In this document: positions 1 to 54,418 of the stretch, piece by piece
Numbering within the stretch: position 1 is the first letter of the stretch
Layout: every line of letters begins with the position of its first letter
Origin: Chiloscyllium plagiosum
Taxonomy: Eukaryota
Direction of reading: 5' to 3'
Length of the DNA stretch: 54,418 nt
NCBI RefSeq assembly: GCF_004010195.1
Contig: NC_057718.1
Location: 4,960,321 to 5,014,738, forward strand
Notes under the pieces: model-generated
Databases searched by the model: none
Seen by the model: only the letters and a program-made list of their open reading frames with translations
What the model was told of the DNA's origin: nothing
Made by a program: the position numbers and the translations under genes

Positions 1-316
1 TCCCCATTATCTGTGGCTCCACACAAAGGCTGCCTTGCTGATCTTTGAAGGGCCCTATTCTCTCCCTAGTTACCCTTTTGTCCTTAATATATTTGTAAAA
101 ACCCTTTGGATTCTCCTTAATTCTGTTTGCCAAAGCTATCTCATGTCCCTGTTTTGCCCTCCTGATTTCCCTCTTAAGGATACTCCTACTTTCTTTATAC
201 TCTTCTAAGGATTCACTCGATCTATCCTGTCTATACCTGACATATACTTCCTTCTTTTTCTTCACCAAACCTTCAATTTCTTTAGTCATCCAGCATTCCC
301 TATACCTACCAGCCTT
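1..316 (-). mobile_element. CR1/HER1 LINE ORF2 fragment (endonuclease-RT linker)
   Basis: Minus strand reads ECWMTKEIEGLVKKKKE...KREIRRAKQGHEIALANRIKENPKGFYKYIKDKR, the typical CR1 linker (W..., K.NPK.F..Y). Confidence 0.85.
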
Positions 317-782
317 ATTGGATGTTTCTTCTCAAAATCTTATCTGGATAGTTTCCACAGCTGCTCTGACAGAGGTGGGTACACAGGAATAAAAAGTGAC
401 CATAAATGGACAATTTCACTCTGCATCTTGTGTCCTCTTTCACTTTCAAATAATAAATCCTGTTGCAGTGCAATTAACTTGAAGCAGATGACACCAGAAT
501 GCTGGGGTTTAAATTACTGCTTAATTCTGCGTTTGCAGATTAATGGCAAAGTGTAATGCGATCAGGTTCTGTATTTGATATCATTAACTGGTCTGTGTTG
601 GCTGGAATTGGAGAAATGTTATGTTCTCAAACTTGGCTGATTGCAAGAACAAATTGGTGCTGAGGGACTGGGAATACAGGATAGAAATACCTATATTGTC
701 TGCTCTGCCATTTCTGAGGAGCCGTTAAACTGAGGCTTTGTTTGACCTTTCAGGTTGGTGTAAAGGATCCCAGTTTGAAGAA

Positions 783-1128
783 GGGCAACACAGCGGCTCA
801 GTGGTTAGAACTGCTACCTCAGTTTCAGCCTCTGGTGTCTGTTTATGTGGAGTTTGCACATTCTCCCCATGTCTGCGTGGGTTTCCTCCGGGTGCTCCGG
901 TTTCCTCCCACAGTCCAAAGATGTGCAGGTCAGGTAGATTGGCCATGGGAAATTACCCGTAGTTTTCAGGGATGTGTGGGCAGGTGGAGTAACCATAGGA
1001 AATGCAAGATCACAGGGATAGGGTAGGGGAGATGGGGACTTGGGTGGGATGCTCTTTGGAGGGGTTGGTGTGAACGAGATAGGCTGAATGGCCTAATTTC
1101 ATACCGCAGGGCTTCAATGATTCTAAGA
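783..1128 (+). mobile_element. HE1-type tRNA-derived SINE (V-SINE core)
   Basis: ggctcagtggttag A-box, tgtggagtttgcacattctcccc..gggtttcctccgggtgctccggtttcctcccacagtccaaagatgtgc core, and a HER1-like 3' tail. Confidence 0.9.
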
Positions 1129-1789
1129 TCAGGGAAAGTAGCCCTAGTGCCCTTGACCCCTTACACATGGAGGATGCTGACTCTACCTGACACCACCCCC
1201 GACCCAGGGCAGGGCCTACACGAGTATCGGAGGCTACGCTTGTCTTACTGTGCTCAGACCCCGCTGAGTGAAGGCTATCCCTCTGGGGTCTGCTGACAAC
1301 TACGACAAGATTTCTCTCCTCGTGTCTGTGTTCGATGGCATGGCATGACACTCGTACTAGGAGCCCACTACCTGTGGGTGAGGGGGCAAAGTGCAAAAGG
1401 CAAGGTGCAGTCCCTGAGCTGGGGGGGTGGGCAGTGCCCCTGAACACAGTGTCCTTGCTGCAGCGCTGTATTTAGAGGGGGACCGTTGTACTGGAGCAGC
1501 ATCCTGGAAGTGGATCTGCGATGTGCCATGAGGGTTGTTAGAGGTTGGCATGCATTGATGCCAATGTCTGTAGGGTGTGTGTGGGGCTGGTGCCCATGGA
1601 GCGTGCTGTAAAATGTTGGTGCCAGTCTCCAATGTGGAGATCAGTCACAGCAAGCTTCAAACTGAATCCTTCTCCGAGCTGCTCACTGTAGTTTCTTCAT
1701 CCCTTGCCTTGAGTTTGTTGGTTTGGAGAGGCGGGAGGTGGCATATTAATGAGATGTGCTGTTAACAAAACCAATAAACTGTGGGTGCT

Positions 1790-1958
1790 GGACATCAGAA
1801 ACAAAAACAGAAATTGCTGAGGAGAGTCAGCAGGCCTGGCTGTATCTGTGGAGAGAAATAACTGAGGAAGGGTGACCATACCCAAAATGTTGACTCTGAT
1901 TTCTCTCCACAAATGCTGCCAGACCTGCTGAGTTTCTCCAGTAATTTCTGTTTGTGTT
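1790..1958. mobile_element. Fold-back Penelope-like pLTR remnant with decayed hammerhead (ctgagga..aaaatgttga)
   Basis: Arms acagaaattgctgaggagagtcagcagg and cctgctgagtttctccagtaatttctgt are inverted. Related to the PLE end at 50003. Confidence 0.7.
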
Positions 1959-2154
1959 TGTGGTGTGAACAAGGTGTTTAACAATTAATCATCGGTTGGT
2001 CCCTTGTTGCTGCCTAAAGAGAGACTTTCTCTATGCCACTTGTTCACAACCTGAAAGACAGAGCAAGGTAATTTCAATATCCAGTCATGCCTCACTGTGT
2101 TCCCGACCAGATTTTGCCACACTGCCTACCATTACCCACATCACTCAGACCCCC

Positions 2155-2290
2155 ATCAGATTCTGATGAAGGGCTTATGCCCGAAATATCAACTCTCCTG
2201 CTCCTTGGAAGCTGCCTGACCTGTTGTGCTTTTCCAGCACCTCACTTTTTGACTCTGACTCTCCATCATCTGCAGTCCTCACTTTCTCTC
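2155..2290 (+). mobile_element. Penelope-like pLTR fragment (family A) with hammerhead motif
   Basis: ctgatga-agggcttatgccc-gaaatatc followed by the family A tail gctgcctgacctg..tctgcagtcctcactttctc. Confidence 0.85.
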
Positions 2291-2799
2291 GATCTGTCCA
2301 AAAGGAAATCACAACTTAGCATAGTCTGAGGCATTCATTTAAATGAAAGCCAAATTAAAATCCTAAATAATTAGAGGACTCTGAAAGAGACTCCTTGTGG
2401 AGCCCTCCATACCCCAGAGCTATCAGTCTCAACATTAAGTGCCCTCAGTCTTTACGACAGCTGTCCAAATCTTACAGCTTAACATTGACAGCCTCTTGGC
2501 TGCCAAGCAAACAGTCACTGGATACTTCAGCATGACTGGGATCATTTCAGTCAACAATTAACTACAATGTCTTGCAAATTGCAGATCCCTTAATTGATAA
2601 AATAGAGTTGAAAGGCCTATGACATTGTGCATCTGGTGTGAAAGTCTACAGGACATAAGTTGTCAATTTGAGTTCATTCAATTCTCGAACAAACTAAAAA
2701 TGAGGAACTCCGTCTCCCAAAAGGCTGAGAGGCAACTAGACATCTCCAGACTCTAGGACGATCAGGAAGGGGATGAAGAGATGTCTGTTTGTCTATTCA

Positions 2800-3025
2800 T
2801 AGGATGTTGGTGTCAACTCCCCAGTGAAGCAGCTGAGGCTACCTCATTGAATGTTTTTAAGGCAAAGATAATTTTATAAACAGTCCAGGAATTAAGGGTG
2901 ATAGTGAGAGGGTGGGTAAATGGAGCTGAGGCCATGAAAAGATTAGCCATGATCTTATTGAATGGTGGAGCAGGCTCGAGGGACCAGATGGCCTACACCT
3001 GCTCCGAGTTCCTATATTCTTATGT
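2800..3025 (+). mobile_element. CR1 LINE 3' end (second family)
   Basis: gccatgatcttattgaatggtggagcaggctcgagggaccagatggcctac..cctatattcttatg tail, same family as 10978 and 29790. Confidence 0.8.
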
Positions 3026-3114
3026 CACTGTCTGGACAAGCAATTGTTGCCCATCTCTAATTAATGCTGGTGATGAACTTTCTTCTTAAACCTCAAGGGG
3101 TTATTTAAAAATGG

Positions 3115-3291
3115 AATCAAACAACACCAGGTTATTGTCCAACAGGTTTATTTGAAATTACAAGCTTTCAGAGCGCTGCCCCTTCATCAGGCTTGGTATA
3201 AGCTTGCAATTTCAAATAAAGCGGTTGGACTATAAACTGGTGTCATTTTGACCTTGTCCACCCCAGTCCATCTCCGGCATCTCCACGTCAT
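3115..3291. mobile_element. Fold-back Penelope-like element (family B), hammerhead on minus strand
   Basis: acaccaggttattgtccaacaggtttatttgaaattacaagct is inverted as agcttgcaatttcaaataaagcggttggactataaactggtgt. Minus strand reads ctgatga-aggggcagcgctct-gaaagctt. Confidence 0.8.
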
Positions 3292-4560
3292 AAAATAAAG
3301 AGAAGGTAATGGAGTATTGTTACCCATCAGTCCCATCAAAATGAATGGTAGGAAAGGGAGTGAGGTTGAAATGTCCACCCTCCACTGGGAGGGAGCAAGA
3401 GTGGGCTAAAAGCAATCACTTTGTTATCCCATTTTTCCACTCACTCACTTCCATGAACAGAGATGTACATCATTGATCCTACTGGAAGCAGGTCTAGAGT
3501 TGGAAATGCTCTCTTTTGACAAAAGAATCATTTAAAAAGACTACACCTACAACCAAAAGGTCTTGAGAGTTCATAAAATAGAAGTTTCGCCTGAAAACGT
3601 TTTTTCAAGATACCATTACATATTCGAATGTTCAATGGCTTTAAAAACAGTCTAGCTGTACATTGGTGGAACCTTCCAGAATAGGAGGGAGGTCACTGCT
3701 GCTGCACCAACTCTCCACCTCAAAAGAGGGATCCTCTCTTCGCTTAGCATTCTCTCCCTGGTCCCTTACAAACATTAATGCCAAATATTAATAATATATA
3801 AATGGTAATGGCCTTATGAAATATCGATGAGAGATCTCAAAATATCCTCAAAATCTTTGTCAATACACAATGGCTTCATTAAGACTAGAGGTGAATGTAT
3901 TTCAAATGATTCTCAAGGAATTAGTGTTATGAGGTCAGAAAAATGAATTATTGGTATTTCATCAATCGATTGAATCAGTTTGTGATTCTAATGTGCATCT
4001 ATGGGGAAGCTATTAGACCTGGCTGTGGGATTTGCTCCTTAAATTTCTAAATATTATCTTTATTTTTCCAACTCCCACAGTCTTTTTTAATGAATGTGAT
4101 CACTGCTGATTACCATGACTGCTGACTCCCTGTCTGTATTCTGAGCTGAGGTTGCAATGACCCTGAATGTGGGTGAGAGCTAGATGCAGCTCATCGCTGT
4201 GTGAATTTGTCCAGTACAGTTATCACAGATTGTAAAAGCACTTCGGGATTAATCCTGGGATGAACAATCTCTCAGCTACTTTTCATTGCAACATGCAATC
4301 TCAACATGAAACATTTGGCTCAACTGGTCCATGTTGGCGTTTATCCTTCCCACAAGAAAATACTTGCAATTAATTTACTCTCTTTAGATTTAAATCTCTT
4401 TCACCCATTTTTCTTCTACCCTTCCCTGTTCAATCTAATCCCAAATGTTGACCGAACTTCTATCCCACCAATCCTGAGGGTGAATCTCACAACTCGTGTG
4501 TCTGAAGATGCTATTCCCAACCTCGGCCCTAGTTCTTTGATATTTAATCTTCTGTTCCAT

Positions 4561-5397
4561 GGGGCCAGGGAGTGGCAGGTGATGTTTAATTCAGATCAAT
4601 GTGAGGTGCTGCATTTCAGCAAGGCAAATCAGGTTAGGACTTATGTACTTAATAGTAGGGCCCTGGGGAGTGTTGTCAAATGACGATCTTGGAGTGCAGG
4701 TTCATAGCTCATTGAAAGTGGAGTCACAGGTAGACAGAGTGATCAAAAAAGTGGTTGGTATACTTCCCTTTATGGGTCAGTGCACTGAGTATAGGAGTTG
4801 AGAGGTCATGTTGCGGTTGTGCAGCACATTGGTTAGGCCACCTTTGGAATTCTGCATGCAGTTCTGGTCTCCCTGTTACAGGAAAGGTGCTGTTAAACTT
4901 AAAAGGGTGCAGAAAATATGGACAAGAAATTTGCCAGGGTTGGAGGGTATGAGCTATACGTAGGGGGTGAATAGGCTGGGGCTGTTTTTTTCTGGAGCAT
5001 CGGAGGATGAGAGATGACCTTATAGAGGTTTATTAAATCATGAGGGGCGTGGATAAGTTGAAATGGTCAAAGTCTTTTCCCCAGGGTAGGGGAGTCCAAA
5101 ATTAGAGGGCAAAGGTTTAAGGTGAGAGGGGACAGATATAACAGGGAAATAAGGGGAAACTTTTTCATGAAGAGGATGATGTGTATATGGAATGAGCTGC
5201 CAAAGGAAGTGATGGAGGCTGGTACAATTGCAACATTTAGAAGGCATCTGGATGGGTATATGAATAGGAAGGGCTTAGAGGGTTTTGGGCCAAGTGCTGG
5301 CAAATGGGACTAGATTAATTTAGGATATCTGGCCGGCATGGATGAGTTGGGCTGAAGAGTCTGTTTCTGTGCTGTACAGCTCTCTGACACTGTAACT
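4561..5397 (+). mobile_element. HER1/CR1 LINE, 5'-truncated
   Basis: WQVMFNSDQCEVLHF, DLGVQVHSSLKV and RHLDGYMNRKGLEG peptides plus the HER1 3' UTR. Confidence 0.92.
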
Positions 5398-5448
5398 GTG
5401 GTCAATACGTATTTGTAATAGAGTAAATTCCATTACTCCATGGATGAG

Positions 5449-5988
5449 TAGAGTCATAGAATTGTACAGCACGGAAAGAGACCCTTCGGTCCAACCCATC
5501 CATGCCAACCAGATATCCCAACACAATCTTGTCCCACCTGCCAGCACTTGGCCCATATCCCTCCAAACCCGTCCTATTCATATACCCATCCAAATGCCTT
5601 TTAAGTGTTGTCATTCTACTAGCCTCCACCACTTCCTCTGACAACTCATTCCATACACATACCACCCTCTGCTTGAAAATGTTGTCCCTTAGGTCCCTTG
5701 TTAAATCCTTCTCCCCTCACCTTAAACCAATGCCTTCTCATTCTGATATACACTCCCCGCGCCCCCAGGGAAAAGACCTTGTCTATTTATCCTATCCCTG
5801 CTCCTCATGATATTATAAATCTCTATAAGGTCACCCCACAGCTTCTGACACTCCAGGGAAAACAGCCCCAGCCTGTTCAGCCTCTCCCAGTAGCTCAAAT
5901 CCTCCAACCCTGGCAACTTTTCTAAATCTTTCAAGTTTCACAACATTCTTCCGATAGGAAGGAGGCCAGAATTGCATGCAATATTCCA
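5449..5988 (-). mobile_element. HER1/CR1 LINE 3' fragment
   Basis: agagtcataga tail; minus-strand EYCMQFWPPSYRK and WNELSEEVVEA peptides. Confidence 0.92.
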
Positions 5989-6477
5989 TTTCAGTATACA
6001 ATGTGTTGCAAACTGCAGGTCCCCCTAATTTATAAAATAGCATCAGAAGGCCTGCAACATCATTACAGTCCACATGAGAATCATCTGACAAAGAATCAAA
6101 GGAGGTGTGAAGGGAGCTGACCAAGAGTATGGCCAAAGAGCTACATTTTTGGGAGACCCTCAAAGGACAAGATCTAGGGAGGGAGTGCCAGAGGTTAAGA
6201 CCGAGGCAGCAGAGGCATTATCGCTAGTGGTGGAGTAGAGGAAATGGGATTTGCACAAGAGGCTCAAATTGGAGGAGTTCTGAGATCTCAGGCAAGGCTT
6301 CCCTGGTTTGTAGATTTGTGAGGGATGAAAGTAGGTTGGATTTCTTCCATGTTTCCCAATTTTTCAGAAGTGCGCTGATTCTACAATCAATTCTTCACAT
6401 CCCATGGTCATATCTGTGTTCCCACAGGCAACAGGTTAGTGGGAGGTAGAGCCATGGAATTAAATAAATACAGAAAG

Positions 6478-6528
6478 CACACACACACCCACACACACAC
6501 ACCCACACATACACACACACACACACAC
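6478..6528. repeat. (CA)n microsatellite
   Basis: Imperfect CA run seen directly. Confidence 0.95.
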
Positions 6529-8066
6529 AGGCGATCCAATACCTTATTAAGCTCTGGTGATGTATCAACAGAATGACATGCTGAGTGCGACATGACAATG
6601 TAATCAAGTTGCAGCATTGCTAAGTAGTGTAACCTGAGATGGCAGTTTCACTTTGAGGGATTTCCTGGGATATTCATCACTAACCATCAATTCACAAGAT
6701 GTAATTGAAGTTAGAGGCCATCATATATAATAGGTTTGTGTGATGTAGTTGTTTAATTTCATTCCAAGATATCATGCGGTATGACAGTACAACACAAGGT
6801 TTTAATGTATTTAAAGGGGATGTAGAAGAGTTTTTGATGAAACTGTCAAAAATCCAACCTGAAAATGTTAATCCTTTTTACTGATGTTGTTAAGGGTATA
6901 GTGTGGTGAAACTGGACTCTCCAATTTCCCCGTTCCCATGTGGGTTTCTCCAGTGCCTCAGTCCTTCAGTTTATTTTATTCCTCATCTATTACTATTCTT
7001 TGACCACAACATCTGAAGACACAAAGTCAGGTTTCACATCCACATTGATACCGTCCAGCTCTACATCAGCTCTATCTCCCTCAACTCCTCCACTGACTCG
7101 TTGAGGCCCAGCGCTGGAGTTTCAGAAATTTCTTCCATCTCATAATTTGTGAAGCCAGAATCATGGAGGAGAATTTTACTCAGAGGTTTTAGCCCCAGTC
7201 ATTGGTACATAATCGGAGGGCAACTCCGCCCTCCCCACTTCCTTCACTAGCCAGGACACCAACAGCCAATGAATGAGCCTTCAAGCCTAATTAGTCTTGG
7301 ATCTCCAAGGTCTACTGACCAATCAAATGTTGGCAGCTGTTACATCTCACCCAGGAGTGGTGGCCACTGCTGAGACTACAAGCCGCACCCATTGAGGAGG
7401 GGTCAGTTTGTTGGACTTTGGTACTTGGTACAGTGGGGGTAGCAGGGGTGGGGTGGGGGCAGAGGGGAGAATGCACAGCGGATGAAGACATTACCATGGT
7501 GGAGGTCTTCTTTGGACAGAAGGTGAGAAGATTTCACCTGATAGCATTACCATGAGGCCCCAAGCACCACTGGTAACATCAGGGGAGGCAGGAGGAAGCC
7601 CTTCACTGACCAGGGTCTTAATTGCCTCAGAGACGAGCAATCTCACCCCCCCACCTACCCACCCCCACTTCCCCGTCTGCACTTGGGTAGGGGATAGTTA
7701 TAGCTTCCATCCAATGTCTTTGACAGTGTCCCTACCACAAATTCCCTTCCTTCTTCTCCAACTTTGTCCCGTTTCTCTGTTAAGTGTCAGAGGCTGAAGT
7801 AGACTTTCCACCGTCTCACCCTAAGAAGGTCTTCCTCTTAAACATCCACTCCATCATCACACATCACCCCATTCCTGTCCCAGCCCAGCTGTCACTGAAA
7901 CCTTGCTGACCTTTGGACTTGACATTCCCCAAACCTGATCAACCCGCCATTGCCCGTTACCTCTGGATGTTCCTCCCTAAAATTCTACCTTTTCTCATTC
8001 TCTCTCTCTCTCCCTGCAGTTTTCCCACTTTAAGCCAAAATTTTAAACCAAACTTTTTGCCGCCCA

Positions 8067-9131
8067 TGTTATAACATGGAGGTCAAATCCCTCTATTAAT
8101 TAAAACCAAACACCCAGAGAAGCTCATCTCGCCTCATAATCTGTTAAATGTGTGATGGAGTGACAGGGGACTCCTAATTTCCACTATTTAAAGAAAAATA
8201 ACAATTCATTTTCCTAACAGAAAACAAAAGAAAACTATTCACAAACTGAACACTCTTTCCCCTAACTGAATACAATCCTATTAACATGCTGTTCCAATAA
8301 CACACTTATTAACATTATATTAACTTAATCTCAAGTCCACACAGTCTCTGTCTTCAATCTTCCATCTGCTGATCTCCTTGGGTCATCTTCTTTCTTTTTA
8401 CTGTGAGTCTGTTTTACAGGAAATGCTACCTCTTGATATAAAGTGCCTTCTAATTTCCTTGGAGCAGCGTTTTAGATGGGCATTTAGCTCTTCAGCACTG
8501 AGGCAATTGCTTTGCTGTTTGGTGGTAGATATAAAGTCATAGAGTCATAGAGATGCACAGCACGGAAACAGACCCTTCGGTTCAACCTGCCATGCTGACC
8601 AGATATCCCAACCCAATCTAGTCCCACCTGCCAGCACCCGGCCCATATCCCTCCAAACCCTTCCTATTCATATACCCATCCAGATGCCTTTTAAATGTTG
8701 CAATTGTACCAGCCTGCACCACTTCCTCAGGCACACCATTGCATCACCCTCTGCGTGAAAAGATTGCCCATAGGGTTTTTTTAATATCTTTCCCCTCTCA
8801 CCCTAAAATTTTCCAAATGCCCACTTTTTTATGCCCCCAACATCATTCCTTCTCATTGGTCTGATGTTGTCAAAATAATGATTTCAAACTCAATTGGGTT
8901 TTAGTATCCTGGCTATAATTTAAAGTAATTGGTTAAATTTGAATTATTGAGAAAACAGCAACCAAAAGTCAGGTATCCCTTTCCCAGCCAATTGTTCCAT
9001 CTATCTATTTAGGAACAGCCTGTCACCCAGCCTTTCCATTCGGAAGCTGAGCCTGAACTTGAAGTTGACTTCAGTATTCAGAAGACACTCTCCATTTTTA
9101 AGTGAACACATATACTTTCAACTTTGTAACA
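8067..9131 (-). mobile_element. Solo LTR (Gypsy/ERV-like) with nested HER1
   Basis: Termini tgtta...taaca. Flanks ccca / cctg fit a CpG-decayed 4-bp TSD cccg. It interrupts an L2 tail. Confidence 0.6.
8533..8808 (-). mobile_element. HER1 LINE 3' fragment
   Basis: (agtcatag)n tail and cagcacggaaacagacccttcgg 3' UTR. Confidence 0.9.
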
Positions 9132-9164
9132 CCTGTGGGGCAATATTAGATTTTGTTTGATAGT

Positions 9165-9373
9165 CTGTGATGTCTGCCTTTTTAACTTTGCTGCTTGTTT
9201 TCTAACCTATGGTTATACTGTGTATAGCTGTAATGTATCTTTTATTTTCTTCATTTCTCTATTCTGTAATTTAGGATTTGACCGAGGTACTCTGTACCCA
9301 AGATGGCTCTGTAAGTGGCGACTTATAAACTTTTCGCTGTTCTCATTTGACATTAAAGCTAATTCAATTCAAT
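9165..9373 (+). mobile_element. Dispersed repeat with (ATTCA)n tail, probably a non-LTR (Rex1/Babar-like) 3' end
   Basis: aagatggc..gtaagtggcgac..taaagctaattcaattcaat. Inverted copies at ~21896-22125 and ~34641-34800. Confidence 0.6.
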
Positions 9374-9449
9374 AGTGTTTCTGTGAAGCATTTTGGAGTT
9401 TTGCCATGGTGAGGTGCTATACCAAGGCAGTGGTAGTGTTGTTAAATTA

Positions 9450-9640
9450 CAGTCAAGATTGTGACGTTGACTGGGGAAGGGTTAATGCATCCCAGTGTGA
9501 ACAAGCTGAATTAATTAACATCAATAGGGAGAAGGCAGTACTTGGAGGTGTTGCTGAGTCAGACACCGTGAAAGAGCTCGATTAGCATAATTACAAATTG
9601 AGTCAGTAGTCCAGAATGTAGCAACTGGGAGTCATCTGAC
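9450..9640. promoter_or_regulatory. Candidate enhancer (AP-1/MARE + POU/homeobox motifs)
   Basis: tgctgagtca at 9552, attagcataat at 9581, tgagtca at 9599 and aattaattaa, all in non-repeat sequence. Confidence 0.35.
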
Positions 9641-10088
9641 AACATTTGCCAGTTTTACATTCGATAAAGCAGAATGCTACGAATGATACTCCCCATTCCT
9701 CTTCACTGTATAAGTTGAAACTACTAAGGAGGGTATCCCAAAAGATTATTTGTAGCACCAATGGGACAACACTGAGCTGAAGCTTCTGTGTATAGTCTAT
9801 TTCTCCAAATGTACAGCATGTGTACATTTACATTTGAGTGACTGTGTCCAGTCCTATGCTGAATGTTTCTCACACAGGAGAGTCTCCATACACTGTCAGG
9901 AGTCCAACAGGATTGTCCCCATAAAAGGGAAAAAAATCACTCACCGCTGCTTCTCGGACCAGCATGCCTGTCCAGATTCCCTGAACTGAAGACCGAGTCA
10001 GGATTTTATCCTTCTGTCTCAATCAGTCAGGAAAAACACTAGGAGGCCACTAAAAAGGGACTAAAAACTCTCCTTTCACTGCACACGT

Positions 10089-10750
10089 CGAGTCATCGAG
10101 ATGTACAGCACAGAAACAGACCCTTCGGTCCAACTTGCAACACACTGTAGCTAATTGTATACTGAAATGAACATATTCTATTCATCCATGGAGCAATGGA
10201 TTTTACTCTATTAGAAGACATCACATATATGCAAATACTTATTGACTACAGTCATAGGGTCAGAAAGCTGGACAGCATGGAAACAGACTCTTCAGTCCAC
10301 CTTGTCCATGCCGACCAGCTATCCAAATTAATCTAGTCCCATTTGCCAGCATTAGCCCATATCCCTCTCAACCCTTCCTATTCACATACTCATCCAGATG
10401 CCTTTTAAATGTTGTAATTATACTAGCCTCCACCACTTCCTCTGGCAACTCATTCCACACACTCACCACCCTCTGTGTGAAAAAGTTGCCCCTTAGGTCC
10501 CTTTTAAATCCCTCCGTCTCACCTTAAATCTATGCCCTCTAGTTCTGGATTCTCCCAACTAGGGAAAAAAACTTTGTTTATTTACTCTATTCATGCCCCT
10601 CATAATTTTATAAACCTCTATAAAGTCACCCCTCAGCCTCCAATGCTCCAAGGACAACAGCCCCAGCCTGTTCAGCCTCTCCCTGTGGCTCAAATCCTCC
10701 AACCTGGCAACATCCCTGTAAATCTTTTCTGAACCCTTTCAAGTTTCATG
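10089..10750 (-). mobile_element. HER1 LINE 3' fragment (10250-10750) with extra downstream tail, plus a tiny HER1 3' end (10089-10137)
   Basis: HER1 3' UTR and ORF2 end on the minus strand. Tail 10135-10250 matches 5398-5451 + 5980-6011. Confidence 0.88.
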
Positions 10751-10977
10751 GAGAAGTGAAACACATGTTATAAACCCTTACGTCCTTATTTTAACCCCTG
10801 CCACTTAATAGGAACAGATCTGTGATAAATGTCATGATTTAAGGCCTGTTGTTCAGCCCTGAAGCCGATAGATATGGAGTCCCACCAAGTCCAGGATTAC
10901 TCTGAAGGAAAAACTAGTAAAACTAGTGAAGTAGGGATGCCTGTCCAACCCATCCTGTAGAAAATAGCAACTTCAAT

Positions 10978-11740
10978 GGAAACATAGAAAATAGGAGCAG
11001 GAGTAGGCCATTCAGCCCATCGAGTCTGCTCCACTATTCAATATGATCATGGCTGATCATCCAACTCAATCCCCTGTTCCTACTTTCTTCCCATACCCTT
11101 TGAACCCTTTAGCCTTACAAACTGTATCTAACTCCTCCTTATAAACATTCAGCATTTTGTCCTCAACTGCTTTCTACGCCAGAGAATTCCACAGGTTCAC
11201 CAATCTCTGGGTGAAGGAATTTCTCCTCATCTTAGTCCTAAGTGGCCTACCTCATACCTTTAGACTGTGGCTTCTGGTTCTGGACTCCTCGGTCTTTGGG
11301 AATACCTTTCCTCCCACACTTATCCTGTCTCGTCCTGTTAGAAGTTTTAGGTGTTTTTGAGAATCCCTCCCTCTTTCTTCCAAACTGCGGTGAATGTAGC
11401 ACTAAATGATCCAGTCTCACTTCACACTTCCGTCCTGCTATCCCAGTCAGGTAAAGCTTGGTTGCACTATTTCCATTGCCACGATATCGTTTCTCAGATA
11501 AGGAGACCAAAACTGCACAGAAGTTGTCTCACTAAGGCCCTGTACAATTGCGGCAAGACATCCCTTCTCCTCCACTCAAATCCACTGGCTATGAAAGCCA
11601 ATATACCATTTGCCGCCTTCTCTGCCTGCTGCTCCTGCATGCTTCCTGTCAGTGACTGGTGCACGAGGACACCCAGGTATCGTTGTACCTTGTCCTTTCC
11701 CAGTCTATACCATTGAGATAATAATCTTGCCATCCTGCCT
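10978..11740 (-). mobile_element. CR1 LINE 3' portion (second family)
   Basis: gaaacatagaaaataggagcaggagtaggccattcagccc tail; QRYLGVLVHQSL..KAANGILAFIASGFE..LPQLYRALVR peptide. Confidence 0.9.
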
Positions 11741-11899
11741 CCCACACAAGAAAGTATGTTCATTTCTAAGTATTATTGGCTTTCTGCTGGGTTCTTTTCC
11801 TTCCTGTCAGCACCTCCTTGGGGCTGGTTCGCTAAGGTATCCAATAGCCACTTTGCTTGGTCTCACGGCTCTCATTGTGGGATACAACTGTCTTCACTT

Positions 11900-12498
11900 A
11901 GACTCATAGGGTCATAAAGTCATACAGCATGGAAACAGACCCTTCAGTCCAACTAGTCCATGCTGATCATGTTCCCAAACTAAACTAGTCCCACCTACCT
12001 GCTCCTGGCCTATATCTCTCCAAACCTTTCCTGCTCATGTACCTATCCAAATGTCTTTTAAATGTTATAACTGTACCCACATCCATCACTTCCTCTGGCA
12101 GTTCATTCCACGCAGGAACCACTCTCTGTGTAAAAAAAGCTGTCCTTTAAATCTCTCTTCTCTCACCTTAAAACTATGCACCCTAGTCTTGAACTCCCCA
12201 TTCTAGGGAAAAGACCCTTGTTGTTCACCTTAGCTATGCCCCTCGTGATTTTATAAACTTCTATAAGGTCAACCCTCAACCTCCTACGCTCTGGTGGAAA
12301 ATATCTCAGCCTATCCAGACTATTTTTGGATCTCAAAACCTCTATTCTCGGCAACATCCTGGTAAATCTTTTCTGAACCCTACTATGTTTAATAATATTC
12401 TTCCTATCCCTGGGTGACCAGAACTGCACACTGGTATTCCAGAAGAGGCCTCACCAACGTCCTGTACAACCTCAACATGACTTCCCAACCCCTACACT
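11900..12498 (-). mobile_element. HER1 LINE 3' fragment
   Basis: QFWSP..RVQKRFTRMLP..RRRLRVDLIEVYKI peptide and 3' UTR. Confidence 0.9.
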
Positions 12499-12837
12499 TG
12501 GTGAAGGTCTCTCTGATCGAGGCTGGAGAGCTGGAATTGCTAAGTGTTTATCCCTCTCCATGCCATTGAACATCAGCTCAATAATCCATGTCACCGTGTG
12601 CCAGTTTTGGTTCTGAGGTGGAGTAGGGGGCCACGGTGACTCTGAGGGAACAGGTTTGACAAGGTGGGGAAGTGCAGGAATGCTCAGTGTGCCTGTTGAA
12701 CAGCTGAGATCAGCAAGGTCCAGGAACCCCCATGTCTAACATCACAGGGGAGGAAGAAAATAATCAAGCTGAGGCCAGGCAGTCATCAGCTAGGCAGGCA
12801 GATCGACAGGACAGGACATGGTGAAAAGGGAATGGAT

Positions 12838-13144
12838 GGGACAGCACGGTGGCTCAGTGGTTAGCACTGCTGCCTCACAGTGCCAGGGACCTAGGTTCAA
12901 TTCCAATTGTGGATCACTGACTGTGTGGAGTTTGCACAATCTCCCCATGTCTGCGTAGGTTTCCTCTGGGTGCTCCGGTTTCTTCCCACAGTCTGAAGAT
13001 GTGAGGTTTAGGTGGATTGACCATGGGAAATGTAGGGTTACGTGTATAAGATAAAAGGGTGGGACTGGATAGGATGCTGTTCATTGGGTCAGTGTGCACG
13101 CGATGGGCCAAATGGCCTGCTTCCACACAGTAGGGATTTTATGA
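12838..13144 (+). mobile_element. HE1-type SINE
   Basis: A box tggctcagtggtt, B box ggttcaattcc, V-core and HER1-like tail. Confidence 0.92.
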
Positions 13145-13499
13145 AACCAGCTTTTTCCTATTACTTTTCGGAACAACTTTGCTGGAAGTCTGCTGGCCTT
13201 TCAGGGACCAGCTGGGAAATGGGAAGGTTTGCAGGATGGTGTAGGAATGGTTGGCAGAATGGTGTGGGAATTATTGGCAGGGTGATGGGGAAAGATGAGA
13301 CTGGTGTGCCTTTCTATAACTGTACTATTCATTGTAAGCTGCGGTTGAGGGTAGACAACATGGAGTCCCCCACCCCACACCTCTCTGAGGGGCTTGCCTG
13401 ACCCTGTGCTTCCAGGACCACTTATTCAACCTTACTCTGAGGCTGCATTTCCCTCAATGTGTGCTCTTCCTGTGGGGTGCAATCCCAGCAATGACCACC

Positions 13500-14120
13500 A
13501 TTACAACAGGATCTTGACCAGATGGGCCAATGGGCTGAGAAGTGGCAGATGGAGTTTAATTCAGATAAATGCGAGGCGCTGCATTTTAGGAAAGCAAATC
13601 TTAGCATGACTTATACACTTAATTGTAAGGTCCTAGGGAGTGTTGCTGAACAAAGAGACCTTGGAGTGCAGGTTCATAGCTCCTTGAAAGTGGAGTCGCA
13701 GGTAGGTAGGATAGTGAAGAAGGCATTTGGTATGCTTTCNNNNNNNNNNNNNNNNNNNNNNNNNNNNNNNNNNNNNNNNNNNNNNNNNNNNNNNNNNNNN
13801 NNNNNNNNNNNNNNNNNNNNNNNNNNNNNNNNNNNNNNNNNNNNNNNNNNNNNNNNNNNNNNNNNNNNNNNNNNNNNNNNNNNNNNNNNNNNNNNNNNNN
13901 NNNNNNNNNNNNNNNNNNNNNNNNNNNNNNNNNNNNNNNNNNNNNNNNGTACAATTGCAACATTTAAGAGGCATTTGGATGGGTATATGAATAGAAAGGG
14001 TTTGGAGGGATATGGGCCGGGTGCTGGCAGGTGGGACTAGATTGGGTTGGGATATCTGGTCGGCATGGACAGGTTGGACCAAAGGGTCTGTTTCCGTGCT
14101 GTATATCTCTATGACTCTAT
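13500..14120 (+). mobile_element. Young HER1 LINE fragment spanning assembly gap 13740-13948
   Basis: MGQWAEKWQMEFNSDKCEALHF... peptide, nearly identical to 19397-20262. Confidence 0.92.
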
Positions 14121-14640
14121 TAGCACCAGCGCTGCTGAGCCGCTTGCAGGATGGCAGTACAAAAACTGACCCCTCCTGGGCCATCACTGACAGAATGTGA
14201 TCCTGGATTCTGACCCCCTCCCAACCAAAGTAGGATTCTCCCCCAATTCCTGACCCTCCCCATTCCTGTAGCAGGACCCCTGACCCCAAACCCCTCCTCA
14301 GAAAAATTCTGGCACCTGTATAGTCACCACTGTACCTGTAAAAGACACATGTGCTGCAGTGCGGGATGTCTCAGCCTCTGAGACACTCCAGGTTCAAGTC
14401 CACTCCAGGTCTTGATGACCACCAAAGGCGTGTTTGTAACATGGTGAGGATATCTGCTGGTCAGCTGTGCTGAATGAGGAATGGTACCATTCTGAGAAAC
14501 AGCGTAGAGACCTGCTCCAGGATAAACTAGCACATACGTTGTCTGTCTCATGCATCATTAGACATTGGAACAACCTCATGAGCAACCCCATTTAGTGTTT
14601 TGCTACTTTACTTAACCTTCCTTCTCTCCAGAAAAAGATT

Positions 14641-14937
14641 GGGATGGCACAGTGGCTCAGTGGTTAGTACTGCTACCTCACTGTACCAGGGACCCAGGTT
14701 CCCTCAGGTGACTGTCTATGTGGAGTTTGCACATTCTCCCCGTATCTGTGTGGGTTTCCTCTGGATGCTGCAATTTCCTCCCACAGTCCAAAGACATGCA
14801 GGTTAGAGTGGATTGGCCACGACAAAGATGCAGGATTGTGAGGGTAGGATCAGGGTCTGAGTGGGATGCTGTTCAGAGGGATGGTACAGACTGGATGAGC
14901 CAAACAGCCTTGTTCTGCACTGTAGGGAGTCTATGAT
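14641..14937 (+). mobile_element. HE1-type SINE
   Basis: Same A-box, core and tail as the other copies. Confidence 0.88.
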
Positions 14938-15059
14938 AAAGATGGGCCGAATGGACCCTTTTTCTGTTGGCAATTCTACCTGATTGCTTTCGATCCTGTA
15001 ACCATTCTCTGATTCCATTCTATTCACTGGCTTCAGTGAAAAGGAGAAAATAGCCAACA

Positions 15060-15410
15060 ATGTTTACATAAAGCTACACAATCTCAGGGGATCCAATCAC
15101 TCACAGCAAGATCCCCATGGTAAGCAATGTGAAACTCACCCAAGAATCTGTTTCTAAACAATACGGTTAAGGGATAAATATTGACCAGGACATCAGGGAG
15201 AACGCTGGTATTCTCCTTGAAGGATTTCCGTAGATCATTTTTGTCCGGTTAAGCAGGAACATAGTTAAACATATCATCCAGAAAATGGGGGCATTTGTGG
15301 AGTGCAGTACTCTGTCAGTGTGGTACAGGGAGTGTCAGCCTGGGTTACAGGGACAAGTGTCTGGGCTGAAACCCATGATCTTATCTGACATTGATGCGAG
15401 AAGATTGTGG
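15060..15410 (-). mobile_element. Deu-domain SINE (SacSINE1-like), decayed
   Basis: Minus strand caggctgacactccc..gtactgcact..tcctggtcaatatttatccctt..aacagatt resembles the Deu-SINE body. Confidence 0.65.
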
Positions 15411-15477
15411 CTTCATGTTCCACGCCAGAGATGTGAGTGGAGAGGCCTCCCTTTAGGAACTTACCCCACACAAGGGG

Positions 15478-15815
15478 GGAAGTGGTGCTGAGGTTTTGTC
15501 ATGAGACCCAAGCTAACATTCTAAGACATCGGTTCAAATCCCACCACAGCTGATGGTGAAAATTGAACTTTAATGAAACTCCGGAATCTGGGGGAAAACA
15601 AAGCAAACCAAATGGAAATCATGATCAATTCTCATTAAAATAAAAATCCATTGGGTTCACTGATGCCCTTTTGGGAGGAACTCTGTTGCCCTTACCTGGT
15701 CTGGCCTGCATTGATTCCGACCCACATTAACTCTGCAAGCCACAGGGTTCTGGGGACAATTAGGGATGGGCAATAGCTGCTGGCCTAGCCAATGTTTCCC
15801 ATATCCCTTGAAAGA
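15478..15815 (+). mobile_element. tRNA-derived SINE (tentatively Meta-core), 3' tail shared with the LINE family at 44380/53185
   Basis: ggttcaaatccc B box, ggttcactgatgccctt..ccttacctggtctggcct core, caattagggatgggcaata tail. Other copies at ~32060-32360 (+), ~35160-35388 (-) and ~52066-52270 (-). Confidence 0.7.
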
Positions 15816-16099
15816 GTTATTTTTAAAGTTCACATTCATCTTCCCGCATTCTCTAAATTCACACAAACCTCCTTGTCCTGCTGGTGGAACGTGTCTGCCC
15901 CTGTTGGAATCTTTGACCGTCGATGAACCACAGGGGCAGGGGAAGCACACTGAACCTTTCCACCAGCCCCCTTCTCCCTCCCCACCCCACATCACTAGCC
16001 CGACCACCGGTACTGGGGTTTACTTAACCTTCATCAGTTCTTACCTCCCCACCCCCCACCGTCCCCTTGCCCAACAACCCCTCCCCCCTCCATTGATAC

Positions 16100-16460
16100 T
16101 AACCTGACACCGTCAGGAGGATGGTGATGTTTCACGTTGCCATGGGAACTGGCTGCTGACGAGCTTGGCTTGAATCCACGTCAGTAGCCAGCCAGTTATA
16201 GGCAAAGCTTCCTGTGGAAAGGCACATGGAAGTTGGTCTCTCGGTGTGTGTATGTGCGCGTGTGTTTGTGTGTGTCTGCGTGCACGTATGTGTGCGTGTG
16301 TGTGTGTGTGTACCTCTCAACAAAAGCTTCTTATTCCTTTGCCTGAAGGTGATGTCCCGGATGGTGCTATCCAGCTCTCCCCTTTCTATTGATGTTTGAG
16401 GTGATTGATTAACAAAGCCCAAGTTCACCACCTGCAATTCACATTCACATGGTAACCGCT
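16100..16460. promoter_or_regulatory. Candidate RFX/CRE regulatory element around a (TG)n tract
   Basis: X-box gttgccatgggaac at 16136-16149, half-CREs tgacg (16157) and ccacgtca (16176), catggtaac at 16448, TG repeat at 16244-16311. Confidence 0.45.
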
Positions 16461-16499
16461 CAGATTTTGCCTGAGCGTTCGAAATGCCTATTGAAAACT

Positions 16500-17142
16500 C
16501 CTTCGTAGCTGCTGTGCGTCATGTCTCATCTTTCCGAAGGAACATTAAATCAAGGCCCCTTTTACATTTTCGTGCATCCATGAAGGGTAAATGGAGAAAT
16601 TCCCTTGATAAAGTGCAATTAACAAAAGCGCAATTCTCCCTCAGTTCAACCTTGACTAAGATGAGTAACTGGCCATTTATTGTTCTCGTCTATGTGAGCT
16701 TGCTGTGTACGAATTATAGAATCCATACAGTGTGGAAACAGGCCCTTCAGCCCAACAAGTCCACACCAACCCTCCAAAGAGTAACCCACCCAGACCTATT
16801 CCCCCTACCCTATATTTACCCCTGACTAACACACCTAACCTACATATCTCTGAACTCCATGGGCAATTTAGCATTGTCAAAACACCTAACCTGCGCACCT
16901 TTGGACTGTGGGAGGAAACCAGAGCACATCTACACAGACCCAGGGAGAATGTGCAAACTCCATACAGACAGTTGCCTGAGGCTGGAATTAAACCCAGGTC
17001 CCTCGCACTGTGAGGCAGCAGTGTTAACCACTTAGCCTCTGTGCTGCACACCCCGCATTGCCAATGTGACTACACTGCAGCTAATAACGTACTTTGGAGT
17101 TGTCTGGTGATTGGGGAAGGTGCTTTATCAATGCAACTCTTC
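16500..17142 (+). mobile_element. Deu-domain SINE interrupted by HE1 SINE
   Basis: ttaaatcaaggcccc..gtgagcttgctgtgtacgaatt | gtgactacact..ggtgctttatcaatgcaa. Confidence 0.6.
16713..17050 (-). mobile_element. HE1-type SINE
   Basis: Reverse complement of the HE1 head, core and tail. Confidence 0.9.
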
Positions 17143-17505
17143 CTGCTGAGATTGTTGCCGTAGAGTCACAGGGAGATAACCCTGTGCAAAAAGAGGCCTC
17201 TCAGCCCATTATGTCCACTGCAGCAACAAAAGAACAATTTTTTTAAAGGCTGCCTTCCCATTCTAAGCCCCTTGACCAGTCCCTGGTCCATCGCATTGCA
17301 GATTACAAAGCTTCAAGGGCAGACCCAGGTCCCTTTCAAACAAAGGATGGGAATGTGGAAAATAAGCTGCCAAGTGGCCCCAGATTAGTAACTCACCTGG
17401 TATTCCAAAGAAGTCTCGTACCAGAGTCGAAACATTAACTCTGTTGCCCTTTTTACAGATGTGACAGACCTGCTGAGATTTTCCAGCACCTTCTGCCTTT
17501 AGATT

Positions 17506-17837
17506 AGTGGTGTCTCAGTGGTTAGCACTTACTGCCTCACAGCACCAGCCTGGGTTTGATGCCACCCTCGGGTGACTGTCCGTGTGGAATTTGCACATTC
17601 TCCCAGTGTCTGCGTGGGTTTCCTCCGGGTGCTCCGGTTTCCTCGCAAGTCCAAAGATGAACAGGCTAGGGTGGATTGGCCACGCTAAATTACCCATAGT
17701 GTCCGAGGATATGCAGGCTAGGTGGATTAGCCATGGGGAAATGTAGGGATAGGGTGGGTCTGGGTGGAATGTCCTTTGGAGAGACAGTGGATACTTGTTG
17801 GGCCGAATGGCCTCTTTCTGAGCTGTAGAGATTCTAA
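17506..17837 (+). mobile_element. HE1-type SINE
   Basis: Same A-box, core and tail. Confidence 0.9.
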
Positions 17838-19076
17838 CAAGTCACCTAGTTTGCTTCCGAGGCTTATGGACATTTAAGCGTGGACAATCTCACAGCTTCC
17901 CAGAAGCAAGGTTTCAGATAACTCCTGGGAAGCCCTGCTGTCTGGGATTCTGTCCTTTTGCATAGTAAGTCATGAAGGGTTGCTGGAATAACCCCTGTTA
18001 ATGGGCCCACTGTTTGGAAAGAGTGCATTGATTAGTCAGAGTAATCAGTCCTAGTGATTTGTATACACACACAAAGTTGTGTTTCTCTTTATTTCTGGGT
18101 GGGAGAGGGGTTGGGGAATTAGAAATCTGAACAGTGTTAAGTATGCTTGTCACTGAGGTCAAAGTGTGATTATATTTTGTTTGGATCTTGGGTTGTGTGA
18201 GGCTGGTGTGGAATCTTTTCTATCATTCCATCTGGCCGTTACCTCCCTTTTCTCCTCCTTCACGATAGTCCCATCTCCACCATTTCCTCCAATGTTTGTT
18301 CTATCACTCTTTCTCTCTCTCCACAACAGAACCAAACCATGTTACCTCTTCTCAACTGCATCCTTTGATGTTCCCACAATCTTTACTGACCCCTTGATGC
18401 ACTGCATCCTGAATTTGTCCGTTCCCTTCTCTCCATCCCTTGAACTCAGCATCCCCCTCTCTCATTAGCACCATTGCTCCTCATATTCCTGATGTTGCCT
18501 TGGTTTCTAAACTCCATTGCAAGGTCAATGTTCCACTATCTTTTTGATTCTTCACGTTCGACTCTTTTGGCAATTAGCTTAAATCTGTATCTTTTCTTAC
18601 TCACTCTCCTACCAGTGGAACATTTCTCCTTCATTGATTTGTTTAGAAATAATGTGTAGGGGCAATGGGAGAGAGAGGAAGGGGATTGGCAGGAGGTGAT
18701 GATGCTCACTTGAAGTGCCTTTCCAGGAATGATAGACTGAGTGGCCTGTTTATGGACTGGAACCATTCTGTCATTCTGTGAATTACTCCCTCAAAACATC
18801 TTAATAATTTTTAATGCCTCTAATACAATCTCCCTTGAAACTTACCTGTTCGAACTGTCCACAGGTCTCCAATCTCTGATGCCATTCCAATCATTTTGTC
18901 TGCACCCTCTCTTTCTGTGCTTGGGTAGATTTTTATAAAGCATCGTGCCAGATTTGAACATACTGCAGTCCTAACCAGTGATTCAGAAAGGTTCGGCATT
19001 TTGCACCTTCATCTGTTCCTCTTAAAACCAAATTGTTGGAATTTAACCAGTCTAGGTCAAGTCAGGCATCACCACT

Positions 19077-20262
19077 GGTATGGACTTCAGTAAGGCGTTC
19101 GACAAGGTTCCCCATGGGAGACTGATTAGCAAGGTTAGATCTCATGGAATACAGGGAGAACTTGCTATTTGGATACAGAACTGACTCAAAGGTAGAAGAC
19201 AGAGGGTGGTGGTGGAGGGTTGTTTTTCAGACTGGAGGCCTGTGACCAGTGGAGTGCCACAAGGATCGGTGCTGGGTCCTCTACTTTTTGTCATTTACAT
19301 AAATGATTTGGATGCGAGCATAAGAGGTACAGTTAGTAAGTTTGCAGATGACACCAAAATTGGAGGTGCAATGGACAGCAAAGAGGGTTACCTCAGATTA
19401 CAACAGGATCTGGACCAGATGGGCCAATGGGCTGAGAAGTGGCAGATGGAATTTAATTCAGATAAATGCGAGGCACTGCATTTTAGGAAAGCAAATCTTA
19501 GCATGACTTATACACTTAATGGTAAGGTCCTAGAGAGTGTTGCTGAACAAAGAGACCTTGGAATGCAGGTTCATAGCTCCTTGAAAGTGAAGTCGCAGGT
19601 AGATAGGATAGTGAAGAAGGCATTTGGTTTGCTTTCCTTTATTGGTCAGAGTATTGAGTACAGGAGTTGAGAGGTGATGTTGCGGCTATACAGGACATTG
19701 GTTAGGCCACTGTTGGAATATTGCATGCAATTCTGGTCTCCTTCCTATCGGAAAGATGTTGTGAAACTTGCAAGGGTTCAGAAAAGATTTACAAGGATGT
19801 TGCCAAGGTTGGAGGACTTGAGCTACAGGGAGAGGCTGAACAGGCTAGGGCTGTTTTCCCTGGAGCGTCGGAGGCTGAGGGGTGACCTTATAGACGTTTC
19901 CAAACTTATGAGGGGAATGGACAGGGTAAATAGACAAAGTCTTTTCCCTGGGGTCGGGGAGTCCAACACTAGAGGGCACAGGTTTAGGGTGGGAGGGGAA
20001 AGATATGAAAGAGACCTAAGGTGCAACTTTTTCACCCAGAGGGTGGTACGTGTATGGAATGAGCTGCCAGAGGAAGTGGTGGAGGCTGGTACAACATTTA
20101 AGAGGCATTTGGTTGCGTATATGAATAGGAAGAGTTTGGAGGGAGATGGGCCGGGTGCTGGCAGGTGGGACTAGATTGGGTTGGGATATCTGGTTGGCAT
20201 GGACAGGTTGGACCGAAGGATCTGTTTCCATGCTGTACATCCCTCTGACTCTATGACTCTAT
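19077..20262 (+). mobile_element. HER1/CR1 LINE RT + 3' end, 5'-truncated, two premature stops
   Basis: DFSKAFDKVPH, GVPQGSVLGPLLFVIYINDL and FADD motifs. TGA at former Trp codons (~19182, ~19668). (ctatgact)n tail. Confidence 0.97.
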
Positions 20263-20586
20263 GGTTCCAACTGTGTTCAGTTCCAGCAGAGACCTGTTGG
20301 TGGAGCCAAAGTGGTGGTAAATTATTGGCTAATGCTGCTTAGTGAACTGTAGGAGGTCAGAAAGCTCATCATGTTCTACCGTTACAGAAAAAAATGTAAA
20401 GGTCAATGGGGAATGTTCAAAACGCCCTGTTAAAGGTGAAGCCATACCATAATTTGTTTGTGTTCTGAAGGTCTGTCTGCAAAGCTTTTGCCCAAGTTTT
20501 AAGGCTAGAAGATAGAGGAGCGGAATGAGGCCACTCATCCCATCAAATCTGCTCTGCTAGTCAGTCTTGGCTGATATGTTTCTCAA

Positions 20587-20816
20587 GTCGAGAGTGTGGT
20601 GCTGGAAAAGCACAGCAGGTCAGGCAGCATCTGAGGAGCAGGAGAGTCGTTGTTTCGGGCGAAGCCCTTCATGAGACCCCCATTCCTGGTGAAGGGCTTT
20701 TGCCCGAAACGTCGATTTTCCTGCTCCTCGGATGCTGCCTGACCTGCTGTGCTTTTCCAGCACCACACTCTCGACTCTGATCTCCAGCATATGTAGTCCT
20801 CACTTGCTCCTACCTC
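20587..20816. mobile_element. Fold-back PLE element, family A, 13-bp TSD
   Basis: Inverted arms ~95 bp. TSD atatgtttctcaa at 20574-20586 and 20817-20829. Confidence 0.92.
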
Positions 20817-21407
20817 ATATGTTTCTCAAAACTATTGTTCGAGCTTCTCCCCTTAACCCTTGATCCCCTTACCAATCAAGAGCCTATCTATCTCTGTCTT
20901 CAATACACTCAATGCTGTGGCCTCCACAGCCCTCAGTGGTAATGAGTGCCACAGATTCACCAGATACCACTCTGGCTGAAGACATTCCTCCTCATCTCAG
21001 CCCTTCAGCCTCAGGATGTGTCCTCAGGTCCTAGTCTCTCCTACTAGTGGAAACATCTGCATGTCCACTCTACCTAGGTCTCTCAGAATTCGGTAAGTTT
21101 CAGTCAGATTCCCCCTCATCCTTCTAAATCCCGTCAAATACAGACGCAGGGTTCTCAACCACTCCTCATTTCCCCAACTACTTCCCCATTTAGCAAAGTA
21201 GTCTACACGTCTTCTGACCAAAATGTACAACGTCACCCCTTTCCACATTGTATTCCATCTGCCACTTCTTTGCCCACTCTCCCAGCCTGTCCACATTCCT
21301 CTGCAGCCTCCATACTTACACTATCTATCCCTCCACCTATCGTTGTGTCATCTCAACATAGCAACATCGTTCTCAGTTCATTCGTCCAGATAATTAATGA
21401 GGTTGAG

Positions 21408-21959
21408 GGGCAATCTGGTAGAAGGTTATAAGACCGAGAATGGCATGGATAGAGTGGAAGGCATGGGACTTTTTCCCAGAGTGGAGGGGTGAACTATTAG
21501 GGGATACAGGTTCAAGGTGCGAGGGGGCAAGTTCAAAAGGGATGTGCGAGACAGATTATTCACACAAAGGATGGTGAGTGCCTGGAACGTGCTGCCAGAG
21601 GAGGGGGTGGAATGAGACACAATAGCAGCATTCAAGAAGCACCTGGACGAATACATGAGTAGGAAGGGAATAGAGGGATAAGGATTCTGTAAGTGAAGGC
21701 AGTTTTAGTTTGGCAGGACAAAGTGTGTTATAGGGCCAAAGGACATGTTCCTGTGCTGTTTTGTTCTTTGTTCTCTGTCCAGCTTGTTAATGTGTAACAT
21801 GAATAGTTATGACCTCTGTGGAACTCCACTAGTCACCAGCTGCCATCGTGAAAAAGACCCCTTTATCCCTACTCTCTGCCTGGCCCCCAACATCTTGAAT
21901 TGAATTGACTTTGCTTTATTGTCACATGGACTCACATGAGTGCTGTGAAAAGTTTACAA
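21408..21959 (+). repeat. Composite TE segment, copy 1 of a local duplication
   Basis: CR1 3' end (+), CR1 RT piece (-) and ATTCA-tail piece occur with the same junctions at 23856-24467. Confidence 0.9.
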
Positions 21960-22280
21960 GTCGCCACTTATGGCACCATCTTAGGGAGTAAGATACCGAG
22001 GTACAGGATCTTGAGCATAAATTCTTAGGAATAAAATTAGAAAAATGTCCCGCATTATGGATCTTCAAAAAGTACAAAATCATAGTAATACATTAGAAAA
22101 ATAAAGAAAGAAAATGAACAAAGAAATATCTTATTAAGCAGCCTCCTGTGCAGCACCTTGTCAAAGGCTTGTCTAGAAATCCAAACAGATCACCTCCACT
22201 GGCTGTCCTTTGTCTAGCTTTGCCTCCTCAAAGACTTCTAACAGGTTTGTCAGGCATGTCCTTCCCTTGATAAAGCCATG

Positions 22281-22474
22281 GAGAAAGTGAGGGCTGCAGA
22301 TGCTGGAGATTAGAATCAAAAGTCTGGTGCTGGAAAAGCACAGCAGGTCAGGCAGCATCCGACGAGCAGGAGAATCGACGTTTCGGGCAAAAGTCCTTCA
22401 TTCCCTGTCATTCCTGATGAAGAATTCTTGCCCGAAACATCAATTCTCCTGCTCCTCCGATGCTGCCTGACCTG
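22281..22474. mobile_element. Fold-back PLE element, family A, 15-bp TSD
   Basis: TSD cttgat(a/g)aagccatg at 22266-22280 and 22475-22489. Confidence 0.9.
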
Positions 22475-22849
22475 CTTGATGAAGCCATGCTGACTCAGCC
22501 CTGTTTTACCATGCAACTATTCTGCATTCTCATCCTTAGTAATGGATTCTAAAATCTTACCAATGACCGAGGTCAGGCTACCCAGCCTACAGTTTCCTGT
22601 CTCCCTCCGTCTTTAAGGTAGAGACCAGAGTATATTGTCTTTGGGCCAGGGATGCAAGGGACACAAGGTGAGAGTTGGGATGGGGGAAGTGGAGTTATGC
22701 TGTCTATTGCAGATGAAAGAGTTCCATGATTAGGAAAGGAGTGCGGAGGTGGCGGTGGGCTGGGTTGTTGAGCTCAGCAGATCAGACTGATGCCAGTAAC
22801 ATGGGGTTTGACCTGTATGCTGGCTGAGGGAAGACATAACTCGATACGG

Positions 22850-23140
22850 CCATAAGAAATATGAACAGGATTAGGCCACTCAGTCTGTCGTTCAATAGGA
22901 TCACGGCTGATCCAATATTCCTCACGTCCACTTTCCTGCCCTTTCCCTGTAACCCTCAATTCGCAGACTGATCGAGAATCTCTCTATCTCAGCCTTAAAT
23001 ATACACAAGGACTCTGCTCCCACCCCCAGCTCTGTGGTAGGGAGTTCCAAAGACTCTCAACCTTCTGAGAGAAGAAATCCCTGCTCATCTCAGTCTTAGA
23101 TTTGGTGCCCAGTTTTTCTGAGACTATATCCTCTGGAGAC
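22850..23140 (-). mobile_element. CR1 LINE 3' end
   Basis: cataagaaat..aggccactcag..tctatctcagccttaaatata. Confidence 0.75.
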
Positions 23141-23674
23141 AACAGGGCTGCCTATCTGCCTACCTGAACATAGAAGACCACAGCCCCTTGCTGTAGTGTG
23201 ATGAATAATGACTCTGTGTTAATGACAGGAAAGAGCAGGGTGTCTGGGTGTCTTGGGAAAGCAGGACTGAATGGATCTTGTTCCCCGCTTGGCAATCATA
23301 AAGAAAACAGATGTAGTTTTTTATAATTAATGCTTTTCAGGTGTGGGAGTCCAGATTAAACATTGCATTTTCACAGCTGGGATCCCCGTTCCAACTCTAT
23401 AACAGGAGTAAAGGCAGAAGAACCTGCATTTCCATAGCACCTGTCACTCAACGAGCCTTGCAGCCAGTAAAGAACTGCAAAGGAGCCCTGTGGTTCATGA
23501 AGGCAGCTGACCACCACCTTCTCAAAGGCATTAAGGGACGGGCAATCAATGCCAGCCCAGCCAGAGTTACCCATCTACCACGATTAAATAATAGGAAAAG
23601 TTCCTTCAGTCCTGTGGTGAAATGGCACCTGAATGCTATGAACTTGACTCCACAATAGCCTGACAAACAGGCTA

Positions 23675-25220
23675 ATATAGGAAGTGCGGTTAATAGGTTT
23701 GCAGACAACAGCAAAATTGATGGTGTAGTGGACAGTGAAAAGGATTATCTGTGTATCATGGGACCTTAATCAGATGGGCCAATGGGCCAACAAGTGGCAG
23801 ATGGAATTTAATTTAGGTAAAGGTGAGGTAATGCATTTTGATAAGGCAAACCAGGGCAGTCTGGCAGAAGTTTCTAAGACTGAGAATGGCATGGATAGAG
23901 TGGAATGTATGGGGCTTTTTCCCAGGGTGGAGGGGTGAATTATTAGTGGACACAAGTTCAAGGTGCGAGGGGGGAAGTTCAAAAGAAATGTGTGAGGAAC
24001 GTTATTCACACAAAGGGTGGTGAGTGCCTGGGACGCACTGCCAGAGGAGGGGGTGGAGACAGATACAAAAGCAGCATTCAAGAAGCACCTGGATGAATAC
24101 ATGAATAGGGAGGGAATAGAGAGATAAGGATCCTATAAGTAAAGACAGTTTTAGTATGGAAGGGCAAAATGTGTTGCAGGGTTGAAGGGCCTGTTCCTGT
24201 GCTGTTTTTTCTTTGTTCTCTGTCCAGATTGTTAATGTACAATATGAATCGTTTTAGTCCCAACAGTGACCCCTGTGGAACTCCACTAGTCACCAACTGC
24301 CATCCTGTAAAAGACCCTTTTGTCCCTACTCTCTGCCTTTTGCTCGTCATCCAATCCTTTATCCACGCCTGTACCTGGCCCCCAACATCATGGGCTCTTA
24401 TCTTGAATTGAAATAACTTTGCTTTATTGTCACATGGACTCACATGAGTGCAGTGAAAAGTTTACAGTGAAAAGGACTCATACTGTTAATGGGGCCCTGG
24501 GGACTGTTGCTGAACAAAGAGACCTGTCGGTGCAGATACATAGTTTCTTGAAAGTGAAGTCACAGGTAGACATGGTGGTGAAGAAGGCATTTGGTACACT
24601 TGCCTCATTGGTCAGAACAATAAGTATAGGAGCTGGGACATCATATTGTGGCTGTATAGGGCATTGGTGAGGCCACTTTTAGAATACTGCATACAATTCT
24701 GGTCACCCTTATAGAGGAAAGGTGTGGTTAAACCTGAGAGAGTGCAGAAAAGATTTACAAGGATTTTGCCCGTACTGGAAGGTTTCAGTTATAGGGAGAG
24801 GCTGGACAGGCTGGGGCTGTTTTCCCTGGAGCGTCGGAGGCTGAGGGATGACCTTATAGAGGTTTGTAAAATCATGAGGGACATGGATAGGATAAATAGA
24901 CAAGGTCTTTTCCCTGGGGCGGGGGAGTCCAGAACTAGAGGGCATTGGTTTAAGGTGAGAGGGGAAATATTTTAAAATGGCCTGAGGGACAACCTTTTCA
25001 TGCAGAGGGTGGTGTGTGTATGGAATGAGCTGCCAGAGGAAGTGGTGGAGGCTGGTACAATGAAAACATTTAAAAAAACATCTGGATGGGTATATGAATC
25101 GGAAGGGTTTAGAGGGATATGGCCAAATGCTGGCAAATGGGACTAAGTCAGATTGGAATGCCTGGTCAACATGGATGAGTTGGGCTGAAGGGTCTGTTTC
25201 CGTGCTACAGCTCTATAACA
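23675..25220 (+). mobile_element. HER1 LINE interrupted by duplicated segment 23856-24467
   Basis: HFDKANQG|RTHTVNG continuity across the insert; ERVQKRFTRILP..; 3' UTR. Confidence 0.9.
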
Positions 25221-25691
25221 CTTTGTTACCAACACAGCCACTTTCTTTTGGACTAATCATGGTGGATAAAAAATTACCAGGGACAGGAATCCCTCTTAAA
25301 ATCATTAATCATTTCAAACACTGCCTCAGGGTAGAGTGAGCCAGAGCATTTTTGATGTTTCACAACCTTCCCTGTCAGAATTGAACCTATTATCTGGGAG
25401 TGGAAAGGGAGGGTTACCTCACCCCAAGGTCAGTGACTCACTGTCCTCAGGTGTTTAATTGAAGTTGATGGATTTTCTCTCCCTCTCTCATTGCTTAAAC
25501 TCATTTTGGCGTCGGTTTCAAGCACTTTATCTAAAATAAATTTTAATGAGCTCAGCTGGAAAATCCCTGAGCAGCTTGGTGCGTGGGATGTGTGATTTTA
25601 AGGGAAAGGGGATCACACATTGCAGCGAGTGTGGGTGTGTGACTGTCAGGTAGGCCTGGCAACTGAGTGCATGCACATTTACTGTTTTTAG

Positions 25692-25796
25692 CATTTTCCC
25701 GACATCCGGGATCGCTATCACATGAAGGAGGTGTTTCAGCAACCCAGCTGTCTGCTGTACAACAAAAATATCTACCACGGGGTTCAGAACCAATAA
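25692..25796 (+). other. Possible exon (HFPDIRDRYHMKEVFQQPSCLLYNKNIYHGVQNQ*), unassigned
   Basis: tttactgtttttag acceptor, GC3-rich codons and retained CpGs in non-repeat DNA. No recognised homolog. Confidence 0.2.
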
Positions 25797-25984
25797 TTAA
25801 AATCTGGTCTCAGAGTAAAAAATACATGATAAACAGCAGGGTGCAATGGTAGACCTCTTGGTTAACTGCCTGTGTACATAGATCACTGCAGACTTGCTGA
25901 TATTGTTATACGATGTATGCAACAAGGTATTCTGAATGGAAGGTGCATCCTCAATATGACGATGCCACTGTTGAACAAAGTGCC

Positions 25985-26742
25985 TCTACATGGGGACACC
26001 ACTCCCTGCTAGTCTCCTGTCCAAGCCACTCACCGTCCTGACTTGGAAATGTATCGCTGTTCCTTCACTGTCACTGGGTCAAAATCCCGGAATTCTCTCC
26101 CTAAGAGCATTGTGGGTCAACTTACAGCACACAGACTGCTGCGGTTCAAGAAGGCACCTTCTCAAGGGCAACTGGGGACGTGCTATAAATGCCTTGAGTA
26201 TACTTAATGGACCAGACTCAACAGCCCTCTGCAGTTTAAGAATTCCACAGATTCACTACCCTCCGAGAGAAAAGACTCCCTCTCAGTTTTAAATGTGTGA
26301 CCCCTTATTCTGGGATGTTGGCCTCTAGACTGTTCCACAAGAGGGAATAATCTCCCCAGTCAATTTCCTGAAGAATCGTATATGTGTGAATAAGGTCTCC
26401 AGTGGGTACAGACCCGACCTACTCAACCTCATGCATAAGGCAATCCTTCCAAACCGTGATAGTTGAGTGAACCTTCTCCGGACTGCCTCCAATACCAGTC
26501 TACCTTTCCTCAGATAAGGGGCACAAAAATATTCACAGTATTCCAGCAGCGTTCTGACTTGTGCCTTGTTTAGTTTTAACAAAGCCTTCCTTGTTTTACA
26601 CTCCATTTCTTTTGAACAAAAGGTCAACATTCCATTTCACTCCCTATTAGCTGTTCAGCACACCATCTTCCATGATTCCTGGATTCAGACTCTCAAATCC
26701 TTCTGTTCTGTAGCTTTCTGCAGTCTTTCTCCATTTAAAGAC
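25985..26742. mobile_element. LINE 3' end (+, ~25985-26192) and CR1 fragment (-, ~26200-26742)
   Basis: gcggttcaagaaggca..ctcaagggcaac tail; minus-strand VRTLLEYCEYFCAPYLRK..LEAVRRRFT. Confidence 0.75.
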
Positions 26743-26755
26743 TCAGTAAAACCTG

Positions 26756-26964
26756 GAGAGTGTGGTGCTGGAAAAGCACAGCCAGTCAGGCAGCATCTGA
26801 GGAGCAGGAGAATCGATGTTTCGGGCATAAGCTGTTCATCAGGAATGAGTAAAGGGCTGACACCTGAATCGTCGATTCTTCTGCTCCTCAGATGCTGCCT
26901 AACCGGCTGTGCAACACCACACTCTTCGACTCTGATCTCCAGCATCTGTAGTCCTCACTTTCTC
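26756..26964. mobile_element. Fold-back PLE element, family A, 14-bp TSD
   Basis: TSD ctca(g/a)taaaacctg at 26742-26755 and 26965-26978. Confidence 0.9.
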
Positions 26965-27257
26965 CTCAATAAAACCTGCCAATGCTACAGAAATAATTGC
27001 CAACAAATTTAATCCCCACACAAGGAGGCAGCTTCATTGTCAGTGTATTAAGAGGGGAAATGCAAGTGGCTCAAGAAACAAGTTGATTAGAAACTGAGTA
27101 AAGGAGAGAAAGCCCAGTGAGAATTTGAGTTTGTCCTCACTTGAAGAAAACTATACTTTGTTTCCAACAGTCTCTGTTACAGTTGCAGCAGGAATGCTTC
27201 ACTTTCTTTTGGATTGCATATAAAGCAACCAGTTTTCTTTCGAGCATACTACTGACT

Positions 27258-27572
27258 GAGTCATAGAGTCATAGAGATGTACAGTGTGGAAACAGACCCT
27301 TCGGTCCGACCTGTCCATGCTGACCAGATATCCCAACCCAATCTAGTCCCACCTGCCATCACCCGGCCCATATCCCTCCAAACCCTTCCTATTCATATAC
27401 CCATCCAAATGCCTTTTAAATGTTGCAATTGTACCAGCCTCCACCACTTCTTCTGGCAGCTCATTCCAGACACGTACCACCCTCTGTGTGAAAAAGTTGC
27501 CCCATGGGTCTCTCTTATATTTTGCCCCTCTCACCCTAAACCTATGCCCTCTAGTTCCGGACTCCCCAACCC
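27258..27572 (-). mobile_element. HER1 LINE 3' fragment
   Basis: GNFFTQRVVRVWNELPEEVVEAGTIATFKRHLD peptide and tail. Confidence 0.93.
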
Positions 27573-27800
27573 CATATTTAGTTTGAATCCTATGTCAGAC
27601 TGCACTGGCAGCATTGTGCACCATTTCAGTCTCCACGTTTGAAGGGGCATTTATGAAGATACACAAAGAGTCACAGAAATGTCATGGCAAACAAGTACTT
27701 GTAAAGTCACAATATCATTATGGCACAGGCCAAAATGCCCAGAAGCAGAAACAGGTCATCCAGCCCATCAAGTCTGCCATGCATTGAACAAGATCATTAC

Positions 27801-28680
27801 TTTGATTTGATTTGATTTAATTTGATTCATTGTTGTCACATGTACCTAAATACAGTGAAAATTTTGTTTTGCAAGCAGTACAGACAGATCATAACATACA
27901 AGGACATACATGATGTTGAGACAGAGCAAGGCGTACAAGGTTATGACTGCACAGGAAGTGCACAAAAGCAAGTTCAATATTAGATTTGAAGTTAGGAAGT
28001 CCATTCATTAGTCTAATAATGGCAGGGAATGTGTGTGTGTGTGTGTGTGTGTGTGTGTCTGTATCTTCTGTGTGATGGAAGAGGCTGTAGGAGATCATTA
28101 TCAGGGTGGGAGGGGTCTTTGATGATGTTGGCAGCCTTTCCACAGCAACAAGAAGCGTGAATGGGAGGTTGGCCTCCGTGATGGTCTGGGCTATGCACAC
28201 CACATTCTCTAGTTTCTTACGGTCCTGGGCAGAGCAGTTGCTGTACCAGGCCATTATATACCTGGACAGTATGCTCTCAATGGTGCATCTGTAGGAGTTG
28301 GTGAAGGTCCTTATGGACCTGCCAAATTTCTTAAGCCGCCAGAGCAAGAAGAGGCGTTGTTGCGCCTTCTTGACCGTCGCATCTACATGGAAAGTCCAGG
28401 AGAGGTTGTCTGTTATTGTCACTCCAAGGAACTTGACACTCTCCACCCTCTCTGCCTCAGCTTTGTTGATGTAATTAGGAGTGTGTCCTCCTTCTTTCTT
28501 CCTGAAGTTAATGATCAATTCTTTTGTTTTGCCAACATTGAGAGAGCAATTGTTATCATTGCGCCATGATGCCAAGCCCTCTATCTCCTTCCTGTATTCT
28601 GACTCATCGTTGTTTGGTATCCAGCCTACAATGATGGTGTTATCAGTGAACTTGTCAATGGTCTTTATACAGAATCTGGC
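27801..28680 (-). mobile_element. Rex1/Babar-like LINE RT C-terminus + (AAATC)n tail, with internal (TG)n
   Basis: KFTDNTIIVG..SLNVGKTKELIINFRK..KFLGVTITDNLSW..KKAQQRLFLLWRLKKFG. Confidence 0.88.
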
Positions 28681-29169
28681 AGGGTCAAAGTTCAGGCCTG
28701 GGCTAGGCAGGCCTCCTTGGGTCGAGTCGCTGTAGGGGCCGGTTTCGTTTTAGGTCCGGTTGGATCTCCATGGGGTCAGGTTGCTGCAGGGTCAGAGTTT
28801 GGGCCTCAGCTCCAGGTTTTCTCATGGGGCCTACGGAAAGCTGGTAGGCAAATCCAGCATCGGTAGTACTCAGGTCTGGACGTTCATAGGATTTTCAGAC
28901 CTGTCAGTAGATTTAATAGAACATAATTAGTTATTTTTACAGACTTAGAATTGAGGTTTAAAAGAGCAGAATAGTTGTAAGAAATGTAAGATTGAGATCA
29001 ATGCCATTTTCTTGCCTTTTTCCCATTACCCATGATTCCTTTACAGATTAAAAATCTACCTCAGACAGGAGGAAGCCATTGAGTGCATTCCCGTTCTCTG
29101 TAGAACATTCCGGTCAGTCCCATTCCTCCTCTTTCTCTCGAGTGTGCTCCAATTTCCTGTTGACCATTT

Positions 29170-29333
29170 CCACTCCTTGCTCAAGTTGATTTCACCTAGT
29201 GCAATGTAAACCCTGTGTGTCTCTTTTTGATCTTTTTGATCTGATCATCCTTACTTACTACAATCTGCTTGTACTGCTCGTAAACAAAGCTTTTTACTGT
29301 ACCTTGGTACATGTGGCAATCAATCAATCAATC
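29170..29333 (+). mobile_element. Rex1/Babar-like 3' end
   Basis: aaacaaagctttttactgtaccttggtacatgtggcaat(caat)n, the reverse of the 27801 tail. Confidence 0.7.
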
Positions 29334-29789
29334 AGGCCCCTAGTTTCTCCAACCCTGGACCGTGTTGGAGATAACTCTTCGTACCAGAGACCACTCCCAT
29401 AAATCTCCTTAATGTTCTCCTGAGCATCTTCACAGCCTTTCTGAAGTGTGGCCACCGTCACAAGATGGGGCTTCTCTGGACAGAAGAAAATTGTAAACAC
29501 TGATCTGAAGCCATGATTAATTGGCGGAGTGGACTTGATGGGCCGAATGGCCTTGTTTCCACTCCTATGCCTTATGGTCTTATGATTTAGCATTTTGTGG
29601 AGAGGTCTGATATGGTAGATGGAGCGAAGATATGTTACTTGTAAGCAGTCCACCAACAAGGGCCGTGAATATCAGATAGACAGTAATAAATCTGAAAAGC
29701 AATTCCAGAGAAATTTCTTTCTTCAGACGGTGGTCAGCGTGTGGGAGTTGCTCCTGTAGGGAGTGGTTCTGGTGAATAGTGGGCAAGTT

Positions 29790-30088
29790 GACAACCAAGG
29801 ACCGCAGTCAAAGGGTATTGGGTAAACCATTTAGGAGTGAGATAAGGAGAAATGTACTCACCAGGAGAATGGTGAGCCAGTGGAGTTCACTACCACAGAA
29901 AACGGTCAAGGCCAAAACATTGTATGATTTCAGGAAGGAGCTGGATATAGCACTTGGGGCTAAAGGGATCAAAGGATATGGGGAGAAAGCAGGAACAGGC
30001 TATTGAATTGGATGATCAGCCAGAGCAGGCTCAAAGGGCTGAATGGCCTACTCCTGCTTCTATCTTCGATGTTTCTACGTTTCTATGA
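29790..30088 (+). mobile_element. CR1 LINE 3' end
   Basis: GKPFRSEIRRN..WSSLPQKTV..GIKGYGEKAG peptide and gtttctatg tail. Confidence 0.85.
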
Positions 30089-30339
30089 ATCTCTTCTTCG
30101 AAAACATCTGAACGAGCAGATCAGGGAGAAAAGGTTGAAGTTATAGCAACAACAAACCACTGCAGATGCTGGAAATCTGAAGTTGAACAGAGAAATACTC
30201 AGCAGGTCTAATAGCATTGGAGAGGATAGTAGCAGAGTCAATGGATCGAATGGGTTAAGGCTCAGAATTTCATGCTGCTGTCCAGCTCAAACTAGCCCTG
30301 GGAAGGAAAATTGGTAAAACATGGAAAAGCCGAGTACTG

Positions 30340-31590
30340 GATAGACTGGGGCTTTTTACCTCTGGAGCATCGGAGGCTTAGGGGGGATCTTATAGACGTT
30401 TATAAAGTCACGGATAGAGGCATGGTTAGGGTGAATAGCCAAGGTCTTTTTCCAAATGAAGGGGAGTCCAAAGCTAGATGGCGTAGAGTCATAGAGACAT
30501 ACAGCACAGAAATAAACCCTTCGGTCCAGCTTGTCCATGCCGACCAGATATCCGAACACAATCCAGTCCCACCTGGACTGCCAGCACCTGGTCATTATCC
30601 CTCTAAACCCTTCCTATTCATCCACCCATTCAGATGCCTTTTAAGTGTTGTAATTGTACCAGCCTCCACCACTTCCTCTGGCAGCTCATTCCATACACAT
30701 ACCACCCTCTGCGTGAAAAATTTGCCCCTTAGGTCTCTTTTATATCTTTCCCCTCTCACCCTAAACCTATGCCCTCTAGTTCTGGATTCCCCCACCCCAG
30801 GGAAAAGACCATGTCCCTCATGATTTTATAAACCTCTTTAAGGTCATCCCTCAGCTTCTGACGCTCCAGGGAGAACAGGTCCAGCCTGTTCAGCCTCTCC
30901 CTATAGCTCAAACCTCCAACCTTGTCAACATCCTTTTAAATCTTTTCTGAACCCTTTCAAGTTTCACAACATCTTTCCGATAGGAAGGAGACCAGAATTG
31001 CACACAATATTCCAAAAGTGGCCCAACCAATGTCCTGTACAGCTGCAACATGACCCTCCAACTCCTGTACTCAGTACCCTGGCCAGTAAAGGAAAGCATA
31101 CCAAACACCTTCTTCACTATCCTATCTACCTGTGACTCTACTTTCAAGGACTATGAACCTGCACTTTAAGATCTCTTTGTTCAGCAACACTCCCTGGGAA
31201 CTTTCCATTAAGTGTGTAAGTCCTGTTAAGATCTGCCACTCCTCAGCCCATCTGATCAAAATCCCATTGTAATCCGAGGTAAACGTCTTCGCTGTCCACT
31301 ACACCTCCAATTTTCAACTATACCTCTTATGCTCATAGGTTTAATGTGGATGCAAGGGAAAGCTTTAAAAGGGACATGGGGAGTAAATGTTTCACTCAGA
31401 GGGTGGTGCATGGTTGAAATGAGCTGCCAGAGGAAGTGATGGAGGCTGGTACAGTAATAGCATTTAAAAGGCATCTAGATGGGTACCTGAATAGGAAGGG
31501 ACTAGAGGGATATGGGCCAAGTGCTGGCAAATGGGATTAAGTTAGATTGGGATGTCTGCTCGGTGCGAATGAGTTGGATTGTAGGAGTCT
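30340..31590. mobile_element. HER1 (+) split by an antisense HER1 (30485-31330)
   Basis: The plus copy breaks at ctagatggcgtag and resumes at cataggttta; the minus copy between has its own tail. Confidence 0.88.
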
Positions 31591-32426
31591 ATAGTCCAAA
31601 CTGGTCTTGCACAACTTAGATTTTAATTCAAGTATCAATCATTTCCAGGGTTTGCAGTATTTATTTCATCTCGCAAGCAAGTAGCCAACTGCCCAGAAAG
31701 AAAACCAAACAGAAAAACTTGTGAATGACTCATACCCAACTTGACTACCTCCAAGTAGAGCTTTGGTGCAATCAGTGTATTCATTTCCCAGTATAACTGT
31801 GGAAAGGACCCTGTCAAGGTGTAAGGGCAAGTGTGGGAGGCTGCCTGAGATTCACCACCAACCATGGCCTCTTGTAAATGGAGACAGCCTTCCAGCAGCA
31901 GACTGGGAGCCCTGGGCTCGAGGCAGGTTTAGTGACTCCATCCCTGCCAGCATGGGTTCAACAGCAGCCACTAGTCACCTCCAGCTCATCACCACCTTCT
32001 CAAGGGGCAACTAGGGATGGGTAATAAAGGCTGGTCAAATTAAAAACAGGAATAACCATATTGAGTTTGTGGTTTTGAATTCAATAAAATGACTGGGAAG
32101 CTGTCAGATTGCCATAAAAACCCAATGGTGTCCCATTAAGGAAGGAAACCTGGCATCCATACCTGACCTGGGCTTATAGGTGACTCCAGCCCCACACCAA
32201 TGTGGTTGGTTCTTGAGTCAGTTTGTAAGACAGCCTGTTGTGCAGAGTCTGCTACGTACGGTCCAAGAAAATTAGAGCCAATTGTTTCCTGAGGACAAGA
32301 AGGGATGGACAATAAATTCCAGGTCTCACTGAGTGCCCAGCTAGGTGTCCCAAACAATGAGTTGAAATTCTGAATCCTGAATTTAAATTCCCATAAAATG
32401 GATAAAAATTCAGTTCACTCAGTTAC

Positions 32427-32515
32427 CACGTGTATCTGCTGACTAAGCAAACAAGTAGAAAGAAGATGTTTGAGGTGACAGAACAGAGAACAGATCCAGC
32501 GGCCTGAGTCATGTT
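32427..32515. promoter_or_regulatory. Candidate enhancer (E-box, MARE/ARE, FOX, AP-1)
   Basis: cacgtg at 32427, tgctgactaagca at 32437-32449 overlapping gcaaaca, tgagtca at 32505. Confidence 0.35.
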
Positions 32516-32827
32516 AGCTGAGTAGCCAAAGGCAGGTTAACTGCAGCTTGTCATCGCAGTCTCTGTGAGGTATTGGCAGGCTCAAAGACTGATGTTGGTG
32601 TGAGATTGTGCCCAATTCAGCTGACTGCGAACTCCTAACATTTTCACTTTCTTGTTTCACACTGTACTTTCTGTTTTGTTGTTTCATCAAGTTGTTGCTT
32701 TGTGGAGTGCTGTGGGAATTGCTGCCTTAATGTGGATCAACATCTGAACCCTTGTGAATGCCAATTTGCTCTAACACAGTTGACAAATTGGAAACACTTT
32801 TTCTGTAGCTCAAACGTTTAAAGAATG

Positions 32828-32930
32828 TACAGAGGAACCTCGATTACCCGGCATTTGCTTCTCCGAATATCGGATTATCCGGCAGGATTGCAAGGTCCCG
32901 ATGTTTGGCTGAACTATGTTAACATTTGAT
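32828..32930 (+). mobile_element. Tigger/pogo-like DNA transposon terminus
   Basis: ta|cagaggaacctcgattacccg followed by ttatccg-type subterminal repeats. Confidence 0.55.
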
Positions 32931-32931
32931 T

Positions 32932-33390
32932 GTTGAGAAGTGTGATGCTGGAAACGCACAGGTGGTCAGGTAGCATCTGAGGAGCAGGAGAGTCAACTTT
33001 GCGAGCATAAGCTCTTCAACAGGAATGAGCCTGCTCTCCTGTTCCTCAGATGCTGCCTGACTGGTTTTGCTTTTCCAGCACCATACTCATTGACTCTGAT
33101 CTCCAGCGTTTGCAGTCCACACTTTCTTCAGGTTTATTTGAAATCACAAGCTTTTTGTGCACAGCCCCTTCAGCAGATGAAGTGAGAGGGAAGCACACAG
33201 ACACAGGATTTATGGCATTTTACTCACACAGTCTGACACTTTTGATCACCTGTAGAGACTTATTATTCAACACTCCACTCACACTATTTGTCTGATTTTT
33301 GATCTCTCTGCCTTTGACCTCTATGCCCATGAATTCTGTGACTGTGTGTTTCTCTCACACTTCACCTGATGATAGGGTTACACTCTGAAA
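32932..33390. mobile_element. Two abutting fold-back PLE elements (family A 32932-33128; family B 33129-33390)
   Basis: Each has inverted arms. Family B hammerhead tcac-ctgatga-t-agggttacactct-gaaagctt-gtga at 33362-33398; the right arm runs on to ~33450. Confidence 0.8.
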
Positions 33391-33665
33391 GCTTGTGATT
33401 TTAAATAAACCTTTTGGACAAATACCTGGTGTTCTGTGACTTCTGACTTTATGAAGAGTACAGTAAGGGGCTGAGTACGCAACCTTGTGGGGCACCAGTG
33501 TTGAGGATTATGGTGGAGGAGGTGCTGTCACCTATACTTGCTGATTACGGTTTGTGGGTCAGGAAGTTGAGCATCTAGTTACAAAGGGGACAGCGAAGAT
33601 CTCGGTCTTGGAATCTGGTGATGATTTTTGAATTATGGTGTTGAAGGCGGAACGGTAGTCAATAT

Positions 33666-34307
33666 TAGTGAGTTTTGGGAAGATTTGTAACTCAGGTTGA
33701 GGTTTTGGATGTAAGTTTGCTTGCTGAGCTGGCAAGTCTGTTTTCAGACGTTTCGTCACTATACTAGGTAATATCATCAGTGAGCCTCCAGTGAAGCACT
33801 GGTGGTATGGACTGCTTTTTATTTATGTGTATAGATTTGCTTGGGCTGGTGATGTCATTTCCTGTGGTGATGTCATTTCCTGTGGTGATGTCATTTCCTG
33901 GTGGCCCCCCAGACCATTACCATTGCTCCCGGACCCCCATAGCGTTACTACCGTTCCCAGACCATAGTGTCATTTCCTGTGGTGAAAACACATACATCCT
34001 AGGACAAACCAACAGAGACATGCACTAGAATTCCTAGAAGCATGGCACTCCAACCGGAACTCTATCAACAAACACATTGACTTGGATCCCATTTTCCACC
34101 CCCTGTGAAAAACAACCGGAAATTACATTAGCACAGGAAATGACATCATAGGAAATGATATCACCAACCCAAGCAAACGTAAACACATAAATAGAAAGCA
34201 GGCCATACCACCAGTGCTTCGTCAGAGGCTCACTGATTATGTTATCTAGTATGGTGACAAAACGTCTGAAAATGAACCTTCCAATTCAGCGAGCAAACTT
34301 ACATCCT
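33666..34307. mobile_element. Fold-back Penelope-like element, family C, with GIY-YIG C-terminal remnant and 11-bp TSD
   Basis: ~200-bp inverted arms. Spacer encodes NTYILGQTNR..EFLEAWHSNRNSINKHIDLDPIF. TSD gtagtcaatat at 33655-33665 and 34308-34318. Confidence 0.9.
33744..33783 (-). ncRNA. Minimal type I hammerhead ribozyme motif (family C)
   Basis: uca-CUGAUGA-stem II-GAAACGUC-uga. The first stem II pair is mutated. Confidence 0.65.
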
Positions 34308-34809
34308 GTAGTCAATATGTAGGAGCCTGATGTAGGTGTCCTTGTTATCCAGATGTTCCAGGGATGAGTGTAGGACCAGAGAAATGGGGTATGCTGTCGA
34401 CCTGTTGCACCAGTAGGTGAATTGCAAATGATCAAGGTGGGCTGGGAGGCTGGAGTTGGTATGAGCCATGACAAACCTCTTTAAGCACTTCATAATGACA
34501 GAGGTCAGAGCCACTGGGCAGTAGTCATTACGGCACGCTACCTGATATTTCTTTGGGCCTGGGATAATGGTGGCCTTCTTGAAGCAGGTAGGAACCTTAC
34601 ATTGAAGTAAAGAAAGGTTAAAGCCAGTAGTCCCACCAGCTGAATTGGATTGAATTGAATTAGCTTTATCGTCACATTTCACAAATGAGTGCAGTGAGAA
34701 GTTTATAGATCACCACTGACAGCACCATCTTAGGTACAGAGTACCTCAGTACAATCCCTAAGTTACTGACCAGAGAATAAAAGTTACATTACAGATATAA
34801 ACAGTATAA

Positions 34810-34965
34810 CCAGACCACTACCACTGCTCCCGGACCTCCATAGTGTTACCACTACTCCTGGACCCCCTGAGCACTAGCACCTCTCCCAGCTCAGAGCACC
34901 ACCACTGCTCCCAGACCCCCAGAGCGCTACCACCAATCCTGGATCCTCTTAAGCAGTACCACCAT
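34810..34965. repeat. Degenerate ~28-bp minisatellite (accactgctcccggaccccc..agcgct)
   Basis: About five imperfect tandem units. Confidence 0.7.
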
Positions 34966-35455
34966 TCCTCACTGGGCCAGTGGTCACTGGAATCCCACGC
35001 CAGCTGATGGTATCTGCACCAACTGCTTCGGAAGCTGGGGGCGGGTTGCCCGAGGATGAAGGAAGGTTGGAGAGAGGGAGAAAATAGGGATCTGAGTACA
35101 CAGCTGAGGACTCAATCTGGGCAGTTAATTTCCATGGGTTCACTCTCAAGAGGTCTCTGCTAGGCCCAGCATGCATTGCCCATCCCTAATTACCCAGAGG
35201 GCAGTTGGGAACCAACCACTTTGCTGTGGGTCTGGAGTCACATATGGGCAAGGATAGCAGTTCCCTTCCTTAAAGGACAGTAATGAACGAGATAGGTTTT
35301 TCTGACAATTGACAATGAATTCATGGTCATTGTTAGATTCTTAATTCCAGATTTTTATGGCAGGATTTGAACCCGTGTACCCAGATGGTGAGTGGCTTGG
35401 AGGGGAAAATAGTCTTACCAGTGTTAAAAAAAGAGTGACACAATTTTTCTAAATT

Positions 35456-37160
35456 TCAAAACGTGTGAATCTCACAGAGAAGCAGAAAGGGCACTGGTCA
35501 TATTTATTGTTAAACAAAGTGCGAGAAGGAGGCAAAAATGGTGTGAGGGAACAGTATCTTTCTCATTGGAGGAAACAAAATGCAGAATTTCTTCATTTTA
35601 GACAGTTCAATAATTATTAAACACTATAAAATGTGTTTTAGCAGAAGTAGGAGGATAATTTTGAAATCGTTCAAAAGTTTTTCAACGTTAATCAACAGAA
35701 ATTAGAGGATTTCAGAAAATGCACGTTAAAGTTTTTAAAACTTTCATTAAAAAAGTCCAAGCTTCTTAATAACAACTTAATTAGCACTGCACCTACAAGA
35801 TAAAGCAATTAAAAATAATTGCAACATTTGCAAGATTATATTTACAATTTTCTGAAGCAGTGATTATGCAAGCTGAATCATTGACTAGTGTATCCGGCTC
35901 CATTTACAAAAGTTTTCAAAATTCCTTCAACAGGTTTCAAGTAAATAATTTCATTAAGAGAGGTCACGGCATTTAAATACAATCACCATGGAGGAAGATA
36001 TTACACCTCCACGCAGATTTAAGATCACAGCTATTTCAGACAGGGAATGAAATCCGACTGAAAACGAAAGATGCTGGAGATCACAGCAGGTCAGGCAGCA
36101 TTCATGGAGAGAAAGCAAGCTCATGTTTCCATTTAGCATCAAGAAGAGTTCATGGGTCTTAGAAGAATGTTCATTGCACCCAAGAGGATACAGGCACCAG
36201 TAGAGGTTAACAATGTTGGTGTACACCAGCACTTCATGACTGAGAGATGAGAAGATACTACTGATCTCTCAGCTTTAGAGGATTTATTCAATTAACTTTC
36301 AACTTCAAATAAATTTTTGAAAGCTGATTACCAGACACATGCTTGACACCACAGCCAGCAGGACTTTGTGGTTGATTCTTGATACAGTAATTTCAGATGT
36401 TTAGAAGAAGCAGTACTAAAACAGCTCAGTCACCCTTACTGGCTAGGATTGACCCAGATCATATGATTATGTCATCCAAAATAAACAGACAGAAGATTAT
36501 GAGATCTACCACATTTCAATATCAAATGAAATTTACTTCTTTTCAGAAACACAGCAATCTTCCCTGACATGGTTTAAGAAAACGAAAGATTTTCTAAAGG
36601 AAATAAGTGTTCAGCAGTGACATCATGGTGGCTCAGTGGTTAGTGCTGCTGCCTCACAGCGCCAGGGACCAGGGTTCAATTCCAGCCTCGGGCAACTGTG
36701 TGGAGTTTGCACATCCTCCCCGTGTCTGCGTGCGTTTCCTCCGGGTGCTCTGGTTTCCTCCGACAGTCCAAAGATGTGCAGGTCAGGTGAATTGGCCATG
36801 CTAAATTGTCCATAGTGTTCAGGGATGTTTAGGTTAGGGGCATTAGTCAGGGGTAAATGTAGAGTAATAGGGTTAGAGGAATGGGTGTGGGTGGGTTTCT
36901 CTTCGGAGGGTCGGTGTGGACTTGTTGGGCCAAATGGCCTGTTTGCACACTGTAGGGATTCTATGATTCAATGCTGAAGAACCTCCTTTGCCAAAACCAT
37001 TTGAGAAATCAGCCCAACCGGAAAGCTAGTAAAGCAATGACCTGTTCTCAAGCAGCAGACTTTCAACACCAACCAAGTGGTCAGTCACTGATGAAGTCAG
37101 AAATGTGTGGGGAGGTGGATCAGTGGTAAACATACAATACTTTTTGAAAAAAAATTAGAA
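35456..37160 (+). pseudogene. Heavily decayed hAT transposase fossil (interrupted by PLE fragment and HE1 SINE)
   Basis: Collinear motif remnants across frames: HFRQF/LLNTIK, QKLEDFRKC, LISTAPTR*SN, LVYPAPF..IISL, LHPR, LTWFKK, DLFSSS, VTDEVRN..FLKKN. Confidence 0.5.
36618..36970 (+). mobile_element. HE1-type SINE (full length)
   Basis: A and B boxes, core and gtagggattctatga tail. Confidence 0.95.
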
Positions 37161-38212
37161 TTTAAGAACCTGGGAAAGGCTTGGAGGGAGTTGTTGTATA
37201 AGGCATTTAGCACCTGAAAGGGTTATCTGACATCACACAGAAAGCTCCTCCCATATGAAGGACTGTTCCTGAGAGGAGCTAAGTTCTCAGTTGTAAAACA
37301 GGTTCTAGCTCTCAGACCATGTTGCCAACTCTAATGTGTGCTAACAGTTAAATTGAGCCTGTGCAATGGATTACCATGTGACTTGACTGTAATATAACTA
37401 GCCATTAAGTACTATGTGAGAAAGCAGCTTTATATCTCAAGATTGGGCTTTGCTTCTATCAAAGACCTTGTTAGGGCATCCTTCCTCATTTGATATCAGT
37501 AACCATTCAGGAGGACTAATGGCAGTAAATCTAACCCAGGTATCATCGGTGGTTTCAGTAAATAGGCCCACCATGATGGCATTGAGGTATATTTGTGTCT
37601 AACCATAGCCAGTGAAATCCTATCAATGGCTTCTCTTCTTGCTCCCCCACTGTGATAGCTGGCAGTCCCCAAGAGTCTATTCTCAGTCCCCTCCTATTTC
37701 TCATCTCCATGTTGCCCCTTTGCTGAGACAGTCTGAACATGCAGTGCTGGTTAGCCATTTATGCTGATGACAGAGTGTAGCCTCATCATCCCCCCTCTTG
37801 TCTCCTGTATTTGGATGAGCAGAATATTCCACCAGGTGAATAGATTGAGAAGACCATTGTGCTTGGTCACCACCACAAACTCTGTTCCTGATCTACTGAC
37901 ACCATCTCTTTCCCTCAACTGAATCTGAGGCTGTCCTGGCTGTTTGCTGTCTTGGTGTCACACTTGATCTTAAGCTGAGCTTACAACCAGGTATCTGCTA
38001 AGGGGCAGCACACCTCCACCTCTGTAATGCTACCCAACTCTGTCCCTGCCCCACACCAGTGGTTACTGAAATCCATATCCATGTCTTAGTTGTCTCTGGA
38101 TTTGATTATTGCATCCCACTCCTGCCAGCCTCCCACTGCCACCCTCAATGAGCCTGGGATCATCTGAAACTCTGTCACTCTGTTCCTAGTTCACACCTTG
38201 TCCTGTTCACCC

Positions 38213-39450
38213 ACCAATCTCTTTGTTGGCTACGTAGAGCAGTTGATCTTCCGTAATTACACCGGCACCACTCCCCACCTCTTCCTCCGCTACGATGACT
38301 GCTCCCGCGAGGAGGTTGAGCAATTCATCAACTTCACCAACACATTCCACCCTGACCTTAAATTTACCTGGACCATCTCTGACACCTCCCTCCCCTTCCT
38401 GGACCTCTCCATCTCCATCAGTGACGACCGACTTGACACTGACATTTTCTACAAACCCACCGACTCCCACAGCTACCTGGATGACACCTCTTCCCACCCT
38501 ATCTCTTGCAAAAATGCCATCCCATATCCCCAATTCCTCCGCCTCCGCCGTATCTGCTCCCAGGAGAANNNNNNNNNNNNNNNNNNNNNNNNNNNNNNNN
38601 NNNNNNNNNNNNNNNNNNNNNNNNNNNNNNNNNNNNNNNNNNNNNNNNNNNNNNNNNNNNNNNNNNNNNNNNNNNNNNNNNNNNNNNNNNNNNNNNNNNN
38701 NNNNNNNNNNNNNNNNNNNNNNNNNNNNNNNNNNNNNNNNNNNNNNNNNNNNNNNNNNNNNNNNNNNNNNNNNNNNNNNNNNNNNNNNNNNNNNNNNNNN
38801 NNNNNNNNNNNNNNNNNNNNNNNNNNNNNNNNNNNNNNNNNNNNNNNNNNNNNNNNNNNNNNNNNNNNNNNNNNNNNNNNNNNNNNNNNNNNNNNNNNNN
38901 NNNNNNNNNNNNNNNNNNNNNNNNNNNNNNNNNNNNNNNNNNNNNNNNNNNNNNNNNNNNNNNNNNNNNNNNNNNNNNNNNNNNNNNNNNNNNNNNNNNN
39001 NNNNNNNNNNNNNNNNNNNNNNNNNNNNNNNNNNNNNNNNNNNNNNNNNNNNNNNNNNNNNNNNNNNNNNNNNNNNNNNNNNNNNNNNNNNNNNNNNNNN
39101 NNNNNNNNNNNNNNNNNNNNNNNNNNNNNNNCACTGATCCAGAATCTGGTTTCCAGCATCTGCAGTCATTGTTTTTACCTCGTTGATTTTAACCCTACTG
39201 CGAATCCTCTTGCAACGATGCCTGCCTTGAAGAAGTTTTCCTCCTCTCTCTACAAGAATCTCAGGGAGTCTCTCTCCCACTGCAACTCCCAGGTCATTTC
39301 CTCTGCCCTGAAAGCCTTTATTCCTGATGAAGGGCTTTTGCCCGAAACGTCGATTTCGAAGCTCCTCGGATGCTGCCTGAATTGCTGTGCTCTTCCAGCA
39401 TCACTGATCCAGAATCTAGTTTCCAGCATCTGCAGTCATTGTTTTTACCT
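38213..39450 (+). mobile_element. Penelope-like retroelement: RT fragment, gap (38569-39131), tandem pLTRs
   Basis: NLFVGYVEQ..FLRYDDC..HPDLKFTW..LPFLDL..FYKPTDSHSYLD..SSHP..CKNAIPY.QFLRLRRICS is a PLE RT. Direct repeat 39132-39180 = 39402-39450. Confidence 0.93.
39320..39355 (+). ncRNA. Minimal type I hammerhead ribozyme motif (family A, intact core)
   Basis: CUGAUGA 39324-39330, A-GGGC-UUUU-GCCC stem II, GAA-ACGU-C. Predicted cleavage after 39351. Stem I is weak. Confidence 0.75.
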
Positions 39451-40255
39451 CTGTGCCTCAGATCCCAGTTAAATAGTGCTTTAAAGATTCTCAGCCTAGT
39501 CTTTAAATTGGCCAATGGCTCTTCCCCCATCTCCTTAACCTTCTCCAAAGGCACACTCCTTCAAAGGTACAAGCCTCTGAGGTAGCTCCAATTCCAACTC
39601 TGAGGGGTCCTGCTTTAAACCACTGTGGTGTTGAAGACCATGCCTTTAATGCCTAGACCCAATGTTGTGCAGTTACTTATTCAACTCTTTAGCTCCCCCT
39701 TCAAACTGACCTCTCTGACCAAGCTTTGGACCTAAGGTCTGGCTCAGTATAAGCATGTTGCTTTGCAACCTTCCTATGGACCACCAGGGGATGTGTCATC
39801 TTTAATGGAGAGAGTTCAAAACCACTGGGTCGCTCTCTTTTGAGAACATTATAAATATTGCAGTGTGTTCTGTACATTTATTGCACATCCATGGAAATGA
39901 TTTCACTCTGAATATAGATTTACTGCATTCGAAAGAGCACAACGTGATTCTCAACCACCAAGAGATTCAGGCTGGGGTTAGATACAAAGTGTTTGATCTG
40001 AGATAATAACTTTCTTTTCTTTTTTCTTTTTTCTCCCTCTCTATCAATATGGTTGACACCCCCTTGCCTGTTTTCCTGTTTTTATTTCAGATTCCCACCA
40101 TCTTCTTTCCTGTTTATGTGAAAATAGATCCAGTCAACATTGTGGGAAGTGAAAATGGATTTCTCAGTCTTTGTTCTCATTCAAATCTCCGCACAGGCTA
40201 CAGATGCAGCAGGGTGAAAATGGGAGTGGGAGAAGGAGGAGATGGAGGGATTATG

Positions 40256-40256
40256 A

Positions 40257-40306
<50 letters not shown>

Positions 40307-40322
40307 GAGAGACAGAGAGAGA
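40256..40322. repeat. Compound (TG)(AG)(ACAG) microsatellite
   Basis: Seen directly. Confidence 0.95.
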
Positions 40323-40563
40323 ATGAAAATAGCTTGTGGTTTTTTGTGTACAGTTGATGGACTGTTGCTGCATTCACTTAGCCTATAATGGACATAATGG
40401 CTGTTTGACATCCTTGGAGACATTGTGTATCCTGATGGTCTCTGTTTCAGTCTGTGCTTGCACTGGGTGGTTAGTCAGCAGAGTGACAGGAACATTCATT
40501 AGTATTGGAAGCTGAGATGTGTATTGTTCCACACTGAATTCCTGCAGCTTCTCACTCCTGAAC

Positions 40564-40576
40564 ATGAATAACTCTG
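40564..40576 (+). CDS. Candidate short first coding exon (MNNS, phase 1) of an unidentified gene
   Basis: aacATG (A at -3), upstream in-frame TGA, consensus donor CTG|GTGAGT, inside ~1.3 kb of TE-free sequence. Confidence 0.35.
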
Positions 40577-41089
40577 GTGAGTTGAATGTTACTGGACTGC
40601 TTTTGAAGTGTGATTTTTTAAAAAATTGTGTAAATAAACATCTCAATGTAGTGCACGTGGGTTTTATCGCTTTTCAACCGTGTGTTTTTATTTGCGAGTG
40701 TGCTTTCACAGACTTTAATTGAGCACACCTCCTCTTCAGATTGGAGATATTTGCAGAGAGGAGACTAAATTTTCCTTAACTCATTCTCTGCTCAATGAAG
40801 CTGGATTTATTTCTGTCTGAAATTGTATTTTGAATTTATGTCACCTCAGTAGAATAAGCATGTATGATTTTTTTTCGGATTGGGGATCCATGGCTATCAA
40901 TGGGGCCAATGGACAAGGACTGGTTTTTAGGGAATCCATCATCTTGCTGCCAGTCTTCAGAAAACAATTATGCTTGGCAATCAACAAGCTCACAGCTTCC
41001 GTGTGTGAATAAAAATGAATGTTTGCTGAGTTGAAAGCACCATTTGGCTTTTTGATAACTGACACAGTCTTTTTTGTTAACTTTGTCAG

Positions 41090-41262
41090 GTAATCCCCGG
41101 TCGGAAGTTAATTTCTTTTGGTATCTCCCCGAGGGCGCTGTGATATTAATTGGAGAGGGGGTCTCCTCAGGAGTGAATCAATATTCAGTGGGGAAAGGGA
41201 CTCCCTGGGATATGTCGCTATTAACCGAGGAGGGGAAACCTCGGGCGTTATGTCAAAAATGA
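41090..41262 (+). other. Candidate exon or recursive splice site (branch CTGAC, poly-Y, CAG|GTAATC)
   Basis: Textbook acceptor at 41089, open in phase 1 for 57 codons, CpG-retaining. Confidence 0.25.
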
Positions 41263-41335
41263 AGCTGATCTCTTGGGATTGATTACTGATTGTAGATGAT
41301 CTTTGGCTGGAAAAGTTTGACTACCACTTTTCTTA

Positions 41336-41607
41336 GGTGTGTTTGTGTGTATGTTTCTGAGTGTTGTATGTCGGGGGGACTGTGAGAGCGTGTGTGTCTG
41401 TGAGTATGAGTGTGTGTGTCTGAGTGTTTCTGTGAGTGTGTGTCTCTGTTATAAGTGTGTGTATGAGTGTTTGTGTCTGTGTGTCTGAGTGCCTATATGT
41501 GTGTTTGTATAAGTAAGTGTGTGAGTATCTGTGATGGTGTGCGTAAGTGTGTGTGTTTAACTGTCTCAGTGTGTATGTATATGTGTATGAATGTGTGTGT
41601 GTGTGTC
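41336..41607. repeat. Degenerate (TG)-rich simple repeat
   Basis: Seen directly. Confidence 0.9.
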
Positions 41608-42553
41608 TTTGTAACAAACTGTAAGATGCCTAATGGTACTTAAAAATCAAAATTCAACTATGCTTATCCGGAACCCTAACTTGCGGTAGGAAGATCAGAT
41701 ATGATCAGGTTCAAAAAATCAATTGCCAACCATCATTCACAACTTCCAATAAACATTTTCTTCAGCAATGTTGGTTAGTAGCTTATGAATGCATTGACAT
41801 CCAAATTTATTGCTTGACATTTCAGGAAGAGAACGAGAGGAAACATTTGGCGACCTTTCAGAAACACTATCCTGAGGCATGGCCATCAGCGTGAAACATT
41901 AACTCTTCTACCTCTTTTCAGCCACACAGACTGAGTTTTTCCAGCATTTACTGCTTTTAATTCGTATTTCTTGTTTCTGTATTTGTCAAAGCTTTTACAA
42001 TTTGTCTGTACTAATTTACTCTTGGATTCTGCTTTCTCCATCTTATCAAGCTTTGGTCATCCTTTGCTAGTCTCTGAAAGCTCAGCTTTAATATTTAGCA
42101 ATAATACAATCAGATAGTGTTCTTCACTTCTCCCGTTCGCTGCAATCTCATTGGAAAATTTTCATTCTTTAGCTAAACAGATATTATGAATTATTTATGA
42201 ATTGTTTACCATTGCTTCTGTGCCATCAACTCCTTTAATCTAATTTTCTAATCTACAAGAACCATTTCCCTTTTTAGATGTAATTTGTTTAAATATAAGA
42301 TCCTACTTTTGACTGTCCGTTTCACTGCTTCGAATGTGATGGAACATTTTATCAATCCGTCATTGGGAATGGGCACAGTTCAATACAGAGTGCAGGAAAT
42401 CCCAAACACAACAGCAAAAGACTGTGGATGACATTAAACAATGGACCCTTGGAGGCTGAAAGGCTGAAATCATCTGAAGGCTGAGGAAATGGCACTCACG
42501 TTAACAAGTATTTTGGCTTTATGGTAGCAGGCACAGAGGACTGGCTGGAAGTA

Positions 42554-42794
42554 GTCGAAGATTGAGGTGCTGGAAAAGCACAGCAGATCAGGCAGCATCT
42601 GAGGAGCAGGAGAGTTGGCCGTTCGAGCATAAGCTCTTCATCAGCAAATGAGGAATCAGCTCATTCCTGATGACGGGCTTTTGCCCGAAATGTTGATTCT
42701 CCTCTTCCTCGGATGCTGCCTGACCTGCTATGCTTTTCCAGCACTATACACTTCGAATCTGATCTCCAGCATCTGCAGTCCTCACTTTCTCCAA
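42554..42794. mobile_element. Fold-back PLE element, family A, 10-bp TSD
   Basis: TSD gctggaagta at 42544-42553 and 42795-42804; ctgatga at 42667. Confidence 0.88.
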
Positions 42795-44109
42795 GCTGGA
42801 AGTACCAAGGGTTTTAGGAAAATGTGGAACTGATGTCAGTAAAGAAGAGGTACCAGATGAAATAATAGGAGTGAGAGTCGATGAGCTTTTGGATACAATA
42901 TCTGATCTTCACAGAGACAGTGGCACGGGTCAGATTGGGAAAGTCCAGGACACCTCTCAGCTCCACAACCCAACCAAGCAGGAGGCATGCTGGACCAGTG
43001 CACAGGAGGGAGGGTGGAGATGGAGAGGACGGGTTTGAGTTGTGACCACCTCCTCCCCATCCCTCCCAGAAACAGTGCAGAGGCTGATAAATTTGGAGAA
43101 GAACTGGACAGCTGGTCTTCTTTGGTGACTGGCACATTGTTCAAGATTGTTTGTTTAAAAAATAGATGAAACAAATAACAGAAGAAACTTACCAGTCTTC
43201 ACCCATCTTACCCTCTCAGTACCCCATATGCAACCTCATATCCCTACCCATCCCATATGGCCCCTTCTACTCTCCATGCTAACCACCGTGCCCTAGCACC
43301 CTTCACAGGCTGCTACACCAGCTTAGCACCCCCACTAACCATCCTCTGTCCTTACACGTTCCATACGCACAATCCACCATGGGAAGCCCTGGGGGCACAT
43401 GCTCAATTGAGACAAAACAAATTTCTAAAATATCTGTTGGAAAACTCACCATTTGCAAAGAATGCTCCTTTTGATAAAAAAAAACCTATTGACTATATTT
43501 ATTTTCCATAAGACCATAAAACGTAGGAGCAGCATTAAGCCATTCAGCGCATTGAGTCCGGTCCACAGTTCAATCCTGGCTGATATGTTTCTCAACCCCA
43601 TGCTCCTGCCTTCTCCCTGTAACCCTTGATCCCTTTACTAATGAAAAACCTTTCTATTAATCCCTTTAAAAACCAAGCATCGGAATTCATAGTCCTACTT
43701 CAAACAGTTCAACAACAACTTGGAGCTGTCAATCAAAATGTGAAATGTCAGGTGCCCTGGAATGAGAATGGACGTTTGTAAAATCAGTATCACTCCAGAC
43801 AGGGAAACTTCAAGGCTTATGTCAATAACAAGAATGAAATGGCAAGCATTGCTTTATTTTTACATTCCAGTCTGTTTTTTTCTCTCTCCAATAATTTAAA
43901 GGCTGGGGATTTTAAATGCCTTGACAGATTGATGACGCTTTTGAAACTTTTGACAGTTAATTTAGAAAGCTCTCTTGTCTGTTCCAATGAGTTTCTGCAC
44001 TTTTTTTGCATACGCATGTCTTTTTTTAATATAATTCAAAGGGTATTAGACCTCTCTCTCAAAGTCTTCCTTCATCATAGGTTATCTTACCTGTCCAGGT
44101 AATAGTACA

Positions 44110-45710
44110 GTTTAGGATTGCAGATTTGTGGTTGAATACATGGATGCTTGCAGTTGGATCTGTTCTAATTCAATCCCGTTTAGTACGGTGATAAAGTATA
44201 AAACATGATACAATGGGAAAATGGGACCGTGGTTTCATAAGGACTGTGTGTTGGTGACTCTTACCAACCCTGTCATGAAGATATACAGCTGGGGCAGGCA
44301 GATTGTTAAGGATGAGGGAAAGTAGGTTTTTCTCTCTTGTTAGTTCCCTCGACACTGTCTGCGGAGCCAGCCAAACATCAGTTGTGAAATGGTGATGGAC
44401 AATTAAACAATTAATCAGAGGGGGATACTCCTCAAATATCCGCCTCCTCAATGACAGTGGAGCCTAGCATCTCAGTGCAAAAGATTCTCATGTCTGCAAA
44501 CATTTTTGGCCAGAAACTGCTGAGTTGATGACCCTTGGCTGCCTCCAGTGGCCCCTAGCATCACAGTTGCCTGTCTTCAGCCAATTCAATTCACTCCGTG
44601 TGATATTAAGAAATCGCTGATGGCACTGTATGCCATAAAGGTTACGGGCCCTGACAACATTCTGACGTTACTACTGAAGATATGTGCTCCAGAACTTGCC
44701 ACTCCTCTAGCCAAGCTGGTCCAGTACAGCTGCAACACTGGTAGCTACCTGACAATGTGGAAAATTGCCCAGGTATGTCCTGTACATAAAAAACGGGACA
44801 AATCTAACGTGGCAAATTACTGCCCCATCAGTTGACTCTTCATCATCACAAATGTAAGAGAAGAGGTCATTAACAATGCTATCAAGCAGCATTTGTTCAG
44901 CAATAACCTGCTCACTGATTTCTAGTTTGGGTTCTACCAGGACCACTTAGCTCCTGATTTCATTACAGCCTCGTTACAAATCGAGACAATATTGCTCAAC
45001 TCCAGAGGTGACATAAGCATGAATGCCCTTGACATCAATGCCCCATTAACCAAGTATAGCATCAAGGAGTCCTAGCAAAACTAATGTCGATGAGAGTCAG
45101 GGAGTACACTCTCTGATGGAGTCATACCCAGCACATGGGAAGATGGTTGTGGTCTTTGGGCGTCAGTCATCTCACCTTAGAGTAGTGTCCTTGGCCCAAA
45201 TATCTTCAGTTCCTTCATCAGTGATTTTCCCTTCGTCAGAAATGGAGATGTTTGCCAATGCTTGCACAATGTTCAGCACTATTCATGACTCCTCAGTTAC
45301 TGAAGCAGTCCACGTTGGTATGGAGCAACACAGACTTGGGCTGAAAGGTGGCAGGTAATATTTATGGTACAAGTATGGCAGACAGTGACCATCCCCAAGA
45401 GGAAGAATCTGATTCTTGTAACTTGACATCTAATGGCATTATCAATGTTTAGTCCAACATTATTAAGATCCTGGGGATTACCATTGATTAGATCTCCAAG
45501 CCACATGCGATCCTCATTTAGAGATGAATCTCTGTCACTGAATCAAGACTCTGTAACTCCCCTCTGTAACAGCCTCTGGCTGTGCCTACACCACATAGCC
45601 TGCAGTGGTACCAAGAGGTGTCTCAACATCACCTTGCCCAGACTAATTCGGGACAGGCAATAAATGCTGGCTCGGCCGGTGACACCCACACACCATGGAA
45701 GAATAAATAA
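44110..45710 (+). mobile_element. CR1/L2-group LINE with inverted 5' endonuclease segment
   Basis: Minus strand 44110-44372 reads RELTREKNLLSLILNNLP..KSHQHTV. Plus strand from 44380 reads WTIKQL..GPDNI..LKICAPELATPLAKL..NYCPIS, then a 3' tail. Confidence 0.82.
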
Positions 45711-45714
45711 TTTT

Positions 45715-46700
45715 AAAGGGTCTGAGGAGTTTGTAAAGAGGATGTAGAGAGGATGTAAACTGGTTAAATAATTGGCAAGGAGATAGCAGAAATGTTAGAC
45801 TGTGGGAAAATGTCAAATTAGCCACTTCTGTCACAGTGCAGAACGTTTATTAGATAGTGAGAGATTTGTAAATGTTAGATTTCAGGGAATGGATGTGTCA
45901 TTGCGCATTGCAAACAGAGAGGTTAGCATGCTGGTACTGTGAGTAACACAGAAGGAAAATGGCATTGGAGATTTTATTCAAACAGAGTTGGAATACAAGA
46001 CAAAGGAAATTTTTCTGGTATTATACCAAATGTTGGGAGGGCCATACCTGATTCCAATTTTGTTTCCTTTCGGAACAAAGCATATACTTGCCTCAGATGG
46101 TGAAATGAAGATTCACCAAAACAGTTCCTGGATGAACAGAGCTGTTCCCTGAGGAGAGACTGAGCGTGTACATTCTATGTTTAGAATAATGAGAGTGTAG
46201 GAGGATGATAGGTGACCTTATAGAAGTTTATAAAATTATGAAGTTTAGAGGTAAGGTATGAATGGCAGGTGTCTTTTCCCTCGGGTGAGGCTTTCAAACC
46301 TAGGGGCATATTTTTAAAGTTAGAGGAGTAAAATGTATCAAACACATGAGGGGCAACATTTTAATCAGAGTGGTTCACATATGGCAGGAACTTCCAGAGG
46401 AAGTGGTGGATGTGGGTACAGTTACAATGTTTACAAGAGATAAGCACATGAATAAGAAAGATTTGGAGGGATATGAGCCAAGCACAGGCAGGTGGGACTA
46501 GTTTAGTTTGGGATTATGTTCAGCATGGACTAGTTGGACTGAAGGGTCTGTTTCCGTGCTGTATGGCTCTATGAGAGGTGATCTCATTTAAAGTTATCAA
46601 ATTCATAGAATGATTGACAACTTTGCCACAGAGAGTTTGTTTCTCCTCTCTAGAGAGATTCCAAGCACGGACCATTGCCTCCGGATAAGAGCTTAGGTGT
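45715..46700 (+). mobile_element. Decayed CR1 with nested HER1 3' fragment (~46205-46573)
   Basis: CR1 RT C-terminal remnants; HER1 tail gaagggtctgtttccgtgctgtatggctctatga. Confidence 0.75.
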
Positions 46701-48142
46701 TTAGAACATAGAATAGTACAGTACAGCACAGTTTAGGACTGAAACATTTCTTTTGATGATCTGTGAAATGTTTTACACCAGGGAACTGTGGATGTTTACT
46801 GTTCAATATAATCATGAGTAAGCTTTTTGGACATGGAAGGATCTGGGGACAGAATGGGCAAATGGAATTCATGTTTGTTTGGAGCATCAATCTGCACTGG
46901 GACAGCTTCCCAGCCTATTCGTGCCTTCAGTTGATTTTCCCAGGTGTAGGGATCTGGGAGCTGCAGCAAGTCCCAATCTACAGGAAACTGAACTGATTCA
47001 TGCAGTGATGGTGGCACGTAGGGGTGGGGTTGTTTTTGCCATGGCACCAGTATTTCCTCCCATTGAATGAGTCACTAGCAAGTGTGAAGACTGTCGGGAT
47101 GTGGGAGGGCTCTCCCAAAGCCAGGTCAAGGGCTATTGGAACTGGGTACTCTGTGGCCCTACCGGCTTCATATCCCTTTGGTGGATGTTCTCTCTCTGGG
47201 CAAAGAGGGGTATCTCCAGCCTTGAGGTGCCCTGGTACTGGCTCACCACCTGCAGGACCACCCACCTCTCCGACCTGTCCTGCAGATAGCACTGCCGACC
47301 CTCCCACCAGGCCCCCAACTTCCCTGGTCCACCTATCCTGGCAGCTCCACAAACACTGTGACCCTCTCCCATAATGGCCACTTCCACGTTCCTGACCTGA
47401 ACTGAGGTCGGCTTTGGGGTAGTGACCCATTTAGAGAAAGGATAGGGCTACTTCCTCCATCATTGAAAGGACCTTACCTTTCATGGCAGGCTGTTGAGAT
47501 GAAGTCCTGAATTATAAATGAATGGCTGACATTAATAAGCTTAATGGCCATTAGAAAACAATCTCTTGGACAATACTGGAATATTTTCTTGCCAAATAGT
47601 TGAGATAATTTTTTTCAACTCTTTAAAAAATCAAAGCTAAATGCATACATTGGCATGGGATTGATTTTGAGTTTAAGTGACTGATGTAATGGTGATTTTT
47701 AGATGTGATTTAAGTAAGCTTGGCTGGTAGGATACTGCTCCCAGATCCAACTCGCTGCTTTTGGAGGTTATTAATACTGGGTTGCTCAGGAACAGTGGGA
47801 TTAAATGTGGTCTCTGTTGATGGGCACTGGTTGCCACTATCTTGAGGGGATGCCCCATGATGGAACACCAGTCTGGGTCATCTCTTCCACACGCAGAGCT
47901 TGGTGACATCCAACATCCCAGTGAATGCTCTTCCTCCAGCTGTGTCTACTCCTCTCCTTCTGCTGCTCCCTGTCACAGTCCCCTCTCCTACTGCCTGATA
48001 CAAACTTCCTCCCTCTCACCCATCTGTCCCAAACTGGGGTCTGGATGCAAACTCTTCTCATTTGTTGCTGTGAGCAACCACACAGCCATTCATGTGATTC
48101 CAGAAACCCTGTCCTGATTCAACTTATCCTTGTCTATTACTA

Positions 48143-49300
48143 TGTCTCTAACTCTGTGCTGTCCCTGGTCTTGGAGTGTTTGATGGGGACAGTGTAGAGA
48201 GAGCTTTACTCTTATCTAATCCTGTGGTGTCCCTGTCCTGGGAATGTTTGATGGGGACAGTGTAGAGAGATAGGCGAAAGTGAATACTGCAGATGCTGGA
48301 GATTGGAGTCAAGAGTGAGGTGCTGGAAAAGCACAGCAGGTCAGGCAGCATCCAAGGAGTAAATAAATCAATGTTTCGGGCTAAAATCCTTCAGGACTAC
48401 CTGATGAAGGGCTTTTGCCTGAAACATTGATTTCCCTGCACCTCGGATGCTGCCTGACCTGCTGTGCTTTTCCAGTACCACATTCTTGACAGTGTAGAGG
48501 GAGCTTTAATCTGTATCTAACACCATACCGTCTCTGTCCTGGGAGTGTTTGATAGGGGGAGAGTGTAGATAGACCTTTACTCTGTATTTAACCCCATACT
48601 GCCACTGTCCTGGGATTGTTTGATGGGGACATTGTGGAGGGAGCTTTACTCTGTATCTAATCCCATGCTGTCCCTGTCCTGGGAGTATTTGATGGGGAAA
48701 GTGTAGAGAGAGCTTTACTCCGTATCTAACCCCATGCTGTCCCTGTCCTGGGATGGAGGGGGGACAGTGTAGAGGTAGCTTTACTCTGTATCTAACCACG
48801 TGTGTCCCTGTCCTGGGATGGGGTGGACAGTGTAGAGAGAGTTTTACTCTGTATCTAACACCGTACTGTCCCTGTCCTGGGAGTGTTTGATGGGGACAGT
48901 GTGGAGGGAGCTTTACTCTGTATCTAACCACATGCTGTCCCTGTCCTGGGAGTGTTTGATGGGGACAATGTGGAGGGAGCTTTACTCGGTATCTAACCGC
49001 ATGCTATCCCATTCCTGGGTTGGGGTGGACAGTGTAGAGTGAGCTTTACTCTGGATCTAACCCTGTGCTGTCCCTTTCCTGGGAGTGTTTGATGGAGACA
49101 GTGTAGAGGAAGTTTTATTCTGTATTTAATCCTGGACTGTCCCTATGCTGGGAGTGTTTAATGGGGGGAAGTATAGATGGAGCTTTACTCTGTATCTAAC
49201 CCCATGTTGCCCCTATTCTGGGATGGGTGAAACAGTGGAGAGGTAGCTTTATTCTGCATCTAACCTTGTGCTGTCCCTGTCCTGGAATAGTGTAGAAGGA
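48143..49300. repeat. 69-bp tandem repeat (~14 units, some ~64 bp)
   Basis: Unit ctaaccccgtgctgtccctgtcctgggagtgtttgatggggacagtgtagagggagctttactctgtat. Confidence 0.97.
48271..48487. mobile_element. Fold-back PLE element, family A, inside the 69-bp array
   Basis: Duplicated gacagtgtagag at 48256 and 48488; ctgatga at 48401. Confidence 0.88.
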
Positions 49301-49340
49301 GTTTTAGAAACACAGGAATGGACCATTCAACCAATTCTAA

Positions 49341-49917
49341 CTGCCCTGCTCTTTAATTGGTGGAGGATGTACCTGCCCTCCTCCTTAATTGGTGGAGGTT
49401 GTACCTGCCCTGCTGTTTAATTGGTGGAGGTTGTACCTGCCCTCCTCCTTAATTGGTGGAGGTTGTACCTGCCCTGCTGTGTAATTGGTGGAGGTTGTAC
49501 CTGCCCTCCTCCTTAATTGGTGGAGGTTGTACCTACCCTGCTGTTTAATTGGTGGAGGTTGTACCTGCCCTGCTGTGTAATTGGTGGAGGTTGTACCTGC
49601 CCTCCTCCTTAATTAGTGGAGGTTGTACCCTGGCCTGCTGTTTAATTGGTGGAGGTTGTACCTGCCCTCCTCTTTAATTGGTGGAGGTTGTACCCTGCCC
49701 TCCTCTTTAATTGGTGGAGGTTGTACCTGCCCTGCTGTGTAATTGGTGGAGGTTGTACCCTGCCCTGCTGTTTAATTGGTGGAGGTTGTACCCTGCCCTG
49801 CTGTGTAATTGGTGGAGGTTGTACCTGCCCTCTTTAATTGGTGGAGATTGTACCTGCCCTGCTGTGTAATTGGTGGAGGTTGTACCTGCCCTGCTGTGTA
49901 ATTGGTGGAAGTTGTAA
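49341..49917. repeat. 32-bp minisatellite (~18 units)
   Basis: Unit ttaattggtggaggttgtacctgccct(cctcc|gctgt). Confidence 0.97.
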
Positions 49918-50002
49918 CAGGCAGAGTTGTGTGCGGCAGTAAAGATATTTTCCTACAGTTGTACAGAACATCTAGGTGAGATCAGTACCGGTGTAATATG
50001 TA

Positions 50003-50708
50003 CAGAAACAAAAACAGAAGTTGCTGGAAAAGCTCAGCCAATCTGGCAGCATTTGTGACCAGAAATCAGAGTTAACATTTTGGGTCCAGTGATCGTTGAT
50101 GGTAGCTGGGGAAATGTCAGTCTATATGCAGAAGACAGGGTGAGGGGGTAAGGAGTAAACACTGGGTGGGGATAGAACCCAAAGAGAGAGAGAAGAACAG
50201 TTGGACAGACAAAGAAATGGATAACAATCTGGCTTGGAGGGTGATTAACTATTAATGGAGACTGTTAGTGGCTAACAATAGATGGTGTGTAATGGCGGAC
50301 TAAATGATAACAAGGAGAAAGTGAGGATGCTGGAGATCAGAGCTGAAAATGTTGCTGGAAAAGCGCAGCAGGTCAGGCAGCATCCAAGGAGCAGGAGAAT
50401 CGACGTTTCGGGCATGAGCCCTTCTTCAGGAATCTTCAGGCTCATGCCCGAAACGTCGATTCTCCTGCTCCTTGGATGCTGCCTGACCTGCTGCACTTTT
50501 CCAGCAACACATTTTCAGTAAATGATAACAGGGCCTTGTGTGTGTGGTTGGGTGCTGGGACACGGTGAGTTCAGGCCCTAAAAGTATTGAACTTGATATT
50601 GAGTCTGGAGGGCTGCAGGGTCCCCAAGCAGAAAATGAGGTTCTTCCAAGTTTGCACTGAGCTTCACTGGAGCACTGCAGCAAGCCTGAGACAGAGATGT
50701 TGGCCAGT
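50003..50708 (-). mobile_element. Penelope-like element 3' end (GIY-YIG C-terminus + pLTR)
   Basis: Minus strand ISVSGLLQCSSEAQCKL../LIFCLGTLQPSRLNIKFN. Confidence 0.85.
50313..50518. mobile_element. Young fold-back PLE element, family A, 12-bp TSD, intact hammerhead on minus strand
   Basis: TSD taaatgataaca at 50301-50312 and 50519-50530. Minus strand ctgaaga-agggctcatgccc-gaaacgtc (50402-50429). Confidence 0.93.
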
Positions 50709-50758
50709 ACCATGTAGTTTTGTCTTCTTATTTAGGGAAGGATTACTTGCCACAGAAG

Positions 50759-50897
50759 TTAAAAATCACACAACACCAGGTTAAAATCCAACATGTTTAA
50801 TTGGAAGCACTAGCTTTCGGAGTGCTGCTCCTTCATCAGGTGGTTGTGTGATTTTTAACTTTGTACACTCCAGTCCAACACTGGCATTTCCAAATCA
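50759..50897. mobile_element. Short PLE element, family B, 12-bp TSD
   Basis: TSD ttgcca(c/t)agaag at 50747-50758 and 50898-50909. Inverted gttaaaaatcacacaac / gttgtgtgatttttaac. Confidence 0.85.
50808..50842 (-). ncRNA. Minimal type I hammerhead ribozyme motif (family B, intact)
   Basis: cac-CUGAUGA-A-GGAG..CUCC-GAA-AGCU-A-gug. Stem I cac/gug, palindromic stem III AGCU. Confidence 0.78.
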
Positions 50898-50999
50898 TTG
50901 CCATAGAAGGATTGTAATGGAGGTTCATCAGATTTGTCCCCAGGACGTGGGATTGTATAATGACGAGAGAAGGAAGAAGCTGTCTCTGTAATCTCAAGC

Positions 51000-52030
51000 A
51001 CCGCCTGTTTACTGATACAAACCTCTTTCAGTTCCTCAGTTTAACAAGTCCCTTGTTAGCCTTGATTTTCCATATCTTTATCTGAGAAGATAAATATAAG
51101 TGATTGTTTTGTTTTTCAACCATTTCCCTGCTCTCTTGTACAAATTATCTTGTCCTCACCAGTAATGCATTCACATTTTTCTGAGTTAATGTTTTCCTTT
51201 TCACATAATTAAAGAAACTTTTACACTGCTTTTATGTTTCTCATTAGCCTGCATTCATATTCTCTTTTCCTTTTTAGTTTTCAGTTGCTTGGTGATTCAT
51301 TGCTGTGTTCTAAATTGTTCCTCATCCTCAGGCTTACCACTTTTTCTGGTGTCCTTATAAATTATTTCAATTGATTTAATTTGATATTTCACTTCCTTTT
51401 GTTATCCACAGTTCATTCAACTTTCACACTGTGGTTTGTGACTTGCAGCTATATATTTCTACTGTAGACCATGTAATCCCTCACTACATACTGCCACTGC
51501 CTGTCTACTTGAAATATTTTTGCATATTTTTCCAGTGAACCGTAGCCAACTTGCTGGTCATACCCTTGTAGTTTGAGAAGAAAAGTGTGGCAATGGAAAA
51601 AGCACAGCAGGTCAGGCAGCATCTGAGGAGCAAGGGAGTTGACATTTTGGGCATAAACCCTTCATCCTATATCCTCATAGTATCCCCACTTCAGATTTAA
51701 AACGTAAGCTTCAGAATGAACTGTGTTATATTCAGACTTAATGTGGAATTATACTATGGTCACTATCCCTAAGACGCCTTTTGCAGCAAGATTATGAATT
51801 AACTCCTTTTTATATGACATAACACAAAAACTAAAATAGCTTCATCCTTAGTTGGTTTTTCAACATGCTGTTCCAGGAATCAATCCTGTACAGTACCTAC
51901 AGTATTTGTGTTGATTTGGTTATTATGGTCTGTATGCAAATTAAAGTTTCCCAGCGTTACTGTATCACATATGTTATGTGGATCCCTAATTTTATAAATT
52001 ATACCATGCCTGACATTACCAGTACTATTT
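51000..52030 (-). mobile_element. Old CR1 ORF2 endonuclease/linker remnant with a PLE arm at ~51575-51667
   Basis: Minus strand VRHGII..IRD..TVTLGNFNLHTD..NQI. Confidence 0.65.
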
Positions 52031-52270
52031 GATTGCAAAAAACATTTTACAGTGATTTTTTTTCCTTCATTCAATCGCGGGATGAGGGCACCGCTATCTG
52101 GGATAACATTTATTGTCCATCCCAAATTGGCCAAATGGCAGTTCAGGGTCAACTCCATTGCTGTGGCCAAGTAGGCCAGACCAGGTCAAGGTAGCAGCTT
52201 CCTTCCTAAAAGGGCAGTAGTAATCCAGATGGGTTTTTCCAACAATCGACAATGGTTTCATGGTTGTTGT

Positions 52271-52765
52271 CAGAGAGACCGAGGGGTTCAGGTACATAGT
52301 TCTTTGAAAGTTGTGTCACAGGTGGACAGGGTGGTTAAGAAGAGGTTTAGAATGCTTGCCTTCAATGCTCAGACCATTGAGTATAGTAGTTGGGACATCA
52401 TGTCACGGTTGTACAGAACATTGGTGAAACCACTTTTGGAATACTGTGTACAGTTGTTGTCTCCCTGCTATAGGAAGGATGTAATTAAATTGGAGAGATT
52501 TAAGAAAAGATTTACCAGGATAGTGCCAGGAATGGAGGGTTTGAGTTGTAAGGAGAGGCTGAATAGACTGGGACATTTTTCTGGAGCATAGGAGGTTGAG
52601 GGGTGACATTATAGAGGTTTATAAAATCATGCCAGACATAGATAAGGTGAATAGCAAAGGTCTTTTCCCAAGGGGGGGAGGGGATGTTTTAAATGTGAGA
52701 GGAGAAAGATTTACAAGGGACCTGAGGGGCAACCTTTTCATGCAGAAGGTGGTTCATATGGGGAA
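52271..52765 (+). mobile_element. HER1 LINE fragment
   Basis: GVQVHSSLKV..LYRTLVKPLLEYCVQ..KRFTR peptide. Confidence 0.92.
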
Positions 52766-52780
52766 CGATGTGTATGTATA

Positions 52781-53172
52781 AAGTCCAACAGGTTTATTTG
52801 GAAGCACTATCTTTCAGAGTGCTGCTCCTTCATCACTGAGCTGTGGAGTGTAAGATCATAAGACACAGAACTTATAGCAAAAGATTGTAGTGTCATAGAA
52901 CATAGAACATTACAGCACAGTACAGGCCCTTTGACCCTCGATGTTTCGCCGACCTGTGGAACCAAGCTGAAGCCCATCTAAAAGATGAAAGACTGAACAG
53001 TCCAGGTTTGTTCAATATATCATTTCAGTTTCATGACACTGTAATCTTTTACTATAAATTCTGTGTCTTATGATCTTATACTTTATAGCTACATGATGAA
53101 GGAGCAGTGCTCCGAAATCTAGTGCCTCCAAATAAACCTGTTGGACTATAACCTGGTGTTGTTTGATTTTTT
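52781..53172. mobile_element. Fold-back PLE element, family B, with a CR1 3' end in the spacer
   Basis: ~115-bp inverted arms with decayed hammerheads; agaacatagaaca tail at 52897. Confidence 0.85.
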
Positions 53173-53184
53173 ATTAACCCCATG

Positions 53185-54061
53185 AAGTACATCCTGTATA
53201 CAAAAAGCAGGACAAATCCAACTCAGTCAATTACTGCCCCATCAGTCTACTCTTGATCATCAGTAAAGTGATGGAAGGTGTCATCAACAGTGCTATCAAG
53301 CAGCACCTGCTCAGTGACGCCCAGTTTGGGTTCTGCCAGGGCCACTCAGCTCCTGACCTCATTACAACCTTGGGTCAAACATGGACAAAAGAGCTGAATT
53401 TCAGAGGGGAGGGGAGAGGGACAGCCCTTAACATCAAGGCTGCATTCAGCCGAGTGTGGCATCAAAGACCCCTAGCAAAACTGGAATCAATGGATATCAG
53501 GGGGCAAACTCTCTCCTGGTTAGAATTACACCTGATATATAGGGAGATGGTTGTGGTTGTTGGAGGTCAGTTATCTCAGCTCCAGGACATCTCTGCAAGA
53601 GTTCCTTAGGGTAGTGTCCTAGGTGCAACCTTCTTCAGCTGCTTCATCAATGACCTTCCCTTCATCGTAAGGTCAGAAGTGGGGATGTTCGCTGATGACT
53701 GCACAAGTTCAGCACCATTCGTGACTCTTCAGATACTGAAGCAGTCCATGTTCAGGTACGCCAATATCCAAGCTTGGATGAAAATGTGTGGCAAATAACA
53801 TTTGCACCATACAATTGCCAGGCAGTGACCATCTTCAGTTAAAGAGAATCATCCCTTGGCATTTAATGGCATTACCATTACATTACCATGAATTCCCACT
53901 AAGGGGTACCATTGATAAGAAACCGTACTCACCATATAAATACAATGATTACAAGAGCAGGTCAGAGACTGAAAATCCTGCAGCGAGTGACTGACCTCCT
54001 GACTCCTGAGAGTCTGTCCACCATCTACAAGGCACAAGTCAGGAGTATGATGGAATACTGC
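53185..54061 (+). mobile_element. CR1/L2-group LINE RT fragment
   Basis: NYCPISLL..QFGFCQGHSAPDLIT..LNIKAAFSRVWH..FADD..YKAQVRSMMEY. Confidence 0.9.
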
Positions 54062-54418
54062 TTAAAAATGTGTTGCTGGAAAAGCGCAGCAGGTCAGGCA
54101 GCATCAAAGGAGAAGGAGAATCGACATTTCGGGCATAAGCCCTTCTTCAGGAATGAGGAGGGTGTGCCAAGCAGGCTAAGATAAAAGGTAGGGTGGAGGG
54201 ACTTGTGGGAGGGGCGTTGGGAATGCGATAGGTTAAGGTGAGGGTGATAGGCCGGAGAGGGGGTGGGGGCGGAGAGGTCGAGAAGAAGATTACAGGTCAA
54301 GAAGGCGGTGGTGAGTTCGAAGGTTGGGACTGAAATAAGATGCGGGGAGGGGAAATGAGGAAGCTGGAGAAATCTGCATTCATCCCTTATGGTTGGAGGG
54401 TTCCTAGGCGGAAGATGA
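54062..54418 (-). mobile_element. Penelope-like element 3' end (family A pLTR joined to GIY-YIG C-terminus)
   Basis: Minus strand IFRLGTLQP*GMNADFSSF, then ctgaaga-agggcttatgccc-gaaatgtc. This links family A arms to a coding PLE. Confidence 0.9.

What the first reader, a model, noticed from the sequence alone, without database searches (positions are those of the whole stretch)
1790..54418. Swarm of fold-back, hammerhead-bearing Penelope-derived mini-elements from several families
Seen: about 12 insertions of 140-640 bp made of inverted arms, eight with readable 10-15 bp TSDs (20587, 22281, 26756, 33666, 42554, 48271, 50313, 50759). They fall into families with distinct flanking sequences but the same motif: CUGA(U/A)GA, one extra base, stem II, GAA, a palindromic tetranucleotide (ACGU or AGCU), then the cleavage base. 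Family A is physically linked to PLE coding sequence at 38213-39450 and 54062. Established: Penelope-like pLTRs carry minimal type I hammerheads thought to work as dimers, and inverted pLTRs are known in Penelope. Inference: these are independently retrotransposed, non-coding, potentially two-stranded ribozyme cassettes at about one per 4-5 kb. Inside an intron they could cut pre-mRNA or form long dsRNA hairpins.
Basis: partly seen in the sequence, partly recalled or inferred. Interest (0 to 1): 0.72.

Follow-up and report, generated by a model that had tools for sequence, protein, structure and literature searches.

The report
Truncated fold-back Penelope copies with hammerheads
The window is littered with short, mostly decayed tail-end copies of Penelope-like jumping genes, many inserted as head-to-head pairs and each starting with a minimal hammerhead ribozyme motif, which is a real but already described kind of element.

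Summary
I count 13 fold-back insertions (139-642 bp) and about 6 single units or fragments. All eight claimed target-site duplications reproduce. Four families (A-D) carry it, and A, B and D are tied to reverse-transcriptase/GIY-YIG coding sequence.

It is a known kind: minimal hammerheads of Penelope-like elements (PLEs), plus the known PLE insertion signature of heavy 5' truncation, an adjacent inverted copy and a 30-40 bp tail at one end. This scan had already noted the same thing in at least eight other windows of this genome.

The "two-stranded ribozyme cassette" reading is not met here. Only 3 motifs are canonical, no fold-back has both arms intact, and read-through RNA would bury the motif in a hairpin of about 80 bp.

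What I add from 160 family A genome copies:
- In 22 of 24 fold-backs exactly one arm carries the tail.
- Left arms are anchored at a canonical outer end.
- Family A copies mostly stop within a few bases of the hammerhead's 5' edge.

These fit priming of reverse transcription from both target strands. No cleavage footprint was found.

The parts
1792..1966 (.). Family C fold-back (arms 68 nt, 82%). Its hammerhead at 1862-1889(+) is decayed at CpGs (GAA to AAA, ACGT to ATGT).
2159..2287 (+). Family A single unit, long form with tail. Hammerhead 2163-2190: core intact, helix III tetranucleotide ATAT. A 10-nt inverted bit lies just upstream.
3105..3290 (.). Family B fold-back (arms 3119-3167 / 3200-3248, 86%). 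Hammerhead 3162-3190(-) with AGCT. The right arm carries the ~38-nt tail. The outer limits are approximate.
17428..17490 (+). Old family C-like unit fragment (weak alignment, score 54).
20587..20816 (.). Family A fold-back; TSD ATATGTTTCTCAA (13/13). Left arm short form, right arm with tail. Both hammerheads are mutated (CTCATGA; CTGGTGA).
22282..22476 (.). Family A fold-back; TSD TGAT(A/G)AAGCCATG (12/13). Left arm with tail; right arm ends early, at unit ~63.
26756..26966 (.). Family A fold-back; TSD A(G/A)TAAAACCTG. Left arm short form, right arm with tail.
32939..33129 (.). Family A fold-back abutting a family B element. No clear TSD. Stem II is the compensated variant GAGC/GCTC.
33130..33443 (.). 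Family B fold-back (arms 86 nt, 79%). Hammerhead 33366-33394(+): core intact, first stem II pair A-U.
33666..34307 (.). Family D fold-back (arms 163 nt, 84%); TSD GTAGTCAATAT (11/11). Inside it lies the end of a retroelement ORF (33986-34108). Hammerhead 33747-33780(-): core intact, stem II weakened.
38207..38566 (+). PLE reverse-transcriptase fragment (RT motif region) with a 7-residue deletion at the YIDD site. It is followed by an N run at 38569-39131.
39132..39181 (+). Copy of the family A tail region (98% to 39402-39451) directly after the N run.
39320..39451 (+). Family A unit with canonical hammerhead 39324-39351 and tail.
42554..42794 (.). Family A fold-back; TSD GCTGGAAGTA (10/10). 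Left arm short form, right arm with tail. The right hammerhead core is intact but has ATGT.
48268..48487 (.). Family A fold-back inserted in a 69-bp satellite; TSD GACAGTGTAGAG (12/12). Left arm with tail, right arm short form.
50006..50085 (-). Family A fragment (outer part of a unit).
   Evidence: (pair I19)
50313..50518 (.). Youngest family A fold-back (arms 99%); TSD TAAATGATAACA (12/12). Left arm with tail, right arm short form. Canonical hammerhead 50402-50429(-); the (+) arm lacks the CUGANGA box.
50759..50897 (.). Family B fold-back; TSD TTGCCA(C/T)AGAAG (11/12). The left arm is a full short-form unit with canonical hammerhead 50811-50839(-). The right arm is only the last ~20 nt plus the tail.
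51594..51666 (-). Family A single unit: decayed, 5' truncated within the CUGANGA box.
52779..53171 (.). Family B fold-back whose arms (123 nt, 84%) run about 70 nt upstream of the hammerheads, with a 126-nt spacer. Both hammerheads are mutated.
54070..54418 (-). Family A unit (54070-54154; hammerhead core intact, ATGT). On the minus strand it is preceded by ~210 nt of PLE 3'UTR and the ORF C-terminus (..IFRLGTLQP*GMNADFSSF). It is cut by the window end.

Best explanation
These are dead-on-arrival products of target-primed reverse transcription by Penelope-like elements (PLEs) of a shark-type genome.

Each copy is the 3'-terminal module of a PLE transcript. In family A the module has these parts:
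- about 4 nt (ATTC) that form the 5' strand of helix I;
- a 28-nt minimal type I hammerhead: CUGAUGA, one unpaired base, a 4-bp stem II, GAA, the palindrome ACGU, and C as the cleavage base;
- about 57 nt of conserved sequence;
- one of two alternative 3' ends, about 35 nt apart. The longer one includes the 'tail'.

The element's endonuclease makes staggered nicks 10-17 bp apart, which become the target-site duplication. If one strand primes cDNA synthesis, a single unit results. If both strands prime on the same kind of RNA, two cDNAs grow towards each other and are joined head to head. That gives a fold-back whose outer ends are both reverse-transcription start sites, almost always one of each kind.

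The hammerhead is cargo of the template. After insertion it decays, fastest at its CpGs.

Shown here: the anatomy, the TSDs, the link to RT/GIY-YIG coding sequence, the one-tail rule, the anchoring of the outer ends, and the clustering of 5' ends at the hammerhead.

Inferred, from published in vitro work on an Anolis PLE: priming on both strands and two start sites.

Not shown: any ribozyme cleavage, or any effect on host RNA.
For: Anatomy and TSDs in the window.

Copy numbers in the window's genome. The control is the pattern read backwards, and it gave 0 in every case:
- intact family A 33-mer: 1,014;
- 24-mer core: 36,754;
- 32-mer downstream anchor: 41,706;
- family B 33-mer: 2,538.

PLE link:
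- The RT fragment is 90% identical to P0001 (RVT_1 above cut-off) and 58% to P0038 residues 425-549.
- RVT_1 matched 10 of the 11 long homologues scanned at E <= 0.0013 and all 11 at E <= 0.01, 7 of them above Pfam's cut-off. A C-terminal GIY-YIG match was found in 7 of 11.
- tblastn places that ORF's last ~150 residues, in sense, 205-235 nt upstream of the hammerhead in 8 of 18 longer copies.
- Family D: the ORF tail matches RVT_1-type proteins.
- Family B: 1 of 20 sampled loci has a PLE-like ORF end about 700 nt upstream.

Architecture of 60 copies with an exact hammerhead (my curation): 17 single, 24 fold-back, 18 longer, 1 masked.
- In 22 of 24 fold-backs exactly one arm has the tail. Single copies split 8 long to 9 short, so about half mixed would be expected if the ends were independent.
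- All left arms start at a canonical outer end. They vary at the inner end: unit 1-6 in 13, 11-18 in 2, 23-29 in 3, 56 or beyond in 6.

Unbiased sample of 100 arms. The 5' end of homology lies:
- at -7..+6 in 53;
- at -8 or beyond in 24;
- inside the unit in 22;
- in an N run in 1.

Literature:
- Minimal hammerheads with the extra base, G10.1-C11.1 and a palindromic 15.2-16.2, and paired motifs on opposite strands 100-700 bp apart (PMC4209133, Results and Discussion read).
- An inverted 5'-truncated copy, and a 30-40 bp tail often at one end only (PMC8557442, passages).
- A purified PLE protein cleaves and extends both strands and starts at two adjacent internal sites that bracket the tail; the hammerhead is not needed for insertion in vitro (PMC11167929, main text read).
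Against: - No Rfam hammerhead model matches, even at E <= 10. The call rests on motif grammar and the published descriptor.
- Every GIY-YIG match is just under Pfam's cut-off, and Pfam finds nothing in the window's own 133-aa fragment.
- The N run at 38569-39131 hides the join between the RT fragment and the unit at 39324.
- Plain random 5' truncation does not explain why family A copies stop so sharply at the hammerhead's 5' edge. Family B does not show this: 12 of 20 run 160 nt or more further upstream.
- Two copies (window 2163 and L023) have only a 10-17 nt inverted bit at the inner side, which looks more like snap-back.
- One fold-back (L007) has tails on both arms, and two (L028, L059) are unclear.
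- My classification of the 60 loci is by eye, with script help.
Confidence: 0.8

Rival explanations
1. The family A minis are not mere truncations. They are copies of a discrete short RNA that begins 0-4 nt before the hammerhead, perhaps from an internal initiator-type promoter, and that contains the reverse-transcriptase entry sites. That would make them a SINE-like, self-propagating parasite of the PLE machinery. This reading is compatible with the best explanation for how they insert.
For: - 5' ends cluster at -7..+6 in 53 of 99 readable arms, with only 22 truncated inside.
- None of 24 left arms, which were not selected for reaching the hammerhead, runs more than about 12 nt beyond it.
- D. 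virilis Penelope has an internal TATA-less LINE-like promoter with Inr and DPE (PMC2377424, passages).
- In the Anolis PLE the RNA needed for insertion lies just downstream of the hammerhead (PMC11167929).
Against: - No RNA 5' end was seen: the lay of raw RNA reads lists no place where molecules begin, and 265 reads run on past the edge into PLE 3'UTR. That library is 3'-biased single-cell poly(A) RNA, so it is a poor test.
- The subfamilies seen as minis also occur as longer copies with an ORF (e.g. L034).
- The Inr match is recalled, not tested.
- Family B lacks the sharp edge.
Confidence: 0.25
2. The fold-backs arise by snap-back. The first cDNA folds on itself and primes its own second strand, so the inverted arm is a copy of the same cDNA rather than a second priming event.
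For: Short inner-only inverted bits at window 2150-2173 and in L023. Arms of young copies are nearly identical (99% at 50350-50509).
Against: - Partial left arms are anchored at the outer, canonical 3' end and are missing their inner part (L010, L017, L026, L033, L041, L047; also window 50759-50897). That is the reverse of what snap-back predicts.
- The two outer ends are the two known kinds of 3' end in 22 of 24.
Confidence: 0.1
3. The elements act on host RNA: as ribozyme cassettes active on either strand that cut intronic pre-mRNA, or as long dsRNA hairpins feeding small-RNA or editing pathways.
For: - The RNA of 50314-50518(-) folds at -162.5 kcal/mol, z = -21.
- Family units are present in poly(A) RNA reads in both orientations.
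- 3 motifs in the window are canonical.
Against: - No fold-back has two canonical motifs.
- In the hairpin fold the hammerhead is paired with the other arm.
- The published activity of such motifs is low or protein-dependent.
- No reads lay on the unique flanks of this locus in the run that laid reads.
- No piles of read ends were seen at the cleavage site (table 6: none).
Confidence: 0.05
4. They are fold-back DNA transposons or MITEs that merely resemble PLE ends.
For: Terminal inverted arms, flanking direct repeats and small size.
Against: - TSDs vary from 10 to 17 bp, not a fixed short length.
- The arms are the 3' end of an RT-coding element.
- The same unit occurs singly, with TSDs and no inverted partner.
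- The arm junctions differ from copy to copy.
Confidence: 0.02

Closest known systems
Minimal hammerheads (min-HHR) in the pseudo-LTRs of metazoan Penelope-like elements (Cervera and De la Pena 2014, PMC4209133; Results and Discussion read)
   Same: - Catalytic boxes, an unpaired base between positions 9 and 10.1, and a G10.1-C11.1 pair.
- No helix III loop, but a palindromic tetranucleotide.
- A short helix I.
- Thousands of dispersed copies, most outside full elements.
- Pairs on opposite strands 100-700 bp apart.
- Consensus families with compensatory changes.
   Different: - Stem II of families A, B and C is 4-5 bp, against the 6-8 bp described for Schistosoma and Drosophila.
- In family A the motif lies ~205-235 nt after the ORF stop.
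- My two searches found no paper describing these shark families. Repbase could not be consulted.
Canonical endonuclease-positive PLE insertion unit (Craig et al. 2021, PMC8557442, passages read; they cite Evgen'ev and Arkhipova 2005 and Arkhipova 2006, which I did not read)
   Same: High 5' truncation, an adjacent inverted 5'-truncated copy giving inverted repeats, and a 30-40 bp tail often at one end only.
   Different: - Here both copies are cut down to ~85-125 nt, so the whole insertion is a small hairpin.
- The one-tail rule is quantified (22 of 24).
- Tandem pseudo-LTR junctions of the mini unit are rare: 10 head-to-tail junctions genome-wide for the probe used.
In vitro insertion by the Anolis Poseidon element PAc (Frangieh et al. 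2024, PMC11167929, main text read)
   Same: - Both DNA strands are cut and extended.
- Two adjacent internal start sites bracket the tail.
- The start lies in an AC-rich region about 110 nt after the hammerhead cut site. Here the short-form end falls in ..CCAGCACCACACTC.., about 58-62 nt after the cut site.
- The hammerhead is dispensable for insertion.
   Different: - In PAc the ORF starts inside the hammerhead. In shark family A the reading frame from that ATG stops after 17 codons, and the motif lies downstream of the ORF.
- No biochemical data exist for the shark elements.
Animal non-LTR retrozymes (Cervera and De la Pena 2020, PMC7229834, search listing only; Li et al. 2026 preprint, 10.64898/2026.07.22.740005, Results part 1 read)
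   Same: Non-coding, hammerhead-bearing, related to PLE terminal regions; monomers are dispersed through genomes.
   Different: Retrozymes are defined by head-to-tail tandem repeats that yield circular RNAs. Here head-to-head pairs and single units dominate, and head-to-tail junctions are rare.
Internal promoter of D. virilis Penelope (Schostak et al. 2008, PMC2377424, passages read)
   Same: A transcription start inside the terminal repeat, near the hammerhead region, would explain a fixed 5' end.
   Different: Nothing about transcription starts was tested here. The resemblance of TCATTCC to an initiator is recalled.

Membership tests
PLE minimal hammerhead (min-HHR) | Conserved boxes CUGANGA and GAA in the right order and spacing | tested here: met
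   17 pattern hits against 6.0 +/- 2.6 in shuffles. Parsed in 9 of the 10 best motifs; the tenth has AAA for GAA. 36,754 exact family A cores in the genome, control 0.
PLE minimal hammerhead (min-HHR) | [quoted passage not shown] | tested here: met
   Present in all 10 parsed motifs: A, C or T. Listed as a family trait in PMC4209133.
PLE minimal hammerhead (min-HHR) | Stem II closed by G10.1-C11.1, with compensatory changes between families | tested here: met
   - Stem II by family: A GGGC/GCCC, B GGAG(C)/(G)CUCC, C GGGU/ACCC; D reads GUUACC/GGUGAC when its two arms are compared.
- Within family A: GAGC/GCTC 1,387 copies, against 1,426 and 1,340 single changes and 36,754 unchanged. That is 27 times the 52 expected if the changes were independent.
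- The doubles are largely one subfamily, so this counts as about one evolutionary event.
PLE minimal hammerhead (min-HHR) | No helix III loop; a palindromic tetranucleotide (15.1-16.1) allowing a dimer | tested here: met
   ACGT in families A and D, AGCT in B; palindromic in 7 of 10 parsed motifs, and CpG-decayed to ATGT in the other 3. Dimer formation itself was not shown: cofold of 39316-39362 does not predict the ACGU helix.
PLE minimal hammerhead (min-HHR) | Self-cleavage after position 17 | not testable with these tools
   - No pile of RNA ends at the site, in a library ill-suited to show one.
- Insertion junctions at the first base after the site: 2 of 24 left arms, but only 1 of 22 internal truncations in the unbiased sample.
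- Peaks at units 29 and 21 in the junction probe both coincide with TC microhomology (hand tally of the 100 listed of 444).
Rfam hammerhead families | Score against a curated covariance model | tested here: not met
   0 matches at gathering score and none among the 24 matches at E <= 10. These models include a helix III that the minimal form lacks.
Endonuclease-positive Penelope-like element | A single ORF with reverse transcriptase followed by a C-terminal GIY-YIG endonuclease | tested here: inconclusive
   - RVT_1 in 11 of the 11 long homologues scanned (E <= 0.01), 7 above the cut-off.
- C-terminal GIY-YIG in 7 of 11, at E 2e-4 to 1.6e-3, all 19-22 bits against a cut-off of 22.6.
- The window itself holds only an RT fragment (Pfam: 0 families) and an ORF C-terminus.
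Endonuclease-positive Penelope-like element | Insertion signature: strong 5' truncation, an adjacent inverted 5'-truncated copy, a 30-40 bp tail at one end, and a TSD | tested here: met
   - Window: 13 fold-backs and 8 TSDs. Exactly one arm carries the tail in all 8 fold-backs where I read both outer ends: 3105, 20587, 22282, 26756, 42554, 48268, 50313 and 50759.
- Genome: 22 of 24 fold-backs.
- Tail length is ~35 nt in family A and ~38 nt in B.
Non-LTR retrozyme | Head-to-tail tandem repeats, each with a hammerhead | tested here: not met
   None in the window (TRF). The head-to-tail junction probe gave 10 hits genome-wide, against 444 for a head-to-head junction probe of similar length.
Fold-back DNA transposon / MITE | Terminal inverted repeats with a TSD of fixed short length, and no retroelement homology | tested here: not met
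   TSDs are 10-17 bp and variable. The arms are PLE 3' ends.

The most novel reading that the evidence does not exclude
The strict pairing of one tailed and one untailed end, the anchoring of partial arms at those ends, and the sharp common stop a few bases before the hammerhead may record a concerted reaction. In it, the two strands of one staggered cut are extended from the two adjacent start sites of the same short RNA species, about 90-125 nt long, which begins at helix I of the hammerhead, perhaps from an internal initiator. Family A minis would then be a self-contained, SINE-like replicating module of the PLE. They would also be a natural read-out of PLE integration chemistry, which has so far been seen only in vitro.
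Probability: 0.3. Interest if true: 0.55.

Novelty: new member of a known kind. Interest (0 to 1): 0.27.

Why it matters
For annotation, it explains a large share of the short hairpins, the miRNA-like Rfam noise and the 'hammerhead' motifs in this genome as PLE debris. At least 41,706 exact copies of one 32-mer exist, so they should not be read as ribozyme genes or miRNA precursors.

For transposon biology, such genomes hold tens of thousands of natural insertion junctions. These can test the still poorly known PLE integration mechanism: priming on both strands, two start sites, and where the template begins. Few other sources offer this.

No case for a host function was found.

Tried and rejected
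- Rfam at gathering score and at E <= 10 found no hammerhead. Long hairpins hit miRNA models far below their cut-offs.
- Pfam on the window's RT fragment and on the family B-linked ORF of L080 found no family.
- RNA runs: no RNA holder listed.
  - Of the four runs laid, X22 laid nothing (no test).
  - X7 and X1 are contigs of uncertain kind.
  - X21 reads lie only on the two repeats, and 99% run on into unlike sequence, so they come from other copies.
  - No begin/end pile was reported.
- Cleavage footprint. I asked whether arms start at the first base after the cleavage site.
  - 2 of 24 looked promising.
  - A junction probe peaked at units 29 and 21 (hand tally of the 100 listed of 444). 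Both peaks sit on the only two TC dinucleotides in range, which suggests microhomology with the other arm's ..TTC start.
  - The unbiased sample gave 1 of 22. I dropped this as evidence.
- Cofold of an intact motif as a homodimer does not return the ACGU helix. This is uninformative for a 4-bp helix.
- Tandem retrozyme arrays: rejected.
- MITE reading: rejected.
- An orthologous empty-site test could not be run, because the single lay was used on RNA. Only paralogous empty sites were seen: the satellite unit, and a LINE sequence in L039 compared with L015.
- Whether the window is intronic was not settled. Pfam on 93 of 155 ORFs of 75 aa or more gave only LINE RT pieces, a weak PSF3_N match and an Arrestin_N match inside a satellite.
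- The search of earlier findings 'near' returned nothing.
- Supplementary figures of PMC4209133, which hold the motif alignments, were not opened.

Full report
**What is there.**

The window is G000:C9:4960321-5014738, in a 3.56-Gb genome. The closest proteins to its coding fragments come from sharks and rays. It is repeat-rich and contains two N runs, 13740-13948 and 38569-39131.

The repeat finder lists 19 inverted pairs. Twelve belong to hammerhead-bearing elements, and a thirteenth (50759-50897) has too short a second arm to be listed. The other seven pairs are:
- LINE 3' ends (5084-5758, 30579-31529);
- a SINE pair (16919-17628);
- two pairs inside the 33666 element;
- one pair linking a family A fragment at 50020-50052 to the 50313 element.

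Besides the fold-backs there are these single units or fragments:
- 2159-2287;
- 39320-39451;
- 51594-51666;
- 54070-54154;
- 50006-50085;
- 17428-17490.

That is roughly one element per 3 kb.

**The motif.**

Rfam finds no hammerhead, at gathering score or at E <= 10. The hairpins only draw sub-threshold miRNA matches.

The loose pattern CTGANGA-N4-30-GAAA occurs 17 times, against 6.0 +/- 2.6 in shuffles.

| Family | Tetranucleotide | Stem II | Helix I (3-4 pairs) |
|---|---|---|---|
| A | ACGU | GGGC/GCCC | GAUU/AUUC |
| B | AGCU | GGAG(C)/(G)CUCC | GUG(A)/(U)CAC |
| C | AUGU (decayed) | GGGU/ACCC | not readable (2 of the first 8 positions pair) |
| D | ACGU | GUUACC/GGUGAC (from comparing its two arms) | UGA/UCA |

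Cervera and De la Pena list four traits of PLE minimal hammerheads: consensus families with compensatory changes, the base between positions 9 and 10.1, the G10.1-C11.1 pair, and the palindromic 15.2-16.2 positions (PMC4209133, Results and Discussion). These motifs show all four.

Within family A the compensated stem GAGC/GCTC has 1,387 genomic copies. The two single changes have 1,426 and 1,340, and the unchanged form 36,754. That is 27 times the number expected under independence. Most doubles share one loop variant, so this is essentially one subfamily founder.

**State of preservation.**

Of 17 family A arms in the window:
- 2 are canonical (39324+, 50429-);
- 3 keep the core but read ATAT or ATGT where ACGT stood;
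- 12 are mutated or truncated.

With family B's 50839-, three motifs in the window are canonical. Decay is fastest at CpGs. The genome holds 36,754 exact copies of the 24-mer up to GAAA, but only 1,014 of the 33-mer that also spans ACGTCGATTC.

No fold-back in the window has two canonical motifs, and none of the 24 sampled in the genome does. A pair of exact 33-mers 5 nt apart does exist elsewhere (C1:153732036/153732074).

**Link to Penelope-like elements.**

- Window 38207-38566 translates to a fragment 90% identical to P0001 (RVT_1 above cut-off). It is 58% identical to residues 425-549 of P0038, with 7 residues missing at the YIDD site.
- RVT_1 was found in 11 of 11 long homologues scanned. 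A C-terminal GIY-YIG match was found in 7 of 11, always just under Pfam's cut-off.
- P0038 ends ..RLIFKLGTLAPNGINERFSFA. The minus strand at 54418 reads IFRLGTLQP*GMNADFSSF, about 210 nt before the hammerhead of 54070-54154.
- In the genome, 8 of 18 longer family A copies carry the same ORF end in sense, 205-235 nt upstream of the motif.
- Family D's element holds an ORF tail that matches RVT_1-type proteins.
- For family B, 1 of 20 sampled loci shows a PLE-like ORF end about 700 nt upstream.
- The join at 38569-39131 cannot be read because of the N run.

**Insertion anatomy.**

Family A units have two alternative 3' ends about 35 nt apart. The short form ends about 86-90 nt after the first C of CUGAUGA; the long form ends at about 122. 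In family B the tail is about 38 nt.

In the window, every fold-back where both outer ends can be read has the tail on exactly one arm. These are 3105, 20587, 22282, 26756, 42554, 48268, 50313 and 50759.

I then took the first 20 listed places on each of three contigs that hold the exact family A 33-mer (L001-L060). I classed them with scripts and by eye:
- 17 single units;
- 24 fold-backs;
- 18 longer copies running into PLE 3'UTR or ORF;
- 1 masked by N.

In 22 of the 24 fold-backs exactly one arm has the tail. L007 has two, and L028 and L059 are unclear. Single copies split 8 long to 9 short, so independent ends would give about half mixed.

Partial left arms always keep a canonical outer end and lack the inner part. 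Their inner ends lie at unit 1-6 in 13, 11-18 in 2, 23-29 in 3, and at 56 or beyond (or tail only) in 6. That is what two cDNAs primed from the two target strands would leave, and the opposite of snap-back. Only window 2150-2173 and L023 show a small inner-only inverted bit.

**Published background.**

All of this is the published PLE signature. [quoted passage not shown]

Frangieh et al. showed that a purified PLE protein:
- cuts and extends both strands;
- starts at two adjacent internal sites that bracket the tail;
- does not need the hammerhead for insertion.

They also found that this hammerhead cleaves only with protein present (PMC11167929, main text).

**The sharp 5' edge.**

I took an unbiased sample: the first 100 places listed, of 41,706, for a 32-mer downstream of the motif. 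The 5' end of homology lies:
- at -7..+6 relative to the first C of CUGAUGA in 53 arms;
- at -8 or beyond in 24 (19 of all 100 were classed as longer copies);
- inside the unit in 22;
- in an N run in 1.

Single copies typically begin (A)TTC|CTGATGA. That is the 5' strand of helix I.

Random truncation does not predict this. A discrete RNA 5' end does. The bases TCATTCC resemble an initiator (recalled), and D. virilis Penelope has an internal Inr/DPE promoter (PMC2377424, passages). No start was tested. Family B does not share the edge: 12 of 20 extend 160 nt or more upstream.

**Does the ribozyme cut?**

I found no evidence either way. The one informative RNA run is X21, single-cell poly(A) raw reads. 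It laid 2,594 reads on the two repeats only, and 99% run on into unlike sequence. No place was reported where molecules begin or end.

I looked for arms beginning at the first base after the cleavage site:
- 2 of 24 left arms;
- peaks at units 29 and 21 in a junction probe (hand tally of the 100 listed of 444);
- only 1 of 22 internal truncations in the unbiased sample.

Both probe peaks coincide with TC microhomology to the other arm's start. I do not count this as support.

Read-through RNA of the youngest fold-back folds into a hairpin of about 80 bp (-162.5 kcal/mol, z -21) that pairs the hammerhead with the other arm.

**Comparison and verdict.**

These elements work like, and pass the sequence-level tests for, PLE minimal hammerheads and PLE insertion units. 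They fail the tests for Rfam hammerhead families, for tandem retrozymes (10 head-to-tail junctions genome-wide against 444 for the head-to-head probe), and for MITEs.

Two searches found no paper on these shark families. A 2026 preprint counts retrozymes in one cartilaginous fish (Results part 1).

Earlier notes of this scan reached the same verdict on eight other windows of this genome. I re-derived it here independently. I add the counts for the one-tail rule, the outer-end anchoring and the 5' edge.

The finding is correct and ordinary. Its residual interest lies in using such junctions to read PLE integration chemistry.

Noticed in passing
window 50759-50839 (minus strand); family B units generally: Family B units carry AAUAAA or AUUAAA about 10 nt after the cleavage site. 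In raw poly(A) RNA reads, 435 reads show a T run (that is, a poly(A) tail on the sense strand) joined right after ..CCUGUUGGACUAU, where the genome reads AACCTGG. Sense-oriented family B copies therefore seem to serve as real polyadenylation sites in some transcripts. The number of loci or molecules behind the reads is unknown.
   Followed up: partly
window 48488-49285 and ORF 48509-49003(-): A 69-bp satellite (11.8 copies) whose minus-strand ORF matches Pfam Arrestin_N (E 7.8e-11, residues 65-104). This is odd for a tandem repeat. It is followed by an 18-copy array of a 32-bp unit at 49341-49916.
   Followed up: no
window 16135-16518(-): Weak PSF3_N (GINS subunit) match, E 4.2e-5 and below the cut-off, next to a GT microsatellite. 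It could be a host exon. Whether the window is intronic was not settled.
   Followed up: no
window 38569-39131; loci L024, L027, L144, L146: N runs sit exactly where PLE internal sequence would be. In L027 the run ends 4 nt before the hammerhead. They look like masking rather than assembly gaps, and they hide the RT-to-unit join in the window.
   Followed up: no
window 1899-1966, 17440-17490 against the family A tails: Families A and C share a near-identical stretch, GATGCTGCC(T/A)GACCTGCTG(T/A)G..TT..CCAGC, downstream of otherwise different hammerheads. It may be the reverse-transcriptase recognition element. The short-form 3' end falls in the AC-rich bases just after it.
   Followed up: no
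loci L015 and L043; L129 and L130: Two pairs of loci carry the same insertion with the same flanks. L015/L043 lie inside a LINE RT-coding sequence and share the TSD ATTTGATAAGGTTC. L129/L130 lie 415 nt apart. These are copies made after insertion, or repeated hits on one site.
   Followed up: no
genome junction probe: Several head-to-head junctions join an arm ending at the cleavage site to a 6-7 nt inverted piece of the very start of the unit (AGGAAT, ATCAGG), as if the stretch of the hammerhead between them were skipped.
   Followed up: no
window 5084-5758 and 30579-31529: LINE 3' ends (coding ..WNELPEEV..FKRHLD..-like tails) also occur as inverted pairs with arms of 174-249 nt. Head-to-head arrangement is therefore not unique to the PLE debris here.
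   Followed up: no
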